NCBI GenBank assembly: GCA_965200925.1
Contig: OZ241738.1
Span: 332,052 to 396,051 of the forward strand
From: Alphaproteobacteria bacterium
Lineage (GTDB): Bacteria; Pseudomonadota; Alphaproteobacteria; UBA828
DNA length: 64,000 bases
Direction of reading: 5' to 3'
The position numbers were made by a program, and so were the translations under genes. The notes beneath the pieces were generated by a model. It searched no databases, was not told the DNA's origin, and was given only the letters and a program-made list of their open reading frames with translations. This document shows, piece after piece, positions 1 through 64,000 of the stretch (positions within the stretch are counted from its first letter, which is position 1; each line of letters starts with the position of its first letter).

Positions 1-3000
1 GCCGTTACCGTGGAGACGCCGCCGTTCTCGCCGACGGTCGCGGGCACGAGCACCAGCGCCACCGTCGGCAGCGTCTCGTCGTCCGTCAGCGTCAGGGTCA
101 CGTTCGACGGATTGGCCACCCCGTTGCCGCCCGCCGCGGTGCCCGAGACCGTCACCGACTTGTTCGGCGAATCCACCGCGTTGCCGTTCGCCCTCACCGT
201 CACCAGGCCCGCGCTGGTGGTCGCGTTGGCCGCGATCGTCAAAGTCTTCGCACTCGACAGGGTGAAGTCCGCCGCCACCGCGCCGGTTCCGGCGGCCGCC
301 CCCACAGTCACCGTCACCGCCGCGCTCGACTTGCCCGTAAGCGTCGCCGTCACTGTCGCCACCCCGCCCGTCTCCGAAATCGATGTGGAAGAGAGCGCCA
401 GCGCAACCGTCGGCAGCGTCTCGTCGTCCGTCAGCGTCAGCGTCACGTCCGGCGAGGCCGCGACCCCGTTGCCACCCGCCGCGGTTCCCGAGACCGTCAC
501 AGACTTGTCCGGCGAATCCACCGCGTTGCCGTTCGCCCTCACCGTCACCAGGCCCGTGCTGATGGTCGCGTTGGCCGCGATCGTCAAAGTCTTCGCACTC
601 GACAGGGTGAAGTCCGCCGCCACCGCGCCGGTTCCGGCGGCCGCCCCCACAGTCACCGTCACCGCCGCGCTCGACTTGCCCGTAAGCGTCGCCGTCACCG
701 TCGCCACCCCGCCCGTCTCCGAAATCGATGTGGAAGAGAGCGCCAGCGCAACCGTCGGCAGCGTCTCGTCGTCCGTCAGCGTCAGCGTCACGTTCGACGG
801 ATTGGCGACCCCGTTGCCACCCGCCGCAGTTCCCGAAACCGTCACCGACTTGTCCGGCGAATCCACCGCGTTGCCGTTCGCCCTCACCGTCACCAGGCCC
901 GCGCTCGTCGTCGAACCCGCCGCGATCGTCAAAGTCTTCGCACTCGACAGGGTGAAGTCCGCCGCCACCGCGCCGGTTCCGGCGGCCGCCCCCACAGTCA
1001 CCGTCACCGCCGCGCTCGACTTGCCCGTAAGCGTCGCCGTCACCGTCGCCACCCCGCCCGTCTCCGTAATCGACGAATCGGAGAGCGCCAGCGCAACCGT
1101 CGGCAAGGCGTCATCGTCCTCCAACGTCAGCGTCACGTCCGGCGGGGCCGCGACCCCGTTGCCGCCCGCCGCGGTTCCCGAGACCGTCACCGACTTGTCC
1201 GGCGAATCCACCGCGTTGCCCACCGCCGTCACCGTCACCAGGCCCGTGCTGGTGGTCGCGTTGGCCGCGATCGTCAAGGTCTTCGCCGCGCTCAGGTCGA
1301 AGTCCGCCGCAACCGCCCCGCTCCCCGCCGCCGCAGCCACCGTCACCGTCACCGCTTCGCTCGACGGACCCGTAAGCGTCGCCGTCACAGTGGAGATGCC
1401 GCCGTTCTCGCCGACGGTCGGGGGCGTAAGCACCAGCGCCACCGTCGGCAAGGCGTCGTCGTCCTCCAGCGTCAGCGTCACGTTCGGCGGGGTCGCGACC
1501 CCGTTGCCGCCCGCCGCGGCGCCCGAAACCGTCACCGACTTGTTCGGCGAATCCACCGCGTTGCCCACCGCCGTCACCGTCACCAGGCCCGCGCTCGTCG
1601 TCGCCCCGGCCGAGATCGTTAGAGTCGTCGCGCTCGACAGATCGAAGTCCGCGGCGACCGCGCCGGTCCCGGCGGCCGCCCCCACCGTCACCGTCACCGC
1701 TGCGCTCGACGCGCCCGAAAGTGTCGCCGTCACCGTTGCAACCCCGCTCGTCTCCGAAATCGACGAGGCAGAGAGCGCCAGCGCAACCGTCGGCAGCGTC
1801 TCGTCGTCTTCCAGCGTCAGCGTCACGTTCGGCGGCGTCGCGACGCCGTTGCCGCCCGCTGCGGTTCCCGTGACCGTCACCGACTTGTTCGGCGAATCCA
1901 CCGTGTTGCCGTTCGCCGTCACCGTCACCAAGCCCGCGCTCTCCGTCGAACCCGCCGCGATCGTCAGAGTCGTCGCCGTGCTCAAGGTGAAGTCGCCCGA
2001 GACCGCGCCGGTCCCCGCGGCGGCCGCCACGGTCACCGTCACCGCTGCGCTCGACGCCCCCGTAAGCGTCGCCGTCACCGTCGCAACCCCGCTCGTCTCC
2101 GAAATCGACGAGGCGGAGAGCGCCAGCGCCACCGTCGGCAAGGCGTCGTCGTCCTCCAGCGTCAGCGTCACGTTCGGCGGGTTCGCCACATTGTTGCCCC
2201 CCGCCGCCGCGCCCGAGACCGTCACCGACTTGTTCGGCGAATCCACCGCGTTCCCGTTCGCCCTCACCGTCACCAAGCCCGTGCTCTCCGTCGAACCCGC
2301 CGCGATGGTCAGAGTCGTCGCCGTGCTCAAGGTGAAGTCGCCCGAGACCGCGCCGGTCCCCGCGGCCGCAGCCACCGTCACCGTCACCGCTTCGCTCGAC
2401 GCACCCGAAAGCGTCGCCGTCACCGTCGAGACGCCGCCCGTCTCCGAAATCGACGAGGCGGAGAGCGCCAGCGCCACCGTCGGCAGCGTCTCGTCGTCTT
2501 CCAGGGTCAGGGTCACGTTCGGCGGATTGGCGACGCCGTTGCCGCCCATCGCGGCGCCCGAGACCGTCACCGACTTGTTCGGCGAATCCACCGTGTTGCC
2601 GTTCGCCGTCACCGTCACCAAGCCCGCGCTCGTCGTCTCCCCCGCCGCGATGGTCAATGTCTTCGCCGTGCTCAAGGCGAAGTCCGCCCCGACCGCGCCA
2701 CTCCCGGCGGCCGCTCCCACCGTCACCGTCACCGCTTCGCTCGACGCACCCGAAAGCGTCGCCGTCACCGTCGAAACCCCGCCCGTCTCCGAAATCGACG
2801 AGGCGGAGAGCGCCAGCGCCACCGTCGGCAAGGCGTCGTCGTCCGTCAGCGTCAACGTCACGTTCGGCGGCGCCGCGACGCCGTTACCGCCCACCGCAGT
2901 TCCCGAGACCGTCACCGACTTGTTCGGCGAATCCACCGTGTTGCCGTTCGCCGTCACCGTCACCAGACCCGCGCTCGTCGTCTCCCCCGCCGCGATGGTC

Positions 3001-6000
3001 AGTGTCTTCGCCGTGCTCAAGGCGAAGTCCGCCCCGACCGCGCCACTCCCGGCGGCCGCCCCCACCGTGATCGTCACCGCCTCGCTCGACTTGCCCGTAA
3101 GCGTCGCCGTCACCGTCGAAACCCCGCCCGTCTCCGAAATCGACGGGTCGGAGAGCGCCAGCGCAACCGTCGGCAAGGCGTCATCGTCCTCCAACGTCAG
3201 CGTCACGTCCGGCGGGGCCGCGACACTGTTGCCGCCCGCCGCGGTTCCCGAGACCGTCACCGACTTGTCCGGCGAATCCACCGCGTTGCCCACCGCCGTC
3301 ACCGTCACCAGGCCCGTGCTGGTGGTCGCGCTGGCCGCGATCGTCAAAGTCTTCGCACTCGACAGGGTGAAGTCCGCCGCCACCGCGCCGGTCCCGGCGG
3401 CCGCAGCCACCGTCACCGTCACCGCTTCGCTCGACGGGCCGGAGAGCGTCGCCGTCACCGTCGAGATACCCCCTGTCTCAGAGATCGACGTGTCGGAGAG
3501 CGCCAGCGCAACCGTCGGCAAGGCGTCGTCGTCCTCCAGCGTCAGCGTCACGTTCGGCGGGGCCGCGACGCCGTTGCCGCCCGCCGCGGTCCCCGAGACC
3601 GTCACCGACTTGTTCGGCGAATCCACCGAGTTGCCCACCGCCGTCACCGTCACCAAGCCCGCGCTCGTCGTCGATCCCGCCGCGATGGTCAGCGTCGTTG
3701 CCGTGCTCAAGGTGAAGTCGCCTGACACCGCCCCGCTCCCGGCGGCCGCCCCCACCGTCACCGTCACCGCGGCGCTCGATGGGCCGGAGAGCATCGCCGT
3801 CACCGTCGCAACCCCGCTCGTCTCCGAAATCGACGAATCGGAGAGCGCCAGCGCAACCGTCGGCAGTGCGTCGTCGTCCGTCAGCGTCAACGTCACGTTC
3901 GGCGGGGCCGCGACCCCGTTGCCGCCCGCCGCCGCGCCCGAGACCGTCACCGATTTGTTCGGTGAATCCACATCGTTGCCGTTCGCCGTCACCGTCACCA
4001 AGCCCGCGCTCGTCGTCGAACCCGCCGCGAAGGTCAGAGTCGTCCCCGTGCTCAGGGCGAAGTCCGCCGCGACCGCGCCGGCTCCGGCGGCCGCTCCCAC
4101 CATCACCGTCACCGCAGCACTCGACGGACCCGTAAGCGTCGCCGTCACCGTCGAAACCCCGCCCGTCTCCGAAATCGACGAATCGGAGAGTGCCAGCGCA
4201 ACCGTCGGCAGCGTCTCGTCGTCTTCCAGCGTCAACGTCACGTTCGGCGGATTCACGACGCCGTTGCCGCCCGCCGACGTCCCCGAGACCGTCACCGACT
4301 TGTTCGGCGAATCCACCGCGTTGCCGTTCGCCGTCACCGTCACCAAGCCCGCGCTCGTCGTCTCCCCGGCCGCGATAGTCAAAGTCTTCACGCTCGACAG
4401 GGTGAAGTCCGCCGCGACCGCGTCGGTCCCCGCGGCCGCCGCCACCGTCACCGTCACCGCAGCGCTCGACGGACCCGTAAGCGTCGCCGTCACCGTCGAA
4501 ACCCCGCCCGTCTCCGAAATCGACGAATCGGAGAGCGCCAGCGCGACCGTCGGCAAGGCGTCATCGTCCTCCAGCGTCAACGTCACGTTCGGCGGCGCCG
4601 CGACGCCGTTACCCCCCGCGACCGTACCCGAGACCGTCACCGACTTGTCCGGCGAATCCACCGAGTTGCCGTTCGCCGTCACCGTCACCAAGCCCGTGCT
4701 GGTGGTCGCGTTGGCCGCGATGGTCAGCGTCTTCGCCGTGCTCAAGGCGAAGTCCGCGCCGACCGCGCCGGTTCCGGCGGCCGCCGCCACCGTCACCGTC
4801 ACCGCAGCGCTCGACGGACCCGAAAGCGTCGCTGTCACCGTCGAAACCCCGCTCGTCTCCGAAATCGACGAATCGGAGAGCGCCAGCGCCACCGTCGGCA
4901 AGGCGTCGTCGTCGGCGATGGTCAGCGTCCGGGCGACCGGCTGCTGCACGCCCTGGTCGTTGACCGCCGTTCCCGAAACCGTCGCCTGCCGGTTCGGCGC
5001 GTCGGTGTCGTCGTCCACCGCCGCCACCGTCACCGTGCCGCTGCTGGTCGTCGCCCCGGCCGCGATGGTCAGCGTGGCCGCACTCGACAGGGTGAAGTCC
5101 GCCGCGACCGCGCCCGTCGACGCTACCGGCGCGACCGACACCGTGATCGTCGTCGCCGCACTCGACACCCGGTTCAGCGTCGCCGTCACCGCCGCCGTGC
5201 TCCCCGTCCCGCTCTCGTCGATGGTCGAAGGCGTCAACACCAGCGTCACCGTCGGCGGACCCTCGTCGTCGCGAATGGTCAGCGTCACGCCCGACGGCGC
5301 CGCCGCCCCGTTGCCGCCCGCCGCCGTTGCCGACACGCGCACCTCGATGTCCGGCTCGTCGGCGGCGTTGTCGTTCGCCGTCACCGTCACCGTGCCCGTG
5401 CTGACGGTGGCCCCGGCCGCGATGGTCAGCTTCGTCGTGCTCGACAGGGCGAAGTCCCCCGACACCGCGCCGGTCGACGCCACCGGAGCGGCCGACACCG
5501 TGAGCGTCACCGCCGCGCTCGACTTGCCCGAGAGCGTCGCCGTCACCGTGGAGACGCCGCCGTTCTCGCCGACGGTCGATGGCATGAGCACCAGCGCCAC
5601 CGTCGGCAAGGTATCGTCGTCCGTCAGCGTCAGCGTCACGTCCGGCGGCACCGCCACCCCGTTGCCGCCCGCCGCGGTTCCCGAGACCGTCACCGACTTG
5701 TTCGGCGAATCCACGTCGTTGCCGTTCGCCGTCACCGTCACCAGGCCCGCGCTCGTCGTCGATCCCGCCGCGATGGTCAGAGTCTTCGCCGTGCTCAAGG
5801 TGAAGTCCGCCGCGACCGCCCCGGCCCCCGCGGCCGCAGCCACCGTCACCGTCACCGCCTCGCTCGATTTGCCCGTAAGCGTCGCCGTCACCGTCGAAAC
5901 TCCGCCCGTCTCCGAAATCGACGCGTCGGAGAGCACCAGCGCAGCCATCGGCAGCGTCTCGTCGTCGGTCAGCGTCAACGTCGCGCCGGTCACCGCCCCC

Positions 6001-9000
6001 GTCCCTTGGCCGTTGGCCAGCACCGCCGTCACTGTCGCGCTGCGCCCCGCGCTCCCCTGGTGGATGCTATCGTCCACCGCCGTGACCAACACCGTGTCCG
6101 AGGCCGCCGTGGTTGACCCCGCCGCAATCGTGATCGTCGCGTCCGTTCCCACCGTGTAGGAACCCGAGACCCCCTGCACCGTCACCGTCGAAGGCTCGCT
6201 CGATGGGTGCGACAAGGTGGCCGTCACCGTCGATACCCCGCCGTTCTCCGAGACCGATGTCGGGTTCAGCGACAGCGTCACCCCCGGCGCCGCGTCGTCG
6301 TCCTCCAGCGTCAGCGTCACGTCCGGCGGGGCCGTGACCCCGTTGCCGCCCGCCGCGGTGCCCGAAATCGTCACCGACTTGTTCGGCGAATCCACCGAGT
6401 TGCCGTTCGCCGTCACCGTCACTTCGCCGACGCTCGTCGTCGCCCCGGCCGCGATGGTCAGAGTCGTCCCCGTGCTCAGGGCGAAGTCCGCCGCGACCGC
6501 CCCGCTCCCGGCGGCCGCCCCCACCGTCACCGTCACCGCGGCGCTTGATGGGCCGGAGAGCGTCGCCGTCACCGTCGAAACCCCGCCCGTCTCCGTAATC
6601 GACGAATCGGAGAGCGCCAGCGCGACCGTCGGCAAGGCGTCGTCGTCCTCCAGCGTCAACGTCACGTTCGGCGGCGCCGCGACGCCGTTACCCCCCGCGA
6701 CCGTACCCGAGACCGTCACCGACTTGTCCGGCGAATCCACCGAGTTGCCGTTCGCCGTCACCGTCACCAAGCCCGTGCTGGTGGTCGCGTTGGCCGCGAT
6801 GGTCAGCGTCTTCGCCGTGCTCAAGGCGAAGTCCGCGCCGACCGCGCCGGTTCCGGCGGCCGCCGCCACCGTCACCGTCACCGCAGCGCTCGACGGACCC
6901 GAAAGCGTCGCCGTCACCGTCGCAACCCCGCTCGTCTCCGAAATCGACGAATCGGAGAGCGCCAGCGCCACCGTCGGCAAGGCGTCGTCGTCGGCGATGG
7001 TCAGCGTCCGGGCGACCGGCGGCTGCACGCCCTGGTCGTTGACCGCCGTTCCCGAAACCGTCGCCTGCCGGTTCGGCGCGTCCGTGTCGTTGTCCACCGC
7101 CGCCACCGTCACCGTGCCGCTGCTGGTCGTCGCGCCCGCCGCGATGGTCAACGTGTTCGCGCTCGACAGCGTGTAGTCGCCCGCCGCCGCCCCGGTCGAG
7201 GCCACCGGCGCGACCGACACCGTGATCGTCGTCGCCGCGCTCGACGCCCGGTTCAGCGTCGCCGTCACCGACGCCGTGCTGCCCGTCCCGCTCTCGTCGA
7301 TGGTCGAAGGCGTCAACGCCAGCGTCACCGTCGGCGGACCCTCGTCGTCGCGGATGGTCAGCGTCACCGCCGACGGCGCCGCCGCCCCGTTGCCCCCCGC
7401 CGCCGTCGCCGACACGCGCACCTCGATGTCCGGCTCGTCGGCGGCGTTGTCCTGCGCCGTCACCGTCACCGTGCCCGTGCTGACGGTGGCCCCGGCCGCG
7501 ATGGTGAGCTTCGTCGTGCTCGACAGCGCGAAGTCCCCCGACACCGCGCCCGTCGACGCCACCGGGGCAGCCGACACCGTGAGCGTCACCGCCGCGCTCG
7601 ACTTGCCCGAGAGCGTCGCCGTCACCGTCGAGACACCGCCGTTCTCGCCGACGGTCGCGGGCGTGAGCACCAGCGCCAGCGTCGGCAAGGCGTCGTCGTC
7701 CGTCAGCGTCAGCGTCACGTTCGACGGATTGGCGACGCCGTTGCCGCCCGCCGCGGTTCCCGAGACCGTCACCGACTTGCTGGGCGAATCGACGTCGTTG
7801 CCGTTCGCCGTCACCGTCACCAAGCCCGCGCTCTCCGTCGACCCGGCCGCGATGGTCAGCGTCGTTGCGCCCGACAGGGTGAAGTCCGCGGCGACCGCGC
7901 CGGTCCCCGCGGCCGCAGCCACCGTCACCGTCACAGCAGCGCTCGACGCACCCGACAACCGCGCCGTCACCGTCGCCACCCCGTTCGTCTCCGCAATCGA
8001 CGACGGCGTGAGCGCCAGCGAAACCGTCGGCAGCGTCTCGTCGTCGGTCAGTGTCAACGTCGCGCCGGTCACCGCCCCCGCCCCCTGGCCGTTGGCCAGC
8101 GCCGCCGTCACTGTCGCGCTGCGCCCCGCGCTCCCCTGGTGGATGCTATCGTCCACCGCCGTGACCAACACCGTGTCCGAGGCCGCCGTGGTTGACCCCG
8201 CCGCAATCGTGATCGTCGCGTCCGTTCCCACCGTGTAGGAACCCGAGACCCCCTGCACCGTCACCGTCGAAGGCTCGCTCGATGGGTGCGACAAGGTGGC
8301 CGTCGCCGTCGACACCCCGCCGTTCTCCGAGACCGATGTCGGGTTCAGCGACAGCGTCACCCCCGGCGCCGCGTCGTCGTCCTCCAGCGTCAGCGTCACG
8401 TCCGGCGGGGCCGCGACCCCGTTGCCGCCCGCCGCGGTGCCCGAAATCGTCACCGACTTGTTCGGCGAATCCACCGCGTTACCGTTCGCCCTCACCGTCA
8501 CTTCGCCGACGCTCGTCGTCGCCCCGGCCGCGATCGTCAGCGTCGTCCCCGACTGCGTGAAGTCCGCCGCCACCGCCCCGCTCCCCGCCGCAGCCGCCAC
8601 GGCCACCGTCACCGCCGCGCTCGACTTGCCCGTAAGCGTCGCCGTCACCGTCGAAACCCCGCCCGTCTCCGAAATCGACGAGTCCGAAAGCATCAGCGCA
8701 ACCGTCGGCAGCGTCTCGTCGTCCTCCAGCGTCAACGTCACGTTCGGCGGATTCGCGACGCCATTGCCGCCCGCCGCGGCGCCCGAGACCGTCACCGACT
8801 TGTTCGGCGAATCCACGGCGTTGCCGTTCGCCCTCACCGTCACTTCGCCTGCGCTCGTCGTCGCCCCGGCCGCGATGGTCAGAGTCGTCCCGGATTGCGT
8901 GAAGTCCGCCGCGACCGCCCCGGCCCCCGCAGCCGCAGCCACCGTCACCGTCACCGCTGCGCTCGACGCACCCGACAGCCGCGCTGTCACCGTGGAGATG

Positions 9001-11500
9001 CCGCCCGTCTCCGAAATCGAGGTGGAAGAGAGCGCCAGCGCCACCGTCGGCAAGGCGTCGTCGTCCCCCAGGGTCAGCGTCACGTTCGGCGGCGCCGCCA
9101 CCCCGTTGCCACCCGCCGCGGTTCCCGAGACCGTCACCGACTTGTTCGGCGAATCCACAGCGTTGCCGTTCGCCGTCACCGTCACCAGGCCCGCGCTCGT
9201 CGTCTCCCCGGCCGCGATAGTCAAAGTCTTCGCGCTCGACAGGGTGAAGTCCGCCGCGACCGCCCCGGTCCCGACGGCCGCTCCCACCGTCACCGTCACC
9301 GCCTCGCTCGACTTGCCCGTAAGCGTCGCCGTCACCGTCGAGATGCCCCCCGTCTCCGAAATCGACGAATCGGAGAGCGCCAGCGCCACCGTCGGCAGCG
9401 CCTCGTCGTCCTTCAGCGTCAGCACCGCTCTCGCCGAAGGAGATATAAGGTCAAAGAGGTTGCCGCCCCCGAACGTCCGGGGCCACTCCCTCCTCCCCGG
9501 GTCCCTCGTTAGCCGGAAAGTATAACGCGCGCCCACCATCACCCGACGGTTGCCGCTGTGGACGTCGTTGTCCACCGCGGCGACGGTCACCGCGCCGGCG
9601 CTCACGGTATCCCCCGCCGCGATGGTCAGGGTGTTGGCCGCGCTCCGGCTGTAGTCGCCCGAATGGAAAGCCAACACCCTGATGGTCGTCGGCACGCTCG
9701 ACGGGTGCGAGAGCGCCGCGGTCACCGTCGCCGTGCTGCCCGCGCCGCTTTCGTCGATGGTCGAGGGCGAAAGCGTCAGCTCCACCGTCGGCAAGGCGTC
9801 GTCGTCCTCCAGAATCAGCACCATGAGCCGCGGGTCCGCGACTCCGTTGCCCCCTGCCGCCGCGCCGCGGACCACTATCCGCTTGTGCGACGAATCGACG
9901 TCGTTGCCGTTCGCCGTCACCGTCACTTCGCCAGCGCTCGTCGTCGCCCCGGCCGCTATGGTCAGCGTCGTCCCCGTGCTCAAGGTGAAGTCGCCCGACA
10001 CCGCCCAGGAGCTGCCGGCCGTCACCGTCACCGTCACCGTCACCGCAGCGCTCGACTTGCCCGAAAGCGTCGCCGTCACCGTCGCAATCCCGCCGGTCTC
10101 CGAAATCGACGAATCGGAGAGCGCCAGCGTCGCCGTCGGCAGGGCCTCGTCGTCGGCCAAGGTCAAGGTCGCGTTCGCCGGGTCCGCGACCCCGTTGCCG
10201 CCCGCCGCCGCGCCGGAGACCGTCACCCGCTTGTCCGGCGCGTCCACGTCGTTGTCGCTGGCCGTGATCGTCACCGTCCCGGTGCTCGTCGTGGCGTTCG
10301 CCGCGATGGTCAGCGTCGTGCCCCCGCTCAGGCCGAAGTCGCCCGCCACCGCGCCCGACGCCGCCACCGCCGCCGCCGCGACCGTGACCGTCACCGCCTC
10401 GCTCGACGGGCCGCCCAGCGCCGCGCTCACCGTCGCCACCCCGCCGTTCTCGGCGATCGACGACGACGACAGCACCAGCGAGACCGTGGGCGGGCCGTCG
10501 TCGTCGCGCAGCGTCAGGGTCGCGTCCGGCGGGTCCGCCGCCCCGAGCGTGCCCGACGCCGAACCCTTCACCGTCACCTGCTTGTCCGGCGAATCCATGT
10601 TGTTCGGTTCCGCGGTCACCGTCACCAGGCCCGCACTCGTCGTCTGCCCGGCAGCGACGGTCAGCGTGTTCGCCGTGCTCAGGGTGAAATCGCCGTCCAC
10701 CGCGCCCGTGGACGCCGTCGCCGACACCGCGATCGTCACCGCCTCGGCCGAGGGGTGGCTCAGGGTCGCGGTCACCGTCGCCACGCCGCCCGACTCCGAG
10801 ATCGACGCCGGGGCGAGGGCGAGCGCCGAACTCGGCCGCGAGTCCTCGTCCGCGATGGTCAGGGTCAGGTCCACCGGCGCCGCCACCAGCCCGTAACCGC
10901 CGTCCACCGCCCCGCTCACCGTCACAAACTTGCCCGACGAGTCGATGGCGTCGTCCGTCGCGGTGATCGTCACCGTGCCCGCGCTCGCCTTCCGCCCCGC
11001 GGCGATGGTCAGCGTGTTCGCCGTGCTCAGGCTGAAGTCGCCGTCCACCGCGCCCGTGGACGCCGTCGCCGACACCGTCACCGTGATCGCCTCCCCGGAG
11101 GGAGTGCCGCTCAGGCGCGCCGTCACCGTCGTCGCGTTGCCCGCCCCGCTCTCCCGGATCGTGTACGGGTACGCTATGTACGGGTCCGACAGCATCAGCA
11201 CCAGGATCGGCGTCCCGTCGTCGTCGGTGATCGTCCCCACCCCGGTCGCCGCGCTCCCGAGCACCGCCCCGGAGGGGTTGGACAGCGCGATGCGGATCGT
11301 CTCGTCGGGCTCGTCCAGCGCGTCGCTCGTCACCGTCACCTCGACGGTCTTGCTGGTCTCGGTAGCGGAGAAGGTCAGCGTGCCCCCGGAGAACGCCGTG
11401 TAGTCGGCGCCGGAGGCCGCCGTGCCCGGGTCCGCGGCCGCCGCCCAGTCCACCGTCACCTGCCGGCCCGGCGCCCGGTTCAGGGCCACCACGAAGGGCA
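1..11500 (-). repeat. Tandem Calx-beta-like coding repeats (~345-360 nt units) within adhesin copy A
   Basis: The plus-strand artefact ORFs show the periodicity. Adjacent units are near-identical at the DNA level. Confidence 0.8.
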
Positions 11501-11660
11501 GCTTCGGCACCTCCGTCTGGCCCGGCCCCCCTTCCGCCACGCTCGGCGAGGAGATGGAGAAGACGATGTCGCCGTCGGTCGCCGCCAGCGCGTGGTGCGC
11601 CGACGCCGCGGCGAACGCCGCCAGCACCGCCGCCAGAGAAATCCGCGCGACCGTCTTCAT
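1..11660 (-). CDS. Giant Calx-beta-repeat autotransporter adhesin, copy A, 5' part only (the 3' end runs off the window start)
   Basis: Homologous to the 35485..56550 gene. The start codon ATG at 11660 (plus-strand cat at 11658-11660) precedes the signal peptide MKTVARISLAAVLAAFAAASAHHALA. No minus-strand stop appears in this frame, since no minus ORF is listed across 1-9450. The repeated motif is TLTLxDDDxLPTVALxLSxxSIxETGG...VTVTANGNxVDSPNKSVTVSG. Confidence 0.75.
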   Translation of the reverse strand, partial: MKTVARISLAAVLAAFAAASAHHALAATDGDIVFSISSPSVAEGGPGQTEVPKLPFVVALNRAPGRQVTVDWAAAADPGTAASGADYTAFSGGTLTFSATETSKTVEVTVTSDALDEPDETIRIALSNPSGAVLGSAATGVGTITDDDGTPILVLMLSDPYIAYPYTIRESGAGNATTVTARLSGTPSGEAITVTVSATASTGAVDGDFSLSTANTLTIAAGRKASAGTVTITATDDAIDSSGKFVTVSGAVDGGYGLVAAPVDLTLTIADEDSRPSSALALAPASISESGGVATVTATLSHPSAEAVTIAVSATASTGAVDGDFTLSTANTLTVAAGQTTSAGLVTVTAEPNNMDSPDKQVTVKGSASGTLGAADPPDATLTLRDDDGPPTVSLVLSSSSIAENGGVATVSAALGGPSSEAVTVTVAAAAVAASGAVAGDFGLSGGTTLTIAANATTSTGTVTITASDNDVDAPDKRVTVSGAAAGGNGVADPANATLTLADDEALPTATLALSDSSISETGGIATVTATLSGKSSAAVTVTVTVTAGSSWAVSGDFTLSTGTTLTIAAGATTSAGEVTVTANGNDVDSSHKRIVVRGAAAGGNGVADPRLMVLILEDDDALPTVELTLSPSTIDESGAGSTATVTAALSHPSSVPTTIRVLAFHSGDYSRSAANTLTIAAGDTVSAGAVTVAAVDNDVHSGNRRVMVGARYTFRLTRDPGRREWPRTFGGGNLFDLISPSARAVLTLKDDEALPTVALALSDSSISETGGISTVTATLTGKSSEAVTVTVGAAVGTGAVAADFTLSSAKTLTIAAGETTSAGLVTVTANGNAVDSPNKSVTVSGTAAGGNGVAAPPNVTLTLGDDDALPTVALALSSTSISETGGISTVTARLSGASSAAVTVTVAAAAGAGAVAADFTQSGTTLTIAAGATTSAGEVTVRANGNAVDSPNKSVTVSGAAAGGNGVANPPNVTLTLEDDETLPTVALMLSDSSISETGGVSTVTATLTGKSSAAVTVAVAAAAGSGAVAADFTQSGTTLTIAAGATTSVGEVTVRANGNAVDSPNKSVTISGTAAGGNGVAAPPDVTLTLEDDDAAPGVTLSLNPTSVSENGGVSTATATLSHPSSEPSTVTVQGVSGSYTVGTDATITIAAGSTTAASDTVLVTAVDDSIHQGSAGRSATVTAALANGQGAGAVTGATLTLTDDETLPTVSLALTPSSIAETNGVATVTARLSGASSAAVTVTVAAAAGTGAVAADFTLSGATTLTIAAGSTESAGLVTVTANGNDVDSPSKSVTVSGTAAGGNGVANPSNVTLTLTDDDALPTLALVLTPATVGENGGVSTVTATLSGKSSAAVTLTVSAAPVASTGAVSGDFALSSTTKLTIAAGATVSTGTVTVTAQDNAADEPDIEVRVSATAAGGNGAAAPSAVTLTIRDDEGPPTVTLALTPSTIDESGTGSTASVTATLNRASSAATTITVSVAPVASTGAAAGDYTLSSANTLTIAAGATTSSGTVTVAAVDNDTDAPNRQATVSGTAVNDQGVQPPVARTLTIADDDALPTVALALSDSSISETSGVATVTATLSGPSSAAVTVTVAAAAGTGAVGADFALSTAKTLTIAANATTSTGLVTVTANGNSVDSPDKSVTVSGTVAGGNGVAAPPNVTLTLEDDDALPTVALALSDSSITETGGVSTVTATLSGPSSAAVTVTVGAAAGSGAVAADFALSTGTTLTIAAGATTSVGEVTVTANGNSVDSPNKSVTISGTAAGGNGVTAPPDVTLTLEDDDAAPGVTLSLNPTSVSENGGVSTVTATLSHPSSEPSTVTVQGVSGSYTVGTDATITIAAGSTTAASDTVLVTAVDDSIHQGSAGRSATVTAVLANGQGTGAVTGATLTLTDDETLPMAALVLSDASISETGGVSTVTATLTGKSSEAVTVTVAAAAGAGAVAADFTLSTAKTLTIAAGSTTSAGLVTVTANGNDVDSPNKSVTVSGTAAGGNGVAVPPDVTLTLTDDDTLPTVALVLMPSTVGENGGVSTVTATLSGKSSAAVTLTVSAAPVASTGAVSGDFALSSTTKLTIAAGATVSTGTVTVTANDNAADEPDIEVRVSATAAGGNGAAAPSGVTLTIRDDEGPPTVTLVLTPSTIDESGTGSTAAVTATLNRVSSAATTITVSVAPVASTGAVAADFTLSSAATLTIAAGATTSSGTVTVAAVDDDTDAPNRQATVSGTAVNDQGVQQPVARTLTIADDDALPTVALALSDSSISETSGVSTVTATLSGPSSAAVTVTVAAAAGTGAVGADFALSTAKTLTIAANATTSTGLVTVTANGNSVDSPDKSVTVSGTVAGGNGVAAPPNVTLTLEDDDALPTVALALSDSSISETGGVSTVTATLTGPSSAAVTVTVAAAAGTDAVAADFTLSSVKTLTIAAGETTSAGLVTVTANGNAVDSPNKSVTVSGTSAGGNGVVNPPNVTLTLEDDETLPTVALALSDSSISETGGVSTVTATLTGPSSAAVTVMVGAAAGAGAVAADFALSTGTTLTFAAGSTTSAGLVTVTANGNDVDSPNKSVTVSGAAAGGNGVAAPPNVTLTLTDDDALPTVALALSDSSISETSGVATVTAMLSGPSSAAVTVTVGAAAGSGAVSGDFTLSTATTLTIAAGSTTSAGLVTVTAVGNSVDSPNKSVTVSGTAAGGNGVAAPPNVTLTLEDDDALPTVALALSDTSISETGGISTVTATLSGPSSEAVTVTVAAAAGTGAVAADFTLSSAKTLTIAASATTSTGLVTVTAVGNAVDSPDKSVTVSGTAAGGNSVAAPPDVTLTLEDDDALPTVALALSDPSISETGGVSTVTATLTGKSSEAVTITVGAAAGSGAVGADFALSTAKTLTIAAGETTSAGLVTVTANGNTVDSPNKSVTVSGTAVGGNGVAAPPNVTLTLTDDDALPTVALALSASSISETGGVSTVTATLSGASSEAVTVTVGAAAGSGAVGADFALSTAKTLTIAAGETTSAGLVTVTANGNTVDSPNKSVTVSGAAMGGNGVANPPNVTLTLEDDETLPTVALALSASSISETGGVSTVTATLSGASSEAVTVTVAAAAGTGAVSGDFTLSTATTLTIAAGSTESTGLVTVRANGNAVDSPNKSVTVSGAAAGGNNVANPPNVTLTLEDDDALPTVALALSASSISETSGVATVTATLTGASSAAVTVTVAAAAGTGAVSGDFTLSTATTLTIAAGSTESAGLVTVTANGNTVDSPNKSVTVTGTAAGGNGVATPPNVTLTLEDDETLPTVALALSASSISETSGVATVTATLSGASSAAVTVTVGAAAGTGAVAADFDLSSATTLTISAGATTSAGLVTVTAVGNAVDSPNKSVTVSGAAAGGNGVATPPNVTLTLEDDDALPTVALVLTPPTVGENGGISTVTATLTGPSSEAVTVTVAAAAGSGAVAADFDLSAAKTLTIAANATTSTGLVTVTAVGNAVDSPDKSVTVSGTAAGGNGVAAPPDVTLTLEDDDALPTVALALSDSSITETGGVATVTATLTGKSSAAVTVTVGAAAGTGAVAADFTLSSAKTLTIAAGSTTSAGLVTVRANGNAVDSPDKSVTVSGTAAGGNGVANPSNVTLTLTDDETLPTVALALSSTSISETGGVATVTATLTGKSSAAVTVTVGAAAGTGAVAADFTLSSAKTLTIAANATISTGLVTVRANGNAVDSPDKSVTVSGTAAGGNGVAASPDVTLTLTDDETLPTVALALSSTSISETGGVATVTATLTGKSSAAVTVTVGAAAGTGAVAADFTLSSAKTLTIAANATTSAGLVTVRANGNAVDSPNKSVTVSGTAAGGNGVANPSNVTLTLTDDETLPTVALVLVPATVGENGGVSTVT

Positions 11661-11750
11661 CGCACCGCCGATACCGCCCGACCGCACCCCCAAATCCATC
11701 GATGGCAACCGCCGACAGGGTTTTCAGTGGCCGGTGATCGGTGCTGGCAG

Positions 11751-14700
11751 TCAGAAGCGCACCTTGATGGTCACCCCGCCGCCGTAGTCGCGCGCCCCCG
11801 TCGCCCAGCGCGCCGCCCCTTGCAGCGCGTAGCGGCCGCCGTCCCATTCGACCGCGCCGCCGGCCTCGACGAGCACCCGCGTCGCCTCCGCCTTCGACGA
11901 CAGACCCACGTCCGACACCTTCACCGCAGTCTCCCGCGAGAACGCGCGCTCGACGTCGACCGAGCCGAACAACCGGCTCCCGCCCTCCGACGCCTCCACC
12001 CTCACGCCCGCGCGGCCCGTCGCGGCCCGGCCCTTGTCCAGCGACACGCGGGCTTCCACCGCGTCCGTGAAGTCGTCCATCCCCACCCGCGAATACGAGA
12101 GCCGCGCCCGCGGCGTCGCCGTCAGCGCCCCCAGCGGACCCGAACCCAGCGCCACGCGGCGGCCCGCCTCCACGCCAACCGCATGGCCGAAGGCGCCGAC
12201 GTCCCGCTTCAGCGACCCGCGCTGCCCGGACTCCAGGGCCACGTCGTACCACGTCGCCGATACCCCGCCGTCCACGTACACGCCGTCGGACAACCGCCAC
12301 GACACCGACGCCCCGACGCCGTTCCCCGCAACATCGATCCCGCCGTCGTTCCCCGACACCTCCGCCGAGGCGCGGCGGTGATGCGCCGACAGGCTGGCCA
12401 CGCCTGCCTCCAGCGGAAAGTCCACGCCCGTCTCCACCCTGTAGCGGCGCTGCGTCCACGCCAGACGGCCTCCGGACGTCGACGTCGACCGCTCCGTCTC
12501 GCGCGAACCGCCCGACGTCTCGATCCGCGCCCACACCCCGTTCGGCGAGCGCGGCGCCGCCATCCGGTCATGGAACCCCGACGTCCCGTTCAGACCCAGA
12601 AGCACCGACGGCAGCGCCTCGTACACCCGCACGCGGGGCGCGTACTCTCTCACCAACCTCCCGTCGTGGCCGATTCCCACGTCGAAAGGCCCCAACGGCA
12701 CCGAACGCGCCGAACCGGGCGCCCCGAGGTCGTCGATCCTGCGCCCGTCCGCAAAGACGTACCGCACTTCCGGCGGCGCGCCGTCGGCGTCCCGCATCGT
12801 GCCTTGAATCCGGTTGAGGAGTTGCTCCGCCGTCTCCCCCGGGGCTTGCCGGATCGACACCACCAGTTCGCCGCTGGCGCTGCGGATGGCCTCGCCATCG
12901 ACGCCCGTCACGCGGCCGGCCTCGCCGATCGCCACCGTGCCGCCGCGATCCAGCAGCACGCGACCGGCCGTGCCCGCCACCCGCACCGTGCTCTCGGTCG
13001 CTACCCGAACCGTCCCGGTGACTGCACCACCCGGGGCCACCGACACCGCGTGCTCGCCGCTGCCCAGGGCCAGGATGTCGCCCATGACCACGCCCGCCAC
13101 CGTCACGGTCAGGTCCCCGGTCTCGCTGCGGATGCCGACTCCCTCCACGCCCGTCACGCGACCGGAAGCGTCCACCGTCACCGTGCCGCCCCGGTCCAGA
13201 TGCACCCGGCCGACGACGCCCGCCACCCGCACCGTGCTCGCCGCCAGACGAACCGTTCCCGTCACGCTGCCGCCGCGCGCCACCGTCACCATGTGATCGC
13301 CGTCGCCAAGGCCCAGGACATCGCCCGTCACCATGCCGGCCACGGTCACGTCCAGGTCGCCCGCTTCGCTGCGCAACGCTTCGGCCGCGCCTTCGACGCC
13401 CGTGAGCCTGCCGGTCGCGGTCACCGTTACCGTGGCCCCGCCGCTGTAGAGCAGCCGCCCGATGCGGCCCGCCACCGTCAGCGGGCCGATCGGGTCATAT
13501 GCCGTGCCCGTGACGACGCCGCCTTCCGGAACCGAAAGCGTCAGCGTGCCGCCGCTCGGTGCGCGCAGGTCGCCCGCCACCCGTCCGGCCACGGTCACGT
13601 CCAGATTGCCCGCTTCGCTGCGCAGCGCCTCGGTCCTGCCGTCGACATCGACGCCGGTGAGCGCGCCCGTCGCGGCCACCGTCACCGTGGCGCCGTCGGT
13701 GTAGAGCAGCCGCCCGATGCTGCCTGCCACCGTCAGCGGCCCGGCGGGGTCGCGGACCGTCCCCGTGACGACGCCGCCTTCCGGAACCGAAAGCGTCAGC
13801 GCGCCGCCATCGACGCGGACGTCGCCCCTGACCGTCCCCGAAACGGTGGCCGTCAGATCGCCGCCATCGGCGAGGACGCCCACGCCCGACGTCGCGCCGG
13901 TCTCGCCCGTCGCGCCGACGGTGAGCCGCCCGCCGCCGGCCAAGTGGACGCCCGCGCCGGTTCCGCCCGTTACCGCACCGTTCACGGTCACGCTCTGGGC
14001 GTGGAGGTTCCCCTCCCCGGCGCCCGCGCCGCGGACGTAGAGGCCGTTCGCGCCGCCCGTGACGCGTGCGCCCTCGGCAACCGTCACCGCGATGGCGCCG
14101 TTCCTGTCATGCGGGACGGCGTAGAGCGCCTCCACGCCGTTGCCCTCGGCGGAAATCGAGCCACCGGTCACGTCCACCTGGATATCGCCGGCGTTGTAGC
14201 TCGCCGCGCGCTGCCGCACCCCGTCCTTCCAGTCGTCCGTGTAGGTGGCGCCGGAAAGAGCATCCAGCGCCGCCTCCAGACCGCTGCCCGTCAGGACGGC
14301 TTCCAGCACCGTGCGCTCGGCCGCCGAGAGCTTCTCCTGCTCCGCCAGCGCCGCCTGCTGCCGCTCCGTTCGAGCCGCCGCGGCGATGGCGAGGATCGCC
14401 GGGTCGCGGTCGCCCTGGCGGATGAAGGTCGCCATCCCGGTGTGGGACTGCACCACGGCGCGGATGCCGGCGCGGGAAAGGCCCAGGATCTCCGAGGCCG
14501 CGATCTCCCCCGCCCGGTTCGCCGTCGCCGCCCTGGCGGCGTCGCCGGGCGACTCGGCGATGCGCTTCCTCTGGAGATTCCGCGCCTCCGCCTTCCAGTC
14601 GGCGTCGTAAGCGGCGGGGAGCGCCGCAAGCGCCGTATCCAGCGCGTCCGAATCCCCCGACGTAATCGCCGAGAGGACGGCCTGCTCCACCGCCGACAGC

Positions 14701-16520
14701 GTCTCGTCGGCGCCCGCGATCCGGCCCCGGATGAAGGCCTCCGTCACCGAGGCGCCGACCGTGACCGTTCCGCTCGAGGCGACGTGGATCATCGGCGCGG
14801 TCCGGGCGGCATCGTCCGCCGTCTGCGCACCGTCGCCGAATGTGTGGCCGCTCGACCGCTCGGCCCAGGCGAGAACGCCGGCCTCCCGTGCCTCGACCTT
14901 GCCCCCGGGCGTGACCACGATGCGCCCCGCCGCGCTCGCGTCGTTCGTCGCCCGCGCATCCATTCCGATGGCGAACGGCGCCTCGATCGCCGTCCCCGCG
15001 CCCGTCGTTATCCCGACGGAGCCGAGGCCCGCCTGAAGCCCGAGCATCCCCGCCGTGTTCAGCCCCTCCACGGTGATGGCGCTGTCACCCGCCGCATCGA
15101 TGGCGATCGCCGCCGTACTCGCGGCGTTGCCTATATTGCCGACGACGCCGTAGGTCTCGTCGCCGGCCGTGGAGATGGCGGCGTCGTCCAGATCGACGTC
15201 GAGGCTGCCCGTGCCGGCGTGCCGGGCGTAGATGCCGTAGCTCGCGTAGCCCGTCGTGGTGACGGTGACGCCATCCGCGTAGATCGAGAGCGCCGCCTCG
15301 CTGGCGGCGTTGAGGTCGGCGGCGATGACGCCGTAGGAGTCGTCGCCCGTCGTCACGATGCGGCCGCCCGTCACGTCGATGGCGATCGCCCCCCCGCCGG
15401 TACCGGTATAGCCGAAGACGCCGTAGGAGCCGTCGCCCGTCGTGGAGATGGCGACGCCTTCCAGGTCGATGTCGGTTCCGCCCGCGCCGCGGTTGTCGGC
15501 GAGCACGGCGTGGGCGGAATCGTTCGCCGTAGTGACCGATCCGCCTCGCAGATCGAAGGCGATTCCGCCCGCGCCTTCTTGCCTGGCATAGACGCCGTTG
15601 GCCCGCGCTGTCGTGGAGATGGTGACGGCCGTCGAGTAGATGGAGAGCGACGCGGTGCTCGCGGAGCCCGCGACATGGCCGAAGATGCCTTGTGCGCCGC
15701 GACCCGCCGTCGAGAGGGAGCCGCGCGTCACCGAGACGGTGAGCGCCTCGCCTACGGCGTTGCTGATCAGGCCGTAGACGCCGTGGGAGTTCGAGCCCTC
15801 CGTGGTGACGTCGACGTCCGTCACGTCGATGGAGACCGCCCCCCCGCTGTTTCCTATGATGGCGCCGCCGATGCCGAAGGCGCCGTCGCCCACCGTCGAT
15901 ATGGAGCCGCTTTTCACATCGACGTCGACTCCGGTCCCGCCCGCACCCGTGTGCCGGCCGTAGACGCCATGGCCGCTGCCCTTCGTGGAGACGGCCACGT
16001 TCGCCAAATCGATGTCGATTCCGCCCGTGCCCTGATGCTGGGCCCAGACGCCTGCGCCCCCCGCGGTCGCGTCCGTCGCGGAGACCGTGCCGGCCGTGAC
16101 GGAGACGGTGATCGCTGCCGCGTTCGCGGAGTTCTCGATCAGACCAACAATGCCGTGATTGGCCGACGTGACGTCGACACCCTCTTTCAGAACGATGGAT
16201 ACACCGCCGGCGCCCCTTTGGTAGGCGAAGACGCCGTAGCCGCCCTGGCCCGTTGCGGAGAGGGCGCCGCCCGCCACTTCGACGTCGATTCCGCCCGTGC
16301 CCGTATGATGGGCGTAGACTGCGTATTCGTTGGCGACCGCCGTCGCGATGGCCGGGTTCGTGAGGTCGATGTCGATGACGGTCGCATCACCTTGCTGGCA
16401 GACGACCCGGTCGTTCACCCCCGGCGTGTTGCTGCACACGGCGGCGGCCTGCGCCTCCGCCGCGCCGAGCAGGAAGGCCAGCCCGAAGAGAAGCGCGCCA
16501 ATTCGCGCCCGGGTGTTCAT
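11751..16520 (-). CDS. Type Va autotransporter with glycine-rich beta-helical passenger repeats (1589 aa), copy A
   Basis: The Sec signal peptide is MNTRARIGALLFGLAFLLGAAEAQAAA. Passenger repeats read GGxGVxxxxxGAGG(I/T)D(I/V)DL. The C-terminal ~280 aa alternate hydrophobic residues and end in ...GGVTIKVRF, a classic autotransporter beta-domain terminus. The RBS AGGGAA lies 8 nt upstream of the ATG. Confidence 0.75.
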   Translation of the reverse strand: MNTRARIGALLFGLAFLLGAAEAQAAAVCSNTPGVNDRVVCQQGDATVIDIDLTNPAIATAVANEYAVYAHHTGTGGIDVEVAGGALSATGQGGYGVFAYQRGAGGVSIVLKEGVDVTSANHGIVGLIENSANAAAITVSVTAGTVSATDATAGGAGVWAQHQGTGGIDIDLANVAVSTKGSGHGVYGRHTGAGGTGVDVDVKSGSISTVGDGAFGIGGAIIGNSGGAVSIDVTDVDVTTEGSNSHGVYGLISNAVGEALTVSVTRGSLSTAGRGAQGIFGHVAGSASTASLSIYSTAVTISTTARANGVYARQEGAGGIAFDLRGGSVTTANDSAHAVLADNRGAGGTDIDLEGVAISTTGDGSYGVFGYTGTGGGAIAIDVTGGRIVTTGDDSYGVIAADLNAASEAALSIYADGVTVTTTGYASYGIYARHAGTGSLDVDLDDAAISTAGDETYGVVGNIGNAASTAAIAIDAAGDSAITVEGLNTAGMLGLQAGLGSVGITTGAGTAIEAPFAIGMDARATNDASAAGRIVVTPGGKVEAREAGVLAWAERSSGHTFGDGAQTADDAARTAPMIHVASSGTVTVGASVTEAFIRGRIAGADETLSAVEQAVLSAITSGDSDALDTALAALPAAYDADWKAEARNLQRKRIAESPGDAARAATANRAGEIAASEILGLSRAGIRAVVQSHTGMATFIRQGDRDPAILAIAAAARTERQQAALAEQEKLSAAERTVLEAVLTGSGLEAALDALSGATYTDDWKDGVRQRAASYNAGDIQVDVTGGSISAEGNGVEALYAVPHDRNGAIAVTVAEGARVTGGANGLYVRGAGAGEGNLHAQSVTVNGAVTGGTGAGVHLAGGGRLTVGATGETGATSGVGVLADGGDLTATVSGTVRGDVRVDGGALTLSVPEGGVVTGTVRDPAGPLTVAGSIGRLLYTDGATVTVAATGALTGVDVDGRTEALRSEAGNLDVTVAGRVAGDLRAPSGGTLTLSVPEGGVVTGTAYDPIGPLTVAGRIGRLLYSGGATVTVTATGRLTGVEGAAEALRSEAGDLDVTVAGMVTGDVLGLGDGDHMVTVARGGSVTGTVRLAASTVRVAGVVGRVHLDRGGTVTVDASGRVTGVEGVGIRSETGDLTVTVAGVVMGDILALGSGEHAVSVAPGGAVTGTVRVATESTVRVAGTAGRVLLDRGGTVAIGEAGRVTGVDGEAIRSASGELVVSIRQAPGETAEQLLNRIQGTMRDADGAPPEVRYVFADGRRIDDLGAPGSARSVPLGPFDVGIGHDGRLVREYAPRVRVYEALPSVLLGLNGTSGFHDRMAAPRSPNGVWARIETSGGSRETERSTSTSGGRLAWTQRRYRVETGVDFPLEAGVASLSAHHRRASAEVSGNDGGIDVAGNGVGASVSWRLSDGVYVDGGVSATWYDVALESGQRGSLKRDVGAFGHAVGVEAGRRVALGSGPLGALTATPRARLSYSRVGMDDFTDAVEARVSLDKGRAATGRAGVRVEASEGGSRLFGSVDVERAFSRETAVKVSDVGLSSKAEATRVLVEAGGAVEWDGGRYALQGAARWATGARDYGGGVTIKVRF

Positions 16521-16543
16521 GAGGCGTTCCCTGGCGGCCGTGC

Positions 16544-16565
16544 GGGGGGGGGGGGGGGGGGGGGG
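16544..16565. promoter_or_regulatory. Homopolymeric G tract (22 G; poly-C on the coding strand) 24 nt upstream of the autotransporter-2 start codon, a candidate phase-variation switch
   Basis: Seen directly in the sequence. The equivalent tract in copy B (61437-61461) is about 25 G with an adjacent A-to-G change. This length difference fuses an upstream ORF to the gene in copy B. Confidence 0.7.
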
Positions 16566-16854
16566 AGATTCAAGTGGGTACAGACCGGACAGACGGATGA
16601 CAGGTCATGGGATTTGGTCGGATGTTTCACGGCCTCTGCTCCCGAATGAAGACGCTCGTCGCGGCAGCGGGCGCTCCCGAATGAGATTACAAGGCACAGT
16701 CTACTATTCTCGTCCGAAGATAACAGGCCGGCCGCTCGGCAGTCGCATGACACGTAAGTGCGCGCCCCTACCATAAGGGATGCATCGCCCGCCGCCCGTT
16801 GCCGGAGAGCGTCACGGACGCGATTGATATGACTTTGGTCAGGAAACGACATCA

Positions 16855-17421
16855 TCAGTTACCTGCCGCTTTCAGCACCCGGGCCTGAGCCTTGCGGGCT
16901 TGCTGCACCATGCTGTCCACCTCCGCGTCGCGTCCTTCGCCGATCATTTCATCGCGTTTCAGCGTGGCGAGGAAGTAAGCGTGGAGAAAGGTCCGCTCAA
17001 TCAAGGATGTGAGGCCGGTGGGCATCGTGGGAGCCTGGGCTCCGGATTCGCTCCCGAAGGTCGTGGGCATTCGGTCGCGGATCAATTCGGCAGCATCGGT
17101 CCGGTCGTCGGAACGGCCGTGAATCGGCTTTCCGGCGTGCCCATCGGGCACGACAGCGGAGATGAAGTCGCGGATTTCGGAGACCTCCTGCTCGCGTCCG
17201 GACAAGATCAGGTCGCGCGCGAGGACCTGCGCGGCGAACAGCGAGGCCCTTGCGACCTGGATCTCTGCCTCGGTGCGCGGCCATTCGCGGCGGTCGAGGG
17301 CCTCCATGGCGAGCTCCACGACGAGCCGGTTCGCCGAAACGTCCCGCTCCCTTGCTGCGTTTTCGATGCGATTCCATTGCCCGGGCGTGACCCGGACGTT
17401 CTTTTGCAGCGTCCGTGCCAT
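16855..17421 (-). CDS. Ribbon-helix-helix (CopG/MobC-like) domain protein, ~188 aa
   Basis: The N-terminus MARTLQKNVRVTPGQWNRIENAARERDVSANRLVVELAMEAL fits an RHH beta-alpha-alpha pattern. The internal Met at 17421 was chosen over the ORF-track start at 17481. The C-terminal two-thirds has no recognisable domain. Confidence 0.45.
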   Translation of the reverse strand: MARTLQKNVRVTPGQWNRIENAARERDVSANRLVVELAMEALDRREWPRTEAEIQVARASLFAAQVLARDLILSGREQEVSEIRDFISAVVPDGHAGKPIHGRSDDRTDAAELIRDRMPTTFGSESGAQAPTMPTGLTSLIERTFLHAYFLATLKRDEMIGEGRDAEVDSMVQQARKAQARVLKAAGN

Positions 17422-17728
17422 CGGTTTCGCCAACCTTTTCGTGCGCTTCGGACGCAATCCGGTCCGGGAAACGTTGAACATTCCCGGCGCCGCGCCCGTC
17501 GGAAACCTCGTTCATGGAGCACGGAGCCCCCAAACGAGGCCTTCAACCAAGATACCAGATTGGTAGCCGTCGTCAACGAGCGCAGGCCTGCGCACACCCA
17601 TTCCGGTAGCTCGGCGTGGAAGCAAGCTTGTTCCAACACCCGCCGATACCGTCCCGTGTGACGGGGCAGTGACGCGCAAGGCGTTGAGATCGTTCCATGT
17701 ATGACGTTCGTCACACGCGGCGTATGCT

Positions 17729-17745
17729 GAAAGCATACACTTTTC
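17729..17745. promoter_or_regulatory. Perfect palindrome GTATGC-TGAAA-GCATAC in the RHH upstream region
   Basis: Seen in the sequence. It is conserved in copy B as GTATGCTGAAGGCATAC at 62619-62635. A 9-bp inverted repeat lies nearby, CGTGTGACG at ~17657 paired with CGTCACACG at ~17715. Confidence 0.4.
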
Positions 17746-18026
17746 CCAACAACACCCGGGCGGCATTTGTCGTCGTTTGCGCGGGAAACGGCATGACAAG
17801 CGCGCGCTCGGTTATGAGGGCACCTTGGTGCGTTGGGTGTGAGGGTGGAACGGCTTCCATGCCGTGAGAGTACCACAGGATGCGGAGAAAGGGGATTGGG
17901 GCCCCGGGTCGGCGAGGGGAGCGGGCCGGTGCGGGCGCGACGGTCGGTCGCGCGGTCGGTGGCGAGGTGAGGAAGGGAAGGGCCGATCCCTGTTGCGGGG
18001 ACCGGCCCAGGAGGTTGGGATGGTGT

Positions 18027-18950
18027 TCAGGCTGCGACGCGGTGGACGGGGATGCCGATCTGTCGCGCCTTGTCGATGAGGTTCTCGGTGATGCCGGAGC
18101 CGGGGAAGGCGACGAGGCCCTTGGGCAGGAGGTTGAGGAGGTCGTCGTTGCGTCGGAAGGGAGCGGCGCGTCCGTGTCTGTCCCAGTCGGGCTTGCAGAC
18201 GATCTGGTGGACTTCGTTGCGCTCGGCCCAGGAGGCGGCGATCCTCTCGGCACCGGGTCCGCCGCCGTGGAGGAGGATCATGTCGGCGTGCCGGTCCTTG
18301 ACGCGATCGAGGACGGTCCAGATGGCGTCGGCGTCCTCGGCTTCCTTGCCGCCGGCGACGGCGACGAGGGTTCCGTCGGGGAGGTGTGCGCGTGTCTCGC
18401 GGTCCTTGCGGGCGCGGATGAAGTCGCGTGCGTCGATGGCGGCGGAGGTGAGCCTGCCGGTGTGGCTGGTGTGAGAGCCGTGTCGGGGCCGCCACTGCTT
18501 GCCGGTCTCGGCGGTGTAGGCCTCGGCGGCGAAGTCTCGGAGCTTCTCGAAGGCGTCGCGCCGGTCGCCGAGGTTGTGTGCGCGCTCGGTGAGGCGTTCG
18601 AGCTGCCAGGCCTTGACCTCGGTTCCGTCCTGTGCGCGTCCGAGTTCTCGCATCTCGGGAGCGATGCCGTCGATGGCGCGGTCGAGGCGCTGGACCTGAG
18701 CGTGGAAGGTGTTGACGAAGCCCCAGAGGAGGCACTCGCGCTCGTCGGCGAGCTGGTAGCCGTCGGGTGCGATGTCCTGGGCGAGGATGTGGAAGGCCTG
18801 CTGGGTGCCTGCGATGGCCCCGTCCTTGTCCCAGACGGGCCGGTTGTCGGGTTCGTCGGGATCGGGTGTTGCGCCGTAGAGCCTGGCGGTGTCGCAGGCT
18901 GCGGCGGTGGGGGAGGCGGCGTATCCGGTATCGGTGTCGATGGTGTTCAT
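18027..18950 (-). CDS. SLOG-family (DUF2493/YspA-like) domain protein, ~307 aa
   Basis: The C-terminal region ILLHGGGPGAERIAASWAERNEVHQIVCKPDWDRHGRAAPFRRNDDLL resembles the DUF2493 signature. A strong RBS AGGAGATCGTC precedes the ATG at 18950. The N-terminal 180 aa is unassigned. Confidence 0.55.
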   Translation of the reverse strand: MNTIDTDTGYAASPTAAACDTARLYGATPDPDEPDNRPVWDKDGAIAGTQQAFHILAQDIAPDGYQLADERECLLWGFVNTFHAQVQRLDRAIDGIAPEMRELGRAQDGTEVKAWQLERLTERAHNLGDRRDAFEKLRDFAAEAYTAETGKQWRPRHGSHTSHTGRLTSAAIDARDFIRARKDRETRAHLPDGTLVAVAGGKEAEDADAIWTVLDRVKDRHADMILLHGGGPGAERIAASWAERNEVHQIVCKPDWDRHGRAAPFRRNDDLLNLLPKGLVAFPGSGITENLIDKARQIGIPVHRVAA

Positions 18951-19035
18951 GACGATCTCCTGATGTTGGTGTTGCATCCTTCGGGGCGTTGGTTCCCCGT
19001 CGTGATGTTCGTTTGGGACACGCGCGCGCAACGGA

Positions 19036-19200
19036 GCCACAACGACCGCAATGCCAGCGCCGGGGAGCCGTCCGAGTGGTGCGGGCGTACAAACGACCGG
19101 AAACCCTTGGCGCGCGCGCTTGCGCGCTTAGAGTTTCCGCGGAGTGCGGAGCCACGGTCGGACGGCTTCCCGGCGCTCCCTGGCATTGCGAGTCGTTGCC
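19036..19200. promoter_or_regulatory. Large imperfect inverted repeat (~30-bp arms, ~95-nt loop) upstream of the SLOG gene
   Basis: The left arm CAACGACCGCAATGCCAGCGCCGGGGAGCC (19041-19069) pairs with the reverse complement of the right arm GGCTTCCCGGCGCTCCCTGGCATTGCGAGTCGTTG (19165-19199). Confidence 0.4.
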
Positions 19201-19292
19201 GTAGCGAAGCGGAGGACCCGCGAAGCGGGTTGGCGTAGAGAGCACGTGTGGCACAATCGAACGTCATGACGGGAGGCTGTGTTCTCTCCGCC

Positions 19293-19859
19293 TTACGGCC
19301 TCGTCGCCGGCACGGCGCCGGGGGGTTGGGCGGGATCGGTGCGGAGGGCCTCCAGGCGTTCGCAGATGGCGCGGGGGTGGAGGACGGCCATGTCGAGGAC
19401 CGGGATGCCGTGCGCCTGGGCGATGCGGATGGCCATTCCGGTCCCGCCCTGGGCGCGCCCGCCTTCGGTCCAGCAGATGGCGGCGCGGACGGGGACGGGG
19501 CGGCCGGGATCGGGACCGAGGAGGATCGCGGCGTTGCGGGCGTGGAGCTTGCGCACGGCGGGCGAGCACCGGTCCCATGCGGGATGCAGGGCGGCGGCGA
19601 TGGGGGCGAGCGCGTCCAGCCGGTCGGGGGACAGGAAATGGCACTCGTCCCCGCTCCAGCCGTTGTATCGGGGCCAGGGCAGGAAGATGACGCGGCGGGT
19701 GCGGGGTGCGCCGCTCGTGAAGGCGTCGTCGGCTCCCCGTGCGCCGCCGGTGCGGAGATACCATCCCCGGCGTGCGAGCCAGGTGGCCATGGTGGTCATG
19801 TGTTCGAGAACGGCCCGGGGCGTGGCGCGTGCTCCGATGCCGGCGTAGATGGGGGTCAT
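19293..19859 (-). CDS. DprA/Smf-like SLOG Rossmann-fold protein (188 aa)
   Basis: Motifs occur in DprA/LOG-like order: YAGIGARATP, then TGGARGADDAF, then HARNAAILLGPD, then TEGGRAQGGTGMAIRIA. Confidence 0.5.
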   Translation of the reverse strand: MTPIYAGIGARATPRAVLEHMTTMATWLARRGWYLRTGGARGADDAFTSGAPRTRRVIFLPWPRYNGWSGDECHFLSPDRLDALAPIAAALHPAWDRCSPAVRKLHARNAAILLGPDPGRPVPVRAAICWTEGGRAQGGTGMAIRIAQAHGIPVLDMAVLHPRAICERLEALRTDPAQPPGAVPATRP

Positions 19860-20024
19860 GGGGGTTCCTCCCGTAGACGTGTGATGACGCGCCGTGGAGT
19901 CCGGGTCTCTCTCCCGGTCTCGCGGCGAACGCCCTCTCCCTCGCTCCCCTCTTCCTCCAGCAACGGTTCCGCCGGCTTCGGACCGCGGAACGACGGGCGC
20001 GCCCGCCCGCCGGCGCCGTCGCGG

Positions 20025-20249
20025 TCACCACAGCGGGTGGGTGTCGACGAGGCGTTCGGTGACCTCGCGGATGCGGGCGCGGTCCTGGACGGAGACGGGT
20101 CCGCGCCAGTCCTCGTTGAGATGGACGACGTAGCAATGGGCGCCCGGATCGAGGGCGTCGGGCTCCCGGTAGACGAACCCGACGCAATCGCCGTCGAGAC
20201 GGATGCGCGACTCGCCGGGGTTGATACGCTCGAAGGTGACGTGATCCAT
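20025..20249 (-). CDS. Hypothetical small protein (74 aa)
   Basis: An ORF with balanced, non-GC-artefact composition on the same strand as its neighbours. Confidence 0.3.
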   Translation of the reverse strand: MDHVTFERINPGESRIRLDGDCVGFVYREPDALDPGAHCYVVHLNEDWRGPVSVQDRARIREVTERLVDTHPLW

Positions 20250-20362
20250 GGTGCGGTTCCTCCCGTGGTTGGTGAAGCCCGATCGCCTGCGCGGCGCGCC
20301 GAGGGCCGGCTCTCTCCGTCCCCCGTAGCGGTCGCCCTACCCCCTGTTCTCTCCGCTCCCGT

Positions 20363-21349
20363 TCAATGCGCGCGGTCGCGGTCCGGCGTGTGGAACAGGG
20401 GCGCGATCCTGGCGGCGAGTGCTTGCGCGCCGAATGCGATCAGGTCGTCGTTGAAGTCGCCGCGCTCGGGGACGATGACGTCGGTGGGGATGCTCAGGTT
20501 GCGGCAGCGCCGCCGGAGGCGTTGGGCGGCGCGTGCGCCCTCGGTGTCGTTGTCGTGGGCGATGACGAGGCGGGCGAGGCCGGAAGGGGGCGCGAAGGCA
20601 CCGAGGCTTCCGGCGGACAGCGCGGCGGCGGCGGGGATGGCGGGAACGGCGGTGACCAGGGAGAGCACGGTCTCGATGCCCTCGCCGACGAGCAGGGTGT
20701 CGTGACCGGGCGCGCCGAAGCGGACGGCACGGCCATGGACGTGGCCGAGGGCCTTGCGCGGGCTTGCGACGGCGGCCTTGGCGGGTGCGTTCGGATCGAG
20801 CCAGGTGCGATGAATACCGTCGATGGCGCCGTCGTCGCCGTCGACGGCGGCGACGAGCGCCGGGAGGCGGCGGAAGCCGTTGCGGTCGCGGTAGTTGAGA
20901 GCGGGATGGAAGCGGAGGGCGGGGAAGCGGCAGCGGCGGATGGCGCGGGTCCGGAGGTAGGCCTCGGCATGGCTGCCGTCGATGGCGCGGCAGGAGCGCC
21001 AGAGGCGGCGTGCGGCCTGCACCCGGTCGTAGGCGTCGCTGCCATGACCGTCGGGGACCGCCGGCATGGCGAGGAAGGCGCGCGCTTCGTCGAGGGCGGG
21101 CTTGAGGGAGGCGGCACCGATGGCGGTGCGGATGAGGTCGAGCAGGTCGCCATGCTCACCGGTGGCGGCGTCGGTCCACTTGCCGGGGACACCGGGAGGG
21201 GCAAGACGGACGAAGAGGGATCGGCCCCTGGCGCCGAGGGCGTCGCCGCAGGTCCAGTAGCGTCCCTGCTTGCGACCGTTGGGAAGGTAGCGCCGGCAGA
21301 CCTGCTCGGCGCGCCCGGCGAGGGCGGCGGCGATGTCGGTGGCGTTCAT
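20363..21349 (-). CDS. Toprim-domain primase-like protein (P4-alpha/TraC-like N-terminal Zn-binding region plus toprim), ~328 aa
   Basis: The start is MNATDIAAALAGRAEQVCRRYLPNGRKQGRYWTCGD, with RBS GGAGGG 7 nt upstream. The toprim glutamate sits in LLVGEGIETVLS and the DxD motif in AHDNDTEGARAA. The upstream 257 aa of the listed 591-aa ORF are Pro/Arg-rich GC artefact. Confidence 0.65.
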   Translation of the reverse strand: MNATDIAAALAGRAEQVCRRYLPNGRKQGRYWTCGDALGARGRSLFVRLAPPGVPGKWTDAATGEHGDLLDLIRTAIGAASLKPALDEARAFLAMPAVPDGHGSDAYDRVQAARRLWRSCRAIDGSHAEAYLRTRAIRRCRFPALRFHPALNYRDRNGFRRLPALVAAVDGDDGAIDGIHRTWLDPNAPAKAAVASPRKALGHVHGRAVRFGAPGHDTLLVGEGIETVLSLVTAVPAIPAAAALSAGSLGAFAPPSGLARLVIAHDNDTEGARAAQRLRRRCRNLSIPTDVIVPERGDFNDDLIAFGAQALAARIAPLFHTPDRDRAH

Positions 21350-21480
21350 GGCGGCTCCCTCCGGGCAGTGCGGGACGCACCGTCCCGGCCCGCCTCGCGC
21401 CTCTCGCCGGTGCGCGGCGGGCGGGCGAGGCGCGAAGCGCAAGCGCCCCTCCTCGGGCGGAGCGGAGCCCGTGGAGCGGA

Positions 21481-22041
21481 CTATCCGGCGAGCGTCCGGA
21501 AGGTCGCGGAGACGCGCGTGGTCCGCCGTCGGGCATTGGCCGCACGGTCGATGCCGTGCATCCAGTCCCGGCGTGCGGCGCCGCGCAGGACCAGCGCGGA
21601 GCGGCGGGGAAGCACGGCGAACTCGTCGCAGGGCAGGCCGTCGCGGCGATAGGGCCGGACGCTGCGGCGCCGGAACTGCATCCGCCATTCGTCGCCGAGC
21701 GAGAGCGAGACGATCACCGGGCCGAACGCCGCGTGATCGGCGTGCATGCCGATCCCCTGTCCGGGGCGGTACTCGTTCACGATGCACTGCTGGGGCGGCA
21801 CGCCGTCGAACAGGGGCAGGAGGCGCCGGGCCATGGCCTCGGCCCAGCGCGGGAACGCCGCTGCGGGAGCGCGCCGGTTCGGATCGTGGTTCCGGTAGTC
21901 GTAGCGGAAGCCGTACTGCTGCACCCTGCGTCCGAGCTCGCCGGACCAGGGCGCCTCGCCGATGCGGTAGAGGATGCGGCGCTCCTCGGCCTCGGTGATG
22001 AAGTCGGGGACGATCGCCGCCCCCTGCCCGAAGATGCTCAT
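21481..22041 (-). CDS. alkB: AlkB-family 2OG-Fe(II) dioxygenase (186 aa)
   Basis: The sequence QQCIVNEYRPGQGIGMHADHAAFGPVIVSLSLGDEWRMQF carries the HxD...H iron-binding motif of AlkB. RBS GGGAGGG precedes the ATG at 22041. The rest of the listed 420-aa ORF is GC artefact. Confidence 0.75.
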   Translation of the reverse strand: MSIFGQGAAIVPDFITEAEERRILYRIGEAPWSGELGRRVQQYGFRYDYRNHDPNRRAPAAAFPRWAEAMARRLLPLFDGVPPQQCIVNEYRPGQGIGMHADHAAFGPVIVSLSLGDEWRMQFRRRSVRPYRRDGLPCDEFAVLPRRSALVLRGAARRDWMHGIDRAANARRRTTRVSATFRTLAG

Positions 22042-22116
22042 GATGCCCTCCCATGCGAACTCGTCGCACTCGACGCACCGCTTCGCTCTGCCTCTCGCCC
22101 GCCGTCGTTGGAGGCG

Positions 22117-22165
22117 GTGGCCTCCGGTCGGGGGGCAAAAAAGGGGCCGACGCCGCGAGGCGCCG
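22117..22165 (-). terminator. Rho-independent terminator downstream of ssb
   Basis: On the minus strand the sequence reads GGGCCGGCGCCTCGCGGCGTCGGCCCC followed by TTTTTTTG. Confidence 0.45.
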
Positions 22166-22196
22166 GCCCGAGTGGGAGGGAGGAGAGGAAGGCCCG

Positions 22197-22664
22197 CTAG
22201 AACGGGATCTCGTTGCCGGTGTCGTCCGCCACCGTGGCCTTGTCGGCGACCGGCGCGGCCTCGCCGCCGGCGGGCGCCGTCGCCGTCTCCGCCGCCGGGG
22301 CGGGGGCGCCGTTGGGCTTGTCGAGGAACTGCACGCGCCCGCCCGGGACCAGCATGATCTCGGTCGAGTAGCGGTCGCTGCCCTCGCCCTCCTTGCGCCA
22401 CTTGCGGGTCTGCAGCTTGCCCTCGACGTAGACCAGCCGGCCCTTGCGGGCGTGCTTCTCCAGCATCCCGATCAGCCCGTCCTGGAAGGTGACGACCCGG
22501 TGCCACTCGGTGCGCTCGCGGCGCTCGCCGGTGGCCTTGTCGACGTAGCCCTCGTCGGTGGCGATGGACAGGTTGGCGACCCTGCCGCCGTTGGCGAGGG
22601 GGTTGACGATGGCGTCGGCGCCGAGGCGGCCGATCACCTGCGCGCGGTTCAATCCGAAGGACAT
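22197..22664 (-). CDS. ssb: Single-stranded DNA-binding protein
   Basis: An OB-fold SSB N-terminus (MSFGLNRAQVIGRLGADAIVN...WHRVVTF) is followed by a Gly/Pro/Ala-rich linker and an acidic tail ending DDTGNEIPF. RBS GGAGATCGTC precedes the start. Confidence 0.9.
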   Translation of the reverse strand: MSFGLNRAQVIGRLGADAIVNPLANGGRVANLSIATDEGYVDKATGERRERTEWHRVVTFQDGLIGMLEKHARKGRLVYVEGKLQTRKWRKEGEGSDRYSTEIMLVPGGRVQFLDKPNGAPAPAAETATAPAGGEAAPVADKATVADDTGNEIPF

Positions 22665-22770
22665 GACGATCTCCTCGTGGTCCTGGTTGCAGACGTTGGC
22701 TTGGCGAACGGGCCGGGTCTCTCTCGATCCCCTTCCCGTTCACCCTCTCGAACCTTCCCCTTCCCTCCTG

Positions 22771-22953
22771 TCATCCGTCCGCGCCGGTGCCGGGAGGGAA
22801 GCCCCTGAGTTCGCGGACGGCACGGACCGACAGTCCGATCTCGGCCAGCAGCCGGTCGCTGGCGAAGGGGGGCGGGAAGCAGTCGTCGTCGTTGCCGTCG
22901 GCGAGGCCGGTGACGATCCCGGCGGTCGGCGTCTCGAAGAGGTCGTCGAACAT
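22771..22953 (-). CDS. Hypothetical acidic small protein (60 aa)
   Basis: MFDDLFETPTAGIVTGLADGNDDDCF..., with RBS GGAG upstream. It lies at the 3' end of a longer artefact ORF. Confidence 0.3.
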   Translation of the reverse strand: MFDDLFETPTAGIVTGLADGNDDDCFPPPFASDRLLAEIGLSVRAVRELRGFPPGTGADG

Positions 22954-23228
22954 GGAAAGCTCCTGCGATAGAGGGGTCGAGAACGCCGCCGGGTGGGAGT
23001 CTCCCTCCCGCCCCCGGGGCGCTCGCCCCCTTCCGGGCTTCCCCTTCCTCGCCTTTCCGGCCCGGGGACCGCGCCGACCGGACGCGTCGAGCGATCGGCG
23101 GCCCTTCCAGCCTCCCCAAACAAGGCGGGCAACCCGCGTGGCTCTCCATGGGACTGCCATGCAAGCCGTAGCCGGGTTGGGGCCAGCCCCGGCCCATGGA
23201 CCGCCCTCTCGTGACGGGAGTGGAACGG

Positions 23229-24240
23229 TTATGACCAAGCCGTGGATCGCTGCATGGGCGAGACGTCGCCGAGCACCTCGACCTGGTCGAAGGACAACTT
23301 GGCGAAGGCGAGGCAGGCGGCGACCTCGGCCTCGCTGTCGTAGGTGCCGTGGTCCTCGCCGGTGGCGAGTTCGATGACGGTGTACCGGGCCGGCCAGGTG
23401 GGGATGCCGAGGAAGTGGCCCGAGCGTTCGTGGGACCGGCGGGCGCAGGGTTCGCACCTTACCGCCCCCCCGCGAGGGCTGTCCGCAGTCGGTGCAGAGC
23501 CCCCGCGCCCGCCGTCGGGCGTAGCGCTTGCGGCTGGCGGCGTTCTTCCGCCGATGGCGCCCGGCTTCCAGCGCGGCGCATCGGCCGCAGCGCGCGGTGC
23601 CGTCGAACGTGGCCTCCCCGCATCGGCCGCACAGGCCGCCCGCCCGCCGCCCGGCATACCGTTCCCGTTCGCCCGCGCGCCGCGTCCCTCGGCACGGCTC
23701 GCAGGCCGTGTGGCCCTCGACCGGCGGGTGCAGGCCGCACCGGGTGCACAGGCCGGCCTCGCGGCGGGCGTCGTAGCGCCGCTTGGTCCTGCTGCGCGCG
23801 TTGCGGCGACGCTCCTCCGGGTCGCGCCCGCCGTAGAGTTTGCCGGCGGCCTTGGCCTTCGCGTAGCGGGCACGCTCGGCCGCCTGCCGTTTCCCGGCGC
23901 AACGTCGGCACAAGGTGCGATCGGGCGTGGGCGGCGCCTTGCCGCAATTGGCGCACAGGCCCTGAGCGACGCGCTCGGCGGTGCGTTGCCTCTCGCGCGC
24001 GCGTTCCTTCTCGGAGTTCCTGTAGTGGGGCTTGCCGGCGGCCCTGCGCTTCGCGTCCCGGACGCGCTCGGCTTCGCGCCGCTTCCCGGCGCAGGGCGCG
24101 CACAGCCGGCGCTCAGGTTCGGGCGGCGCCTTGCCGCAATTCACGCACAGGCCCTGGGCGATGCGCTCGGCGGTGCGCCGCCGGAACCGGTCCCGGTCGC
24201 GCGCACGGCCCTCCTCGGGGTTCTTGTAAGCCATGTCCAT
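23229..24240 (-). pseudogene. Basic protein with five tandem zinc-ribbon-like repeats (GLCxxCGxxP...CxxCxxKR), split by a frameshift at a G7/C7 run
   Basis: Frame A (24240 to ~23465) carries repeats 1-4 and the start of repeat 5 (GLCTDCGQPS). Frame B (23873..23229) continues with RCEPCARRSHERSGHFLGIP..., which matches the second half of the repeat. The frames meet at CCCCCCC at 23465-23471, and six rather than seven C would restore a ~335-aa ORF. Confidence 0.55.
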
Positions 24241-24321
24241 GTCCTCCCTGCCGGGGTTGAAGTCCAGGCGAAGGACGCCCGGCCGGCGCGGGGCCGGCGG
24301 GGCGTCCCCGGAGAACGCCGC

Positions 24322-24642
24322 TCAGCCCCGCTTGCGCTCCGCGAACAGGCCGGTGGCGAGATCGCCCCAGTACTGCACGCCGCCCTTGAGGCGCATTCCG
24401 GTGCAGACGATGATCTCGTCGCGCGCGGGCCGCATCCGCTGGACCGCCCGCAGGGACACGATCTCCCCCTTCGCCTTGCGCCGGCCCTTCGCCGTCGGCT
24501 CGTCACCGGTCCGGCGGCGTATCTCGCCGTCGGCCATGGACCGGAAGCGCTCGACCAGGTAGCGGTCGTCGTCGAGGCCGGGGCCGAAGATGTGGGTGAG
24601 GAAAGTCTGCGTGTCGCGATGGGGGATCGTTGCCGTCCGCAT
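24322..24642 (-). CDS. Hypothetical protein (106 aa)
   Basis: MRTATIPHRDTQTFLTHIFGPGLDDDRYLVERF..., with GGAGACAGGACC upstream. It is divergent from the XRE gene. Confidence 0.4.
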   Translation of the reverse strand: MRTATIPHRDTQTFLTHIFGPGLDDDRYLVERFRSMADGEIRRRTGDEPTAKGRRKAKGEIVSLRAVQRMRPARDEIIVCTGMRLKGGVQYWGDLATGLFAERKRG

Positions 24643-24892
24643 GGTCCTGTCTCCGCCCGGTCCGTGGTTGGGGCGGCGGGGACGCCCTCGCGGACGCCCG
24701 ACCGCCGCCCCGCTCACGGCACAACCCGGACTCCCGGCGGCGCGTCGGCACCAGGTCGGAGAACGCCGGCCCCGGGGCGAGGCTCTCGTGCACCGGAGGC
24801 GGACGGCCGCCGGTAGGACGGCCATACGGATGCCGAACGGGCGGGCCTTGATGCGGCGCTGGCGAATGGAACGATCATGGAGGTGAGCTGCG

Positions 24893-25210
24893 ATGGCCAA
24901 GCAGTACAAGAGCGATGCCTTGGCGGCGGCGCATGAGACCACACTCGGCCTGACGGAGGCGGGCGTCATGGCGAAGCGCACGATGAGGGTCTTCGACGAC
25001 CTGTGTCTTACGCCGGTCGAAGACATGACGCCGGAGGAGATCCGGGAAATCCGGATGCGGGAGAACGCGAGTCAGGCGGTCTTCGCCCGATATCTCAACG
25101 TGACCACGAGCTTGGTGAGTCAGTGGGAGCGGGGCGAGAAGCGGCCGCGGGGCGCTTCGCTGAAGCTCTTGACGCTGGTCGCGAAGAATAGCCTCGATAC
25201 GGTCGCGTGA
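24893..25210 (+). CDS. XRE-family helix-turn-helix transcriptional regulator (HigA-like)
   Basis: The HTH is AVFARYLNVTTSLVSQWERGEKRPRGASLKLL. No convincing toxin partner is adjacent. Confidence 0.8.
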   Translation: MAKQYKSDALAAAHETTLGLTEAGVMAKRTMRVFDDLCLTPVEDMTPEEIREIRMRENASQAVFARYLNVTTSLVSQWERGEKRPRGASLKLLTLVAKNSLDTVA

Positions 25211-25362
25211 CGGAGGCAGCTGCCCCTGGCGGCGCGCCTGCGGAATACGACAACCGGGCGTGTGCGCGTGCGGCGGCGCGAATCCGATAATGACGGCTTC
25301 GAAGTGATGGCAGGATCGGCCGTCCGGGACGCGCGCGAGTTGGAAGGCGCCCGACGCCGCGG

Positions 25363-25551
25363 CTACTTTCCGATAAAGCCGATGTAGACGTAGAGCGCGG
25401 CCAGGGCCACGGTGACCGCGATGCCGATGTTGCCGTAGATGGGGGCGACCTGGAGACCCAGGAACAAGGCGAACGAGAACACGAGGTAGAGGCTGGCGAG
25501 GGCGGCGACGTGAGCGAGGACTTTCAGCACCTTCCGGGTCGTCGGGGTCAT
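25363..25551 (-). CDS. Small hydrophobic two-helix membrane protein (62 aa)
   Basis: MTPTTRKVLKVLAHVAALASLYLVFSFALFLGLQVAPIYGNIGIAVTVALAALYVYIGFIGK. Confidence 0.35.
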   Translation of the reverse strand: MTPTTRKVLKVLAHVAALASLYLVFSFALFLGLQVAPIYGNIGIAVTVALAALYVYIGFIGK

Positions 25552-25799
25552 GGGCCGCCCGGCTCCCCGACCGGCGCGGCGGGTTCGACGACGCCGTTCG
25601 GATCCGGCGACCATGCAGGCTGGCGCAGATGGTGGGGGCGTCGTGACTGCGGCGCGAGGCGCCTGCGATCACGAAGGTTCCGCCATCGGTAGAAGGTGGC
25701 GCGGGAGACGCCGACGGCGTTGGCTGCGGCTTGTGCGGTCAAGCCGTCGGACTTGACCTGTTGCCATCGGTCGAGAGCGTCGCGTCTGTCTCGAACCAA
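25548..25799 (-). mobile_element. N-terminal HTH fragment of an IS481/IS3-like transposase (truncated remnant)
   Basis: LTAQAAANAVGVSRATFYRWRNLRDRRRLAPQSRRPHHL resembles the transposase HTH plus the DRSRRPH motif. There is no catalytic domain downstream. Confidence 0.45.
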
Positions 25800-26068
25800 C
25801 AGCTTCGGAGATCCCTACACTCCTTCAACAACCGCGTCTCATATCTGTCTGAATTTGTTCATGGATCCCGCCATCGAACGCCACCACCGCGCGGCGGCCT
25901 CCCGCCCTGGAAAAGTCAAACGAAGATGTAGTATACTGCCGTCGGCATCGGGGAACTCCTCTGAGGCGAGATAACTCTTTGGCAACAAAAGAATTATCCC
26001 ACATCCAGAGTCCCGATGTACCGCCCCTTGTGAGAAATGCGGGCTAACAGGAATACAGGTATCCAATC

Positions 26069-26350
26069 ATGCCGCCCACTACATACAAGGTCACGGAAGC
26101 CCGAGCTCACTTCTCGGAGCTTCTGGCGCGGGCCCGAGCCGGCGAGGAGATCGTCATCACCAAGGGCCACGAGCCCCATGCCCGGCTCCTGCCGCCGGCC
26201 GGGCGCGGGGAGCGGGAGAGTGTGCCGCTAGGACATCTCCACCTGCCGGACGACCTCTTCGACGGCGACGATCCGGAACAGGCCGTGATCGATGCCGGCG
26301 ACCGCAACGATGCCCTCGGCATTTGGCGCGGCCGCGCGGCCGCTTCGTGA
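26069..26350 (+). CDS. vapB: Phd/YefM-family antitoxin
   Basis: YKVTEARAHFSELLARARAGEEIVITKGHEPHARLLP. The gene overlaps the downstream PIN gene. Confidence 0.8.
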   Translation: MPPTTYKVTEARAHFSELLARARAGEEIVITKGHEPHARLLPPAGRGERESVPLGHLHLPDDLFDGDDPEQAVIDAGDRNDALGIWRGRAAAS

Positions 26351-26724
26351 GACTGCTCCTTGACAGCCATGCCGTCTATTGGTGGATGACGGGTAACATC
26401 CGGCTGTCCGCGGTCGCCCGGGAACTGATCCTCGACGGCGCGAACGCCGTTCTGGTCAGCGCGGTTTCGATCTACGAAATCGAGCTCAAGGCCGGGCGCA
26501 GGCGCGTGAACCTGCCGCCCCAGGAACTGCGGGCGGCGCTCCGGCGCAACGCTGTCGAGGAGCTGGCCGTCACCCACGACCACGCGGAGTATGCCGCCCA
26601 TCTCACATGGGAGCATCGCGATCCGTGGGACCGTCTGCTGGCTGCCCAGGCCCTTCTGGAGAACTGCGTCCTCGTGTCGGTCGACAAGGTCTTCGACGGC
26701 ATCCCCATCGACCGGCGTTGGTGA
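26323..26724 (+). CDS. vapC: PIN-domain toxin VapC
   Basis: LLLDSHAVYWWMTGN...SAVSIYEIELK...DPWDRLLAAQALLENCVLVSVDKVF carries the PIN acidic residues. The start is TTG at 26323 or GTG at 26347. Confidence 0.85.
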   Translation: MARPRGRFVRLLLDSHAVYWWMTGNIRLSAVARELILDGANAVLVSAVSIYEIELKAGRRRVNLPPQELRAALRRNAVEELAVTHDHAEYAAHLTWEHRDPWDRLLAAQALLENCVLVSVDKVFDGIPIDRRW

Positions 26725-26988
26725 ACCCGGTTGCAATCGCCTGCCCAGCCTGTGCATGAGTCTGCGACGACGAGACACCGTCGAGGTAATGGCGCTCGGC
26801 ATGACAGCGCTTAGCGAACTGGAAACAGTCCTGCGCTCGCGAACGGTAACATGGCGTGATGCTGCACATCGACAGCGCATGGCCTTGCTCTTCTGTTCTA
26901 AATCATGCGATGAAGTGAGATCGAATTTGGGTGGCATGCCAAGGCTTGTTTCAAGATTTCAAGAGATTTACAGACACCAATCCTCGCA

Positions 26989-28245
26989 TTACGATCGGCC
27001 AAGCTCCTCGGGACGTACATCCATCAGCGTATCGATCCGGTCAGCGATTCGTTGCGCGGGCTCCCGGAGTTGCTCTGCGGTCCAGTCGGCAGCGTAGCCC
27101 TCGGTCACGTCATTGGGCCGGGCATGGTTGACCAGACGCTTGGTCAGGCTCTGCGGCAGCATCAGCTCGCGCTCGGCCACTGTGATGAAACAGTTGCGGA
27201 AGCCGTGGAACCAGAATTTGGCGCCGCCAGCCTTGGTGATCCGGCCGTAGAGATGGTGCGGATCCTCGACATGGCCCGACGCGCTGGTGAGAGAGGGAAA
27301 CACCCAGGCGCGGATGTTGTCCGGCAGGCCCTCGCTTTCCGCCCGGCGGCGCTCGAGGATAGCGCTCAGTTGTCGGGTGACAGGAAGCTCCAGCGGCACA
27401 CCGGTCTTGGTCTCTTCAACTCGAAAGGTCATCGCCGCCATGTCCACCTGCTGCCATCGCAGGGTCAGCACTTCGTCGCGACGCATGCCGGTGTAAAGCC
27501 CGAACCACAGCGCGTCCCGGATCGCCGGGTTGTTCACCTCGGCTTCGATGCCGGCGCGCCAGCATGGCAGGACCTCGGCCGGAGTGGATATCTTGCGCCG
27601 TACCTTGCGGTGAAACTTGCCGCCGCCGGCGAGCCACAGGTCGACCGGGTTGCGCAGGCCGTCGAGATCGACACAGGGCCGACGATAGACCGAGCGCAGC
27701 AAAGAGATCGCTCGGTTGGCCGGCGACCACCCGTGATCCTCGGTGATGCGGTTGAAGCGGCCCTCCACGTCCCGGCGGGCGATGGCATCGAGGGGGCGGG
27801 AGAGCCAATCACCGAGATAGCGCTTGGCCTCGTAGCGGTAGAGCTCGTTCGTGCGTCTGGACCGGTTGGGATTGACCGCCATGTAATCCTCAAAGGCGTC
27901 CCCAAGCGTCGGCATGGTGCGCGCCTCCGCCCGGTCCTCGGCCGGGTCGTCGCCGTCGGCGACCTTGCCGAGGGCCTTCTGCGCCAGCCGCCGTGCCTGA
28001 TCGGGGGCGACCTTGCCGTAGCGGCCGAGGACGACACGCTTGTTGGGGGCCTTTCTGCCGCCATCCCCGGCGCGGTAGTTGACGATGAAGGATTTGACGC
28101 CGGAGGGCTGGATGCGGACGCCGAAGCCGGTGAGCTTGTCGTCCCATGCGATCCAGGGCGTGCTGGCGGGCTCGAGGGCATCGACGGCGCGCTTGGTGAG
28201 CGTCAGCTTGGTTTTCGCGATGCGTTTGGCGGTCTGGGCATCCAT
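26989..28245 (-). CDS. int: Tyrosine-type site-specific integrase (P4-like, with N-terminal arm-binding domain)
   Basis: The N-terminus is LTGFGVRIQPSGVKSFIVNYR. The catalytic motifs are RDALWFGLYTGMRRDEV, HGFRNCF and LVNHARPNDVTEGYA. Confidence 0.9.
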   Translation of the reverse strand: MDAQTAKRIAKTKLTLTKRAVDALEPASTPWIAWDDKLTGFGVRIQPSGVKSFIVNYRAGDGGRKAPNKRVVLGRYGKVAPDQARRLAQKALGKVADGDDPAEDRAEARTMPTLGDAFEDYMAVNPNRSRRTNELYRYEAKRYLGDWLSRPLDAIARRDVEGRFNRITEDHGWSPANRAISLLRSVYRRPCVDLDGLRNPVDLWLAGGGKFHRKVRRKISTPAEVLPCWRAGIEAEVNNPAIRDALWFGLYTGMRRDEVLTLRWQQVDMAAMTFRVEETKTGVPLELPVTRQLSAILERRRAESEGLPDNIRAWVFPSLTSASGHVEDPHHLYGRITKAGGAKFWFHGFRNCFITVAERELMLPQSLTKRLVNHARPNDVTEGYAADWTAEQLREPAQRIADRIDTLMDVRPEELGRS

Positions 28246-28435
28246 TCAGAAAATGTGGCCCGCCTGGTGATCCATGTCAACACCTGTATCAACACGGTAA
28301 ATCGATATGGGACGCTCTACAGCGCAGGTGTGACGGGTTTGTATGCGGGAAAATACACTCAATACATTGATATTACGATATGTATGGCGCTTCCGGCGCA
28401 TCCGGTCGCAACACGGCGTAAATTAGCTGGCGAGA

Positions 28436-28480
28436 CTCATAACCTGAAGGTCGCAGGTTCGAATCCTGCCCCCGCAACCA
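28436..28480 (+). other. Partial tRNA, 3' 45 nt only (CAU anticodon loop through T-arm, acceptor and CCA), the probable att core of the integrative element
   Basis: The anticodon loop CTCATAA is followed by stem CCTGA, variable region AGGTC, T-arm GCAGG-TTCGAAT-CCTGC, acceptor CCCCGCA, discriminator A and CCA. Upstream there is no complementary acceptor 5' strand (TGCGGGG) and no anticodon-stem partner, so the gene is not intact. It lies 190 nt from the integrase start. Confidence 0.65.
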
Positions 28481-28483
28481 CTC

Positions 28484-28520
28484 CAAACCCCTGGAAACAT
28501 TGATGTTTCCGGGGGTTTTC
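28484..28520 (+). terminator. Rho-independent terminator immediately after the tRNA fragment
   Basis: The palindrome CCCCTGGAAACAT-TG-ATGTTTCCGGGGG is followed by TTTTCTCGTTTC. Confidence 0.6.
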
Positions 28521-28649
28521 TCGTTTCTGGTATAGCGCTTCTTCCGGTCTGGCAAACGATTGGCAAACATCGGGAATCGAAGTCTGGCGCACCCGGGCGA
28601 ACGACCGGCGTCGTCAGTGGCCAGTTGCTCCCAAGCCATCCCCGACGGC

Positions 28650-28900
28650 ATTTTACCCGCCATCGGGCGATCCGCCGCGCCGATGAACGGTTCGTCGACA
28701 TCCGCGCCCAGGGGCGACGCACTCGTGGGCGCTCCGGTCGGGCTTGCAGACGATCTGAGGGGATGTCCTTGTGTTCGATGCTTCGCAGAGTGCCGCGCCG
28801 TCCGGGAGGCCGGCGAGAGCCTGCCGCGCGGCGTCGGAGATCGCGGCCTCCGGATCGCCCTCGGAGCGCCGGAAACCCAACCCGCCCGGGCCCGGCGCAT
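28650..28900 (-). pseudogene. Degenerate remnant of the DUF2493/SLOG gene
   Basis: The minus-frame sequence GDPEAAISDAARQALAGLPDGAALCEASNTRTSPQIVCKPD parallels GGPGAERIAASWAERNEVHQIVCKPDWD of the intact gene at 18027-18950. The nucleotide string GTCGGGCTTGCAGACGATCTG is shared. Confidence 0.4.
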
Positions 28901-28974
28901 GAGGCCGACCGCTGCGTCGCCGCACCCGGCTTCGTAGAGGGTGTCGAGGACCGCCGCCTCGTCCCCGCCCGCCC

Positions 28975-29622
28975 TCATCCCGCCGAGAGCAAGTCGCGGA
29001 GAAAGGCGGAGAGGTCCGCGAAGGCGTCTGAGTCGAAATCCCATACGCCCTGCAGGGCGCCTTCGCCCACCCGCGCCACGGGGTCGTCCGTGGCAGCGAG
29101 ATAGGCATGGGCGAATGTCTTGTCGCGGTTCCCGGAGCGCGTAACCCCGCGCCCGTCGAGACAGCTCAAGTAGTCTTCGACGCATCCGCTCACGGCGTCC
29201 CCTTCTCGGGAGCGCTTGCACAGGGTTTCGATGGCGCCGGGCGTGCTACCGTCCGGAACGATGAACACGCCGACGGTCGGCTTGGCGTCTGAAAACCCGC
29301 CGTGGGCCGTCGGCGGCTCGTATCCGGCGTCGCAAAGATGGTCGCAGAGGCTCTGGAACGCGCCGCCCGCATTGTCGTCGGCGTCCCGGACTGCGCCGAT
29401 GGCCCGGACACTCCGGGCTTCGGCCGTGATCGCACGCAGATTGTTCGGAAACCTGTCCCTACCTCCCGCGTCGATGACTTGTATCTCCGACCGTCTTTCC
29501 CTGCCAAAGCGACGTCTTATAAGTACATCGAACAGGTTGACTTCGTCGCGGCCTTCCACCAGCAACAGACGATCCTTCTCGATCTTCAGCTTTTGCCTGT
29601 CGCTCCCCACGTCGGCTGTCAT
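28975..29622 (-). CDS. Small TOPRIM/OLD-like protein (DUF4276- or RloB/AriB-like), 215 aa, partner of the upstream ATPase
   Basis: The N-terminus reads KDRLLLVEGRDEVNLFDVLIRR, a toprim-like glutamate motif. An acidic DxD-like cluster follows at AIGAVRDADDNAGGAF. The start ATG overlaps the ATPase stop (TGATGA), indicating translational coupling. GC content is lower than the surroundings. Confidence 0.5.
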   Translation of the reverse strand: MTADVGSDRQKLKIEKDRLLLVEGRDEVNLFDVLIRRRFGRERRSEIQVIDAGGRDRFPNNLRAITAEARSVRAIGAVRDADDNAGGAFQSLCDHLCDAGYEPPTAHGGFSDAKPTVGVFIVPDGSTPGAIETLCKRSREGDAVSGCVEDYLSCLDGRGVTRSGNRDKTFAHAYLAATDDPVARVGEGALQGVWDFDSDAFADLSAFLRDLLSAG

Positions 29623-30677
29623 CACCGGGTCTCCAGGTCGAGATCGCGTACGCCCTCGAGCGTCTCGCCAGTGAAGGTCGTCGCTTCCACCTTCCCCGTC
29701 TTCTCGTTCCTGAACAGCTTGTGGATCGCCAGATCGTTCGGTGCGTCTTCGAACGCGGCCATCGCCGCGTCGATACATTCGGCGCTGTGGGTCGTCGCCA
29801 CCAGTTGCGCATTCCACTGACGCATCCACGTGCGTCCATGCGCCCAAACATCCTTCAGCACGGAATGGTGAAGGCCGTTTTCCACCTCATCCGAAAAAAG
29901 AACTCCGCCGCGTGAAGTAAAAAATCCAAGAAATAACTGACACAATCGAACGACTCCACCTCCGAGATCGTGAAGTGGTAACTGCACGCCATCGTTCGTG
30001 ACGGCCGACAGGTACGGTCCTCCTGTTTCGTCAGTCAAAATCCCCACATCCGCAACTTTAGGAAAGATAAAGTTGATCGCATTTCTGAAATCGTCTTTAT
30101 GGTTTTTCCTTACCATATCCGAATATTTCTGAAGATAGTTTTCGGGTGTTTCGTGTTGAAATTTTGTGCTCAAAATAGTACTGCTTGGTCTCTTCGAATG
30201 AGGCTCGGGCGTGTGAAGCGCCACCGTCCCCCAAGGAGTCGGAAGCATTCCTGTAGCCTTTTGTCCCGCGGGGATTCCATCCAATTCCGTGTGGACCTGT
30301 CCTACCGTGGGTAGCTCAACAAAGCTGTTTTCCGCTGAATTCTCAATCGGTGCCGTCCTGACGTCCGAAACGTCACCGACTTTCTTGAAAGTGGCTTTCA
30401 AATTGTGAAGAGATTCGTTCTCCACTCCCTCCAGTTCCAACACACCGTTCGTCAATTTGGCGATGGGATCCAGTATTGGCCTATTGGAACGCTGCACATT
30501 GGCATTCCATAACAACGAGGTGTTGTATCGTCCGGTGAACAGCCACATCGCCTCAATCACCGCCGTCTTGCCAATCCCGTTGACGCCGGTCACAAGATTG
30601 GCGTTCGCCAGATGGCGGAAGGAAAGTCCATCTATCCCTCGATAGTGGACGGCCTTGAAACTGGTGAAAAAAGTCAT
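29622..30677 (-). CDS. AAA_21/AAA_15-type ABC ATPase (~351 aa)
   Basis: Walker A is LVTGVNGIGKTAVIEAM. The signature-like segment is DLGGGVVRLCQLFL, Walker B with D-loop is VLFSDEVENGLH, and the H-loop is LVATTHS. The start was chosen at MTFFTSFKAVHYRGIDG (30677, with a GGGGA RBS), and an alternative ATG lies at 30710. The region is about 50% GC against about 70% around it. Confidence 0.75.
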   Translation of the reverse strand: MTFFTSFKAVHYRGIDGLSFRHLANANLVTGVNGIGKTAVIEAMWLFTGRYNTSLLWNANVQRSNRPILDPIAKLTNGVLELEGVENESLHNLKATFKKVGDVSDVRTAPIENSAENSFVELPTVGQVHTELDGIPAGQKATGMLPTPWGTVALHTPEPHSKRPSSTILSTKFQHETPENYLQKYSDMVRKNHKDDFRNAINFIFPKVADVGILTDETGGPYLSAVTNDGVQLPLHDLGGGVVRLCQLFLGFFTSRGGVLFSDEVENGLHHSVLKDVWAHGRTWMRQWNAQLVATTHSAECIDAAMAAFEDAPNDLAIHKLFRNEKTGKVEATTFTGETLEGVRDLDLETR

Positions 30678-31498
30678 CTCATGTCCCCACTTCCGGAGTC
30701 GCGTTGCCAAGGGCGTCGAAACCGCGACTCCGTTCCGCGCTGGAGAGTGCCGAGGCTTCGGTTGCGCTCCAGCAACTCCCGCAGTGCCTCTTCATCGGAA
30801 ATGCTCACACCCCAACCGTAGGCGGCGGCGACAGCGGCGTCAAGATTCGTGTGGGCGTCGGTGAGCCATTGGGGGCGGGTGTTGTAGAGGGCAGTCAGGG
30901 TGCGCTTCTTGAGCTCCCTTGCCACCGCTTCGTCGCGAGGGGCGGGGCGTCTGGGGTAGCCGGGGATCGGTTCCTCCAGCCACTCCACCCATTCGGGCGG
31001 GTTGAGCCAGCGGTCGCGGAGGGCGACCAAGCGGCGGGCAGCCTCGGCGCTGGCGCTGGTGCGCGGGTCGTCGGCGTAGGCGGCCGCGGGGATGTCGGGG
31101 GAGAGGCCTTGGGGGAAGGGGAAGGTTTCGAAGGTTGTGGTGGGGGTGTAGCGGGGGCGGTCCTCAAGGCTGGTGCCCAACCGCAATGACCATGCTTCGT
31201 GAAACCGGCTGTGCAGGATGCCGAAGGTCGTGTCGTCGTCGCGGGCGATCACGATCAGCGGGTGATCGGGGCAGACGCGCGAATCGAGCCAGACGAACAG
31301 CCGGTGCTTGGCGACGGTGGGCGTGGCGATGTAGCGGGATGCCACGCCAATCCGCTGGAACATCGTTTGTCCCGAGCGATCGTGCCGCCACCAGTTCCGT
31401 CGCAGATCGTCACGGCGATTGCGATCTCGCACCGGTTTCACATGCTCCAGGACATGAGCGAACGGCGCTTCGTAGAGCGCGGCGTCGGCTTCGCTCAT
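30674..31498 (-). pseudogene. C-terminal fragment (~274 aa) of an MmeI/PglX-type (type IIG RM or BREX) methyltransferase
   Basis: TPTVAKHRLFVWLDSRVCPDHPLIVIARDDDTTFGILHSRFHEAWSLRLGTSLEDRPRYTPTTTFETFPFP matches the conserved C-terminal domain of MmeI/PglX-like enzymes. No methyltransferase or N-terminal domain is upstream, where an integrase fragment sits instead. Confidence 0.55.
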
Positions 31499-31557
31499 CG
31501 TGTGTCCAAAATCAATGATCCACTTGCCGGACGGGCGCCGCGTCACGTCCATGCCGT

Positions 31558-31795
31558 TTATCATCCCTGGCGGCGCATCCGGGCGCGCGCAGGCCTCGAC
31601 GACGTGCGCATCCACGACCTCCGTCACAGCTTTGCCTCCCGCGCCTTGGCGCTCGGCGAGGGCCTGCCCATGATCGGGAAGCTGCTCGGCCACACCCAGT
31701 CCAGACCACCGCCCGCTACGCTCACCTCGCCCGCGATACCGTCAAGACCTCCGCCGCCCGTATCGGCGACAGCATCGAGCACGATATGACAGAGG
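31558..31795 (+). pseudogene. Tyrosine integrase C-terminal fragment (frameshifted)
   Basis: WRRIRARAGLDDVRIHDLRHSFASRALALGEGLPMIGKLLGHTQ is about 90% identical in DNA to 33100-33342. A 1-nt deletion lies before the catalytic Tyr region. Confidence 0.6.
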
Positions 31796-31922
31796 TAGAA
31801 TAACGGGCTCGCGGGATCCGATGAGTCCGTGCGAAACAGGATGTCGCCTGTCAGGACTGTCTCCGCATCACTTGACGTATCTCAATTGAGATTCATATGG
31901 TTGGCAAATGGAGGAATGCCCA

Positions 31923-32216
31923 ATGCCCGCTCAGACATCGATGCTCCATGTCCGCGTGGACAATCAACTCAAGACCAAAGCGGCCGACACGCTGGCTGGC
32001 GTCGGCCTGACGCTCTCGGATGCCGTGCGCATCCTCCTGACCCGTATTGCCGCGGAGGGTGGGTTGCCGACCGGCCTGACCACCGACCCCGAAACCCATG
32101 ACGCGTGGTTCCGCGCCAAGGTACGGGAAGCCCTGGACGATCCGCATCCCACTGCTTCACACGAACAGGTCATGAGCGACGCGCAGGCGCTGATCGACGG
32201 AAAGCGCCGTGCGTGA
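31923..32216 (+). CDS. relB: RelB/DinJ-family antitoxin
   Basis: MLHVRVDNQLKTKAADTLAGVGLTLSDAVRILLTRIAAEG. RBS GGAGGA precedes the start by 7 nt. There is an 8-nt overlap with the toxin gene. Confidence 0.75.
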   Translation: MPAQTSMLHVRVDNQLKTKAADTLAGVGLTLSDAVRILLTRIAAEGGLPTGLTTDPETHDAWFRAKVREALDDPHPTASHEQVMSDAQALIDGKRRA

Positions 32217-32490
32217 TCTTGAATGGAAGACCTTGGCGGTCTCCGATCTGATGGCGATCATCGATTATATTTCGGACGACAATCCCAAGGCCGCCCAAGC
32301 CTTGAAGGAAGATATCGAGAACAAGGTGTCGCGTTTACGGGACAACCCACGACTTTACAGGGTCGGTCGCGTGGACGGCACCCGCGAGATGATCGTGCGT
32401 TCGAACTACCTCGTCGTCTATGCCGAGGTCCCCCACACTGTCACGATACTTCGGGTGCTGCATGCGGCCCAGCAGTGGCCCGAAACATGA
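32209..32490 (+). CDS. relE: RelE/ParE-family toxin
   Basis: WKTLAVSDLMAIIDYISDDNPKAAQALKEDIENKVSRLRDNPRLYRVGRVDGTREMIVRSNYLVVY. Confidence 0.8.
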   Translation: MRDLEWKTLAVSDLMAIIDYISDDNPKAAQALKEDIENKVSRLRDNPRLYRVGRVDGTREMIVRSNYLVVYAEVPHTVTILRVLHAAQQWPET

Positions 32491-32748
32491 CGACGGTCGG
32501 TCGGCCATCTTGACAAATGAACCGAGACCTCTGCAGGCGGCGGGCTTGAACGAGGGACCGATCGCCGGTGGGACGGCGTAGGCCTCTCGTGGACCGCGAC
32601 GGGGACTGTGGCAGCAGCGTTGGCGCTCGCTCCCTATCTCGAGACTATTGCAACCGGCGGGGTCTTTATCGATAGGGAGACAATCGCCGGGCTCGAATCC
32701 GCGGCCATGAACGGCCGGCCTGCAACCGCTTGAAGACGGCGGCTCGCC

Positions 32749-33342
32749 TTGCGTCCGTTTCCTTCCCGACAGCCAAGCCGTCGAGCTCAATCGGCTCGGG
32801 CAGGTCCTCGACGAGATGACGTCGGACGGCTCGGAAACCCGTTCGGCGGTGGTGGCGATCCGACTCCTGGTGCTTACCGGCTGTCGGCTGTCCGAGATCC
32901 AGAAGCTGCGCTGGGAGCGTGTCGACTTCGATGCCGGCGAGTTGCGGCTTCCCGACAGCAAGACCGGAGGACGTGCGGTGCCGCTGGCGCCCTCCGCCGT
33001 GCGGCTCTGGCGGCTCTGCCTCGCGACCCGGATAACCCGTGGGTGATCGCCGGAAGGAAGCCGGGGACCCACCTGACCGACCTGCAACATCCCTGGCGGT
33101 GCATCCGGGCGCGCGCAGGCCTCGACGACATGCGCATCCATGACCTGCGGCACTCCTTCGCCTCCCGCGCCTTGGCGCTCGGCGAGAACCTGCCGATGAT
33201 CGGGAAGCTCCTCGGTCATATCCAGGTCCAGACCCCCGCTCGCTACGCTCACCTCGCCCGCGATACCGTCAAGGCTTCCGCCGCCCGCATCGGCGACAGC
33301 ATTGAGCGCGATCTGGGGGCGGAGGAAACAAGCGCGGTTTGA
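32749..33342 (+). pseudogene. Tyrosine integrase fragment (catalytic domain, frameshifted, N-terminus missing)
   Basis: One frame gives VAIRLLVLTGCRLSEIQKLRWERVDFDAGELRLPDSKTGGRAVPL (32816..33046). A second frame gives PWVIAGRKPGTHL...RIHDLRHSFAS...LLGHIQVQTPARYAHLA (to 33342). Confidence 0.7.
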
Positions 33343-33348
33343 GCGCGC

Positions 33349-33618
33349 TTAACGGTTTCCGGCGTCGAGAACCCGCTGAAGCCGGTCGAGTGCAGCCGCA
33401 TGTTTCCGCCCGCTCATTCGACCGAGATTGACGAGTTTCCATCTGACGGCCGGCAGCCCGGCAACATCGGAGAGATCGATGAGCGACCAGTCCGGATGCC
33501 GGCCCTTTACCGACAACAGGAACGCGCGATCCCCGTCGGTGAGTGCGCCATGAATGTCCGCGATAAGCCGCTCGCGCGCCTCGGTCAGCGCGATCAACGG
33601 AACCGGCTCGCGGGTCAT
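33349..33618 (-). CDS. Hypothetical protein (89 aa), possibly the C-terminal part of the AbiEii-like gene
   Basis: The start overlaps the upstream stop by 4 nt (ATGA). Confidence 0.3.
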   Translation of the reverse strand: MTREPVPLIALTEARERLIADIHGALTDGDRAFLLSVKGRHPDWSLIDLSDVAGLPAVRWKLVNLGRMSGRKHAAALDRLQRVLDAGNR

Positions 33619-34255
33619 ATGCTTGAACTCGCCTTCGTAGAATGCGCGGACGGGCTTGCGCCTCGGGGCCAGTTATGGCCGATCAGATAGACCAGAAAAG
33701 TCATGAACAGGCCCCTGTCGATGCCCTCGTTGTTCAGCAGCTGCGTGATGTCGAACAGATCGCGCGGGTGCTGCCGGTCGAGCGCCGCGCACATCTTGCC
33801 CGCGTAGAGATCGTTGAACGACAGGATCCGGTTCTCGGTGTAGCCCAAGCTTTCTTCGACTTCCGCGACGACGGCCCGCGTTTCCGAAGGCCAGACCGCG
33901 CCGCGCGCGACCGGGGAGACCTCGATCTTGATACGACAGTCGTGCAACTCTAACGTAAGCCGCAACGCATCCGTCGCGGATGGATCCGTGGTCTGCACCC
34001 CGATGCCGGGAATGGCGCCCCTCAAGTCTTTCGCGAGCGTGTCGAGACCCCGGCGTATCGCCGGCAAGGCCTCTGTTGGCGAGGCGAGCGCGGCAAGTAG
34101 GCGAGATCGATGTCCACCGACAGACGGGGCAGATTGCGCAGAAAGAGACTGATCGCGGTGCCGCCCTTCAAGGCGAACTCGTCCCGCCTCGCGACATAGG
34201 GCAGGACCCGGACCACGAGCTCCACTTGGCGGTGGAACGGATTGCGCCTATCCAT
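33615..34255 (-). pseudogene. AbiEii-family nucleotidyltransferase toxin (type IV TA), split by a frameshift near 34022-34067
   Basis: The N-terminus is FALKGGTAISLFLRNLPRLSVDIDLAYLP (NTase GS...DxD). The second ORF carries ...HPRDLFDITQLLNNEGIDRGLF. Confidence 0.55.
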
Positions 34256-35048
34256 GCATCGCTTCCGGCACGGTGATCCCGTACCGGCTCACCAGCCGAC
34301 CGCCCTTGGCTAGAACTCGCTTGCCGCGACCGAGATCGAAGTCGCCCGGTTCCAGACGCTTCGCCCAGGAATGCCCCTGCCGCTCGGCCAACCAGAAAAA
34401 CAGGCGCTTGACCTTGATGCTGCGCGTCCGGCGCAGGAGTGCGTCGAGCCGGCGCGGCGAAAGGTCGGCAAGACTTTCCATCAGTCGCTCCGCGTACTCG
34501 AACGACACTCCCGCCGGCACGTCCTTCAATATCTCGAACAACGCCCGCTCGGCCGTCGAGGTCTGCACCGCCCAGAAGCCGTCGCCCCAAGGAACGTCGA
34601 CCGTCAGGGACGGCGTGAGGCGCCGCGCCTCGTCCCCCGCCGGCCCGTCCGGCCCCGACAGCCATGCCGTGCCATGCCGGTGGAACGTCTCGGCGGTGCC
34701 GAGCCCGTTGATCCACGGCGGCAACGGCCGGGGGCCGTACAGGTGTATCGCGCGTCGCCCAGTCAGAGGCAGATAGTGCGCCCGCCCATGCAACTCCAGC
34801 GCGGTCGTTCCACCGACGACGAGACCACTGCCCATCCGTTGGAGGGAGCAGACGATTCCCTGCCAGACGAGCCGACTCCCCGGGCGTATGTATACGCCGG
34901 CCCGGAGCGGCATGAGCTGGCCGCTCTTGACCAGGTTGTCGACGGCGTGCCGGGCGATGCCGCGCTCCATGAGCCACGGCCGGGTGGCGAGGAGGCCGTA
35001 GGGAACCAACTCCAGCAGTTCGGTGCGTAAGGCGACATTGAGAGGCAT
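34248..35048 (-). CDS. AbiEi-family antitoxin/transcriptional regulator (266 aa)
   Basis: A winged-helix N-terminus (LVKSGQLMPLRAGVYI) precedes a C-terminal domain. The position, orientation and 8-nt overlap with the downstream NTase gene fit AbiEi/AbiEii operons. Confidence 0.6.
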   Translation of the reverse strand: MPLNVALRTELLELVPYGLLATRPWLMERGIARHAVDNLVKSGQLMPLRAGVYIRPGSRLVWQGIVCSLQRMGSGLVVGGTTALELHGRAHYLPLTGRRAIHLYGPRPLPPWINGLGTAETFHRHGTAWLSGPDGPAGDEARRLTPSLTVDVPWGDGFWAVQTSTAERALFEILKDVPAGVSFEYAERLMESLADLSPRRLDALLRRTRSIKVKRLFFWLAERQGHSWAKRLEPGDFDLGRGKRVLAKGGRLVSRYGITVPEAMHG

Positions 35049-35174
35049 GGTTCGAGTTCGATCGATTCCGCAGCGATTATCGCCGCAAATACTAATACAA
35101 GGAAACCGTGTGCCGAGCCACCTGGAAGTTTGGTCAATATCGATTTTGCGGCGTTGACCGCCGCTGAAACGGGG

Positions 35175-35465
35175 TCACGCAGGCACGGCCGCATGGCCGT
35201 CGCGGGCGAGGCCCGCCTCCACCGTGGGCAGGGCCTGCTCACAGACCCACGCGGCGAGCCGGTTGCGGATCGCTTTCGTCCGGCGCTGCTCCTGGCCGCG
35301 GGTGGGCGGCAGCGCCTCGTCGCCGACGGCGCCCGCGAGATCGGGTGCGGAGGCGCGGATGTCGTAGGTGATGTCGATGTCCTCGGAGAATCGCCGGACG
35401 GTGCGCCACGCTTTCGCCGGCGATGTCCCGCCGATGAGTTCGGAATGCCGCATCGCCGCCCGCAC
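35175..35465 (-). pseudogene. N-terminal fragment of a second AbiEii-like nucleotidyltransferase
   Basis: ELIGGTSPAKAWRTVRRFSEDIDITYD carries the GGT...RFSEDIDI NTase motif. The ORF is only 96 aa. Confidence 0.35.
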
Positions 35466-35484
35466 GGTCGCGGCCGGCGCGCTG

Positions 35485-38400
35485 CTACCACCTCAGCCGC
35501 AGGTCGATGCGGGCGCCGTGCTCGGGGGCGGCGGCGCCTTCCTTGCGTTCGGCTTCGAGACCGACGGCGAGGTCCGGCCCGAACGCGGAGCGCGTCCCGA
35601 GGCGCCAGCGCCGCGCCCCGCCCTCTTCGTAGCCGAACCCGACATGGGGCGTCATCACCCCGGCCCCGTTCCACACCCCGAACCCGTAGCCCAGCTCCGC
35701 CTCCAGGCGCGCCGTGTTGGCGTCGGTGGTGGCGTCACCCGACGAAACGCGGCCCGTCATCCCTTTGTCCCATAGCCGCGCGAGGCCGCTCTCCGATGCC
35801 CCCCAACGCGGCGACAGCGTGAACGACAGGCCCCGGCCGCCGGGACCGGGCGACAGCTGCGCCGACCCCGACGCGCCCCATTCCTCCACGTCGCCCTCAT
35901 GCGCCACCAGCGTCCGGCCCCGCGCCTCCACCGACAGGCCGCCCGACACCCATTCGAGACCGCCGCCCAGTTCCACGCCCGCGCCGGTCTCCCCGTCGCC
36001 GCCGTCCCAGCGCGCGCCCACCTCCAGCGACGGCGTGAACGCGCCCCCGCCCGCCAGCGCGTATGTCCGGCTTCCTTCCGCCGCGAGCCGCACGCGCCGC
36101 GTGTCCACGGACACCTTCTCGAGCGCCGATCCGTTGTCCTCCACCGAATAGCGCGTCGCCTCCCCCGATCCCTTCACCGCCAGCGCCAACCCGCCCACCG
36201 ACGCCACCGGAACCGAGCCGCCCACCGCGACGCCCACGAACGCACTGTCGCCCTTCTGGACCCCGAAACGCTCCCCGACCTCCTCGTCCGCGATCTCGAT
36301 CTCGCCCTCGCCGTAGCCCAGCGCGCCCCACAGGCGCGAGCCGTTCGAACCCGTCCACCCTGCATACGGATGCACCGCCGCAAGACGGCTCTCGTGAGCG
36401 CCCGTGACCGCTGCCACATCCCCGCTCCGGTCCGTGTAATCGATCTCGCTCTCGAACCACGACATCGCCAGACCGCCCCGGAGACCCTCTCCCAGCGGCG
36501 CATCAACGCCCACGTGCGCCGAGAACAGCTCGCCCGACCAGTCCAGAACATCCTTGTCCAGCGACAGCGAACGCCGGCTCCCGCCGCCCCACATCACCGC
36601 CGGGGAGCCGGAGCCGCCGCCGCCAACACCCGCGCCATCACCGGCCCCACCGCCGCTGCCGGCACCGGCGACGCCAATGCTACCGCCGCCCAGCGCCACC
36701 GCGAACGTCCGGCCCTCCAGAACCTTGCGCCACGACAGGCCTTCCCCATCCTGCGCGTCTTCCTGCGCCTTCAGCGCCGAAGCCAGCGTGTCCGCCGTCC
36801 CGCCGCCCGTACCCGAGGACTCCAGGCGACCCGTCACCGCCTCAACCACGCTCCCCCATTGCGCACGCGACAACTCCGGCAGGATCGACTCGTTGATCGC
36901 CTTCAGACGCTCCCGCGCCGCGCCCAGGTCCGACACCACCTCGATCTTGACGGTCGTCTGGCCCTCGTCGCCGTCGACGTCCCGCGCGATCCAGCTATAG
37001 TCCCTCGCCTTCATCGGCTCGGTCGGCGTACCCGACAGGGTGCCCGTGTTCGGGTCCACTACCAAGCCGGGCGGAGCGTCCGGCTCCAGGCGGTAGGTCA
37101 CCTCGACGTCTCCCTCCGCCCTCGGCAGCGTCTCCGACTGCGCCTCGTCCACCGTGAAGGTGTAGGTCTTCCGGGACGCGACGTCGAAGCTCGGCTTCGT
37201 GTCCACGTATCCCACCGCGAACGGCGAGAACGACCTCATGCCAGGCGCACAGACACGCATCCGATCTGCATCGAACGACGAATCCGCAACCTCCGCCCAA
37301 ACGTTGCCGTCATAGTGCAGCAGCAACCCCTCCCGACCGGCCGCCGCCTGCCGCAGGCCGTCGCTCACAGGCAAGCACACCTTCAGGCCCGACGACGGAA
37401 CCGTACCCGTCACGCTGATGTCCACCACCCGCCGCGCGGTCCCCAACGCCTCCGCCAAGCCGCCGAAGCCGTCGCCCGCCGCCTTCGCCAGCGTCGCCGC
37501 AGAGACCTCCGGCGAGAACGTCAGCGCCAGCGGCGGACCCGCTCCCACACCCGCCAGATCGACCTCGATCCCCGCCGGCACTCCGGACTCCACCGTCACC
37601 GTCACCCGGCGGCCCCCGATGTCGTAGGTCGTCCTTCCCGCCGCGCCATCCGTCACGATCCTGGTGTCGCCGGGATCGGAGACCGCCACGGCCAGCGTTC
37701 CCGTCACGCCGCCGTAAGCGCCGCCCGACGCCGCGTGCGTCAGGGACGCCACGTCGGCAAGGTCGTCGTCGTCCGGCTGCGCGGTCACCATCACCGTCTG
37801 CGCCGCGCTCCAGTCCGACGGGGTGAAGGTCAGGCGGAATGGAGAAACCGTCAGGTCGGCGTCGTCCGGCGAGATCGAGATCAAGACCGTCACGGTCCCG
37901 GCGGGCCTGCTGGTCAGCGCCGCCGTGTACGCCGCGGCCTCGCCCCCCACCGCCGCAACCACCGCCGCCGGATCAAGCACGAACCCCTTCGTGTCGTCGT
38001 CCTCGATGGTCAGTTCCGCGTCCGTCACCGCCATCGTCGTCGAGTCCGCCGTGGCGCGGGAGTTCGCCACCGTCGCCGAGACCGTCACCGTCTTGGCGTC
38101 CGCGTCGATGTAGTTGTTCTTCGCCGTGATCGTCACCACACCGGTGCTCTCGGTCGCGCTCGCCGCGATGGTCAGCATCTTGTCCATGCTCAGCGTGTAG
38201 TCGCCTTCCACCGCCGGGGACACCGGCGTCACCGTCACCGTCGTCGCCGCGGACGACGGATGCGACAGCGTCGCCGTCACCGTCGAGACGCCGCCGTTCT
38301 CCACCACCGACGACGGGTTCAGCGCCAGCGTCACCCCCGGCGGGCCGTCGTCGTCGGTCGTCGTCACGGACACGTCCTCCTCGACCGACGACGTGTCGTA

Positions 38401-41400
38401 GTCGGCATCCCCGCTCGACGGGTCGAGGCGCACCTGCCAGGTCACCGTCCCGTCGTCGATGCTGTCGTTCGCCCCGGTCACCGTCACCGTCTGCGCCGTG
38501 CTCCAGCTTGTCGTTGCGAACGTCAGCGACGGCGGCGATACCGTCCCCTCGCTCCCATCCCGGCTCGCCACCGACACCGTCACCGCCGCCGAAGGCTGCG
38601 TCCGCAGCGCCACCGTGAACGTCGATTGTCCGCCCGCCTCCGTCGCCTGGCCCGTGACCGCACTCACGTTCAGCCCGAACTCGTTGTCGCGGTTCCTCGC
38701 ATACACGGTGACCGCCGAGAGCGCGTCGTAGTTGGCGTCCGCCGTGTTCGTCTGGTCCACCGTCAGCGTGACCGTGTAGTCCCGGTTGCCGTCGGCGACG
38801 GAATCGTCCACCCCGGTCAGGGTCACCGTCTGCGCCGTGCTCCAGTCGCTCGCCGTGAAGGTCAGCGTCGACGGCCCCACCGTGCCCTCGCCGGTGTCCG
38901 AACTCACCACGCCGATCGCCACGTCCCCCGTCGGCTCCGTCGCCAGCTTCACCGTGAACGTGGCCGTCCCGGCCGATTCCGTCGTCTCCAGCCGCGAGCC
39001 GGTCGACGTCGCCGGAGACACCGCGATCCCCGCCGTATCGTCGTCGGTCAAGGTCAGCGAAACCCCGCCCCCGGACACCGTGCCCGCGCCGTGGCCGTTG
39101 GCCAGCACCGCCGTCACCGTCACCTGCCGGTCCGCCGCGTCCACGTCGTTGTCCACCGCCGTGAGCACCGCCCCGCCCGCACTCGACGTAGCCCCGGCCG
39201 CGATCGCGATCCGAGACGCCGACCCCGAACCCACCGTGAACGCCCCCGCCACCGCCTGCACCGTCACCGTCGTCGCCTGCGCCGAACGCCGGTTCAAGGT
39301 CGCCGTCACCGTCGTCATGCCGCCGTTCTCCGAGATCGACGAGGCCGACAGCGCCAGCGTCGCGTCCGGCGCCGCGTCGTCGTCGGTGATGGTCAGCGTC
39401 CGGGCGATCGGCTGCTGCACGCTCTGGTCGTTGACCGCCGTTCCCGAAACCGTCACCTGCTTGTTCGGCGCGTCCGTGTCGTTGTCCACCGCCGCCACCG
39501 TCACCGTGCCGCTGCTGGTCGTCGCCCCGGCCGCTATGGTCAGCGTGGCCGCGCTCGACAGCGTGTAGTCGCCCGCCGCCGCCCCGGTCGAGGCCACCGG
39601 CGCGACCGATACCGTGATCGTCGTCGCCGCGCTCGACGCCCGGTTCAGCGTCGCCGTCACCGACGCCGTGCTGCCCGTCCCGCTCTCGTCGATGGTCGAA
39701 GGCGTCAACGCCAGCGTCACCGTCGGCGGACCCTCGTCGTCGCGGATGGTCAGCGTCGCCGCCGCCGGCGCCGCCGCCCCGTTGCCGCCCGCCGCCGTCG
39801 CCGACACGCGCACCTCGATGTCCGGCTCGTCGGCGGCGTTGTCCTGCGCCGTCACCGTCACCGTGCCCGCGCTGACGGTGGCCCCGGCCGCGATGGTGAG
39901 CTTCGTCGTGCTCGACAGCGCGAAGTCCCCCGACACCGCGCCCGTCGACGCCACCGCGGCGGCCGACACGGTGAGCGTCACCGCCGCGCTCGACTTGCCC
40001 GAGAGCGTCGCCGTCACCGTCGAGACGCCGCCGTTCTCGCCGACGGTCGCCGGCGTGAGCACCAGCGCCAGCGTCGGCAAGGTATCGTCGTCCGTCAGCG
40101 TCAGCGTCACGTCCGGCGGCACCGCCACCCCGTTGCCCCCCGCCGCGGTTCCCGAGACCGTCACCGACTTGTTCGGCGAATCCACGTCGTTGCCGTTCGC
40201 CGTCACCGTCACCAGGCCCGCGCTCTCCGTCGACCCGGCCGCGATGGTCAGCGTCGTTGCGCCCGACAGGGTGAAGTCCGCGGCGACCGTCCCGGTCCCT
40301 GCGGCTGCGGCCACTGTCACCGTCACAGCAGCGCTCGATGGGCCGGAGAGCGTCGCCGTCACCGTGGAGATACCGTCCGTCTCCGCAATCGACGACGGCG
40401 TGAGCGCCAGCGAAACCGTCGGCAGCGTCTCATCGTCCGTCAGCGTCAGCGTCACGTTGGACGGATTGGCGACCCCGTTGCCGCCCGCCGCGGTTCCCGA
40501 AACCGTCACCGATTTGTTCGGCGAATCCACCGCGTTGCCGTTCGCCCTCACCGTCACTTCGCCCGCGCTCGTCGTCGCCCCCGCGGCGATGGTCAGAGTC
40601 TTCGCCGTGCTCAAGGTGAAGTCACCCGCGACCGCGCCGGCCCCCGCGGCCGCAGCCACCGTCACCGTCACCGCAGCGCTCGACTTGCCCGTAAGCGTCG
40701 CCGTAACCGTGGAGATGCCGCCCGTCTCCGTAATCGACGTGTCGGAGAGCGCCAGCGCCAGCGTCGGCAAGGCGTCGTCGTCCGTCAGCGTCAGCGTCAC
40801 GTTCGGCGGGTTCGAGACCCCGTTGCCGCCCGCCGCGGCGCCCGAAACCGTCACCGACTTGTTCGGAGAATCCATGTCGTTGCCGTTCGCCGTCACCGTC
40901 ACCAGCCCCCCGCTCGTCGTTGCCCCGGCCGCGATGGTCAGCGTCGTCGCGCTCGACAGGTCGAAGTCCGCCGCCACCGCCCCGGCCCCTACCGCCGCGG
41001 CCACCGTCACCGTCACCGCAGCGCTGGACTCGCCGGAGAGCGTCGCCGTCACCGTGGAGACCCCGCCCGTCTCCGAAATCGAAGTAGAAGAGAGCGCCAG
41101 CGCAACCGTCGGCAAGGCATCGTCGTCGGTGATCGTCAGGGTCACGTTCGACGGGTTCGCCACCCCGTTGCCGCCCGCCGTGGTTCCCGAGACCGTCACA
41201 GACTTGTTCGGAGAATCCACGTCGTTGCCGTTCGCCGTCACCGTCACCACGCCCGCGCTCGTCGTCGCCCCCGCCGCGAAGGTCAGCGTCGCCGCCGTGC
41301 TCAGGGTGAAGTCCGCCGCGACCGCCCCGGCCCCCGCAGCAGCAGCCACCGTCACCGTCACCGCTTCGCTCGACGCACCCGAAAGCGTCGCCGTCACCGT

Positions 41401-44400
41401 CGCAATCCCGCCCGTCTCCGTAATCGAAGTGGAAGAAAGCGCCAGCGCCACCGTCGGCAAGGCGTCGTCGTCGGTGATCGTCAGGGTCACGTTCGACGGG
41501 TTCGCCACGTTGTTGCCGCCCGCCGCGGTTCCCGAGACCGTCACCGGCTTGTTCGGCGAATCCACCGCGTTGCCGTTCGCCGTCACCGTCACCACGCCCG
41601 TGCTGGTGGTCGCCCCGGCCGCAATGGTCAGAGTCGTCGCCGTGCTCAGGGTGAAGTCGTCCACGACCGCCCCGGTCCCCGCCGCCGCAGCCACCGTCAA
41701 CGTCACCGCGGCGCTCGATGGGCCGGAGAGCGTCGCCGTCACCGTCGAGATGCCGCCCGTCTCCGAAATCGACGAGGCCGAGAGCGCCAGCGCCGCCGTC
41801 GGCAGCGTCTCGTCGTCGGTCAGCGTCAGCGTCCGGGCGATCGGCTGCTGTACGCCCTGGTCGTTGATCGCCGTTCCCGAAACCGTCGCCTGCTTGTTCG
41901 GCGCGTCGGTGTCGTCGTCCACCGCAGCGACCGTCACCGTGCCGCTGCTGGTCGTCGCCCCGGCCGCTATGGTCAGCGTGTTCGCGCTCGACAGCGTGTA
42001 GTCGCCCGCCGCCGCCCCGGTCGAGGCCACCGGCGCGACCGACACCGTGATCGTCGTCGCCGCGCTCGACGCCCGGTTCAGCGTCGCCGTCACCGCCGCC
42101 GTGCTCCCCGTCCCGCTCTCGTCGATGGTGGCGGGCGTCAATACCAGGGTCACCGTCGGCGGGCCTTCGTCGTCGCGGATGGTCAGCGTCGCCGCCAGCG
42201 GCGCCGCCGCCCCGTTGCCGCCCGCCGCCGTCGCCGACACGCGCACCTCGATGTCCGGCTCGTCGGCGGCGTTGTCGTTCGCCGTCACCGTCACCGTGCC
42301 CGTGCTGACGGTGGCCCCGGCCGCGATGGTGAGCTTCGTCGTGCTCGACAGCGCGAAGTCCCCTGCGACCGCGCCCGTCGACGCCACCGGGGCAGCCGAC
42401 ACGGTGAGCGTCACCGCCGCGCTCGACTTGCCCGAGAGCGTCGCCGTCACCGTCGAGACGCCGCCGTTCTCGCCGACGGTCGCCGGCGTGAGCACCAGCG
42501 CCAGCGTCGGCAGGGCGTCGTCGTCGGCCAGCGTCAGGGTCGCGTTCGGCGGGTTCGCGACGCCGTTGCCCCCTGCCACCGTGCCCGAGACCGTCACCGG
42601 CTTGTTCGGCGAATCCACGTCGTTGTCGTTCGCCGTCACCGTCACCAGGCCCGCGCTCTCCGTGTCCCCGGCCGCGATGGTCAGCGTCGCCGCCGTGCTC
42701 AAGGTGAAGTCGCCCGAGACCGCGCCGGCCCCCGCGGCCGCGGCCACCGTCACCGTCACCGCGGCGCTCGACGCCCCCGACAACCGCGCCGTCACCGTCG
42801 CCACCCCGTTCGTCTCCGTAATCGACGATGGCGTGAGCGCCAAGGCAACCGTCGGCAAGGCGTCGTCGTCCGTCAGCGTCAGCATCACGTTCGGCGGATT
42901 GGCCACCCCGTTGCCCCCCGCCGCGGTTCCCGAGACCGTCACCGACTTGTTCGGCGAATCCACCGCGTTACCGTTCGCCGTCACCGTCACTTCGCCCGCG
43001 CTCGTGGTCGCTCCGGCCGCGATGGTCAGGGTCGTCCCGGACTGCGTGAAATCCCCCGCGACCGCCCCGGTCCCCGCCGCCGCGGCCACCGTCACCGTCA
43101 CCGCCGCGCTCGATGGGCCGGAGAGCGTCGCCGTCACCGTCGAGATGCCGCCCGTCTCCGTAATCGACGAATCGGAGAGTGCCAGCGCCACCGTCGGCAA
43201 GGCGTCGTCGTCTTCCAGCGTCAGGGTCACGTTCGGCGGGGCCGTGACCCCGTTGCCGCCCACCGCGGCGCCCGAGACCGTCACCGACTTGTCCGGCGAA
43301 TCCACCGCGTTGCCGTTCGCCGTCACCGTCACCAGGCCCGCGCTCGTCGTCGACCCCGCCGCAATCGTCAGCGTCGTTCCCGTCTGCGTGAAGTCGCCCA
43401 AGACCGCGCCCGTCCCCGCGGCGGCCGCCACCGTCACCGTCACCGCTGCGCTCGACTTGCCCGAAAGCGTCGCCGTCACCGTCGAAACCCCGCCCGTCTC
43501 CGAAACCGACGAATCGGAGAGCGCCAGCGCAACCGTCGGCAGCGTCTCGTCGTCCTCCAAGGTCAGCGTCACGTTCGGCGGATTGGCAACGCCGTTGCCG
43601 CCCGCCGCCGTGCCCGAGACCGTCACCGACTTGTCCGGCGAATCCACCGCGTTGCCGTTCGCCGTCACCGTCACCAAGCCCGCGCTCGTCGTCGACCCCG
43701 CCGCGAAGGTCAGCGTCGTCGCCGTGCTCAAGGTGAAGTCCGCCGCGACCGCCCCGGTCCCCGCGGCCGCCCCCACCGTCACCGTCACCGCTTCACTCGA
43801 TGGACCGGAGAGCGTCGCCATCACCGTCGAGACCCCGCCCGTCTCCGAAATCGAAGTGGAAGAGAGCGCCAGCGCGACCATCGGCAGCGTCTCGTCGTCT
43901 TCCAGCGTCAGCGTCACGTTCGGCGGATTGACGACACCGTTGCCGCCCGCCGCGGTTCCCGAGACCGTCACCGACTTGTCCGGCGAATCCACCGTGTTGC
44001 CGTTCGCCGTCACCGTCACCGTCCCGGCGCTCGTCGTCGAACCCGCCGCAATCGTCAGCGTCGTCGCGCTCGACAGGGTGAAGTCCGCCGCGACCGCCCC
44101 GGTCCCGACGGCCGCTCCCACCGTCACCGTCACCGCCTCGCTCGACTTGCCCGTAAGCGTCGCCGTCACCGTCGAGATGCCGCCCGTCTCCGAAATCGAC
44201 GAATCGGAGAGTGCCAGCGCCACCGTCGGCAAGGCGTCGTCGTCGGCGATGGTCAGCGTCCGGGCGATCGGCTGCTGTACGCCCTGGTCGTTGACCGCCG
44301 TTCCCGAAACCGTCGCTTGCCGGTTCGGCGCGTCCGTGTCGTTGTCCACCGCCGCCACCGTCACCGTGCCGCTGCTGGTCGTCGCGCCGGCCGCGATGGT

Positions 44401-47400
44401 CAGCGTCGCCGCGCTCGACAGCGTGTAGTCGCCCGCCGCCGCCCCGGTCGAGGCCACCGGCGCGACCGACACCGTGACCGTCGTCGCCGCGCTCGACACC
44501 CGGTTCAGCGTCGCCGTCACCGCCGCCGTGCTCCCCGTCCCGCTCTCGTCGATGGTCGAAGGCGTCAACGCCAGCGTCACCGTCGGCGGACCCTCGTCGT
44601 CGCGGACGGTCAGCGTCGCGTCCGCTGGCGCCGTCACCCCGTTGCCACCCGCCGCCGTTGCCGACACGCGCACCTCGACGTCCGGCTCGTCGGCGGTGTT
44701 GTCCTGGGCCGTCACCGTCACCGTGCCCGTGCTGACGGTGGCCCCGGCCGCGATGGTGAGCTTGGTCGCGCTCGACAGGGCGAAGTCTCCCGCCACCGCG
44801 CCCGTCGACGCCACCGGGGCGGCCGACACCGTGAGCGTCACCGCCGCGCTCGACTTGCCCGAGAGCGTCGCCGTTACCGTGGAGACGCCGCCGTTCTCGC
44901 CGACGGTCGCGGGCACGAGCACCAGCGCCACCGTCGGCAGCGTCTCGTCGTCCGTCAGCGTCAGGGTCACGTTCGACGGATTGGCCACCCCGTTGCCGCC
45001 CGCCGCGGTGCCCGAGACCGTCACCGACTTGTTCGGCGAATCCACCGCGTTGCCGTTCGCCCTCACCGTCACCAGGCCCGCGCTGGTGGTCGCGTTGGCC
45101 GCGATCGTCAAAGTCTTCGCACTCGACAGGGTGAAGTCCGCCGCCACCGCGCCGGTTCCGGCGGCCGCCCCCACAGTCACCGTCACCGCCGCGCTCGACT
45201 TGCCCGTAAGCGTCGCCGTCACCGTCGCCACCCCGCCCGTCTCCGAAATCGATGTGGAAGAGAGCGCCAGCGCAACCGTCGGCAGCGTCTCGTCGTCCGT
45301 CAGCGTCAGCGTCACGTTCGACGGATTGGCGACCCCGTTGCCACCCGCCGCAGTTCCCGAAACCGTCACCGACTTGTCCGGCGAATCCACCGCGTTGCCG
45401 TTCGCCCTCACCGTCACCAGGCCCGTGCTGATGGTCGCGTTGGCCGCGATCGTCAAAGTCTTCGCACTCGACAGGGTGAAGTCCGCCGCCACCGCGCCGG
45501 TTCCGGCGGCCGCCCCCACGGTCACCGTGACCGCCGCGCTCGACTTGCCCGTAAGCGTCGCCGTCACCGTCGCCACCCCGCCCGTCTCCGAAATCGATGT
45601 GGAAGAGAGCGCCAGCGCAACCGTCGGCAGCGTCTCGTCGTCCGTCAGCGTCAGCGTCACGTTCGACGGATTGGCGACCCCGTTGCCACCCGCCGCAGTT
45701 CCCGAAACCGTCACCGACTTGTCCGGCGAATCCACCGCGTTGCCGTTCGCCCTCACCGTCACCAGGCCCGCGCTCGTCGTCGAACCCGCCGCGATCGTCA
45801 AAGTCTTCGCACTCGACAGGGTGAAGTCCGCCGCCACCGCGCCGGTTCCGGCGGCCGCCCCCACGGTCACCGTGACCGCCGCGCTCGACTTGCCCGTAAG
45901 CGTCGCCGTCACCGTGGAGACGCCGCCCGTCTCCGAAATCGATGTGGAAGAGAGCACCAGCGCAACCGTCGGCAGCGTCTCGTCGTCCGTCAGCGTCAGG
46001 GTCACGTTCGACGGATTGGCCACCCCGTTGCCGCCCGCCGCGGTTCCCGAGACCGTCACGGACTTGTTCGGCGAATCCACGTCGTTGCCGTTCGCCCTCA
46101 CCGTCACCAGGCCCGCGCTCGTCGTCGAACCCGCCGCGATCGTCAAAGTCTTCGCACTCGACAAGGTGAAGTCCGCCGCCACCGCGCCGGTTCCGGCGGC
46201 CGCCCCCACGGTCACCGTCACCGCCGCGCTCGACTTGCCCGTAAGCGTCGCCGTCACCGTCGCCACCCCGCCCGTCTCCGAAATCGATGTGGAAGAGAGC
46301 GCCAGCGCAACCGTCGGCAGCGTCTCGTCGTCCGTCAGCGTCAGCGTCACGTTCGACGGATTGGCGACCCCGTTGCCACCCGCCGCAGTTCCCGAAACCG
46401 TCACCGACTTGTCCGGCGAATCCACCGCGTTGCCGTTCGCCCTCACCGTCACCAGGCCCGCGCTCGTCGTCGAACCCGCCGCGATCGTCAAAGTCTTCGC
46501 ACTCGACAGGGCGAAGTCCGCCGCCACCGCGCCGGTTCCGGCGGCCGCCCCCACAGTCACCGTGACCGCTTCACTCGACTTGCCCGTAATCGTCGCCGTC
46601 ACCGTCGCCACCCCGCCCGTCTCCGTAATCGACGAATCGGAGAGCGCCAGCGCAACCGTCGGCAAGGCGTCATCGTCCTCCAACGTCAGCGTCACGTCCG
46701 GCGGGGCCGCGACCCCGTTGCCGCCCGCCGCGGTTCCCGAGACCGTCACCGACTTGTCCGGCGAATCCACCGCGTTGCCGTTCGCCCTCACCGTCACCAG
46801 GCCCGTGCTGGTGGTCGCGTTGGCCGCGATCGTCAAGGTCTTCGCCGCGCTCAGGTCGAAGTCCGCCGCAACCGCCCCGCTCCCCGCCGCCGCAGCCACC
46901 GTCACCGTCACCGCTTCGCTCGACGGACCCGTAAGCGTCGCCGTCACAGTGGAGATGCCGCCGTTCTCGCCGACGGTCGGGGGCGTAAGCACCAGCGCCA
47001 CCGTCGGCAAGGCGTCGTCGTCCTCCAGCGTCAGCGTCACGTTCGGCGGGGTCGCGACCCCGTTGCCGCCCGCCGCGGCGCCCGAAACCGTCACCGACTT
47101 GTTCGGCGAATCCATCGCGTTGCCGTTCGCCGTCACCGTCACCAGGCCCGCGCTCGTCGTCGCCCCGGCCGAGATCGTTAGAGTCGTCGCGCTCGACAGA
47201 TCGAAGTCCGCGGCGACCGCGCCGGTCCCGGCGGCCGCCCCCACCGTCACCGTCACCGCTGCGCTCGACGCGCCCGAAAGTGTCGCCGTCACCGTTGCAA
47301 CCCCGCTCGTCTCCGAAATCGACGAGGCAGAGAGCGCCAGCGCAACCGTCGGCAGCGTCTCGTCGTCTTCCAGCGTCAGCGTCACGTTCGGCGGCGTCGC

Positions 47401-50400
47401 GACGCCGTTGCCGCCCGCTGCGGTTCCCGTGACCGTCACCGACTTGTTCGGCGAATCCACCGTGTTGCCGTTCGCCGTCACCGTCACCAAGCCCGCGCTC
47501 TCCGTCGAACCCGCCGCGATCGTCAGAGTCGTCGCCGTGCTCAAGGTGAAGTCGCCCGAGACCGCGCCGGTCCCCGCGGCGGCCGCCACGGTCACCGTCA
47601 CCGCTGCGCTCGACGCCCCCGTAAGCGTCGCCGTCACCGTCGCAACCCCGCTCGTCTCCGAAATCGACGAGGCGGAGAGCGCCAGCGCCACCGTCGGCAG
47701 CGTCTCGTCGTCTTCCAGGGTCAGGGTCACGTTCGGCGGATTGGCGACGCCGTTGCCGCCCACCGCGGCGCCCGAGACCGTCACCGACTTGTTCGGCGAA
47801 TCCACCGTGTTGCCGTTCGCCGTCACCGTCACCAAGCCCGCGCTCGTCGTCTCCCCCGCCGCGATGGTCAATGTCTTCGCCGTGCTCAAGGCGAAGTCCG
47901 CCCCGACCGCGCCACTCCCGGCGGCCGCTCCCACCGTCACCGTCACCGCTTCGCTCGACGCACCCGAAAGCGTCGCCGTCACCGTCGAAACCCCGCCCGT
48001 CTCCGAAATCGACGAGGCGGAGAGCGCCAGCGCCACCGTCGGCAAGGCGTCGTCGTCCGTCAGCGTCAACGTCACGTTCGGCGGCGCCGCGACGCCGTTA
48101 CCGCCCACCGCAGTTCCCGAGACCGTCACCGACTTGTTCGGCGAATCCACCGTGTTGCCGTTCGCCGTCACCGTCACCAAGCCCGCGCTCGTCGTCTCCC
48201 CCGCCGCGATGGTCAATGTCTTCGCCGTGCTCAAGGCGAAGTCCGCCCCGACCGCGCCACTCCCGGCGGCCGCTCCCACCGTCACCGTCACCGCTTCGCT
48301 CGACGCACCCGAAAGCGTCGCCGTCACCGTCGAAACCCCGCCCGTCTCCGAAATCGACGAGGCGGAGAGCGCCAGCGCCACCGTCGGCAAGGCGTCGTCG
48401 TCCGTCAGCGTCAACGTCACGTTCGGCGGCGCCGCGACGCCGTTACCGCCCACCGCAGTTCCCGAGACCGTCACCGACTTGTTCGGCGAATCCACCGTGT
48501 TGCCGTTCGCCGTCACCGTCACCAAGCCCGCGCTCGTCGTCTCCCCCGCCGCGATGGTCAATGTCTTCGCCGTGCTCAAGGCGAAGTCCGCCCCGACCGC
48601 GCCACTCCCGGCGGCCGCTCCCACCGTCACCGTCACCGCTTCGCTCGACGCACCCGAAAGCGTCGCCGTCACCGTCGAAACCCCGCCCGTCTCCGAAATC
48701 GACGAGGCGGAGAGCGCCAGCGCCACCGTCGGCAAGGCGTCGTCGTCCGTCAGCGTCAACGTCACGTTCGGCGGCGCCGCGACGCCGTTACCGCCCACCG
48801 CAGTTCCCGAGACCGTCACCGACTTGTTCGGCGAATCCACCGTGTTGCCGTTCGCCGTCACCGTCACCAGACCCGCGCTCGTCGTCTCCCCCGCCGCGAT
48901 GGTCAGTGTCTTCGCCGTGCTCAAGGCGAAGTCCGCCCCGACCGCGCCACTCCCGGCGGCCGCCCCCACCGTGATCGTCACCGCCTCGCTCGACTTGCCC
49001 GTAAGCGTCGCCGTCACCGTCGAAACCCCGCCCGTCTCCGAAATCGACGGGTCGGAGAGCGCCAGCGCAACCGTCGGCAAGGCGTCATCGTCCTCCAACG
49101 TCAGCGTCACGTCCGGCGGGGCCGCGACACTGTTGCCGCCCGCCGCCGCGCCCGAGACCGTCACCGACTTGTTCGGCGAGTCCACGTCGTTGCCGTTCGC
49201 CGTCACCGTCACCAGGCCCGTGCTGGTGGTCGCGCTGGCCGCGATCGTCAAAGTCTTCGCACTCGACAGGGTGAAGTCCGCCGCCACCGCGCCGGTCCCG
49301 GCGGCCGCAGCCACCGTCACCGTCACCGCCGCGCTCGACGGGCCGGAGAGCGTCGCCGTCACCGTCGAGATACCCCCTGTCTCAGAGATCGACGTGTCGG
49401 AGAGCGCCAGCGCAACCGTCGGTAAGACATCGTCGTCCTCCAGCGTCAGCGTCACGTTCGGCGGGGCCGTGACCCCGTTGCCACCCGCCGCGGTTCCCGA
49501 AACCGTCACCGACTTGTTCGGCGAATCCACCGTGTTGCCGCTCGCCGTCACCGTCACCAGGCCCGCGCTCGTCGTCGATCCCGCCGCGATGGTCAGCGTC
49601 GTTGCCGTGCTCAAGGTGAAGTCGCCTGACACCGCCCCGCTCCCGGCGGCCGCCCCCACCGTCACCGTCACCGCGGCGCTCGATGGGCCGGAGAGCGTCG
49701 CCGTCACCGTCGCAACCCCGCTCGTCTCCGCAATCGACGAATCGGAGAGCGCCAGCGCCACCGTCGGCAGTGCGTCGTCGTCCGTCAGCGTCAACGTCAC
49801 GTTCGGCGGGGCCGCGACCCCGTTGCCGCCCGCCGCCGCGCCCGAGACCGTCACCGATTTGTTCGGTGAATCCACATCGTTGCCGTTCGCCGTCACCGTC
49901 ACCAAGCCCGCGCTCGTCGTCGAACCCGCCGCGATGGTCAGAGTCGTCCCCGTGCTCAGGGCGAAGTCCGCCGCGACCGCGCCGGTTCCGGCGGCCGCTC
50001 CCACCATCACCGTCACCGCAGCACTCGACGGACCCGTAAGCGTCGCCGTCACCGTCGAAACCCCGCCCGTCTCCGTAATCGACGAATCGGAGAGCGCCAG
50101 CGCAACCGTCGGCAGCGTCTCGTCGTCTTCCAGCGTCAACGTCACGTTCGGCGGATTCACGACGCCGTTGCCGCCCGCCGACGTCCCCGAGACCGTCACC
50201 GACTTGTTCGGCGAATCCACCGCGTTGCCGTTCGCCGTCACCGTCACCAAGCCCGCGCTCGTCGTCTCCCCGGCCGCGATAGTCAAAGTCTTCACGCTCG
50301 ACAGGGTGAAGTCCGCCGCGACCGCGTCGGTCCCCGCGGCCGCCGCCACCGTCACCGTCACCGCAGCGCTCGACGGACCCGAAAGCGTCGCCGTCACCGT

Positions 50401-53400
50401 CGCAACCCCGCCCGTCTCCGTAATCGACGAATCGGAGAGCGCCAGCGCGACCGTCGGCAAGGCGTCGTCGTCCTCCAGCGTCAACGTCACGTTCGGCGGC
50501 GCCGCGACGCCGTTACCCCCCGCGACCGTACCCGAGACCGTCACCGACTTGTCCGGCGAATCCACCGAGTTGCCGTTCGCCGTCACCGTCACCAAGCCCG
50601 TGCTGGTGGTCGCGTTGGCCGCGATGGTCAGCGTCTTCGCCGTGCTCAAGGCGAAGTCCGCGCCGACCGCGCCGGTTCCGGCGGCCGCCGCCACCGTCAC
50701 CGTCACCGCAGCGCTCGACGGACCCGAAAGCGTCGCCGTCACCGTCGCAACCCCGCTCGTCTCCGAAATCGACGAATCGGAGAGCGCCAGCGCCACCGTC
50801 GGCAAGGCGTCGTCGTCGGCGATGGTCAGCGTCCGGGCGACCGGCTGCTGCACGCCCTGGTCGTTGACCGCCGTTCCCGAAACCGTCGCCTGCTTGTTCG
50901 GCGCGTCGGTGTCGTCGTCCACCGCCGCCACCGTCACCGTGCCGCTGCTGGTCGTCGCCCCGGCCGCGACGGTCAGCGTGGCCGCACTCGACAGGGTGAA
51001 GTCCGCCGCGACCGCGCCCGTCGACGCTACCGGCGCGACCGACACCGTGATCGTCGTCGCCGCACTCGACACCCGGTTCAGCGTCGCCGTCACCGCCGCC
51101 GTGCTCCCCGTCCCGCTCTCGTCGATGGTCGAAGGCGTCAACGCCAGCGTCACCGTCGGCGGACCCTCGTCGTCGCGGATGGTCAGCGTCACCGCCGACG
51201 GCGCCGCCGCCCCGTTGCCGCCCGCCGCCATCGCCGACACGCGCACCTCGATGTCCGGCTCGTCGGCGGCGTTGTCGTTCGCCGTCGCCGTCACCGTGCC
51301 CGTGCTGACGGTGGCCCCGGCCGCGATGGTCAGCTTCGTCGTGCTCGACAGGGCGAAGTCCGCCGCCACCGCGCCGGTCGACGCCACCGGAGCGGCCGAC
51401 ACGGTGAGCGTCACCGCCGCGCTCGACTTGCCCGAGAGCGTCGCCGTCACCGTGGAGACGCCGCCGTTCTCGCCGACGGTCGATGGCATGAGCACCAGCG
51501 CCACCGTCGGCAAGGTATCGTCGTCCGTCAGCGTCAGCGTCACGTCCGGCGGCACCGCCACCCCGTTGCCGCCCGCCGCGGTTCCCGAGACCGTCACCGA
51601 CTTGTTCGGCGAATCCACGTCGTTGCCGTTCGCCGTCACCGTCACCAGGCCCGCGCTCGTCGTCGATCCCGCCGCGATGGTCAGAGTCTTCGCCGTGCTC
51701 AAGGTGAAGTCCGCCGCGACCGCCCCGGCCCCCGCGGCCGCAGCCACCGTCACCGTGACCGCCTCGCTCGATTTGCCCGTAAGCGTCGCCGTCACCGTCG
51801 AAACTCCGCCCGTCTCCGAAATCGACGCGTCGGAGAGCACCAGCGCAGCCATCGGCAGCGTCTCGTCGTCGGTCAGCGTCAACGTCGCGCCGGTCACCGC
51901 CCCCGCCCCCTGGCCGTTGGCCAGCGCCGCTGTCACTGTCGCGCTGCGCCCCGCGCTCCCCTGGTGGATGCTATCGTCCACCGCCGTGATCAACACCGTG
52001 TCCGAGGCCGCCGTGGTTGACCCCGCCGCGATCGTGATCGTCGCGTCCGTTCCCACCGTGTAGGAACCCGAGACCCCCTGCACCGTCACCGTCGAAGGCT
52101 CGCTCGATGGGTGCGACAAGGTCGCCGTCACCGTCGAAACCCCGCCGTTCTCCGACACCGATGTCGGGTTCAGCGACAGCGTCACCCCCGGCGCCGCGTC
52201 GTCGTCCTCCAGCGTCAGCGTCACGTCCGGCGGGGCCGCGACCCCGTTGCCGCCCGCCGCGGTGCCCGAAATCGTCACCGACTTGTTCGGCGAATCCACC
52301 GCGTTGCCGTTCGCCCTCACCGTCACCAGGCCCGTGCTGGTGGTCGCGTTGGCCGCGAAGGTCAGCGTCGCCGCCGTGCTCAAGGTGAAGTCGCCCGAGA
52401 CCGCGCCGGCCCCCGCGGCCGCCGCCACCGCCACCGTCACCGCTTCGCTCGACGGGCCGGAGAGAGTCGCCGTCACCGTCGAGATGCCGCCCGTCTCCGA
52501 AATCGACGAGTCCGAAAGCATCAGCGCAACCGTCGGCAGCGTCTCGTCGTCTTCCAGCGTCAACGTCACGTTCGGCGGATTCGCGACGCCATTGCCGCCC
52601 GCCGCGGCGCCCGAGACCGTCACCGACTTGTTCGGAGAATCCACGTCGTTGCCGTTCGCCGTCACCGTCACCAAGCCCGCGCTCGTCGTCTCCCCGGCCG
52701 CGATAGTCAAAGTCTTCACGCTCGACAGGGTGAAGTCCGCCGCGACCGCCCCGGCCCCCGCAGCCGCAGCCACCGTCACCGTCACCGCTGCGCTCGACGC
52801 ACCCGACAGCCGCGCCGTCACCGTGGAGATGCCGCCCGTCTCCGAAATCGACGAGGCGGAGAGCGCCAGCGCAACCGTCGGCAGCGTCTCGTCGTCTTCC
52901 AGCGTCAACGTCACGTTCGGCGGATTCACGACGCCGTTGCCGCCCGCCGACGTCCCCGAGACCGTCACCGACTTGTTCGGCGAATCCACCGAGTTGCCGT
53001 TCGCCGTCACCGTCACCAAGCCCGCGCTCTCCGTCGAACCCGCCGCGATAGTCAAAGTCTTCACGCTCGACAGGGTGAAGTCCGCCGCGACCGCCCCGCT
53101 CCCGGCGGCCGCTCCCACCGTCACCGTGACCGCCGCGCTCGACTTGCCCGTAAGCGTCGCCGTCACCGTCGAAACCCCGCTCGTCTCCGATATCGACGAA
53201 TCGGAGAGCGCCAGCGCAACCGTCGGCAGCGTCTCGTCGTCGGTCAGCGTCAGCGTCCGGGCGATCGGCGGCTGCACGCCTTGGTCGTTGACCGCCGTTC
53301 CCGAAACCGTCACCTGCTTGTTCGGCGCGTCGGTGTCGTCGTCCACCGCCGCCACCGTCACCGTGCCGCTGCTGGTCGTCGCGCCCGCCGCGATGGTCAA

Positions 53401-56400
53401 CGTGTTCGCGCTCGACAGCGTGTAGTCGCCCGCCGCCGCCCCGGTCGAGGCCACCGGCGCGACCGACACCGTGATCGTCGTCGCCGCGCTCGACGCCCGG
53501 TTCAGCGTCGCCGTCACCGACGCCGTGCTGCCCGTCCCGCTCTCGTCGATGGTCGAAGGCGTCAACGCCAGGGTCACCGTCGGCGGGCCTTCGTCGTCGC
53601 GGATGGTCAGCGTCACGGCCGGCGGCGGCGCCGCCCCGTTGCCGCCCGCCGCCGTCGCCGACACGCGCACCTCGATGTCCGGCTCGTCGTCGGTGTTGTC
53701 GTTCGCCGTCACCGTCACCGCGCCCGCGCTGACGGTGGCCCCGGCCGCGATGGTGAGTGTCGTCGTGCTCGACAGTGCGAAGTCCCCCGCCACCGCGCCC
53801 GTCGACGCCACCGGGGCGGCCGACACCGTGAGCGTCACCGCCGCGCTCGACTTGCCCGAGAGCGTCGCCGTCACCGTCGAGACGCCGCCGTTCTCGCCGA
53901 CGGTCGCCGGCGTGAGCACCAGCGCCAGCGTCGGCAAGGCGTCGTCGTCCGTCAGCGTCAGCGTCGCGTTCGACGGATTCGAGACCCCGTTGCCGCCCGC
54001 CGCGGTTCCCGAGACCGTCACCGACTTGTTCGGCGAATCCACGTCGTTGCCGTTCGCCGTCACCGTCACCAAGCCCGCGCTCTCCGTCGATCCCGCCGCG
54101 ATGGTCAGGGTCGCCGCGCTCGACAGGGTGAAGTCCGCGGCGACCGCCCCGGCCCCCGCGGCCGCAGCCACCGTCACCGTGACCGCCTCGCTCGATTTGC
54201 CCGTAAGCGTCGCCGTCACCGTCGCAATCCCGCCCGTCTCCGTAATCGACGAATCGGAGAGCACCAGCGCAGCCGTCGGCAGCGTCTCGTCGTCCGTCAG
54301 CGTCAACGCCGCTCTCGCCGAAGGAGATATAAGGCTAAAGAGGTTGCCGCCCCCGAACGTCCAGGGCCACTTCCTCCTCCCCGGGTCCCTCGTTAGCCGG
54401 AAAGCATAACGCGCGCCCACCATCACCCGACGGTTGCCGCTGTGGACGTCGTTGTCCACCGCGGCGACGGTCACCGCGCCGGCGCTCACGGTATCCCCCG
54501 CCGCGATGGTCAGGGTGTTGGCCGCGCTCCGGCTGTAGTCGCCCGAATGGGAAGCCAACACCCTGATGGTCGTCGGCACGCTCGACGGGTGCGAGAGCGC
54601 CGCGGTCACCGTCGCCGTGCTGCCCGCGCCGCTTTCGTCGATGGTCGAGGGCGAAAGCGTCAGCTCCACCGTCGGCAAGGCGTCGTCGTCCTCCAGAATC
54701 AGCACCATGAGCCGCGGGTCCGCGACTCCGTTGCCCCCTGCCGCCGCGCCGCGGACCACTATCCGCTTGTGCGACGAATCGACGTCGTTGCCGTTCGCCG
54801 TCACCGTCACTTCGCCAGCGCTCGTCGTCGCCCCGGCCGCTATGGTCAGCGTCGTCCCCGTGCTCAAGGTGAAGTCGCCCGACACCGCCCAGGAGCTGCC
54901 GGCCGTCACCGTCACCGTCACCGTCACCGCAGCGCTCGACTTGCCCGAAAGCGTCGCCGTCACCGTCGCAATCCCGCCGGTCTCCGAAATCGACGAATCG
55001 GAGAGCGCCAGCGTCGCCGTCGGCAGGGCCTCGTCGTCGGCCAAGGTCAAGGTCGCGTTCGCCGGGTCCGCGACCCCGTTGCCGCCCGCCGCCGCGCCGG
55101 AGACCGTCACCCGCTTGTCCGGCGCGTCCACGTCGTTGTCGCTGGCCGTGATCGTCACCGTCCCGGTGCTCGTCGTGGCGTTCGCCGCGATGGTCAGCGT
55201 CGTGCCCCCGCTCAGGCCGAAGTCGCCTGCCACCGCGCCCGACGCCGCCACCGCCGCCGCCGCGACCGTGACCGTCACCGCCTCGCTCGACGGGCCGCCC
55301 AGCGCCGCGCTCACCGTCGCCACCCCGCCGTTCTCGGCGATCGACGACGACGACAGCACCAGCGAGACCGTGGGCGGGCCGTCGTCGTCGCGCAGCGTCA
55401 GGGTCGCGTCCGGCGGGTCCGCCGCCCCGAGCGTGCCCGACGCCGAACCCTTCACCGTCACCTGCTTGTCCGGCGAATCCATGTTGTTCGGTTCCGCGGT
55501 CACCGTCACCAGGCCCGCACTCGTCGTCTGCCCGGCAGCGACGGTCAGCGTGTTCGCCGTGCTCAGGGTGAAATCGCCGTCCACCGCGCCCGTGGACGCC
55601 GTCGCCGACACCGCGATCGTCACCGCCCCCGCCGAGGGGTGGCTCAGGGTCGCGGTCACCGTCGCCACGCCGCCCGACTCCGAGATCGACGCCGGGGCAA
55701 GGGCGAGCGCCGAACTCGGCCGCGAGTCCTCGTCCGCGATGGTCAGGGTCAGGTCCACCGGCGCCGCCACCAGCCCGTAACCGCCGTCCACCGCCCCGCT
55801 CACCGTCACAAACTTGCCCGACGAGTCGATGGCGTCGTCCGTCGCGGTGATCGTCACCGTGCCCGCGCTCGCCGCCTGCCCGGCAGCGATGGTCAGCGTC
55901 CGCGCCGCGCTCAGGGCGAAGCCGCCGTCGGCGGCCAGCGCCGCGTAGGTCAAGGCCGCCGACACCGTCACCGTGATCGCCTCGCCGGAGGGAGGGCCGC
56001 TCAGGCGCGCCGTCACCGTCGTCGCGTTGCCCGCCCCGCTCTCCCGGATCGTGTACGGGTACGCTATGTACGGGTCCGACAGCATCAGCACCAGGGTCGG
56101 CGTCGAGTCGTCGTCGGTGATCGTCCCCACCCCGGTCGCCGCGCTCCCGAGCACCGCCCCGGAGGGGTTGGAGAGGGCGATGCGGACCGTCTCGTCGGGC
56201 TCGTCCAGGCTGTCGACGGTCACCGTCACCTCGACGGTCTTGCTGGTCTCGGTAGCGGAGAAGGTCAGCGTGCCCCCGGAGAACGCCGTGTAGTCGGCGC
56301 CGGAGGCCGCCGTGCCCGGGTCCGCGGCCGCCGCCCAGTCCACCGTCACCTGCCGGCCCGGCGCCCGGTTCAGGGCCACCACGAAGGGCAGCTTCGGCAC

Positions 56401-56550
56401 CTCCGTCTGGCCCGGCCCCCCTTCCGCCACGCTCGGCGAGGAGATGGAGAAGACGATGTCGCCGTCGGTCGCCGCCAGCGCGTGGTGCGCCGACGCCGCA
56501 GCGAACGCCGCCAGTACCGCCGCCAGAGAAATCCGCGCGACCGTCTTCAT
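35485..56550 (-). CDS. Giant Calx-beta-repeat type Va autotransporter adhesin (~7,021 aa), copy B, complete
   Basis: The open frame runs 35485..56598. The start was chosen at the ATG at 56550, where the signal peptide MKTVARISLAAVLAAFAAASAHHALA-ATDGD begins. Residues 45-150 form a canonical Calx-beta domain (DYTAFSGGTLTF...ETSKTVEVTVTVDSLDEPDETVRIALSNPSGAVLG). About 50 more repeats carrying DDD motifs follow. The C-terminal ~300 aa has a beta-barrel pattern and ends RIDLRLRW. Confidence 0.85.
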   Translation of the reverse strand: MKTVARISLAAVLAAFAAASAHHALAATDGDIVFSISSPSVAEGGPGQTEVPKLPFVVALNRAPGRQVTVDWAAAADPGTAASGADYTAFSGGTLTFSATETSKTVEVTVTVDSLDEPDETVRIALSNPSGAVLGSAATGVGTITDDDSTPTLVLMLSDPYIAYPYTIRESGAGNATTVTARLSGPPSGEAITVTVSAALTYAALAADGGFALSAARTLTIAAGQAASAGTVTITATDDAIDSSGKFVTVSGAVDGGYGLVAAPVDLTLTIADEDSRPSSALALAPASISESGGVATVTATLSHPSAGAVTIAVSATASTGAVDGDFTLSTANTLTVAAGQTTSAGLVTVTAEPNNMDSPDKQVTVKGSASGTLGAADPPDATLTLRDDDGPPTVSLVLSSSSIAENGGVATVSAALGGPSSEAVTVTVAAAAVAASGAVAGDFGLSGGTTLTIAANATTSTGTVTITASDNDVDAPDKRVTVSGAAAGGNGVADPANATLTLADDEALPTATLALSDSSISETGGIATVTATLSGKSSAAVTVTVTVTAGSSWAVSGDFTLSTGTTLTIAAGATTSAGEVTVTANGNDVDSSHKRIVVRGAAAGGNGVADPRLMVLILEDDDALPTVELTLSPSTIDESGAGSTATVTAALSHPSSVPTTIRVLASHSGDYSRSAANTLTIAAGDTVSAGAVTVAAVDNDVHSGNRRVMVGARYAFRLTRDPGRRKWPWTFGGGNLFSLISPSARAALTLTDDETLPTAALVLSDSSITETGGIATVTATLTGKSSEAVTVTVAAAAGAGAVAADFTLSSAATLTIAAGSTESAGLVTVTANGNDVDSPNKSVTVSGTAAGGNGVSNPSNATLTLTDDDALPTLALVLTPATVGENGGVSTVTATLSGKSSAAVTLTVSAAPVASTGAVAGDFALSSTTTLTIAAGATVSAGAVTVTANDNTDDEPDIEVRVSATAAGGNGAAPPPAVTLTIRDDEGPPTVTLALTPSTIDESGTGSTASVTATLNRASSAATTITVSVAPVASTGAAAGDYTLSSANTLTIAAGATTSSGTVTVAAVDDDTDAPNKQVTVSGTAVNDQGVQPPIARTLTLTDDETLPTVALALSDSSISETSGVSTVTATLTGKSSAAVTVTVGAAAGSGAVAADFTLSSVKTLTIAAGSTESAGLVTVTANGNSVDSPNKSVTVSGTSAGGNGVVNPPNVTLTLEDDETLPTVALALSASSISETGGISTVTARLSGASSAAVTVTVAAAAGAGAVAADFTLSSVKTLTIAAGETTSAGLVTVTANGNDVDSPNKSVTVSGAAAGGNGVANPPNVTLTLEDDETLPTVALMLSDSSISETGGISTVTATLSGPSSEAVTVAVAAAAGAGAVSGDFTLSTAATLTFAANATTSTGLVTVRANGNAVDSPNKSVTISGTAAGGNGVAAPPDVTLTLEDDDAAPGVTLSLNPTSVSENGGVSTVTATLSHPSSEPSTVTVQGVSGSYTVGTDATITIAAGSTTAASDTVLITAVDDSIHQGSAGRSATVTAALANGQGAGAVTGATLTLTDDETLPMAALVLSDASISETGGVSTVTATLTGKSSEAVTVTVAAAAGAGAVAADFTLSTAKTLTIAAGSTTSAGLVTVTANGNDVDSPNKSVTVSGTAAGGNGVAVPPDVTLTLTDDDTLPTVALVLMPSTVGENGGVSTVTATLSGKSSAAVTLTVSAAPVASTGAVAADFALSSTTKLTIAAGATVSTGTVTATANDNAADEPDIEVRVSAMAAGGNGAAAPSAVTLTIRDDEGPPTVTLALTPSTIDESGTGSTAAVTATLNRVSSAATTITVSVAPVASTGAVAADFTLSSAATLTVAAGATTSSGTVTVAAVDDDTDAPNKQATVSGTAVNDQGVQQPVARTLTIADDDALPTVALALSDSSISETSGVATVTATLSGPSSAAVTVTVAAAAGTGAVGADFALSTAKTLTIAANATTSTGLVTVTANGNSVDSPDKSVTVSGTVAGGNGVAAPPNVTLTLEDDDALPTVALALSDSSITETGGVATVTATLSGPSSAAVTVTVAAAAGTDAVAADFTLSSVKTLTIAAGETTSAGLVTVTANGNAVDSPNKSVTVSGTSAGGNGVVNPPNVTLTLEDDETLPTVALALSDSSITETGGVSTVTATLTGPSSAAVTVMVGAAAGTGAVAADFALSTGTTLTIAAGSTTSAGLVTVTANGNDVDSPNKSVTVSGAAAGGNGVAAPPNVTLTLTDDDALPTVALALSDSSIAETSGVATVTATLSGPSSAAVTVTVGAAAGSGAVSGDFTLSTATTLTIAAGSTTSAGLVTVTASGNTVDSPNKSVTVSGTAAGGNGVTAPPNVTLTLEDDDVLPTVALALSDTSISETGGISTVTATLSGPSSAAVTVTVAAAAGTGAVAADFTLSSAKTLTIAASATTSTGLVTVTANGNDVDSPNKSVTVSGAAAGGNSVAAPPDVTLTLEDDDALPTVALALSDPSISETGGVSTVTATLTGKSSEAVTITVGAAAGSGAVGADFALSTAKTLTIAAGETTSAGLVTVTANGNTVDSPNKSVTVSGTAVGGNGVAAPPNVTLTLTDDDALPTVALALSASSISETGGVSTVTATLSGASSEAVTVTVGAAAGSGAVGADFALSTAKTLTIAAGETTSAGLVTVTANGNTVDSPNKSVTVSGTAVGGNGVAAPPNVTLTLTDDDALPTVALALSASSISETGGVSTVTATLSGASSEAVTVTVGAAAGSGAVGADFALSTAKTLTIAAGETTSAGLVTVTANGNTVDSPNKSVTVSGTAVGGNGVAAPPNVTLTLTDDDALPTVALALSASSISETGGVSTVTATLSGASSEAVTVTVGAAAGSGAVGADFALSTAKTLTIAAGETTSAGLVTVTANGNTVDSPNKSVTVSGAAVGGNGVANPPNVTLTLEDDETLPTVALALSASSISETSGVATVTATLTGASSAAVTVTVAAAAGTGAVSGDFTLSTATTLTIAAGSTESAGLVTVTANGNTVDSPNKSVTVTGTAAGGNGVATPPNVTLTLEDDETLPTVALALSASSISETSGVATVTATLSGASSAAVTVTVGAAAGTGAVAADFDLSSATTLTISAGATTSAGLVTVTANGNAMDSPNKSVTVSGAAAGGNGVATPPNVTLTLEDDDALPTVALVLTPPTVGENGGISTVTATLTGPSSEAVTVTVAAAAGSGAVAADFDLSAAKTLTIAANATTSTGLVTVRANGNAVDSPDKSVTVSGTAAGGNGVAAPPDVTLTLEDDDALPTVALALSDSSITETGGVATVTATITGKSSEAVTVTVGAAAGTGAVAADFALSSAKTLTIAAGSTTSAGLVTVRANGNAVDSPDKSVTVSGTAAGGNGVANPSNVTLTLTDDETLPTVALALSSTSISETGGVATVTATLTGKSSAAVTVTVGAAAGTGAVAADFTLSSAKTLTIAAGSTTSAGLVTVRANGNDVDSPNKSVTVSGTAAGGNGVANPSNVTLTLTDDETLPTVALVLSSTSISETGGVSTVTATLTGKSSAAVTVTVGAAAGTGAVAADFTLSSAKTLTIAAGSTTSAGLVTVRANGNAVDSPDKSVTVSGTAAGGNGVANPSNVTLTLTDDETLPTVALALSSTSISETGGVATVTATLTGKSSAAVTVTVGAAAGTGAVAADFTLSSAKTLTIAANATISTGLVTVRANGNAVDSPDKSVTVSGTAAGGNGVANPSNVTLTLTDDETLPTVALALSSTSISETGGVATVTATLTGKSSAAVTVTVGAAAGTGAVAADFTLSSAKTLTIAANATTSAGLVTVRANGNAVDSPNKSVTVSGTAAGGNGVANPSNVTLTLTDDETLPTVALVLVPATVGENGGVSTVTATLSGKSSAAVTLTVSAAPVASTGAVAGDFALSSATKLTIAAGATVSTGTVTVTAQDNTADEPDVEVRVSATAAGGNGVTAPADATLTVRDDEGPPTVTLALTPSTIDESGTGSTAAVTATLNRVSSAATTVTVSVAPVASTGAAAGDYTLSSAATLTIAAGATTSSGTVTVAAVDNDTDAPNRQATVSGTAVNDQGVQQPIARTLTIADDDALPTVALALSDSSISETGGISTVTATLTGKSSEAVTVTVGAAVGTGAVAADFTLSSATTLTIAAGSTTSAGTVTVTANGNTVDSPDKSVTVSGTAAGGNGVVNPPNVTLTLEDDETLPMVALALSSTSISETGGVSTVMATLSGPSSEAVTVTVGAAAGTGAVAADFTLSTATTLTFAAGSTTSAGLVTVTANGNAVDSPDKSVTVSGTAAGGNGVANPPNVTLTLEDDETLPTVALALSDSSVSETGGVSTVTATLSGKSSAAVTVTVAAAAGTGAVLGDFTQTGTTLTIAAGSTTSAGLVTVTANGNAVDSPDKSVTVSGAAVGGNGVTAPPNVTLTLEDDDALPTVALALSDSSITETGGISTVTATLSGPSSAAVTVTVAAAAGTGAVAGDFTQSGTTLTIAAGATTSAGEVTVTANGNAVDSPNKSVTVSGTAAGGNGVANPPNVMLTLTDDDALPTVALALTPSSITETNGVATVTARLSGASSAAVTVTVAAAAGAGAVSGDFTLSTAATLTIAAGDTESAGLVTVTANDNDVDSPNKPVTVSGTVAGGNGVANPPNATLTLADDDALPTLALVLTPATVGENGGVSTVTATLSGKSSAAVTLTVSAAPVASTGAVAGDFALSSTTKLTIAAGATVSTGTVTVTANDNAADEPDIEVRVSATAAGGNGAAAPLAATLTIRDDEGPPTVTLVLTPATIDESGTGSTAAVTATLNRASSAATTITVSVAPVASTGAAAGDYTLSSANTLTIAAGATTSSGTVTVAAVDDDTDAPNKQATVSGTAINDQGVQQPIARTLTLTDDETLPTAALALSASSISETGGISTVTATLSGPSSAAVTLTVAAAAGTGAVVDDFTLSTATTLTIAAGATTSTGVVTVTANGNAVDSPNKPVTVSGTAAGGNNVANPSNVTLTITDDDALPTVALALSSTSITETGGIATVTATLSGASSEAVTVTVAAAAGAGAVAADFTLSTAATLTFAAGATTSAGVVTVTANGNDVDSPNKSVTVSGTTAGGNGVANPSNVTLTITDDDALPTVALALSSTSISETGGVSTVTATLSGESSAAVTVTVAAAVGAGAVAADFDLSSATTLTIAAGATTSGGLVTVTANGNDMDSPNKSVTVSGAAAGGNGVSNPPNVTLTLTDDDALPTLALALSDTSITETGGISTVTATLTGKSSAAVTVTVAAAAGAGAVAGDFTLSTAKTLTIAAGATTSAGEVTVRANGNAVDSPNKSVTVSGTAAGGNGVANPSNVTLTLTDDETLPTVSLALTPSSIAETDGISTVTATLSGPSSAAVTVTVAAAAGTGTVAADFTLSGATTLTIAAGSTESAGLVTVTANGNDVDSPNKSVTVSGTAAGGNGVAVPPDVTLTLTDDDTLPTLALVLTPATVGENGGVSTVTATLSGKSSAAVTLTVSAAAVASTGAVSGDFALSSTTKLTIAAGATVSAGTVTVTAQDNAADEPDIEVRVSATAAGGNGAAAPAAATLTIRDDEGPPTVTLALTPSTIDESGTGSTASVTATLNRASSAATTITVSVAPVASTGAAAGDYTLSSAATLTIAAGATTSSGTVTVAAVDNDTDAPNKQVTVSGTAVNDQSVQQPIARTLTITDDDAAPDATLALSASSISENGGMTTVTATLNRRSAQATTVTVQAVAGAFTVGSGSASRIAIAAGATSSAGGAVLTAVDNDVDAADRQVTVTAVLANGHGAGTVSGGGVSLTLTDDDTAGIAVSPATSTGSRLETTESAGTATFTVKLATEPTGDVAIGVVSSDTGEGTVGPSTLTFTASDWSTAQTVTLTGVDDSVADGNRDYTVTLTVDQTNTADANYDALSAVTVYARNRDNEFGLNVSAVTGQATEAGGQSTFTVALRTQPSAAVTVSVASRDGSEGTVSPPSLTFATTSWSTAQTVTVTGANDSIDDGTVTWQVRLDPSSGDADYDTSSVEEDVSVTTTDDDGPPGVTLALNPSSVVENGGVSTVTATLSHPSSAATTVTVTPVSPAVEGDYTLSMDKMLTIAASATESTGVVTITAKNNYIDADAKTVTVSATVANSRATADSTTMAVTDAELTIEDDDTKGFVLDPAAVVAAVGGEAAAYTAALTSRPAGTVTVLISISPDDADLTVSPFRLTFTPSDWSAAQTVMVTAQPDDDDLADVASLTHAASGGAYGGVTGTLAVAVSDPGDTRIVTDGAAGRTTYDIGGRRVTVTVESGVPAGIEVDLAGVGAGPPLALTFSPEVSAATLAKAAGDGFGGLAEALGTARRVVDISVTGTVPSSGLKVCLPVSDGLRQAAAGREGLLLHYDGNVWAEVADSSFDADRMRVCAPGMRSFSPFAVGYVDTKPSFDVASRKTYTFTVDEAQSETLPRAEGDVEVTYRLEPDAPPGLVVDPNTGTLSGTPTEPMKARDYSWIARDVDGDEGQTTVKIEVVSDLGAARERLKAINESILPELSRAQWGSVVEAVTGRLESSGTGGGTADTLASALKAQEDAQDGEGLSWRKVLEGRTFAVALGGGSIGVAGAGSGGGAGDGAGVGGGGSGSPAVMWGGGSRRSLSLDKDVLDWSGELFSAHVGVDAPLGEGLRGGLAMSWFESEIDYTDRSGDVAAVTGAHESRLAAVHPYAGWTGSNGSRLWGALGYGEGEIEIADEEVGERFGVQKGDSAFVGVAVGGSVPVASVGGLALAVKGSGEATRYSVEDNGSALEKVSVDTRRVRLAAEGSRTYALAGGGAFTPSLEVGARWDGGDGETGAGVELGGGLEWVSGGLSVEARGRTLVAHEGDVEEWGASGSAQLSPGPGGRGLSFTLSPRWGASESGLARLWDKGMTGRVSSGDATTDANTARLEAELGYGFGVWNGAGVMTPHVGFGYEEGGARRWRLGTRSAFGPDLAVGLEAERKEGAAAPEHGARIDLRLRW
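38850..56400 (-). repeat. Tandem Calx-beta-like coding repeat array (115-120-aa units) within adhesin copy B
   Basis: The protein shows about 50 units of TLTLxDDDxLPTVAL...VTVSGxAAGGNGV. The plus-strand artefact ORFs at 45597, 45942 and 46287 repeat at exactly 345 nt. Units at 47.9-48.9 kb are near-perfect 360-nt copies. Confidence 0.8.
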
Positions 56551-56640
56551 CGCACCGCCGATACCGCCCGACCGCACCCCCAAATCCATCGATGGCAACC
56601 GCCGACAGGGTTTTCAGTGGCCGGTGATCGGTGCTGGCAA

Positions 56641-59600
56641 TCAGAAGCGCACCTTGATGGTCACCCCGCCGCCGTAGTCGCGCGCCCCCGTCGCCCAGCG
56701 CGCCGCCCCTTGCAGCGCGTAGCGGCCGCCGTCCCATTCGACCGCGCCGCCGGCCTCGACGAGCACCCGCGTCGCCTCCACCTTCGACGACAGACCCACG
56801 TCCGACACCTTCACCGCAGTCTCCCGCGAGAACGCGCGCTCGACGTCGACCGAGCCGAACAACCGGCTCCCGCCCTCCGACGCTTCCACCCTCACACCCG
56901 CGCGGCCCGTCGCGGCCCGGCCCTTGTCCAGCGACACGCGGGCTTCCACCGCGTCCGTGAAGTCGTCCATCCCCACCCGCGAATACGAGAGCCGCGCCCG
57001 CGGCGTCGCCGTCAGCGCCCCCAGCGGACCCGAACCCAGCGCCACGCGGCGGCCCGCCTCCACGCCAACCGCATGGCCGAAGGCGCCGACGTCCCGCTTC
57101 AGCGACCCGCGCTGCCCGGACTCCAGGGCCACGTCGTACCACGTCGCCGATACCCCGCCGTCCACGTACACGCCGTCGGACAACCGCCACGACACCGACG
57201 CCCCGACGCCGTTCCCCGCAACATCGATCCCGCCGTCGTTCCCCGACACCTCCGCCGAGGCGCGGCGGTGATGCGCCGACAGGCTGGCCACGCCTGCCTC
57301 CAGCGGAAAGTCCACGCCCGTCTCCACCCCGTAGCGGCGCTGCGTCCACGCCAGACGGCCTCCGGACGTCGACGTCGACCGCTCCGTCTCGCGCGAACCG
57401 CCCGACGTCTCGATCCGCGCCCACACCCCGTTCGGCGAGCGCGGCGCCGCCATCCGGTCATGGAACCCCGACGTCCCGTTCAGACCCAGAAGCACCGACG
57501 GCAGCGCCTCGTACACCCGCACGCGGGGCGCGTACTCTCTCACCAACCTCCCGTCGTGGCCGATTCCCACGTCGAAAGGCCCCAACGGCACCGAGCGCGC
57601 CGAACCGGGCGCCCCGAGGTCGTCGATCCTGCGCCCGTCCGCAAAGACGTACCGCACTTCCGGCGGCGCGCCGTCGGCGTCCCGCATCGTGCCTTGAATC
57701 CGGTTGAGGAGCTGCTCCGCCGTCTCCCCCGGGGCTTGCCGGATCGACACCACCAGTTCGCCGCTGGCGCTGCGGATGGCCTCGCCATCGACGCCCGTCA
57801 CGCGGCCGGCCTCGCCGATCGCCACCGTGCCGCCGCGATCCAGCAGCACGCGACCGGCCGTGCCCGCCACCCGCACCGTGCTCTCGGTCGCTACCCGAAC
57901 CGTCCCGGTGACTGCACCACCCGGGGCCACCGACACCGCGTGCTCGCCGCTGCCCAGGGCCAGGATGTCGCCCATGACCACGCCCGCCACCGTCACGGTC
58001 AGGTCCCCGGTCTCGCTGCGGATGCCGACTCCCTCCACGCCCGTCACGCGACCGGAAGCGTCCACCGTCACCGTGCCGCCCCGGTCCAGATGCACCCGGC
58101 CGACGACGCCCGCCACCCGCACCGTGCTCGCCGCCAGACGAACCGTTCCCGTCACGCTGCCGCCGCGCGCCACCGTCACCATGTGATCGCCGTCGCCAAG
58201 GCCCAGGACGTCGCCCGTCACCATGCCGGCCACGGTCACGTCCAGGTCGCCCGCTTCGCTGCGCAACGCTTCGGCCGCGCCTTCGACGCCCGTGAGCCTG
58301 CCGGTCGCGGTCACCGTTACCGTGGCCCCGCCGCTGTAGAGCAGCCGCCCGATGCGGCCCGCCACCGTCAGCGGGCCGATCGGGTCATATGCCGTGCCCG
58401 TGACGACGCCGCCTTCCGGAACCGAAAGCGTCAGCGTGCCGCCGCTCGGTGCGCGCAGGTCGCCCGCCACCCGTCCGGCCACGGTCACGTCCAGATTGCC
58501 CGCTTCGCTGCGCAGCGCCTCGGTCCTGCCGTCGACATCGACGCCGGTGAGCGCGCCCGTCGCGGCCACCGTCACCGTGGCGCCGTCGGTGTAGAGCAGC
58601 CGCCCGATGCTGCCTGCCACCGTCAGCGGCCCGGCGGGGTCGCGGACCGTCCCCGTGACGACGCCGCCTTCCGGAACCGAAAGCGTCAGCGCGCCGCCAT
58701 CGACGCGGACATCGCCCCTGACCGTCCCCGAAACGGTGGCCGTCAGGTCGCCGCCGCCGTCGGCGAGGACGCCCATGCCCGACGTCGCGCCGATCTCGCC
58801 CGTCGCGCCGACGGTGAGCCGCCCGCCGCCGGCCAGATGGACGCCCGCGCCGGTTCCGCCCGTCACCGCACCGTTCACGGTCACGCTCTGGGCGTGGAGG
58901 TTCCCCTCCCCGGCGCCCGCGCCGCGGACGTAGATGCCGTTCGCGCCGCCCGTGACGCGCGCGCCCTCGGCAACCGTCACCGTGATGGCGCCGTTGCCGT
59001 CATGCGGAACGGCGTAGAGCGCCTCCACGCCGTTGCCCTCGGTGGTGATGGCGCCTGCGGTCACGTCCACCTGGATATCGCCGGCGTTGTAGCTCGCCGC
59101 GCGCTGCCGGACCCCGTCCTTCCAGTCGTCCGTGTAGGTGGCGCCGGAAAGGGCGGCCAGCGCCGCCTCCAGTCCGCTGCCCGTCAGGACGGCTTCCAGC
59201 ACCGTGCGCTCGGCCGCCGAGAGCTTCTCCTGCTCCGCCAGCGCCGCCTGCTGCTGCTCCGTTCGAGCCGCCGCGGCGATGGCGAGGATCGCCGGGTCGC
59301 GGTCGCCCTGGCGGATGAAGGTCGCCATCCCGGTGTGGGACTGCACCACGGCGCGGATGCCGGCGCGGGAAAGGCCCAGGATCTCCGAGGCCGCGATCTC
59401 CCCCGCCCGGTTCGCCGTCGCCGCCCTGGCGGCGTCGCCGGGCGACTCGGCGATGCGCTTCCTCTGGAGATTCCGCGCCTCCGCCTTCCAGTCGGCGTCG
59501 TAAGCGGCGGGGAGCGCCGCAAGCGCCGTATCCAGCGCGTCCGAATCCCCCGACGTAATCGCCGAGAGGACGGCCTGCTCCACCGCCGACAGCGTCTCGT

Positions 59601-61413
59601 CGGCGCCCGCGATCCGGCCCCGGATGAAGGCCTCCGTCACCGAGGCGCCGACCGTGACCGTTCCGCTCGAGGCGACGTGGATCATCGGCTCGGCCCGGGC
59701 GGCATCGTCCGCCGTCTGCGCACCGTCGCCGAAGGTGTGGCCGCTCGACCGCTCGGCCCAGGCGAGAACGCCGGCCTCCCGTGCCTCGACCTTGCCCCCG
59801 GGCGTGACCACGATGCGCCCCGCCGCGCTCGCGTCGTTCGTCGCCCGCGCATCCATTCCGATGGCGAACGGCGCCGCGATCGCCGTCCCCGCGCCCGTCG
59901 TTATCCCGACGGAGCCGAGGCCCGCCTGAAGCCCGAGTATCCCCGCCGTGTTCAGCCCCTCCACGGTGATGGCGCGGTCGCCCGCCGCATCGATGGCGAT
60001 CGCCGCCGTACTCGCGGCGTTGCCTATATTGCCGACGACGCCGTAGGTCTCGTCGCCGGCCGTGGAGATGGCGGCGTCGTCCAGATCGACGTCGAGGCTG
60101 CCCGTGCCGGCGTGCCGGGCGTAGATGCCGTAGCTCGCGTAGCCCGTCGTGGTGACGGTGACGCCACCCGCGTAGATCGAGAGCGCCGCCTCGCTGGCGG
60201 CGTTGAGGTCGGCGGCGATGACGCCGTAGGAGTCGTCGCCCGTCGTCACGATGCGGCCGCCCGTCACGTCGATGGCGATCGCCCCCCCGCCGGTACCGGT
60301 ATAGCCGAAGACGCCGTAGGAGCCGTCGCCCGTCGTGGAGATGGCGACGCCTTCCAGGTCGATGTCGGTTCCGCCCGCGCCGCGGTTGTCGGCGAGCACG
60401 GCGTGGGCGGAATCGTTCGCCGTAGTGACCGATCCGCCTCGCAGATCAAAGGCGATTCCGCCCGCGCCTTCTTGCCTGGCATAGACGCCGTTGGCCCGCG
60501 CTGTCGTGGAGATGGTGACGGCCGTCGAGTAGATGGAGAGCGACGCGGTGCTCGCGGAGCCCGCGACATGGCCGAAGATGCCTTGTGCGCCGCGACCCGC
60601 TGTCGAGAGGGAGCCGCGCGTCACCGAGACGGTGAGCGCCTCGCCTACGGCGTTGCTGATCAGGCCGTAGACGCCGTGGGAGTTCGAGCCCTCCGTGGTG
60701 ACGTCGACGTCCGTCACGTCGATGGAGACCGCCCCCCCGCTGTTTCCTATGATGGCGCCGCCGATGCCGAAGGCGCCGTCGCCCACCGTCGATATGGAGC
60801 CGCTTTTCACATCGACGTCGACTCCGGTCCCGCCCGCACCCGTGTGCCGGCCGTAGACGCCATGGCCGCTGCCCTTCGTGGAGACGGCCACGTTCGCCAA
60901 ATCGATGTCGATTCCGCCCGTGCCCTGATGCTGGGCCCAGACGCCTGCGCCCCCCGCGGTCGCGTCCGTCGCGGAGACCGTGCCGGCCGTGACGGAGACG
61001 GTGATCGCTGCCGCGTTCGCGGAGTTCTCGATCAGACCAACAATGCCGTGATTGGCCGACGTGACGTCGACACCCTCTTTCAGAACGATGGATACACCGC
61101 CGGCGCCCCTTTGGTAGGCGAAGACGCCGTAGCCGCCCTGGCCCGTTGCGGAGAGGGCGCCGCCCGCCACTTCGACGTCGATTCCGCCCGTGCCCGTATG
61201 ATGGGCGTAGACTGCGTATTCGTTGGCGACCGCCGTCGCGATGGCCGGGTTCGTGAGGTCGATGTCGATGACGGTCGCATCACCTTGCTGGCAGACGACC
61301 CGGTCGTTCACCCCCGGCGTGTTGCTGCACACGGCGGCGGCCTGCGCCTCCGCCGCGCCGAGCAGGAAGGCCAGCCCGAAGAGAAGCGCGCCAATTCGCG
61401 CCCGGGTGTTCAT
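56641..61413 (-). CDS. Type Va autotransporter with glycine-rich beta-helical passenger (1590 aa), copy B
   Basis: Homologous to 11751..16520, with MNTRARIGALLF at the ATG at 61413. The listed 1702-aa ORF is an N-terminal fusion artefact caused by the different poly-G length. Confidence 0.75.
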   Translation of the reverse strand: MNTRARIGALLFGLAFLLGAAEAQAAAVCSNTPGVNDRVVCQQGDATVIDIDLTNPAIATAVANEYAVYAHHTGTGGIDVEVAGGALSATGQGGYGVFAYQRGAGGVSIVLKEGVDVTSANHGIVGLIENSANAAAITVSVTAGTVSATDATAGGAGVWAQHQGTGGIDIDLANVAVSTKGSGHGVYGRHTGAGGTGVDVDVKSGSISTVGDGAFGIGGAIIGNSGGAVSIDVTDVDVTTEGSNSHGVYGLISNAVGEALTVSVTRGSLSTAGRGAQGIFGHVAGSASTASLSIYSTAVTISTTARANGVYARQEGAGGIAFDLRGGSVTTANDSAHAVLADNRGAGGTDIDLEGVAISTTGDGSYGVFGYTGTGGGAIAIDVTGGRIVTTGDDSYGVIAADLNAASEAALSIYAGGVTVTTTGYASYGIYARHAGTGSLDVDLDDAAISTAGDETYGVVGNIGNAASTAAIAIDAAGDRAITVEGLNTAGILGLQAGLGSVGITTGAGTAIAAPFAIGMDARATNDASAAGRIVVTPGGKVEAREAGVLAWAERSSGHTFGDGAQTADDAARAEPMIHVASSGTVTVGASVTEAFIRGRIAGADETLSAVEQAVLSAITSGDSDALDTALAALPAAYDADWKAEARNLQRKRIAESPGDAARAATANRAGEIAASEILGLSRAGIRAVVQSHTGMATFIRQGDRDPAILAIAAAARTEQQQAALAEQEKLSAAERTVLEAVLTGSGLEAALAALSGATYTDDWKDGVRQRAASYNAGDIQVDVTAGAITTEGNGVEALYAVPHDGNGAITVTVAEGARVTGGANGIYVRGAGAGEGNLHAQSVTVNGAVTGGTGAGVHLAGGGRLTVGATGEIGATSGMGVLADGGGDLTATVSGTVRGDVRVDGGALTLSVPEGGVVTGTVRDPAGPLTVAGSIGRLLYTDGATVTVAATGALTGVDVDGRTEALRSEAGNLDVTVAGRVAGDLRAPSGGTLTLSVPEGGVVTGTAYDPIGPLTVAGRIGRLLYSGGATVTVTATGRLTGVEGAAEALRSEAGDLDVTVAGMVTGDVLGLGDGDHMVTVARGGSVTGTVRLAASTVRVAGVVGRVHLDRGGTVTVDASGRVTGVEGVGIRSETGDLTVTVAGVVMGDILALGSGEHAVSVAPGGAVTGTVRVATESTVRVAGTAGRVLLDRGGTVAIGEAGRVTGVDGEAIRSASGELVVSIRQAPGETAEQLLNRIQGTMRDADGAPPEVRYVFADGRRIDDLGAPGSARSVPLGPFDVGIGHDGRLVREYAPRVRVYEALPSVLLGLNGTSGFHDRMAAPRSPNGVWARIETSGGSRETERSTSTSGGRLAWTQRRYGVETGVDFPLEAGVASLSAHHRRASAEVSGNDGGIDVAGNGVGASVSWRLSDGVYVDGGVSATWYDVALESGQRGSLKRDVGAFGHAVGVEAGRRVALGSGPLGALTATPRARLSYSRVGMDDFTDAVEARVSLDKGRAATGRAGVRVEASEGGSRLFGSVDVERAFSRETAVKVSDVGLSSKVEATRVLVEAGGAVEWDGGRYALQGAARWATGARDYGGGVTIKVRF

Positions 61414-61436
61414 GAGGCGTTCCCTGGCGGCCGTGC

Positions 61437-61461
61437 GGGGGGGGGGGGGGGGGGGGGGGAG
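61437..61461. promoter_or_regulatory. Homopolymeric G tract (~25 G) upstream of autotransporter-2 copy B
   Basis: Seen in the sequence. It is longer than the 22-G tract in copy A. Confidence 0.7.
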
Positions 61462-61748
61462 ATTCAAGTGGGTACAGACCGGACAGACGGATGACAGGTC
61501 ATGGGATTTGGTCGGATGTTTCACGGCCTCTGCTCCCGAATGAAGACGCTCGTCGCGGCAGCGGGCGCTCCCGAATGAGATTACAAGGCACAGTCTACTA
61601 TTCTCGTCCGAAGATAACAGGCCGGCCGCTCGGCAGTCGCATGACACGTAAGTGCGCGCCCCTACCATAAGGGATGCATCGCCCGCCGCCCGTTGCCGGA
61701 GAGCGTCACGGACGCGATTGATATGACTTTGGTCAGGAAACGACATCA

Positions 61749-62315
61749 TCAGTTACCTGCCGCTTTCAGCACCCGGGCCTGAGCCTTGCGGGCTTGCTGC
61801 ACCATGCTGTCCACCTCCGCGTCGCGTCCTTCGCCGATCATTTCATCGCGTTTCAGCGTGGCGAGGAAGTAAGCGTGGAGAAAGGTCCGCTCAATCAAGG
61901 ATGTGAGGCCGGTGGGCATCGTGGGAGCCTGGGCTCCGGATTCGCTCCCGAAGGTCGCGGGCATTCGGTCGCGGATCAATTCGGCAGCACCGGTCCGGTC
62001 GTCGGAACGGCCGTGAATCGGCTTTCCGGTGTGCCCATCGGGCACGACAGCGGAGATGAAGTCGCGGATTTCGGAGACCTCCTGCTCGCGTCCGGACAAG
62101 ATCAGGTCGCGCGCGAGGACCTGCGCGGCGAACAGCGAGGCCCTTGCGACCTGGATCTCTGCCTCGGTGCGAGGCCATTCCCGTCGGTCGAGGGCCTCCA
62201 TGGCGAGCTCGACGACGAGCCGGTTCGCCGAAACGTCCCGCTCCTTTGCTGCGTTTTCGATGCGGTTCCATTGCCCGGGCGTGACCCGGATGTTCTTTTG
62301 CAGCGTCCGTGCCAT
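61749..62315 (-). CDS. Ribbon-helix-helix domain protein, copy B
   Basis: Homologous to 16855..17421 (MARTLQKNIRVTPGQWNRIENAAKERDVSANRLVVELAMEAL). Confidence 0.45.
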   Translation of the reverse strand: MARTLQKNIRVTPGQWNRIENAAKERDVSANRLVVELAMEALDRREWPRTEAEIQVARASLFAAQVLARDLILSGREQEVSEIRDFISAVVPDGHTGKPIHGRSDDRTGAAELIRDRMPATFGSESGAQAPTMPTGLTSLIERTFLHAYFLATLKRDEMIGEGRDAEVDSMVQQARKAQARVLKAAGN

Positions 62316-63048
62316 CGGTTTCGCCAACCTTTTCGTGCGCTTCGGACACAATCCGGTTCGGGAAACGTTGAACATTCCCGGTGCCGCGCCCGTCGGAAGC
62401 CTCGTTTGTGGACCGCAGAGCCCCCAAACGAGGCCTTCGGCCAAGATACCAGATTGGTAGCCGTCGTCAACGAGCGCTTCTCTGCGCACACCCATTCCGG
62501 TAGCTCGGCGTGGAAGCAAGCTTGTTCCAACACCCACCGATACCGTCCCGTGTGACGGGGCAGTGACGCGCAAGAGATTGAAATCATTCCGTGTATGACG
62601 TTCGTCACACGCGGCGTATGCTGAAGGCATACACTTTTCCCGGCAACACCCAGGCGGCATTCGTCGTCGTTTGCGCGGGAAACGGCATGACAAGCGCGCG
62701 CTCGGTTATGAGGGCACCCTAGGTGCGTAGGGTGTGAGGGTGGAACGGCTTCCATGCCGTGAGAGTATCACAGGATGCAGAGAAAGGGGATTGGGGCCCC
62801 GGGTCGGCGAGGGGAGCGGGCCGGTGCGGGCGCGACGGTCGGTCGCGCGGTCGGTGGCGGCGATGCGGGCGGGCGTCGTGCGGCGGGAGAGCCGCTTCCC
62901 GTGAGGGGGACCGGCTCTCTCGGGGCGAACCCCGCAGGGGGAGCCGTTGCCGTGCCGTCTCGGCGGCGGCGCGGCCTCCGATGGCGAGGTGAGGAAGGGA
63001 AGGGCCGATCCCTGTTGCGGGGACCGGCCCAGGAGGTTGGGATGGTGT

Positions 63049-63972
63049 TCAGGCTGCGACGCGGTGGACGGGGATGCCGATCTGTCGCGCCTTGTCGATG
63101 AGGTTCTCGGTGATGCCGGAGCCGGGGAAGGCGACGAGGCCCTTGGGCAGGAGGTTGAGGAGGTCGTCGTTGCGTCGGAAGGGTGCGGCGCGTCCGTGTC
63201 TGTCCCAGTCGGGCTTGCAGACGATCTGGTGGACTTCGTTGCGCTCGGCCCAGGAGGCGGCGATCCTCTCGGCACCGGGTCCGCCGCCGTGGAGGAGGAT
63301 CATGTCGGCGTGCCGGTCCTTGACGCGATCGAGGACGGCCCAGATGGCGTCGGCGTCCTCGGCTTCCTTGCCGCCGGCGACGGCGACGAGGGTTCCGTCG
63401 GGGAGGTGTGCGCGTGTCTCGCGGTCCTTGCGGGCGCGGATGAAGTCGCGTGCGTCGATGGCGGCGGATGTGAGCCTGCCGGTGTGGCTGGTGTGAGAGC
63501 CGTGTCGGGGCCGCCACTGCTTGCCGGTCTCGGCGGTGTAGGCCTCGGCGGCGAAGTCGCGGAGCTTCTCGAAGGCGTCGCGCCGGTCGCCGAGGTTGTG
63601 TGCGCGCTCGGTGAGGCGTTCGAGCTGCCAGGCCTTGACCTCGGTTCCGTCCTGTGCGCGTCCGAGTTCTCGCATCTCGGGAGCGATGCCGTCGATGGCG
63701 CGGTCGAGGCGCTGGACCTGAGCGTGGAAGGTGTTGACGAAGCCCCAGAGGAGGCACTCGCGCTCGTCGGCGAGCTGGTAGCCGTCGGGTGCGATGTCCT
63801 GGGCGAGGACGTGGAAGGCCTGCTGGGTGCCTGCGATGGCCCCGTCCTTGTCCCAGACGGGCCGGTTGTCGGGTTCGTCGGGATCGGGTGTTGCGCCGTA
63901 GAGCCTGGCGGCGTCGCAGGCTGCGGCGGTGGGGGAGGCGGCGTATCCGGTATCGGTGCCGATGGTGTTCAT
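63049..63972 (-). CDS. SLOG-family (DUF2493-like) protein, copy B
   Basis: Homologous to 18027..18950, with the same AGGAGATCGTC-ATG start context. Confidence 0.55.
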   Translation of the reverse strand: MNTIGTDTGYAASPTAAACDAARLYGATPDPDEPDNRPVWDKDGAIAGTQQAFHVLAQDIAPDGYQLADERECLLWGFVNTFHAQVQRLDRAIDGIAPEMRELGRAQDGTEVKAWQLERLTERAHNLGDRRDAFEKLRDFAAEAYTAETGKQWRPRHGSHTSHTGRLTSAAIDARDFIRARKDRETRAHLPDGTLVAVAGGKEAEDADAIWAVLDRVKDRHADMILLHGGGPGAERIAASWAERNEVHQIVCKPDWDRHGRAAPFRRNDDLLNLLPKGLVAFPGSGITENLIDKARQIGIPVHRVAA

Positions 63973-64000
63973 GACGATCTCCTGATGTTGGTGTTGCATC

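Follow-up and report, generated by a model that had tools for sequence, protein, structure and literature searches.

Organization of the locus

The window (the whole 64-kb stretch of DNA analysed here) carries two copies of a block of genes for a giant autotransporter-like adhesin, a second autotransporter, an RHH protein and a SLOG protein. GC3 analysis makes the minus strand the coding strand of every repeated gene, and both copies are in direct orientation (table 1). The repeat is visible over 19 kb only, and the window contains a single backbone, a single integrase and a single att core. The original prediction gave each unit a longer gene list; the four genes just named are present in both copies, and the remainder (primase, alkB, ssb, vapBC, integrase, att and the defence islet) is seen once, at 19-35.4 kb.

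Table 1. Features of the window, in order of position.
Feature	Position	Strand	Basis and remarks
Giant autotransporter-like adhesin, copy 1	3..11723	-	N-terminal 3,906 codons; gene continues past left window edge
Autotransporter AT1, 1,589 aa	11751..16520	-	Pfam Autotransporter beta-domain, 74.7 bits; TIGR01414, 98 bits
Poly-C tract, copy 1	16544..16565	-	22 nt on coding strand, 24 nt upstream of AT1 ATG
RHH protein, copy 1, 188 aa	16855..17421	-	Weak NikA-like Pfam match, E = 0.006, under cutoff
SLOG (YAcAr), copy 1	18027..18950	-	Pfam PF10686, E = 2e-24
SLOG-cluster4-like	19293-19859	-	Pfam
74-aa ORF	20025-20249	-	Backbone
DUF7146 + Toprim primase	20363-21349	-	Pfam; matches TraI C-terminal region, TIGR02760
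AlkB-like dioxygenase	21481-22041	-	Pfam
SSB	22197-22664	-	Pfam
60-aa ORF, zinc-ribbon repeat protein, 106-aa ORF	within 22771..25210		Backbone
HTH_3 regulator, divergent	24893-25210	+	
Phd/YefM antitoxin + PIN toxin	26069..26724	+	Pfam
P4-type tyrosine integrase, 418 aa	26989..28245	-	Arm-DNA-bind_3 and Phage_integrase domains
att core	28436..28480	+	3' 45 nt of tRNA-Met(CAT), anticodon loop to CCA, without 5' half
Terminator-like hairpin	28487-28519	+	Downstream of att core
Two TGGCAAAC direct repeats	28550-28568	+	11-bp period
DUF3226 protein	28975-29622	-	Pfam; PADLOC PDC-M38A/B, candidate defence pair
AAA_21 ATPase	29622-30677	-	Pfam; PADLOC PDC-M38A/B, candidate defence pair
Type IIG (MmeI-like) restriction-methylase, C-terminal fragment	30674..31560	-	Pseudogene; Pfam MmeI_TRD, MmeI_C
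406-aa-type integrase, extra C-terminal fragment	31562-31785		
RelB/ParE toxin-antitoxin pair	31923..32490	+	Pfam
Second tyrosine integrase (406-aa type)	32749..33342	+	Pseudogene; Pfam Phage_integrase on fragments
AbiEii, three frames	34255-34022, 34067-33615, 33618-33349	-	Pfam, PADLOC
AbiEi, intact	34248-35048	-	Pfam, PADLOC; AbiE system 33349..35048
Different AbiEii gene, N-terminal fragment	35175..35465	-	Pfam AbiEii; directly after giant adhesin copy 2 stop codon
Giant autotransporter-like adhesin, copy 2	35485..56598	-	ORF 7,037 aa, GC3 0.91; likely start ATG at 56550
Autotransporter AT2	56641..61524	-	Pfam Autotransporter, 78.6 bits
Poly-C tract, copy 2 (AT2)	61437-61459		23 nt
RHH protein, copy 2	61749..62315	-	
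SLOG (YAcAr), copy 2	63049..63972	-	Identical to P0048

Copy 1 of the giant gene is an unbroken minus-strand frame (GC3 0.92), and a 7,378-aa version is found on a sister contig. Copy 2 encodes Calx-beta and LapA-domain repeats. Modelling gives its C-terminus a beta-barrel fold with the BrkA beta-domain as best PDB match, and homologues carry PF03797; the giant Calx-beta-repeat protein is predicted to terminate in an outer-membrane beta-barrel. AT1 begins with a signal-peptide-like sequence. AT2 comprises 1,590 aa when read from the ATG at 61413; in the public record it starts at the GTG at 61524 and has 1,627 aa. Upstream of AT1, the poly-C tract is a candidate for phase variation, and its length on sister contig L083 is 14 nt. 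Together, the two autotransporter genes fill ~58% of the repeat period, close to the ~57% of adhesin cargo originally proposed.

The backbone points, from its genes, to ancestry in a conjugative or mobilizable element, because a relaxase-type helicase relic follows the RHH N-terminus on sister contig L082 and the C-terminus of TraI is matched by the primase. The RHH protein, for which copy 1 has an identical protein in public records, is possibly a relaxosome accessory protein. Gene models across 19293..22664 are the same on sister contigs; the gene for the zinc-ribbon repeat protein is frameshifted in the window. No relaxase, T4SS or phage structural genes were found in the window, as had been stated before, and neither a coupling protein nor an oriT, helicase or excisionase was identified there. 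SLOG and the 59/60-aa backbone protein are each encoded in three variants on the source contig; those of the 59/60-aa protein suggest that every SLOG copy is accompanied by more of the backbone. At least three backbones are present in the source genome.

Extent and divergence of the repeat

A repeat period of ~44.9 kb had been predicted, and both matching segments and global alignment bear out such a direct, collinear repeat. Self-comparison of the window finds positions 1-18,978 again at ~44.9-64.0 kb. Segment 8256-17964 pairs with 53116-62859, and 17957-18978, the SLOG region, matches 62979-64000 at 99.2% identity. Global alignment of 11724-18978 with 56599-64000 puts their identity at 98.72%; the indels measure 15, 3, 1, 1 and 127 nt. 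Identity between the copies is 98.7% in the unique part of the repeat (autotransporter, RHH and SLOG genes) and only ~90% in a 345-bp tandem array. The period of this array is repeated 42.9 times at 39435-54305 and at least 27.1 times at 48-9423. A three-unit block is found in copy 2 only; the first four units of copy 1 are 94-100% identical to copy 2. Because unit number differs between the copies, the register inside the array is ambiguous, and BLAST aligns 1-8064 best at an offset of 45,904, not 44,870.

That the copies are non-identical, in array unit number, poly-G length (22 G at 16544-16565 vs 23 G at 61437-61459) and substitutions, agrees with the original prediction. The indel that it placed at 62862-62990 with a length of 129 nt is real, its size and place being 127 nt at ~62855-62981 in copy 2, with a TGGCG direct repeat on both sides. 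Differences are mostly substitutions, with pS of 1.3-3.5% and pN/pS of 0.31-0.43 between the autotransporter, RHH and SLOG copies. On these ratios, the substitutions reflect purifying selection.

Integration at tRNA-Met

The att core occurs once in the window and adjoins the integrase, whose 418-aa translation shows the R / H-x-x-R / H / Y motifs. An identical integrase is encoded on another contig with different flanks. A search with ARAGORN and Rfam found no tRNA gene in the 64-kb window. The earlier proposal of an integrative island with an att site at 28.4-28.5 kb stands in the light of the sister contigs, which break at 28480 or 28519, and its tRNA gene reduces to a single 45-nt 3' fragment. 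The integration geometry is seen in the relative L006, in which an 87% identical integrase belongs to an 8-kb element with an intact tRNA-Met at one end and the tRNA's 3' fragment at the other. The att core matches the 3' part of that intact gene. The hairpin and TGGCAAAC layout lies downstream of the tRNA and of its 3' fragment alike in L006, and the same flank motifs are found in L018 and L077. The two TGGCAAAC repeats look like arm-type sites.

Sister contigs are 97-99% identical to the window over 17354-28480 and continue into unrelated sequence. L001 and L082 switch exactly at 28480, the 3' end of the tRNA fragment, to type III Cmr and type I R-M genes; L083 and L084 switch at 28519, after the terminator hairpin, to GmrSD. 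Element lineages whose flanks switch at the att core point to active site-specific exchange. Cargo also varies on one backbone, with adhesins in the window and L083, a relic relaxase and AbiE in the adhesin-free element of L082, and DUF4326 and an S8 peptidase on L085. On sister contig ctg390003, two backbones lie head to head, in inverted orientation, and one of them lacks an integrase. This second backbone carries SLOG-333, DUF4326, RHH and AT', with GmrSD and RelE/HTH in the integrase's expected place. Island arrays therefore also form or change by rearrangement.

The region between the copies

The 44.9-kb unit, originally described as an integrative element, is not a clean one. At 28.5-35.5 kb it is mosaic, with decayed defence cassettes alongside the inverted remnant of another tRNA-Met island. 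The PDC-M38 cassette (28748-30917) adjoins core genes in another sample, and the 229-nt link that joins it to the hairpin (28520-28748) was found in no other assembly. The type IIG fragment covers positions 770-1038 of 1136 of PADLOC REase_MTase_IIG. The integrase pieces at 32749..33342 and 31562-31785 form an 89.8% repeat, and an intact 406-aa integrase gene lies beside the same tRNA-Met fragment in L097 and L098. The int406/AbiE remnant is decayed and inverted relative to att. The AbiEii fragment at 35175..35465 has 91% nucleotide identity to the intact AbiEii of L082. No further att-like sequence was found left of giant adhesin copy 2, which leaves 28436-28480 as the sole candidate for the left end of unit 2.

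Origin of the repeat

We favour, with moderate confidence, an array of related islands built by serial site-specific integration at an initiator-type tRNA-Met gene. This reading starts from the observed repeat, the att junction, the integration geometry of the family and the multiple backbone copies in the genome. From these we infer that copy 2 keeps its own integrase and att beyond the window, and that the copies arose via integration, not duplication. The proposed course is as follows. (i) Islands would accumulate at the initiator-type tRNA-Met gene of the host, an uncultured alphaproteobacterium. (ii) Each would comprise an integrase-proximal backbone of ~11 kb, followed by variable cargo. 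The backbone order would be P4-type tyrosine integrase, Phd/PIN, HTH regulator, small ORFs, SSB, AlkB, Toprim primase, two SLOG genes and RHH. (iii) Integration would recombine a 45-nt copy of the tRNA 3' end, so that the intact tRNA comes first, followed by cargo, backbone and integrase, with the tRNA 3' fragment last. (iv) Two islands in direct orientation would share their cargo, the 1,590-aa autotransporter and then the ~7,000-aa Calx-beta-repeat protein. (v) At 28.4 kb the left island would end, with its integrase and fragment, against the cargo-distal arm of the right island, the layout expected from accretion, that is, serial integration at one att site. (vi) Later, the junction region would have gained and lost defence and toxin-antitoxin cassettes; it holds the inverted tRNA-Met island remnant.

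Against serial integration counts that the 7 kb of inter-copy sequence do not form a clean element arm: the int406/AbiE remnant is inverted relative to att, and the PDC-M38 cassette adjoins core genes elsewhere. The link at 28520-28748, found in no other assembly, and the rearranged backbones of ctg390003 weigh against it as well. Its mosaic character and inverted remnant speak for in-place tandem duplication of a composite of ~45 kb by unequal homologous recombination, followed by divergence, without a second site-specific integration. So does the very high identity of the SLOG region. Elsewhere on the source contig, another AbiEii pseudogene shares the 77-aa frameshift ORF, and the copied unit therefore already held decayed passengers. 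Both units would descend from an already decayed composite, which fits duplication as well as re-integration. Duplication would predict identical junction architecture on both sides. We consider it unlikely: copy 1 is nearer to a contig of another assembly (L083, 99.5%) than to copy 2 (98.7%) over the same stretch, and several diverged element lineages coexist, with flanks switching exactly at the att core.

Copy 2 might instead be a rearranged, integrase-less backbone with its cargo, produced by recombination or inversion among island copies and not part of an ordered head-to-tail array. The second backbone of ctg390003 is of this kind, and the inverted int406/AbiE remnant and the number of backbones in the source genome speak for such an origin. 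It is nevertheless improbable, as the copies in the window are in direct orientation, the SLOG of copy 2 is of the 307-aa type, which both in L083 and in the window goes with an integrase, and the source genome has the three 59/60-aa protein variants. An assembly artefact, in which the assembler joined strain variants of one locus, or a circular element, end to end, is very improbable; the original prediction had likewise discounted a circular overlap. An array of >40 copies of a 345-bp unit is hard to assemble, the link at 28520-28748 turned up in no other assembly, and homopolymer-length differences could be read errors. Yet the copies have diverged under purifying selection, chiefly by substitutions with pN/pS of 0.3-0.4, unlike random error, and such an artefact is therefore unlikely. 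The copies also differ in unit architecture, and the 127-nt indel is polymorphic among sister contigs as well. Moreover, the junction has genuine att-flank motifs, and 7 kb of unique sequence would be unexpected in a concatemer.

Relationship to known systems

Serial integration would place the locus in a type of island array that is already known, with cargo that is new. Islands associated with tRNA genes and P4-type integrases include Enterobacteria pathogenicity islands that carry autotransporter adhesins. The present elements resemble these in their tyrosine integrase with an arm-binding N-domain, in insertion at a tRNA gene 3' end that is thereby duplicated, in adhesin and toxin-antitoxin cargo and in gradual decay. 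They differ in the place of the integrase, which occupies the end opposite the intact tRNA and diverges from the 3' fragment, in the initiator-type tRNA-Met target and the uncultured alphaproteobacterial host, and in cargo genes that are far larger (~7,000 aa).

Arrays divided only by partial tRNAs, with fragmented integrases, are described for the tycheposons of Prochlorococcus (bioRxiv 10.1101/2020.12.28.424599). By description, not sequence, the likeness extends to integrase elements that target tRNA genes, neighbours separated by a partial tRNA only, the build-up of fragmented integrases and defence cargo, and a primase-type gene on the element. Unlike satellite-like tycheposons, the backbone here looks conjugative (RHH, SSB, TraI-like primase, relic relaxase in a sister contig), and it differs also in having no identified helicase or excisionase. 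ICE/IME/CIME accretion likewise yields tandems of related elements with an internal att site in common, including members that lost conjugation or recombination genes. In the window, by comparison, relaxase, coupling protein, T4SS and an identified oriT are lacking, and tandem status is deduced from one junction only.

The giant protein combines traits of two adhesin classes. Dozens of Ig-like Calx-beta/LapA-domain repeats recall LapA-type adhesins, but it is without the RTX or type 1 secretion features of those type 1 secretion substrates. An N-terminal signal peptide and a predicted C-terminal outer-membrane barrel recall classical type Va autotransporters, in contrast to which the modelled barrel has about 18 strands instead of 12 and scores 20.3 bits against a Pfam cutoff of 26. 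Type Va passengers are usually beta-helical and not built of Ig-like repeats.

Extent and divergence of the repeated unit

Self-comparison of the window recovers the long collinear direct repeat on which the original prediction rested. Positions 8256–17964 match 53116–62859, and 17957–18978 match 62979–64000 (99.2%). The same comparison found no long inverted repeat in the window. Left of 8.2 kb the match is carried by a tandem array of 345-bp units within the adhesin genes. At least 27.1 copies lie at 48–9423 (copy 1) and 42.9 at 39435–54305 (copy 2), in agreement with the proposed difference in repeat number. In unit-by-unit protein alignments the N-termini of the arrays are collinear, with 94–100% identity between copies, the interiors are shuffled, and a three-unit block is confined to copy 2. 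The proposed 44.87-kb offset thus holds for the repeat itself, but inside the array it is only one of several possible registers.

Global alignment of 11724–18978 with 56599–64000 gives 98.72% identity and five indels, of 15, 3, 1, 1 and 127 nt. The largest had been put at 129 nt; it exists, but measures 127 nt (about 62855–62981) and has a TGGCG repeat at its flanks. This segment is polymorphic among relatives, being present in copy 2, L001/L082 and L083, and absent from copy 1 and L092 (L numbers denote loci on contigs of relatives). Synonymous divergence (pS) between copies ranges from 1.3 to 3.5%. The pN/pS ratio is 0.31 for the autotransporters, 0.33 for the RHH protein, 0.43 for SLOG and 0.75 for codons 1–771 of the giant gene. 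Judged from the sequences, the differences between the copies are not noise.

Giant surface proteins and autotransporters

The window has a G+C content of 70%, and third-position G+C places the genuine genes of the repeated part on the minus strand. Plus-strand ORFs of the adhesin region (e.g. 35899–47181) were rejected as antisense: they are broken by stops, against 21 kb of open frame on the minus strand. The coordinates of the genes are collected in the table.

Features of the adhesin islands and of the region between the copies
Feature	Position	Strand	Remark
giant1 (Calx-beta-repeat gene)	3–11723	minus	truncated twin of giant2
AT1 (autotransporter)	11751–16520	minus	1,590 aa; upstream of giant gene
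RHH protein	between 16.8 and 28.3 kb	minus	weak NikA-like match, sub-threshold
SLOG/YAcAr protein, SLOG-cluster4-like protein, 74-aa ORF	between 16.8 and 28.3 kb	minus	
DUF7146-Toprim primase	between 16.8 and 28.3 kb	minus	TraI C-terminal region also matches
AlkB, SSB, 60-aa ORF, 106-aa ORF	between 16.8 and 28.3 kb	minus	
Zinc-ribbon repeat protein gene	about 23229–24265	minus	five CxxC...CxxC units; 334 aa in L001
HTH regulator (divergent) and Phd/PIN pair	between 16.8 and 28.3 kb	plus	
418-aa P4-type integrase	between 16.8 and 28.3 kb	minus	Arm-DNA-bind_3 E = 2e-18; Phage_integrase E = 1e-11
RelB/ParE, second integrase fragment, type IIG R-M C-terminal third, PDC-M38 pair			other content between the copies
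AbiEi, frameshifted AbiEii, truncated 406-aa-type integrase	32778–35180		
giant2 (Calx-beta-repeat gene)	35485–56598	minus	uninterrupted 7,037-codon ORF
AT2 (autotransporter)	56641–61413	minus	1,590 aa; upstream of giant gene

The giant protein begins with a Sec-type signal peptide and continues with about 48 units (more than 43), each of roughly 115 aa, that match Calx-beta and LapA-domain models. Its C-terminal 370 aa (window 35485–36600) were modelled by AlphaFold2 as a beta-barrel of about 18 strands (pLDDT 74.8). The best PDB match of the predicted barrel is the beta-domain of the autotransporter BrkA (E = 4e-6), with TonB-dependent receptor and LptD barrels scoring nearly as high. PF03797 reaches 20.3 bits on this C-terminus, under the cutoff of 26, and the approximately 18 predicted strands compare with 12 in the classical domain. 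The same family is present in homologues of the giant protein at 50–80% identity. The C-terminus gave no meaningful match to PDB sequences, and nothing was found in JGI metagenome contigs. A LapA-type adhesin exported by type 1 secretion was considered and rejected, as only the LapA-domain/Calx-beta repeats match, the N-terminus is Sec-type and the C-terminus a barrel.

AT1 and AT2 are clear type Va autotransporters by their predicted domains: PF03797 scores 74.7–78.6 bits, TIGR01414 98 bits, and the N-terminus resembles a signal peptide. Upstream of the autotransporter ATG, at a distance of 24 nt, a poly-C tract (coding strand) directly follows a TTGAAT hexamer. It measures 22 nt at 16544–16565, 23 nt at 61437–61459 and 14 nt at 13830–13843 of L083. 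In copy 2, one more base in the tract also opens an upstream GTG frame (1,627 aa). The tract looks like a candidate for slipped-strand phase variation; the 1-nt difference may be a read error. With about 7,000 aa, the giant proteins rank among the largest predicted autotransporter-like proteins, and they lie in an island with a hypervariable homopolymer upstream.

Gene content of the backbone

The integrase has an intact catalytic domain, its R, H-x-x-R, H and Y motifs being present in translation. Minor features of the backbone include a zinc-ribbon repeat gene, whose frameshift at a G run, relative to L001, marks a pseudogene or else a homopolymer error. Between the HTH regulator and Phd/PIN, a short ORF fragment at 25548–25748 (minus strand) shows an 'SRRPH' motif and, slightly under the cutoff, a transposase-type HTH (HTH_29/HTH_28). 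It is probably what remains of an insertion sequence; L001 lacks part of the stretch that holds it. An 83-codon ORF at 25363–25614 (minus), with good GC3 and two hydrophobic segments, may encode a small membrane protein. Near-identical sister contigs lack this call. A look-up of the Phd protein led to an unrelated chromosomal Phd/PIN locus and was discarded.

As originally predicted, neither a relaxase nor a T4SS was detected among the window ORFs, nor any replication initiator or phage structural gene. Assignment of the island as an ICE or IME was rejected on the relaxase criterion, no window ORF having a relaxase or T4SS match. The only signs of a conjugation-type origin are the sub-threshold NikA-like RHH protein, the primase resembling the TraI C-terminus, and a helicase relic (AAA_30) in L082. 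A decayed ICE or IME derivative is the most fitting description of the island.

The att site

Searches of the window for tRNA genes and Rfam families gave no match. The 3'-terminal 45 nt of a tRNA-Met(CAT), from anticodon loop to CCA, lie at 28436–28480, divergent from the integrase. The window has a single occurrence of this core. After it come a terminator-like hairpin and then two TGGCAAAC repeats 11 bp apart.

Sister contigs from another metagenome assembly supply the breakpoints, with three different flanks beyond them. L001/L082 are 97–99% identical to the window over 17354–28480 and carry unrelated DNA (type III Cmr and type I R-M genes) from exactly 28480. L083/L084, at 97–99% identity, switch at 28519 to GmrSD. 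An 87% identical integrase resides in the 8-kb element L006, whose ends are an intact tRNA-Met and the same 3' fragment adjacent to the integrase, which gives the geometry tRNA, cargo, integrase, fragment. The tRNA-Met of L006 resembles the E. coli initiator tRNA. Fragment and hairpin adjoin the integrase in all 12 of 12 relatives, with a T-arm that varies from genome to genome. Together, the sister-contig breakpoints, the ends of L006 and the conserved fragment and hairpin in these relatives establish the putative att site at 28436–28480 as a functional boundary.

Paired direct repeats with an 11-bp period recur about 60–70 nt after the tRNA fragment in the window (28550–28568) and in L083, L003, L014, L002, L009, L018 and L077. 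They fall into three sequence types (TGGCAAAC, GGGAATC and CGTAAGC) that do not track the phylogeny of the adjacent integrase, and may be arm-type or accessory-protein binding sites. They were rejected as proof of a tandem (P-core-P') junction, since the single element L006 has the same motifs after both its intact tRNA and its fragment.

Variable cargo and the region between the copies

The backbone from integrase to SLOG is conserved among relatives, and the cargo past it is variable. Both window copies and L083 (99.5% identical to copy 1, with a giant protein of 7,378 aa) have RHH, then an autotransporter, then the giant protein. L085 carries DUF4326 and an S8 peptidase. In L082 a relaxase-type helicase relic (AAA_30 fragment, E = 1.6e-13) is followed by AbiE genes; this relic speaks for a backbone of conjugative or mobilizable ancestry. 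Positions 13000–13800 of L082 hold out-of-frame relaxase-helicase-like pieces after a truncated RHH gene, the C-terminal piece being recognized by eye only.

Right after the giant2 stop codon lies a 245-nt AbiEii fragment that is 91% identical to the intact AbiEii of L082. The adhesin cassette therefore took the place of the relaxase-to-AbiEii stretch in an L082-like backbone. Unit 2 extends beyond the giant gene. The AbiE block between the copies was rejected as an intact system: AbiEi is intact and AbiEii is split over three frames, against an intact 307 aa in relatives. The block of AbiE and 406-aa integrase is intact in L097 and L098, where the integrase adjoins the same tRNA-Met fragment and hairpin. 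It is accordingly a different tRNA-Met island, and at least two integrase lineages use this att. In the window the block is decayed, and its orientation is opposite to that of the att at 28.4 kb. There the second tyrosine integrase survives as fragments at 32749–33342 and 31562–31785 (an 89.8% repeat); its intact 406-aa gene in L097 (11724–13210) is convergent with AbiE.

The original prediction treated this region as a defence/TA islet. The PDC-M38 cassette (28748–30917) adjoins maoC-ribF-ileS-lspA in another sample (L099); the islet is therefore a jumble of separately acquired pieces. The PDC-M38 pair and part of the type IIG fragment are 95.6% identical to L099 1–2155, with about 600 nt of AT-rich DNA at the junction there. 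L099 was rejected as an empty site for copy 1, because homology ends at 28748 and no tRNA is present.

Origin of the copies

Exact-sequence look-up placed the window proteins on the 3,548,566-bp source contig. SLOG is encoded there in three variants (SLOG1, SLOG2 and a 333-aa type), the 59/60-aa backbone protein likewise in three, and the 106-aa protein in two. The contig further holds another AbiEii pseudogene, which shares the 77-aa frameshift ORF but lacks the second frameshift. These variants indicate three or more backbones and an additional copy of AbiE. They support units that reach beyond what the window displays, and the pseudogenes show that the units descend from a composite already decayed. 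As a caution, the sister contig ctg390003 (L092, record 1–13967) has a pair of backbones arranged head to head, with att, GmrSD and RelE/HTH between them, and only the first has an integrase. The second backbone, inverted relative to the first, comprises the 333-aa SLOG, DUF4326, RHH and the start of another autotransporter. DUF4326 replaces the 74-aa and SLOG4 genes, and GmrSD and RelE/HTH occupy the place expected for the integrase.

The best fit to these data would be serial site-specific integration at the tRNA-fMet att with later decay, a reading we hold with modest confidence. The shared junction is the only att-like sequence left of giant2, the flanks of sister genomes switch at the core, and a foreign contig is closer to copy 1 than copy 2 is. 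The lesion common to the pseudogenes of both units would be expected if a composite segment had been duplicated in place; set beside the affinity of copy 1 to foreign DNA, we regard such a duplication as unlikely. The arrangement in ctg390003 offers a precedent for a copy 2 that is rearranged and devoid of an integrase, which seems less probable again. That the repeat is an artefact of assembly is very improbable, given the signature of selection and the unique spacer between the copies.

Distribution and comparison with known systems

Relatives are recorded from uncultured Alphaproteobacteria, Rhodospirillales and Binatia MAGs, one of them named 'Spongia_Bin9'; these record names suggest a sponge-associated origin of the bacteria. 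At 11 of 80 loci, in other uncultured lineages, a giant-adhesin homologue occurs no more than 10 kb from a relative of the integrase. In one Binatia MAG, six or more copies of the integrase, mostly 97–99.9% identical, share a sharp boundary that lies about 215 nt before the gene (L045–L050, L055 and L057, on contigs CBDBFB01; L057 from OZ241976.1). Mosaic segments follow these copies; among them are adhesin-like genes that converge on the integrase and a piece of about 2.6 kb that occurs in either orientation.

Sponge symbionts are reported to be enriched in Calx-beta proteins (PMC11706023), and the sponge aggregation factor is built of Calx-beta domains (PMC5400394). A speculative and rather doubtful extension is that a tRNA-fMet island family, shared by several phyla of uncultured, probably sponge-associated bacteria, spreads, duplicates and diversifies giant Calx-beta-repeat surface proteins, with the poly-C tract switching expression and the 345-bp arrays of direct-repeat copies recombining. 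Such a mobile, phase-variable, recombining adhesin system might engage the Calx-beta-based aggregation factors of the host. If the proposed host is correct, the locus offers a concrete, testable route by which symbionts gain and vary host-contact proteins.

The proposed mechanism, integration at a tRNA with accretion and decay, is an ordinary one; the noteworthy part is the cargo. The architecture of the window is similar to ICE/IME accretion. It matches the tRNA-seeded island growth of tycheposons, in which neighbouring elements are separated by partial tRNAs alone and fragmented integrases accumulate (bioRxiv 10.1101/2020.12.28.424599).

Follow-up and report, generated by a model that had tools for sequence, protein, structure and literature searches.

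A duplicated autotransporter/adhesin module

The window, i.e. the whole 64-kb stretch of DNA that was analyzed (70% G+C), contains two copies of a module of ∼26 kb, both on the minus strand (1-16520 and 35485-61413). Each copy is composed of an autotransporter gene and a giant adhesin-like gene. The first autotransporter gene (copy 1, 11751-16520) begins with a canonical ATG at 16520-16518 and encodes a protein of 1589 aa. The second (copy 2, 56641-61413), with its canonical ATG at 61413-61411, encodes a protein of 1590 aa. The N terminus displays a predicted signal peptide (MNTRARIGALLFGLAFLLGAAEAQA/AAVCS), which was judged by eye and not by a predictor, and the C terminus (...VTIKVRF) ends with an aromatic residue. 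In the copy 1 product, a Pfam β-domain (PF03797) was identified between residues 1344 and 1566 (E = 1.2e-20). With a PF03797 β-barrel, an aromatic C-terminal residue, and a Sec signal peptide, this protein is predicted to be a classical (type Va) autotransporter.

In both copies, a giant ORF begins ∼45-50 nt past the stop codon of the autotransporter gene. In copy 2, it extends on the minus strand from 56598 to 35485 and encodes a protein of ∼7000 aa (7037-aa ORF), whereas in copy 1 the same gene is cut by the start of the window (1-11708, minus strand). This giant gene consists of ∼60 tandem units of 345 nt (115 aa), containing Calx-beta and LapA-type domains. The autotransporter and giant genes are also neighbors in related contigs, and they are probably part of one operon.

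The two modules are ∼98% identical over 7 kb around the site described below, and 95.7-98% identical wherever they can be aligned. A gene encoding a YAcAr/SLOG-domain protein (18027-19040, minus strand) is duplicated together with the module (17957-18978 vs 62979-64000, 99.2% match). Between the two copies, also on the minus strand, there are genes encoding a Toprim/DUF7146 primase-like protein (20363-22138), a phage-type integrase (26989-28245), and an AAA_21/AbiEii-like ATPase (29622-30710), which together look like an integrated mobile element.

A long uninterrupted poly-C tract precedes each autotransporter gene

Upstream of copy 1 there is a perfect G22 run on the plus strand (16544-16565), i.e. 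C22 on the coding minus strand. Its context on the coding strand (TTGAAT-CT-C22-GCACGGCCGCCAGGGAACGCCTC-ATG) agrees letter for letter with what an earlier note on this DNA had described. The corresponding run upstream of copy 2 is G23 on the plus strand (61437-61459), i.e. C23 on the coding strand. The earlier note was therefore right that the two tracts are of unequal length, but its count of 22 vs ∼25 has to be corrected to 22 vs 23, and the end of the second run moves from 61461 to 61459. A homopolymer scan found no other run of 8 nt or longer in the window. Moreover, all of the 23 G12 words that were found lie inside the two tracts, when 0.13 would be expected from dinucleotide-preserving shuffles. 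The C22 and C23 runs are thus a real and non-random sequence feature. We considered as a contingency locus a perfect repeat beyond the slippage-prone length, which is about 8 or more for G/C runs, and both tracts are uninterrupted over 22 and 23 nt, respectively.

Over ∼1.35 kb (15708-17064), one extra G is the sole difference between the two copies, which outside this interval differ by substitutions at ∼1.8%. Taken by itself, a difference of 1 nt in a homopolymer longer than 20 nt could plausibly be a HiFi consensus error. In both copies, the tract ends 23 nt before the canonical ATG of the autotransporter gene. This 23-nt leader, GCACGGCCGCCAGGGAACGCCTC, is the same in copy 1 (16521-16543, minus strand) and copy 2 (61414-61436, minus strand), and contains an SD-like AGGGAA motif (16527-16532 in copy 1). 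Across diverged loci whose proteins are just ∼55-60% identical, the leader is almost invariant (GCACGGCCGCCAGGGAGCGCCTC) and holds an SD of sequence AGGGAR.

Tract length differs between near-identical sequences

Ten loci sharing the window-type leader have tracts of C13, C14, C14, C15, C19, C20, C20, C21, C22, and C23. Among these, three pairs of near-identical sequences, all of them long-read consensus and some of low coverage, show tract differences of 6-9 nt. Locus L002 has C14 vs C22/23 in the window, with a single mismatch in 850 nt of flanking sequence. Loci L026 and L029 have C13 and C20, respectively, with no mismatches in 1300 nt. Loci L025 and L027 have C14 and C20, respectively, with three mismatches and two gap columns in 1300 nt, and the C20 of L027 comes from a 52x circular genome. 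The short lengths (13-15) are mainly found on low-coverage contigs (2.75-10.6x), and a technical contribution to them is conceivable. A tract of C21 is nevertheless found on a 2.4x contig (L024), and a tract of C19 on a 9.7x contig, i.e. length does not simply track coverage. As judged from these related assemblies, the tract appears to be hypervariable, and we consider it likely that its length varies biologically. The suggestion of the earlier note that the tract is unstable in length is thereby strengthened, since pairs separated by 0-3 substitutions in 850-1300 nt of flanking sequence differ by 6-9 nt in the tract.

Several other rearrangements were observed in the vicinity of the tract. 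In L023 (1140-1478), the sequence upstream of C15 is unrelated to the other loci, whereas what follows the tract is almost the same as in the window gene, which suggests a recombination breakpoint at the tract. The same locus contains a second copy of GCACGGCCGCC just upstream, and its leader has lost one G (CCAGGAAC). A direct repeat, CTCATTCGGGAGC, is present twice, 38 nt apart, in the window (∼16640-16690, minus strand) and in L025, L027, and L028. L024, L026, and L029 lack the intervening segment, which is consistent with an inter-repeat deletion. Finally, L002 contains an 18-nt tandem duplication (ATCAATCGCGTCCGTGAC), and L028 a 33-nt tandem duplication further upstream.

A putative upstream start codon opens a reading frame into the tract

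Visual inspection of the sequence preceding the tract revealed a putative second translation start. In copy 1, an SD-like purine block, GGGAGCAGAGG (16633-16643, minus strand), lies 2 nt ahead of a GTG (16630-16628), forming a leader in which GGGAGCAGAGGCC-GTG is followed by 21 codons and then by C22. With C22, this upstream ORF (16517-16630, minus strand), which would encode VKHPTKSHDLSSVCPVCTHLNL-P7-ARPPGNAS*, is out of frame with the autotransporter gene, and its TGA stop codon (16519-16517) overlaps the canonical ATG (ATGA). In copy 2, the equivalent purine block lies at 61527-61537 (minus strand) and the GTG at 61524-61522. With C23, the frame is in register with the gene, which generates an N-terminal extension (61414-61524, minus strand) in which MKHPTKSHDLSSVCPVCTHLNL-P7-RTAARERL is fused to the autotransporter. 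The predicted peptide around the end of the proline run reads ...HLNLPPPPPPPR/TAAR..., and the frame is open further back, to an ATG at 61749. As the earlier note had proposed, the difference in length thus alters the upstream frame, the ORF starting with the GTG at 61524 being in frame with the gene at C23 and the equivalent ORF being out of frame at C22. The tract lies 23 nt before the ATG and inside the frame that follows the SD and GTG, and C22 and C23 differ in frame, so an effect on expression is predicted.

This effect is already visible in public gene calls. Two database proteins match the window copies exactly. Both are encoded on one 3.55-Mb contig, and they are annotated with 1589 aa (P0087) and 1627 aa (P0086, copy 2) because tract length decides which start is picked, P0086 being called from the upstream GTG and reading through the tract. 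Such read-through is frequent in database gene calls (e.g. ...LAPPPPRTAARERLM...), and many members of the family display an N-terminal '...PPPP...'. This serves as an annotation warning, since gene callers shift starts with tract length.

The arrangement SD-start-tract-leader-ATG can be aligned across seven loci, and the position of the upstream purine block is kept in both homologous and non-homologous leaders of the family. In L007, for example, the leader reads GGAGGAAAGAAGCCC-ATG-AAACGCCCGACCATTCGTCTCGCTT-C12. All of the repeat-bearing leaders that were examined have an SD-like block and an ATG/GTG 7-22 codons before the repeat, with a frame open into it. An SD core is present at positions -16 to -4 of 13/13 upstream starts, which were picked by eye, compared with 10.6% when every ATG/GTG of this DNA is counted. 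When ∼2-3 candidate starts are allowed per locus, the chance of finding an SD is ∼0.25 per locus, and it is unlikely that an SD and an upstream start would occur by chance in 5-8 independent leaders. The peptide encoded upstream shows no sign of conservation, as most changes are non-synonymous and L008 contains a 1-nt indel.

We also looked for RNA features in this region. RNA folding predicts that in the window-type leader the upstream SD is engaged in base pairing. A length-dependent RNA-structure switch was considered and rejected, since folding of the leader with 0-26 C's gave about the same MFE and the same accessibility of the main SD/AUG from C11 to C26. No RNA family was found by Rfam, either in the whole window (gathering threshold) or in the leader (E ≤ 1).

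Frame states a, b, and c are each represented among the assemblies. In state a, the upstream frame is fused in frame to the autotransporter (M(K/E)RPT...-Pro(n)-RTAARERL-M...), which is the case for window copy 2, L002, L024, L001, L007, L015, L030, and the octamer loci L011 and L016. In state b, the upstream frame ends either shortly ahead of the canonical start or on a TGA overlapping it (ATGA/GTGA), as in window copy 1, L025, L027, L029, and L013. In state c, the upstream frame continues past the canonical start, in a different register, for at least 60 codons, as in L026, L028, L006, L008, and L012. The in-frame state shows no significant enrichment (8 of the 17 loci first tallied, vs 1/3 expected). 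This is compatible with random sampling of a switching locus, but also with frame neutrality, and it speaks neither for nor against a use of the upstream start.

The canonical ATG/GTG is preceded by an SD of its own and followed by an entire signal peptide, and it is the start used by the repeat-less loci L003 and L004. An out-of-frame tract therefore need not silence the autotransporter gene. In NalP/PilC/Opa-type loci, out-of-frame lengths abolish the protein for want of an alternative start. Here such a start is available, and its retention argues against a simple ON/OFF truncation switch of the NalP type.

Different perfect repeats occupy the same 5' site in the gene family

A search of species-representative genomes with an N-terminal profile identified 19 loci of this gene family. 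We found C11 or longer within ∼250 nt upstream of the gene in seven of these loci, perfect (CGACTCAC)n arrays in three, (GCCGA)16.6+ in one, and G11 in one. Pure tracts precede distant paralogs/orthologs whose proteins are 55-61% identical, with C11 in L001, C12 in L007, C13 in L030, C14 in L015, C18 in L006, C19 in L012, and C26 in L008, so that tracts range from C11 to C26 across the family. The octamer arrays, each upstream of an autotransporter paralog, consist of 13.6 copies in L011 (2313-2421), 16.6 copies in L013 (2288-2420), and 35.9 copies in L016 (2156-2442). The first two belong to two paralogs in one genome and the third to another genome, and each array is preceded by an SD and an ATG reading into the repeat. 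The (GCCGA)16.6+ array (L014, 1-83) is also upstream of an autotransporter paralog. The presence of different perfect repeats at the same 5' site in one surface-protein family is a hallmark of contingency loci.

The relatives all come from metagenome-assembled genomes (MAGs), labeled Alphaproteobacteria, Gammaproteobacteria, Nitrospirales, 'bacterium', or 'uncultured candidatus Porisulfidus'. By these labels, L003, L004, L006, L010, and L015 are from Alphaproteobacteria, L005, L007, L008, and L012 from Gammaproteobacteria, L009 and L021 from Nitrospirales, and L017 from Ca. Porisulfidus. The family, which is recognizable by the N-terminal motif AAVCSNTPG, is thus found in MAGs of very different lineages, often with several paralogs per genome. 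This spread over lineages suggests exchange within one habitat. The host bacteria are uncultured and probably sponge-associated, the style of the records and the contig names being like those of the HiFi/metaMDBG sponge metagenome assemblies that Aquatic Symbiosis Genomics genome notes describe. When JGI metagenomes were scanned with a DNA pattern combining tract and leader, there were no matches, and a protein-profile scan of the same metagenomes identified one distant locus, which has no repeat.

Two further observations concern the 5' end of these genes. Conservation is much higher in the leader (GCACGGCCGCCAGGGAGCGCCTC) and the signal-peptide region than in the passenger domain (window 16521-16543, L001, L007, and L008). 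As this holds across MAGs labeled as different classes, either the 5' ends may have undergone gene conversion or the family may have been transferred horizontally. In L008 (2266-2500, P0008), a complete SD-start-C26-leader-ATG module is followed by a decayed signal peptide and then by a second N terminus (…SARARIGALLFG…), an arrangement that looks like a duplicated or fossil 5' cassette.

A three-state translational switch is the favored interpretation

We propose that the C22/C23 runs are hypermutable contingency tracts that act on translation through three frame states, a reading drawn from sequence to which we assign a probability of about 0.6. In this model, slipped-strand mispairing would alter the length of the tract, which would sit in the transcribed leader, within a short frame running from an SD and a GTG/ATG 7-22 codons upstream. 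A change in length would shift the upstream frame relative to the canonical start 23 nt downstream and, because the tract is inside a frame that begins with a conserved SD and start, length would set one of three frame relations. In the first state (C23, copy 2), an in-frame fusion would provide the pre-protein with a poly-proline N-terminal extension. In the second (C22, copy 1), the upstream frame would stop on the TGA overlapping the canonical ATG (ATGA), permitting coupled re-initiation. In the third, the upstream frame would overrun the canonical start out of frame, probably occluding it. The switch would act on translation of the autotransporter and, via polarity, may reach the downstream giant adhesin gene. 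This implies that the upstream start is used, that the three states differ in expression, and that switching takes place inside populations, in which case the system would be a modulating upstream-ORF/extension switch.

A broader reading, which we put forward tentatively and consider possible rather than probable, is that the three-state translational switch is a module that arose several times on a single autotransporter family, and that this family is shared among unrelated sponge-microbiome bacteria, probably by horizontal transfer. Its parts would be (i) the upstream SD and start, (ii) a hypermutable repeat that can be C(n), (CGACTCAC)n, or (GCCGA)n, and (iii) the canonical start with its ATGA/GTGA overlap. 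Wherever the repeat is poly-C, the upstream ORF encodes poly-proline, and EF-P-dependent stalling could be a second control layer. The bacteria concerned would be those whose MAGs are labeled Alpha- and Gammaproteobacteria, Nitrospirales, and Ca. Porisulfidus.

Alternative explanations

The alternative that survives best is that the repeat is real and mutable but has no on/off role, being either a neutral slippage-prone remnant that gene conversion has spread over paralog 5' ends or an element with a length-independent function, such as a recombination hotspot, a template-strand G-quadruplex, an RNA-polymerase slippage site, or a poly-proline stalling leader. This would account for the roughly equal frequency of the three frames among assemblies, although an even distribution is also what a randomly sampled contingency locus would be expected to show. 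It would also be in line with the retention of the canonical start and its own SD, with the mosaic flanks and their breakpoints at the tract (L023; L024 vs L026 vs L025), and with the constancy of predicted leader RNA structure and SD accessibility over tract lengths. However, the tracts are pure even though the flanking coding sequence has diverged to 55-60% identity, which speaks for slippage and selection that are still ongoing, and not for decay; what a decayed tract looks like is exemplified by P0024 (PPSP), which is one case. Furthermore, three repeat types at the same position, each after an SD and a start, are hard to explain without a frame-dependent function. We therefore regard this alternative as unlikely.

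Slightly less probable is a promoter switch of the Bordetella fim or Neisseria opc/porA type, in which tract length would set the spacing of promoter elements or of an activator, thereby altering transcription. The tract is 23-45 nt before the ATG, and the hexamers that abut it, TTGAAT in the window and TTGACC in L024-L029, are -35-like. These hexamers are limited to window-type leaders, however, and are absent from the homologous leaders of L001, L006, L007, and L008, i.e. no conserved element abuts the tract. No -10-like hexamer was found in the 23 nt between tract and ATG, which are GC-rich and hold the SD AGGGAA, so that a -10 box, a transcription start, and a leader could not all be accommodated. 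A scan for sigma-70 promoters and terminators (16400-17000) found nothing on the gene strand, a result that speaks against a promoter at the tract but that did not pinpoint the real promoter either. The octamer arrays of 109-287 nt (L011, L013, and L016) cannot be promoter spacers. Moreover, an upstream SD and start would have no role in a spacer model, yet they recur in unrelated leaders, including those of the octamer loci, and their conservation in a position from which they read into the tract points to a translational, reading-frame mechanism. The earlier note, which saw here a slipped-strand phase-variation switch and likened it to Bordetella fim promoters and Neisseria opa/opc, thus remains useful in its first part, since near-identical pairs, family-wide pure tracts, and other repeats all speak for a contingency tract on a surface-protein gene. 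The promoter analogy (fim, opc) is not supported, considering that there is no room for a -10 box, that TTGAAT is not conserved, and that there is an upstream SD and start; the opa analogy is nearer, as are pilC and NalP. In short, the tract is probably hypermutable, a switch of the promoter type is unlikely, and one of the translational frame type is more likely. A possible promoter upstream of the leader is suggested by a -10-like hexamer, TAGACT (16698-16703, minus strand), in a block conserved among the window, L024-L029, and L001. A candidate sigma-54 site was rejected, as its GG-N10-GC motif, identified by eye, is found in L001 only and is not conserved.

Least probable of all, in our view, is that the tract is real but its length differences are sequencing/assembly artifacts and there is no switch: long G/C homopolymers are error-prone in PacBio HiFi/metaMDBG consensus, the related records look long-read metagenomic (contig names like ctg22250_52x_c; OZ accessions), Aquatic Symbiosis Genomics sponge genome notes describe HiFi and metaMDBG, 22 vs 23 is a 1-nt difference inside the expected error, and the shortest tracts are mainly on the contigs of 2.75-10.6x, but HiFi homopolymer errors are typically 1-2 nt, which is exceeded by differences of 6-9 nt at 0-3 flank mismatches, length does not follow coverage in the C21 and C19 contigs mentioned above, and artifacts fail to explain the pure tracts and other perfect repeats at the 5' ends of the family in many genomes.

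Implications

Repeat slippage as a means of phase variation has mostly been associated with host-adapted pathogens and animal commensals. If the three-state translational switch is confirmed, the same strategy would be used by uncultured high-G+C bacteria apparently living in marine sponges, where its targets would be a large autotransporter and, probably, the giant LapA-like adhesin encoded downstream. Such a finding would point to strong, fluctuating selection acting on the surface proteins of symbionts (e.g. host phagocytosis, phage, or attachment vs release), and the read-level distribution of tract lengths would become a marker for the population dynamics of unculturable symbionts. The literature that was searched contains no report of sponge symbionts undergoing phase variation. 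Different repeat types have converged on one 5' position of one gene family. The modular reading, if true, would be the first evidence of sponge symbionts varying surface adhesins by contingency loci.

Comparison with known systems

The closest known systems appear to be NalP and MspA of Neisseria meningitidis. These phase-variable autotransporters have a coding poly-C of 6-15 C (NalP) or 6-14 C (MspA), are ON only at 7/10/13 or 6/9/12 C, and differ in tract length between closely related strains (PMC3723659). The locus described here similarly encodes a predicted type Va autotransporter with a poly-C on the coding strand near the 5' end, and length modulo 3 decides whether the upstream frame continues into the protein. 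In contrast to NalP and MspA, the tract is longer (11-26), and a second, canonical start follows it, equipped with a separate SD and an entire signal peptide. Rather than a truncation, the out-of-frame condition here would be an upstream ORF that ends on ATGA or overruns the canonical start. The hosts also differ, being uncultured environmental or symbiotic bacteria with 70% G+C.

In Neisseria pilC (poly-G) and opa ((CTCTT)n), the repeat is in the region encoding the N-terminal leader and exerts translational control through the reading frame. The present locus resembles them in that its repeat lies where the N-terminal leader of a surface protein would be encoded, with control that would be exerted via the reading frame. 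However, the repeat in pilC and opa is in the sole signal peptide, whereas here it would be in an optional extension before a self-sufficient signal peptide.

The C-stretches in the promoters of Bordetella fim2, fim3, and fimX act on transcription and reach C19 in B. bronchiseptica fim3 (PMC1891110). There too, a long poly-C precedes a surface-structure gene in a high-G+C proteobacterium and is polymorphic in length between strains (PMC1891110), but here no -10 box fits between tract and ATG, and an SD and a start lie before the tract. The autotransporter gene bapC of Bordetella pertussis has long C and G tracts, with C14 in Tohama I, and is possibly phase-variable (PMC1891110). Its tracts, unlike the one described here, are internal to the coding sequence.

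In Lav of Haemophilus influenzae and in AutA/AutB of Neisseria, GCAA and AAGC repeats switch autotransporter genes on and off (PMC9022572, PMC5118866). These are paralleled here by the non-homopolymer relatives, (CGACTCAC)n and (GCCGA)n, whose units are 8 and 5 nt, with up to 36 copies, and which are ahead of the canonical start and not in the mature coding region. Taken together, the features that set this locus apart from those of the known kind are its unusually long tracts, the retained downstream start, and its uncultured, apparently sponge-associated hosts.

Follow-up and report, generated by a model that had tools for sequence, protein, structure and literature searches.

The tRNA fragment that adjoins a tyrosine integrase gene in the 64-kb window (the whole stretch of DNA that was analyzed, 64,000 nucleotides long) is, with a probability of roughly 0.8, the integrase-proximal junction of an integrated element, i.e. 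a P-O, or attR-type, junction with the element on its left and with an integrase predicted to target the gene for the initiator tRNA, tRNA-fMet. As for the DNA on the right, we somewhat favor reading it as the beginning (left end) of another unit, such that the site would be a joint within a tandem array. If the junction is read correctly, the fragment marks the exact right-hand boundary of an element in an uncultured bacterium (position 28480), shows that this element targets the initiator tRNA gene and flags the neighboring 7 kb as a zone in which defense genes accrete. In an annotation, it should be entered as a tRNA fragment and not be called a gene.

A tRNA 3′ half and its terminator

The 45-mer CTCATAACCTGAAGGTCGCAGGTTCGAATCCTGCCCCCGCAACCA occupies positions 28436-28480 of the plus strand, occurs a single time in the window and has 0 matches among shuffled sequences. 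It is exactly the tRNA 3′ half, from CAU loop to CCA, that an earlier note on this DNA had described: as read from the sequence, it comprises the anticodon loop (7 nt, with CAU), the anticodon stem's 3′ strand, the variable loop, a full T arm (GCAGG/TTCGAAT/CCTGC), the 3′ acceptor strand CCCCGCA, the discriminator A and CCA. It is a displaced 3′ fragment of an initiator tRNA-fMet gene and, as we read it, the identity block (O) of an attachment site. Five bases past the CCA begins a Rho-independent terminator, a hairpin with a T-rich tail (28485-28518, plus strand; 15-bp stem, −23.8 kcal/mol, z = −5.3), which the same note had also pointed out; this terminator is common to two related loci, L002 and L003, and is not found in a third, L001.

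The absence of a 5′ half was likewise recognized correctly. Neither a D arm nor a 5′ acceptor strand was found upstream of the fragment; the bases 5′ of the loop read GGCGAGA in the window versus CGTCAGG in the full gene, and the preceding bases GCTGGCGAGA are unable to pair with the CCTGA of the fragment. ARAGORN, our check for an intact tRNA, called 0 tRNAs in the entire 64 kb, and by this test the proposed att core stands; Rfam gave no match at or above its gathering threshold at the fragment, where the tRNA model scores 17.6 bits versus a threshold of 29 with the acceptor and D stems mispaired. The 77 nt up to the CCA have no cloverleaf fold (z = −0.6 versus shuffles). In other words, the complete cloverleaf of a functional tRNA gene is absent at the site by ARAGORN, Rfam and folding alike. 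The second copy of the 45-mer that was expected to mark the other boundary of the element was not found within the 64 kb: when up to three mismatches to the 45-mer were allowed, and likewise when the T-loop motif was sought, nothing came up in the window but the known site and a chance-level match at 32690.

The integrase and the P arm

Divergent from the fragment and 190 bp away lies the integrase gene (26989-28245, minus strand), which is apparently intact and encodes a P4-like protein of 418 aa. The classification as a P4-type integrase is borne out by an N-terminal Arm-DNA-bind_3 (DUF4102) domain (66.8 bits) and a Phage_integrase catalytic domain (45.1 bits), both with cut-offs of 27. The arginine of TGMR and the lysine of ETKTG align to R212 and K235 of lambda Int, and HGFR, NH and GY, read by eye, complete the predicted catalytic set. 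An identical integrase protein is encoded on L001, an independent metagenome contig, and is also listed for a contig of more than 1 Mb; identity to the integrases of GenBank phage records is only ∼26–30%.

The spacer between the integrase start codon and the identity block (28246-28435), the putative P arm, was said to be AT-richer, and so it is, at 50% G+C versus 66% in the integrase gene; it aligns with the spacers of 11 relatives and contains conserved blocks. A direct repeat of TCAACAC, its two copies 12 bp apart (28277-28295, at 28277 and 28289, plus strand), lies ∼35–50 nt upstream of the integrase ATG and does not vary in any of the 12 P arms that were aligned, with TCAACAC-N4-WTCAACAC recurring at the same place in 10 loci. 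Most of 80 relatives, including those that lack a tRNA fragment, have a single TCAACAC 33–52 nt upstream of the integrase gene. On the integrase strand the pair reads GTGTTGA...GTGTTGAC, which resembles a −35 box, and it may be part of the integrase promoter or operator and possibly also an arm site; a consensus promoter scan found no sigma-70 site for the integrase gene.

Beside the core, G(G/T)CG(C/T)A is directly repeated three times with a period of 10 nt (28395-28420, at 28395, 28405 and 28415, plus strand), and these repeats are candidate arm-type sites; most relatives have the phased triplet as GCGCA, and L010 and L018, which are more distant, have it as GGCT or GCCGC. The TGTATG(C/G)CG repeats that had been proposed for this role are present, at 28340 and 28381, but the stretch around the first is variable and the block that contains the second is only moderately conserved; we rejected them as arm-type sites because they are not conserved.

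Relatives place the element on the left

A scan for relatives, with one genome per species, returned 137, of which we retained 80 loci. Almost all of these come from MAGs, of uncultured Alphaproteobacteria, Rhodospirillales, Binatia and others, and there are often several copies per genome. In 16 of the closest (L001-L010, L013-L015, L018 and L020, at 79–100% identity, plus L077), the fragment lies 190 ± 10 bp upstream of the integrase gene on the opposite strand. A 17th locus, L011, has a 1.4-kb insertion between the fragment and the integrase gene, and a more distant clade (L066, L068, L069, L071 and L072) has the fragment just downstream of the integrase gene on the same strand. In 15 of these 16 standard loci, the identity to the tRNA starts with the first nucleotide of the anticodon loop; in the exception, L077, it starts 7 nt earlier. 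From this exact start, we infer that strand exchange would occur within the 7-nt anticodon loop, a position that would place the site in the "anticodon-centred" attP class. Among the loci, the T-stem pairs vary in a compensatory manner (GCAGG/CCTGC, GTTGG/CCAAC, GTAGG/CCTAC and ATAGG/CCTAC), and thus the fragment tracks the tRNA of each host.

Could the fragment be a decayed tRNA pseudogene, or an expressed small RNA resembling a tRNA half, that arose with no site-specific recombination at all? It does retain a perfect T arm, the CCA and a terminator of its own; however, a 5′ boundary at the same nucleotide in 15 of 16 loci, at a fixed distance from an integrase gene, is not what such an origin predicts, no sigma-70-like promoter lies upstream of the fragment, and the discriminator of L001 is G instead of A, a change expected of a copy that is no longer under selection. 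We consider this explanation extremely unlikely.

That the fragment is the attachment core of the element to which the integrase belongs, as the earlier note had proposed, is backed by the layout of the relatives, by a full tRNA gene in L006 and by the break of homology at the CCA in L001. L006 has an integrase-proximal fragment (9767-9811) and a complete tRNA-fMet gene (18009-18085) in direct orientation with an identical 45 nt, the latter 8.2 kb past the 3′ end of the integrase gene, at the far end of the segment. In this family, therefore, the fragment that adjoins the integrase gene is the displaced one (attR type), and it is the opposite end that carries the regenerated gene. In L009, two fragments are separated by 8.4 kb and a 5′ half is missing from both, which indicates an array. 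The most telling evidence of all comes from L001, a 161-kb contig that is 97–99% identical to the window from 28480 leftward to 17354 and unrelated past 28480: beyond its CCA are another terminator, other repeats, and type III-B Cmr and HsdR genes where the window has PDC-M38. Since the homology stops exactly at the CCA, the element is the left side and ends there.

L006 and L001 have several other features of note. Between the integrase and tRNA genes of L006 (11228-18008) are genes for HU, RecQ, a topoisomerase (Toprim and Topoisom_bac) and an IS6-family transposase, and the 8.2-kb segment is probably a small decayed element and not a phage. A 16-nt insertion, ATTGGCAAACGATTGG, at ∼17960-17975 splits the terminator hairpin after the full tRNA and duplicates a downstream repeat motif; the integrase-proximal copy of the terminator is uninterrupted. 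In L001, positions 1-9600, on the far side of the fragment, hold the type III-B Cmr module, HsdR and an AAA ATPase, and the other edge (20800-21257) carries a frameshifted remnant of a TraA-like relaxase with the Walker A motif GYAGIGKT. A "gene" at that edge was rejected as a protein, its translation being non-coding; the relaxase remnant is the true feature. The homology break between the window and L001 at 17354 falls inside a NikA-like RHH gene and was rejected as an att site; it is a point of recombination mosaicism.

The tRNA that is targeted can be read from full genes. The same 45 nt, preceded by CAGG, is found in 41 metagenome stretches, 34 of which have a normal 5′ half (CGCGGGGTGGAGCAG...GGTAGCTCGT) upstream; the other seven have unrelated upstream DNA and are thus further fragments. 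No integrase or second fragment was found in these 41 loci within their short flanks. The full gene of L006 consists of CGCGGGGTGGAGCAGCCCGGTAGCTCGTCAGG followed by the 45 nt with the T stem of that host; ARAGORN calls it tRNA-Met(CAT), and it folds as a cloverleaf with base 1 unpaired, in a C1 × A72 mismatch. Such a mismatch is the hallmark of the bacterial initiator tRNA, and the sequence of the full gene is close to that of E. coli tRNA-fMet. Because of the mismatch and this likeness, we take the target to be the initiator tRNA-fMet gene.

The element so defined would consist of the integrase gene and at least 11 kb of mobilizable-element genes further left. The portion in common with L001 (17354-26937, minus strand; 97–99% identity) was annotated with Pfam and NCBIfam and encodes NikA-like RHH, YAcAr/DUF2493, SLOG-like, DUF7146-Toprim, AlkB-like and SSB proteins, HTH regulators and a PhD/PIN toxin–antitoxin pair. 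Look-ups of exact matches to YAcAr, from either copy in the window, and to SSB turned up no record. There are no phage genes nearby, and with its NikA-like RHH, Toprim/TraI-like and SSB genes this body looks like a decayed mobilizable or conjugative element. Upon integration, the 3′ 45 nt and terminator supplied by the element itself would rebuild a working tRNA-fMet gene at its far left end, and the former 3′ part of the tRNA gene would be stranded beside the integrase gene as the fragment that we see.

What lies to the right of the junction

To the right of the terminator is a module of the type expected for a P′ arm: two direct TGGCAAAC repeats, 11 bp apart (28550-28568, at 28550 and 28561, plus strand), which are the sole two copies in the 64 kb, followed by a GGCGCA motif of the P-arm-repeat type (28586-28591, plus strand), ∼106 nt past the CCA. 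At the position that matches GGCGCA, each relative has the motif type of its own P arm, a correspondence noted by inspection and suggestive only. The sequence TGGCAAACGATTGGCAAACA, always equally far from the CCA, does not vary among the seven sequences compared (the window, L004, both ends of L006, L008, L018 and L077). In L006, the TGGCAAACGATTGGCAAACA module adjoins the full tRNA, i.e. the left end of the element, and is also present at the other end; in L004, what follows the integrase-proximal fragment on its right runs from the module into the interior of an L006-type element, and therefore relatives do have P-O-P′ (tandem) joints.

The layout recurs in other loci, in which the repeat pair is a different one: CGTAAGC in L002, L009 and L013; AGGTACC/ATAGGCAC in L001, L007 and L010; TGGGAATC in L003; and ATGGAATCA in L014. 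Across the right flanks of L001-L018, L077 and the metagenome loci L092-L119, a 7–9-nt direct-repeat pair with 11-bp phasing lies at a constant position ∼65–90 nt past the tRNA-fMet 3′ end in many loci; its sequence differs by locus and, besides the versions already named, may be TGTCAAC, GTGTCCG or GGAAGCA. Full tRNA-fMet genes with an identical 3′ half are followed by diverse DNA, with the layout in L095, L104, L105 and L113 and without it in L099-L101, L109-L110 and L121. Since the layout stands beside only some full genes, we take it to belong to the left (P′) arm of elements of this family and not to the native chromosome, an assignment that rests on ∼50 nt of homology and a common architecture.

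Conserved, phased direct repeats thus flank the core on both sides, and the right-hand pair is not tied to the adjacent integrase. L001 and the window have the same integrase and different right-hand repeats, and the pair is therefore either that of the neighbor or read by another protein; the TGGCAAAC pair is not demonstrably a cognate site of the integrase in the window. Accessory proteins specific to each element could be what recognizes the pairs of the left arm.

On this reading, the right-hand DNA would not be ordinary chromosome: its terminator, the 11-bp-phased TGGCAAAC pair and the GCGCA-type motif are arranged as they are beside the full tRNA genes of relatives. The site would then most likely be a P-O-P′ joint of two elements, or of two copies of one ∼45-kb element, in tandem at one tRNA gene, with the integrase gene and fragment of the second unit predicted past the end of the window and with the repeats in the suggested roles. 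Within the 64 kb, neither a full tRNA gene nor the left end of the left element is seen, nor are the integrase gene and fragment of the right unit.

A simpler account would make the site the attR of a single element, in which the fragment and its terminator would be the original end of the tRNA-fMet gene in the chromosome, with chromosome or an old, dead remnant on the right and with the duplication described below as an unrelated segmental one. The basic pattern in L006 is just this, an integrase-proximal fragment plus a full tRNA at the opposite end; on the right, where most genes are decayed, an intact second integrase of the same family is not visible; and the occurrence of the terminator-plus-repeat module at both ends of L006 is expected if the module is DNA of the target region, since it could in principle belong to a long attB/attP identity block. 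This account is, however, at odds with the many full tRNA-fMet loci that have the same 3′ half and lack the right-flank architecture, and with the continuation of that architecture into the interior of an element in L004. We consider it doubtful.

The right flank itself is an island of defense and toxin–antitoxin genes, several of them decayed (28975-35048), assigned by Pfam and defense-family matches and by inspection. Directly to the right of the att site is a PDC-M38 A/B pair, a candidate defense system (28975-30710, minus strand), in which PDC-M38A is an AAA_21/AbiLi-like ATPase (E = 5e-38) and PDC-M38B a DUF3226/OLD-like TOPRIM protein (E = 2e-9). Then come a remnant, the C-terminal third, of a type IIG restriction–modification gene (30674-31693), a ParD/ParE-like pair recognized by inspection only (31923-32513), an AbiEii gene split by a frameshift (33349-34067) and AbiEi (34248-35048). 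The only integrases to the right of the fragment in the window are two C-terminal remnants of an unrelated tyrosine recombinase (31199-31789 and 32749-33342), which have in common a 225-bp repeat (31562-31785 and 33088-33312, 90% identical). We rejected these remnants as kin of the main integrase (BLASTP E = 0.6); at least 15 relatives have homologues of the truncated recombinase in the vicinity of the main integrase. The G+C content is 55–65% between 25 and 35 kb versus 70–75% elsewhere.

A 45-kb duplication in the window

The window repeats itself. Positions 1-18978, which hold a giant repeat-protein gene, an autotransporter gene and the start of the left-element body, have a second copy at 45905-64000, at an offset of ∼45.0 kb, with 90% identity in arrays of a 345-bp repeat and ∼99% in the non-repetitive part. 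In 7.6 kb of non-repetitive sequence there are 95 substitutions and only four indels, clustered at 13.7–14.5 kb and 17.2–17.9 kb; the copies also differ by a 127-bp indel at 17959 and in the number of 345-bp repeats. Clustered substitutions with few indels identify the copies as real paralogues, as opposed to read errors or a perfect wrap-around.

The giant ORF of copy 2 (35485-56598, minus strand) encodes 7037 aa, and the other copy runs from 1 to about 9500 (minus strand). It consists of tandem 345-bp (115-aa) repeats with weak matches to He_PIG (Ig-like) and fn3, and it lies directly downstream of the autotransporter gene (11751-16520 in one copy and 56641-61749 in the other; beta-domain E = 1e-20). 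At the 5′ ends of the autotransporter genes are G homopolymers (poly-C on the coding strand) of 22 nt (16544-16565) and 23 nt (61437-61459), and this difference of one base yields an ORF of 1589 aa (start 16520) in one copy and of 1702 aa (start 61749) in the other. Its cause is slipped-strand phase variation or else an error in the assembly of the homopolymer.

The spacing of the copies fits a repeating unit. The element body is offset by 45,022 bp between them, and a second integrase gene and fragment are therefore predicted at ∼72.0–73.5 kb, past the end of the window; the 3′ end of the second giant gene lies 7.0 kb from the fragment, which also fits a unit of ∼45 kb. The duplication thus suggests a second unit, in tandem with the first, whose start would directly adjoin the fragment. 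For the single-element attR, it is a further difficulty that the ∼99% second copy of the left body begins in the window at just the spacing that a unit counted from the fragment would have.

A complete P-O-P′ layout in a window that repeats itself at a ∼45-kb offset might also be produced by a free circle or plasmid of ∼45 kb with a true attP, traversed ∼1.4 times by the assembler. Within one linear stretch, however, the copies have diverged, in substitutions, in the 127-bp indel and in the number of 345-bp repeats, and the relatives with the same layout are located inside chromosomes of 3–6 Mb. A search of viral contigs found no match to the P-O junction, and the plasmid and phage collections gave distant gene-level matches only, with no close record. 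This origin is quite unlikely. Among attP, tandem junction and attR, the options that the earlier note had left standing, we therefore favor a tandem joint, i.e. an integrated P-O junction with the P′ arm of another unit on its right, and set the free attP well behind it. Tentatively, one might go further and picture a tandem pair of ∼45-kb integrative elements that carry a ∼26-kb giant repeat adhesin and an autotransporter as cargo, at a tRNA-fMet hot spot that accretes elements and defense genes and with left-arm repeat pairs, of at least five types, that can be swapped.

Comparison with known systems

In tandem arrays of SGI1 (PMC2297512), related elements reportedly stand head to tail at one site with an attP-like joint between them, which is the arrangement that we favor here. 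The present case differs in that the integrase gene and the end of the second unit would lie outside the window, and in that the intervening 7 kb is mostly decayed defense genes. In the KplE1 (CPS-53) prophage, the regulation of whose integrase gene, intS, is the subject of PMC2951348, this gene reportedly lies beside the att site with a promoter region that overlaps arm sequences; the counterpart here would be the invariant TCAACAC pair with its −35-like GTGTTGAC on the integrase strand. This parallel is only a lead, and unlike KplE1 the present site is known from sequence alone and has no consensus sigma-70 site that the scan could find.

The integrase has the same two-domain architecture as those of the P4 and CP4-57 type. 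P4 integrates into the 3′ part of a tRNA/tmRNA gene, and it has direct repeats in its att arms, as do the putative arms here. Unlike the satellite phage P4 or CP4-57, the element in the window has no phage genes nearby and an integrase that is distant from those of phages.

Genomic islands that target tRNA genes are reportedly treated by Williams in 2002 (NAR 30:866), a work said to be cited on that subject in the paper on Islander. In Islander itself (Hudson, Lau & Williams 2015, PMC4383910), a 3′ tDNA fragment accompanies 3760 of 3919 islands, an anticodon-centred attP (the "A" subsite) is found in 2083 of the 3919, and there are 125 tandems, each member of a tandem array having its own integrase and fragment. 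The junction described here differs from these islands in its target, the initiator tRNA-fMet gene, and in its setting, uncultured Alphaproteobacteria; its integrase gene adjoins the displaced fragment and not the regenerated gene, and the full gene would lie outside the window. An intact cognate tRNA at the other end, in direct orientation, is present in the relative L006, and there is none in the 64 kb. What the window does have in common with the islands is a tyrosine integrase inside the element, a split tRNA gene with an island-supplied 3′ part, a displaced 3′ fragment at the end without the rest of the gene and an identity block that starts from the anticodon loop, in a class in which tandem arrays are known. 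In closing, the fragment is a common and well-understood scar, left by a textbook mechanism, and a standard case for Islander.

Follow-up and report, generated by a model that had tools for sequence, protein, structure and literature searches.

The ~7 kb between the tRNA-Met attachment site of a resident integrative element and a giant repeat adhesin gene are quite probably what erosion has left of several integrative elements and of their defence and addiction cargo. The segment was studied within a stretch of 64 kb (the window), and comparison with related loci (L numbers) supports its reading as a mosaic of repeated insertion and deletion beside the att site. It extends to the stop codon of the adhesin gene at position 35485, according to the ORF table, and this gene contains 345-bp tandem repeats. 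The zone is composed of five blocks of differing base composition (GC of 52% to 73% by block, flanks ~71%). Four of the five blocks have a relative on unrelated metagenome contigs that is more complete than the window. Fuller versions are found for the MmeI-like gene in L089/L090 (at least 845 aa), for the Int-B integrase in L084 (near full-length) and for AbiEii in L093 (intact); as to the first block, its att-adjacent arm recurs in other loci.

Nearly all the items listed in an initial annotation were found, close to where it had placed them (Table 1). Its description of a decayed-gene zone fits the integrase, type IIG and AbiEii genes and does not extend to three modules, AAA_21 + DUF3226, RelBE and AbiEi, which look full length compared to their homologues. 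The rest of the zone consists of integrase, restriction and toxin genes that have been truncated or frameshifted. The decay of a genomic island is real here, yet it is an ordinary and already well known phenomenon.

Table 1. Features of the decayed zone and of its borders (positions in the window)
Feature	Position	Strand	Size and state	Basis or detail
Int-A, P4-type tyrosine integrase of the resident element	26989..28245	-	intact	Pfam Arm-DNA-bind_3 + Phage_integrase
tRNA-Met 3' fragment, att site	28436..28480	+	45 nt, incomplete tRNA	anticodon loop to CCA
Decayed zone	28481-35484		~7 kb	begins directly after the tRNA-Met 3' fragment
Conserved att-adjacent arm	28481..28600	+		terminator-like hairpin 28486-28520; iteron TGGCAAACGATTGGCAAAC 28550-28568
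YAcAr/DUF2493 gene trace	28710..28777	-	44-51 nt, weak	82-84% identity
DUF3226 protein, TOPRIM-like	28975..29622	-	215 aa, intact	Pfam DUF3226 E=1.6e-28, profile 2-207/208
AAA_21 / ABC-type ATPase	29622..30677	-	351 aa, intact	Pfam AAA_21 E=1e-14, profile 2-301/304
MmeI-family type IIG RM gene, 3' third	30674..31561	-	last ~295 codons	TRD end + C-terminal domain; Pfam, PADLOC
Int-B(a), second P4-type integrase	31562..31801	+	stub, residues ~297-391/391	tblastn with full-length Int-B of L009
RelB/DinJ-family antitoxin	31908..32216	+	intact	Pfam RelB + PaaA2; NCBIfam RelB_DinJ
RelE/ParE-family toxin	32209..32490	+	intact	Pfam ParE_toxin 1-89/89; NCBIfam RelE_StbE
Int-B(b), integrase	32717..33342	+	5'-truncated, residues ~181-391	tblastn with L009 Int-B; L093 alignment
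AbiEii toxin pseudogene	33349..34255	-	three frames	PADLOC AbiEii profile 3-59, 63-184, 206-289/290
AbiEi antitoxin/regulator	34248..35048	-	266 aa, intact	Pfam AbiEi_3_N + AbiEi_3; PADLOC AbiEi E=1.8e-78
Second AbiEii-type nucleotidyltransferase fragment	35175..35465	-	96 aa, cut at both ends	PADLOC PDLC02289 54-116/309, E=9e-15
Giant repeat adhesin	35485..56598	-	7037-aa ORF	right edge of the zone; ORF table

Attachment site and variable cargo

The tRNA-Met fragment and the intact tRNA-Met of L006 align in identical register, the fragment covering nt 33-77 of the latter. It is single-copy in the window, with no second att fragment within 28620-35700. ARAGORN called no tRNA in the 64 kb and the full array is not visible because an intact tRNA-Met is absent from the window, unlike L006 where the intact tRNA-Met provides a second att copy; one may lie beyond the window here. 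Int-A is a 418-aa protein whose gene starts 190 bp from the fragment, a geometry that is equal in 17 related loci. The same protein is found, identical, on metagenome contig L001, and 80 relatives share 63-91% identity with it. DNA homology to L001 stops at 28480. The arm that follows the tRNA-Met 3' end is kept in L004, L006, L008, L018 and L077, L006 bearing it at both its tRNA-Met fragment and its intact tRNA-Met; the hairpin alone is conserved in L002 and L003. Further into the first block, where the initial annotation had proposed a remnant of the element's own DUF2493 gene, 44 nt have 82% identity to the YAcAr gene of the element at 18183-18225 (E=2e-7, search space 0.7 kb); 51 nt have 84% identity to the YAcAr gene of L056. 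The HMM match is limited to 24 residues (10.6 bits) and the Pfam search gave no match to this trace, leaving the proposed remnant a weakly supported trace.

Other defence and mobile genes occupy the same position in the 17 related loci. They include Cmr genes, HsdR and AAA_15 in L001, a 1617-aa type IIG/ISP enzyme in L002, DpdE/DrmD- and DruE-like helicases in L015, and transposases in several loci, so that the cargo classes found there are type IIG, type I, Cmr, SNF2-helicase genes and transposases. This variety and the fuller relatives of four blocks bear out the proposal of a hotspot with repeated insertion and deletion. Mobile elements located at hotspots are carriers of defence systems; in E. 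coli, tRNA loci make up 18 of 41 hotspots (PMC10121019). The present locus resembles such tRNA-linked islands by the P4-type integrase adjoining a tRNA 3' fragment and by the defence or toxin-antitoxin (TA) cargo varying among relatives; integrase-only and degraded islands are a further shared trait. It differs from the E. coli cases in its target, tRNA-Met, and in its relatives, which are uncultured high-GC alphaproteobacterial MAGs; moreover, neither an intact tRNA nor an empty site is seen here, and the integrase stubs have an unexpected orientation.

Truncated genes and full-length modules

The predicted AAA_21/TOPRIM cassette is present, with matches to the AAA_21 and DUF3226 profiles, the TOPRIM profile itself remaining below its cut-off (OLD-like_TOPRIM, 20.5 bits for a cut-off of 23.2). 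The two genes overlap by 1 nt. Homologues of the ATPase (n=120) align over 95-100% of its length and nearly all are 344-354 aa long, with a few up to 387. PADLOC relates it to PDC-M38A (E=5e-38) and also to AbiLi and AriA, while the DUF3226 protein, which has conserved E23 and D80-x-D82-D83, is related to PDC-M38B (E=7e-10, profile 5-217/220). The latter protein shares 77% amino acid sequence identity over its full length with those of L089/L090, and the pair occurs in L089, L090, L091 and L092. No PDB relative was found by sequence, and the AlphaFold single-sequence model of the DUF3226 partner (pLDDT 37) is unusable. An ABC-type ATPase encoded with a small TOPRIM-like protein carrying an E...DxD motif is reminiscent of PARIS (AriA ABC ATPase and AriB TOPRIM nuclease), AbiL and PDC-M38; the partner is a DUF3226 protein here, whereas AriB of PARIS has DUF4435. 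PDC systems in PADLOC are candidates only (10.1101/2024.01.29.577857). The native upstream gene and promoter region of the pair are lost in the window. This candidate defence pair is probably still functional and, if still expressed, would serve as an abortive-infection type defence.

The block at 28981-31562 is 86% identical to L089/L090, where it comprises the MmeI-like gene, a 229-aa gene, AAA_21 and DUF3226. The remaining MmeI-like piece matches MmeI_TRD (PF20466, profile 137-206/207, 32.6 bits) and MmeI_C (PF20467, profile 22-78/83, 27.1 bits), the Pfam cut-off being 27 bits for both, as well as REase_MTase_IIG of PADLOC (positions 770-1038/1136, E=2.4e-76). It corresponds to residues 570-836 of the L089 protein, which has the usual upstream domains and whose length of at least 845 aa is a lower bound, as it is for L090. 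DNA homology to L089 breaks exactly at 31562, where the fragment abuts the Int-B(a) stub, in agreement with the C-terminal-only MmeI-type fragment next to an integrase fragment described initially. Downstream of the fragment, a ~635 bp deletion took the 229-aa gene. The system lost had been proposed to be BREX or type IIG. The closest relatives of the fragment encode stand-alone type IIG enzymes in which MmeI_N, helical and MTase domains are present; the fragment has no match to PglX, a family absent among the eight PADLOC matches, and BREX genes (PglZ, BrxC etc.) are absent from the zone and from the surroundings of relatives L086-L090. A former BREX system is thus unsupported, and a former type IIG RM system is supported. 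The fragment resembles MmeI-family type IIG (IIL) enzymes by its TRD end and C-terminal domain and differs from them by the absence of the N-terminal endonuclease, helical and N6-MTase domains.

Int-B is a 391-aa integrase when full length. Int-B(a) has a 1-nt frameshift near 31699, and it lacks the box I Arg and Lys because of the few residues that remain, in a broken frame. Int-B(b) carries a 1-nt deletion near 33007, while its L093 copy is a 222-aa stub without frameshift. The two fragments share the direct repeat noticed initially, with a length of 225 bp instead of ~240 and coordinates shifted by ~10-30 bp (31562-31785 versus 33088-33312, 89.8% identity, E=5e-78, one 1-nt indel). It arises because two copies of one integrase gene have kept their conserved 3' end, and it is no target duplication. 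Where Int-B is full length, in L009 and L022, the gene is ~200 bp away from this same tRNA-Met fragment, and L009 shows an Int-A element, then the att fragment, then an Int-B element, all in one orientation. Both stubs of the window are on the + strand when the - strand is expected in a simple tandem array, so inversion or arrival as cargo of another element must be assumed, and serial insertion by itself does not account for the history of the zone. ICEs and IMEs have been described to accumulate in tandem at a single att site. As in such arrays, Int-A and Int-B share one tRNA-Met core, and in the window the att fragment is followed by an element-end arm; the differences are that only one att copy is left in the window and that the older integrases are inverted stubs.

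The block at 31573-32562, which includes most of Int-B(a), is 96% identical to L084, where a near full-length Int-B gene is kept upstream of the same RelBE genes. The RelB/RelE pair, reported from the start, consists of two adjacent full-length genes with an 8-nt overlap. A RelB/DinJ antitoxin gene overlapping that of a RelE/ParE-fold toxin is the organisation of RelBE type II TA systems, from which nothing differs notably in the window; as in L084, an integrase gene immediately precedes the pair. RelB has 98-99% amino acid identity in L084 and L085, the identical RelE/ParE protein is found on two other metagenome contigs, and similar pairs are common on alphaproteobacterial plasmids. RelBE is probably still functional.

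The block at 32782-35173 is 90.3% identical to L093 over 2412 bp and homology ends at 35173. L093 carries this AbiE block and its integrase stub in a different context, so some truncations predate their arrival here and did not occur in place. AbiEi is intact and matches its profiles over their whole length, its full-coverage homologues being mostly 257-267 aa long. The AbiEii pseudogene, traced also by tblastn with 305-309-aa homologues, was aligned base by base with the intact 307-aa L093 gene and has two frame-breaking lesions, an insertion of 2 nt near 34073 and a deletion of 19 nt near 33673, which establishes the AbiEi/AbiEii pair with frameshifted toxin gene seen initially. With the 1-nt deletion, the lesions relative to L093 are three and none lies in a homopolymer. 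The order of an AbiEi_3-type regulator and then AbiEii, with an 8-nt overlap, is that of L093 and of AbiE type IV TA/abortive infection systems; the window differs by its doubly broken toxin gene and by a piece of a second AbiEii subtype upstream. This piece is the further NTase fragment of the initial annotation and belongs to another AbiEii subfamily than the pseudogene; a close relative was sought and none found.

History of the zone and competing explanations

We favour a history in which Int-A- and Int-B-family elements would have inserted repeatedly at tRNA-Met, later deletions stripping most of each older element. These deletions may have spared the TA modules just downstream of the int genes, RelBE and AbiE, presumably because antitoxin loss is penalised, and the outcome would be units made of an integrase stub and a TA module. 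One deletion could have taken the nuclease/methylase two-thirds of the type IIG gene along with the 5' part of Int-B(a). The AbiEii toxin gene would have decayed afterwards, the AbiEi antitoxin/regulator remaining intact. Lesions in the zone are deletions and small indels, with no homopolymer slips.

It is rather unlikely that the zone, instead of being a chromosomal hotspot, represents the cargo end, distal to the integrase, of a second, much larger (~45 kb) adhesin-bearing copy of the element, the two lying in tandem and the decay having occurred inside the cargo. The 98-99% identity of 11002-18978 to 55886-64000, which places the adhesin and the element core twice, ~45 kb apart, speaks for such a copy, as do the iteron arm after the att fragment, which resembles an element end and follows also the intact tRNA-Met of L006, and the YAcAr trace, positioned 250 bp from att in an element-like orientation. 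However, the part of the element common to L001 runs only from 17354 to 28480, with divergence on both sides, therefore the adhesin is not part of the element in L001, and the window stops short of any second integrase and att. A second element would in any case change the place of the decay and leave the nature of the zone as it is.

The frameshifts and fragments could also be sequencing or assembly artefacts of a MAG whose genes are truly intact, considering that the relatives are nearly all MAGs or metagenome contigs, that two poly-G tracts differ by one base between the repeat copies and that the frameshifts of Int-B(a) and Int-B(b) are both single-base differences. This is very improbable: the 19-nt deletion and the 2-nt insertion of AbiEii are outside homopolymers, each truncation is a structural junction beyond which the sequence is unrelated, the junction that lost the 229-aa gene is common to an independent contig (L091) at 80% identity, and truncated Int-B stubs are found also in L003, L068 and L093. 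Swapping of TRDs by a recombinase has precedents in type I hsdS and in some pglX loci, and here a gene fragment with TRD sequence adjoins part of a recombinase gene, yet the likeness of the locus to a working shufflon-type cassette, switching the specificity of a phase-variable type IIG or BREX system, ends there. We find the latter reading hardly credible, as it is contradicted by the lack of any other MmeI-like sequence in the window, of inverted repeats tying the fragment to a partner, of a PglX match and of BREX genes, and by an adjoining integrase that is a dead stub.

The units of an integrase 3' stub and a TA module might, instead of being random wreckage, result from a regular process, an idea that we consider quite improbable: Int-B arrays at tRNA-Met would collapse by TA-anchored deletions, and the stubs would act as portable homology moving blocks between loci. 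Through such arrays, modules for addiction and defence would accumulate like a ratchet in these (apparently sponge-associated) bacteria. Such units are present as stub-RelBE and stub-AbiE in the window, and as stub-AbiE and stub-PIN TA in L093.

Probable integration hotspot at a tRNA-Met fragment

The zone at 28481-35484, between a tRNA-Met fragment and the giant adhesin gene, is a mosaic of five blocks (A to E) with GC contents from 52% to 73%. Single blocks match unrelated metagenome contigs at high identity, and four of the five have a more intact relative elsewhere. The zone belongs to a lower-GC stretch (~25000-35000, 55-68%) of a window of ~70% GC. The initial annotation, which described it as a decayed-gene zone and a hotspot of integration and defence, is largely correct: Pfam and PADLOC profile searches of the fragments back almost every item, and the search for intact versions in other contigs led to relatives of blocks B (L089/L090), C (L084) and D (L093) that support the reading. 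The dead genes are MmeI' (the 3' piece of an MmeI-family type IIG gene), two stubs of Int-B (a second P4-type integrase family), AbiEii and AbiEii-2' (a fragment of a second AbiEii type). RelBE, AbiEi and the AAA_21-DUF3226 pair are, judging from their sequences, probably still alive. The value of the analysis is mainly one of annotation: it sorts dead from probably living genes, corrects the BREX inference and assigns the zone to an element family. The locus is of an ordinary, well-understood kind, another example and not a new kind, and adds one more case to the established picture of defence and addiction genes that accumulate and erode at tRNA integration hotspots; on its own it raises no new question.

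Features of the zone and its surroundings (positions in the window)
Feature	Position	Strand	Remarks
Autotransporter gene, copy 1	11751-16520	-	1589 aa
YAcAr/DUF2493 gene	18027-19040		element core
DUF7146-Toprim_3 gene			element core
2OG-Fe(II) oxygenase gene			element core
Phd/PIN pair	26069-26724		element core
Int-A	26989-28245	-	intact P4-type integrase
tRNA-Met 3' fragment (att)	28436-28480		anticodon loop to CCA end
Block A	28481-28980		att-adjacent arm and YAcAr trace
DUF3226 protein	28975-29622	-	full-length match in Pfam/PADLOC scans; TOPRIM match sub-threshold
AAA_21 ATPase	29622-30677	-	Pfam/PADLOC scans
MmeI-family fragment (MmeI')	30674-31561	-	end of TRD and C-terminal domain
RelB	31908-32216		Pfam/PADLOC scans
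RelE/ParE-fold toxin	32209-32490		Pfam/PADLOC scans
AbiEii	33349-34255		spread across three reading frames
AbiEi	34248-35048		Pfam/PADLOC scans
Block E, second AbiEii piece (AbiEii-2')	35175-35465		96 aa, different subfamily
Giant adhesin ORF	stop codon at 35485		7037 aa; right edge of the zone

The tRNA-Met fragment starts 190 bp past the start codon of the resident integrase Int-A and is present as a single copy; ARAGORN finds no complete tRNA in the 64-kb window, and a search inside the zone turned up neither another att copy nor any piece of a tRNA. Base by base, the fragment corresponds to nt 33-77 of the intact tRNA-Met located in L006 at the distal end of a related element of 8 kb. Past the fragment lie a hairpin and the iteron TGGCAAACGATTGGCAAAC (28550-28568). 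This arm recurs behind the 3' end of tRNA-Met in L004, L006, L008, L018 and L077, in L006 after the intact tRNA as well as after the displaced fragment. Recurring in this way, the arm resembles the end of an element, suggesting that Int-A inserted beside an older resident. Block A also holds what had been taken for a remnant of the element's own DUF2493 (YAcAr) gene. A short trace stands, of 44 nt with 82% identity to that gene, including the conserved QIVCKPD motif, and of 51 nt with 84% identity to the YAcAr gene of L056; a custom HMM of 7 YAcAr homologues scores 10.6 bits across 24 residues. A gene-length remnant is rejected, since tblastn, the custom HMM and word-7 blastn gave one short motif only and no recognisable gene piece.

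Related loci carry other cargo at the same att. L001 encodes an identical Int-A protein and is 97-99% identical to window positions 17354-28480, diverging at the end of the tRNA fragment, beyond which it has a Cmr (type III-B) cluster, HsdR and an AAA_15 protein (L001:1-9600). A scan with one genome per species yielded 80 loci with Int-A relatives at 63-91% identity, in 17 of which integrase and tRNA-Met fragment are spaced as they are here. The commonest families among the 132 ORFs surveyed beyond att in these 17 loci are transposases (Mutator, DDE_Tnp_1, IS66, rve, IS21), ResIII and DEAD helicases, type IIG and type I restriction enzymes, Type ISP, McrBC, RAMPs as well as additional integrases; a 1617-aa type IIG/ISP enzyme lies in L002, and DpdE/DrmD-like and DruE-like helicases in L015. 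This cargo fits the published picture in which mobile elements bring defence systems into dedicated hotspots, many of which are tRNA genes (PMC10121019). The zone is assigned to a tRNA-Met-targeting element family that abounds in one group of uncultured marine MAGs. The Int-A relatives (L002-L081), often in several copies per genome, come from MAGs labelled Alphaproteobacteria, Rhodospirillales, Binatia, Thermodesulfobacteriota, Vicinamibacteria and Gammaproteobacteria, which suggests a single element family common to several phyla within one habitat. One record title names a sponge (Spongia_Bin9).

Type IIG remnant and the AAA_21-DUF3226 pair

Block B (28981-31562) is 86% identical to L089 and L090, where an MmeI-like gene encoding at least 845 aa, truncated by the end of the contig, stands together with a 229-aa gene, AAA_21 and DUF3226. 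MmeI' is indeed a C-terminal-only fragment abutting an integrase piece: it covers positions 770-1038 of the 1136-position type IIG profile, the equivalent of residues 570-836 of the L089-type protein, and DNA homology to L089/L090 breaks off precisely at 31562, the start of the first integrase piece. A former BREX or type IIG system had been suggested as its source. The type IIG part stands and the BREX part is corrected: MmeI' has no PglX match in the PADLOC scan, no BREX genes surround its relatives in L086-L090, and these relatives have MmeI_N, helical and MTase domains; the fragment derives from a stand-alone type IIG enzyme. The DrmMI profile of DISARM matches it too, less well. A working specificity shufflon is excluded by the lack of a partner gene in the window and of inverted repeats, and by the dead neighbouring recombinase. 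The match to the adjacency of MTase and RelBE on a Roseinatronobacter plasmid (H1) is coincidental, gene order and orientation being different.

The best 120 homologues of MmeI' (30677-31561) are all only 266-516 aa long. The MmeI-like gene lies in two or more ORFs in L086-L088, and in five contigs it is followed by a conserved protein of 229-234 aa that matches no Pfam or NCBIfam family. The type IIG family may be widely pseudogenised, or else the gene is genuinely split, with an unknown partner.

A ~635-bp deletion removed the 229-aa gene from the window; L091 has the same junction at 80% identity, so that the deletion must be old and real. The ATGA overlap at 30674-30677 had prompted the idea that MmeI, AAA_21 and DUF3226 form one conserved operon. 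This is rejected: L086-L088 have a non-homologous AAA_15 protein instead of AAA_21, and the 229-aa gene separates the MmeI-like gene from AAA_21 in L089; since that gene is deleted here, the overlap is a by-product of the deletion.

The AAA_21 gene reported initially is present and intact, its best 120 homologues being nearly all 344-354 aa long (a few up to 387) at 95-100% coverage. Its supposed TOPRIM partner is full length relative to L089/L090 and matches DUF3226 throughout, but the TOPRIM profile only below threshold; it has a conserved glutamate and a DxD motif. Together the two proteins match both components of PDC-M38, a PADLOC candidate system (PDC systems are predicted candidates), and also AbiLi and AriA of PARIS, a system of an ABC ATPase with a TOPRIM nuclease (PMC11464382). 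A single-sequence AlphaFold model of the DUF3226 protein is unusable (pLDDT 37), sequence searches against the PDB were empty or insignificant, and a literature search on DUF3226 returned no papers. Exact-protein look-ups for AbiEi, AAA_21 (362-aa ORF) and P0001 gave no match. In L091, which shares the deletion junction, the DUF3226 gene is split into ORFs of 46 and 138 aa (L091:7092-7740), pointing to decay of the pair elsewhere too. An Rfam scan gave no match at the gathering score; RAGATH-25 at 30591-30642, in the 5' part of AAA_21, scores 22.5 bits where the gathering score is 49 (E=0.076) and is probably a chance match.

Integrase stubs, toxin-antitoxin modules and origin of the mosaic

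The two partial tyrosine integrases, both on the plus strand, belong to Int-B, whose full-length P4-type protein (391 aa) is found in L009. Residues ~297-391 remain in the first stub, which is frameshifted near 31699, and residues ~181-391 in the second. Neither can be active: the box I arginine and the lysine are missing from the first, and the second is frameshifted and has lost its DNA-binding N-terminal half. The direct repeat they were said to share measures 225 bp at 89.8% identity (31562-31785 versus 33088-33312, one 1-nt indel); as both stubs keep the 3' end of Int-B, it is the conserved end of two gene copies and not a target-site duplication. In L009 and L022 full-length Int-B lies ~200 bp from the same tRNA-Met 3' fragment, with the geometry of Int-A, indicating that both integrase families use this att. 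In L009 an Int-A element, an att fragment and an Int-B element follow one another in a single orientation, as a tandem array. Site-specific cutting of Int-B at a fixed breakpoint is rejected because stubs start at residues ~170, ~170, ~181, 288, 297 and 312, and alignment places the true junctions within the ~170 group at roughly 20 nt or more from one another.

The annotated RelB/RelE pair is present in block C (31573-32562), which is 96% identical to L084, where a near full-length integrase lies directly upstream of the same pair. Block D (32782-35173) is 90.3% identical over 2412 bp to L093, which has AbiEi, an intact 307-aa AbiEii and a 222-aa integrase stub in this order. Base-by-base alignment to L093 bears out the frameshifted AbiEii beside AbiEi, with 2 nt gained near 34073 (codon ~60) and 19 nt lost near 33673 (codons ~196-202), and locates the frameshift of the second stub in a 1-nt deletion near 33007; none of the three indels is in a homopolymer. 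The further NTase fragment proves to be block E; homology to L093 stops two bases short of it, and on its other side 20 bp separate it from the adhesin stop codon.

An integrase stub followed by a toxin-antitoxin module is seen two times in the window (stub-RelBE, stub-AbiE), and L093 likewise has two such pairs (stub-AbiE, stub-PIN module). We infer that this pattern would be expected from deletions collapsing an array of Int-B elements, each with a toxin-antitoxin module directly downstream of its integrase, as in L084. Such a tandem array would lose everything from one module to the 3' part of the next integrase gene, and the modules would be kept because loss of the antitoxin is penalised. 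Two features disagree with this scenario: the stubs both lie on the plus strand, although older members of a simple array at a plus-strand att should have their integrase on the minus strand, like Int-A, and no second att fragment is left in the zone. The presence of block D, stub included, in the other context of L093 means that at least some truncations predate arrival at this site. Inversion or import as cargo is needed to account for stub orientation, missing att and the L093 context. Direct-repeat stubs flank AbiE in L093 (6149-9392) and RelBE in the window (31562-35048), two unrelated contexts.

Element core and duplicated adhesin locus

The giant repeat adhesin locus is present twice in the window, and the small element core sits between its two copies. 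A block of ~8 kb is duplicated at 98-99% identity (11002-18978 and 55886-64000); it spans the 5' end of the adhesin gene, a second autotransporter, a small gene and the core's YAcAr end. The copies are ~45 kb apart. In the main rival reading the 45-kb repeat unit would itself be a single large element present twice. The copies differ by a 120-bp indel (17957-17964 versus 62859-62979), where L001 resembles copy 2. A poly-G tract ~24 nt upstream of the autotransporter ATG has 22 bases in copy 1 (16544-16565) and 23 in copy 2 (61437-61459); the extra G puts an upstream start in frame, extending the copy 2 ORF to 1702 aa (56641-61749). The length difference could reflect slipped-strand phase variation or a homopolymer length error.
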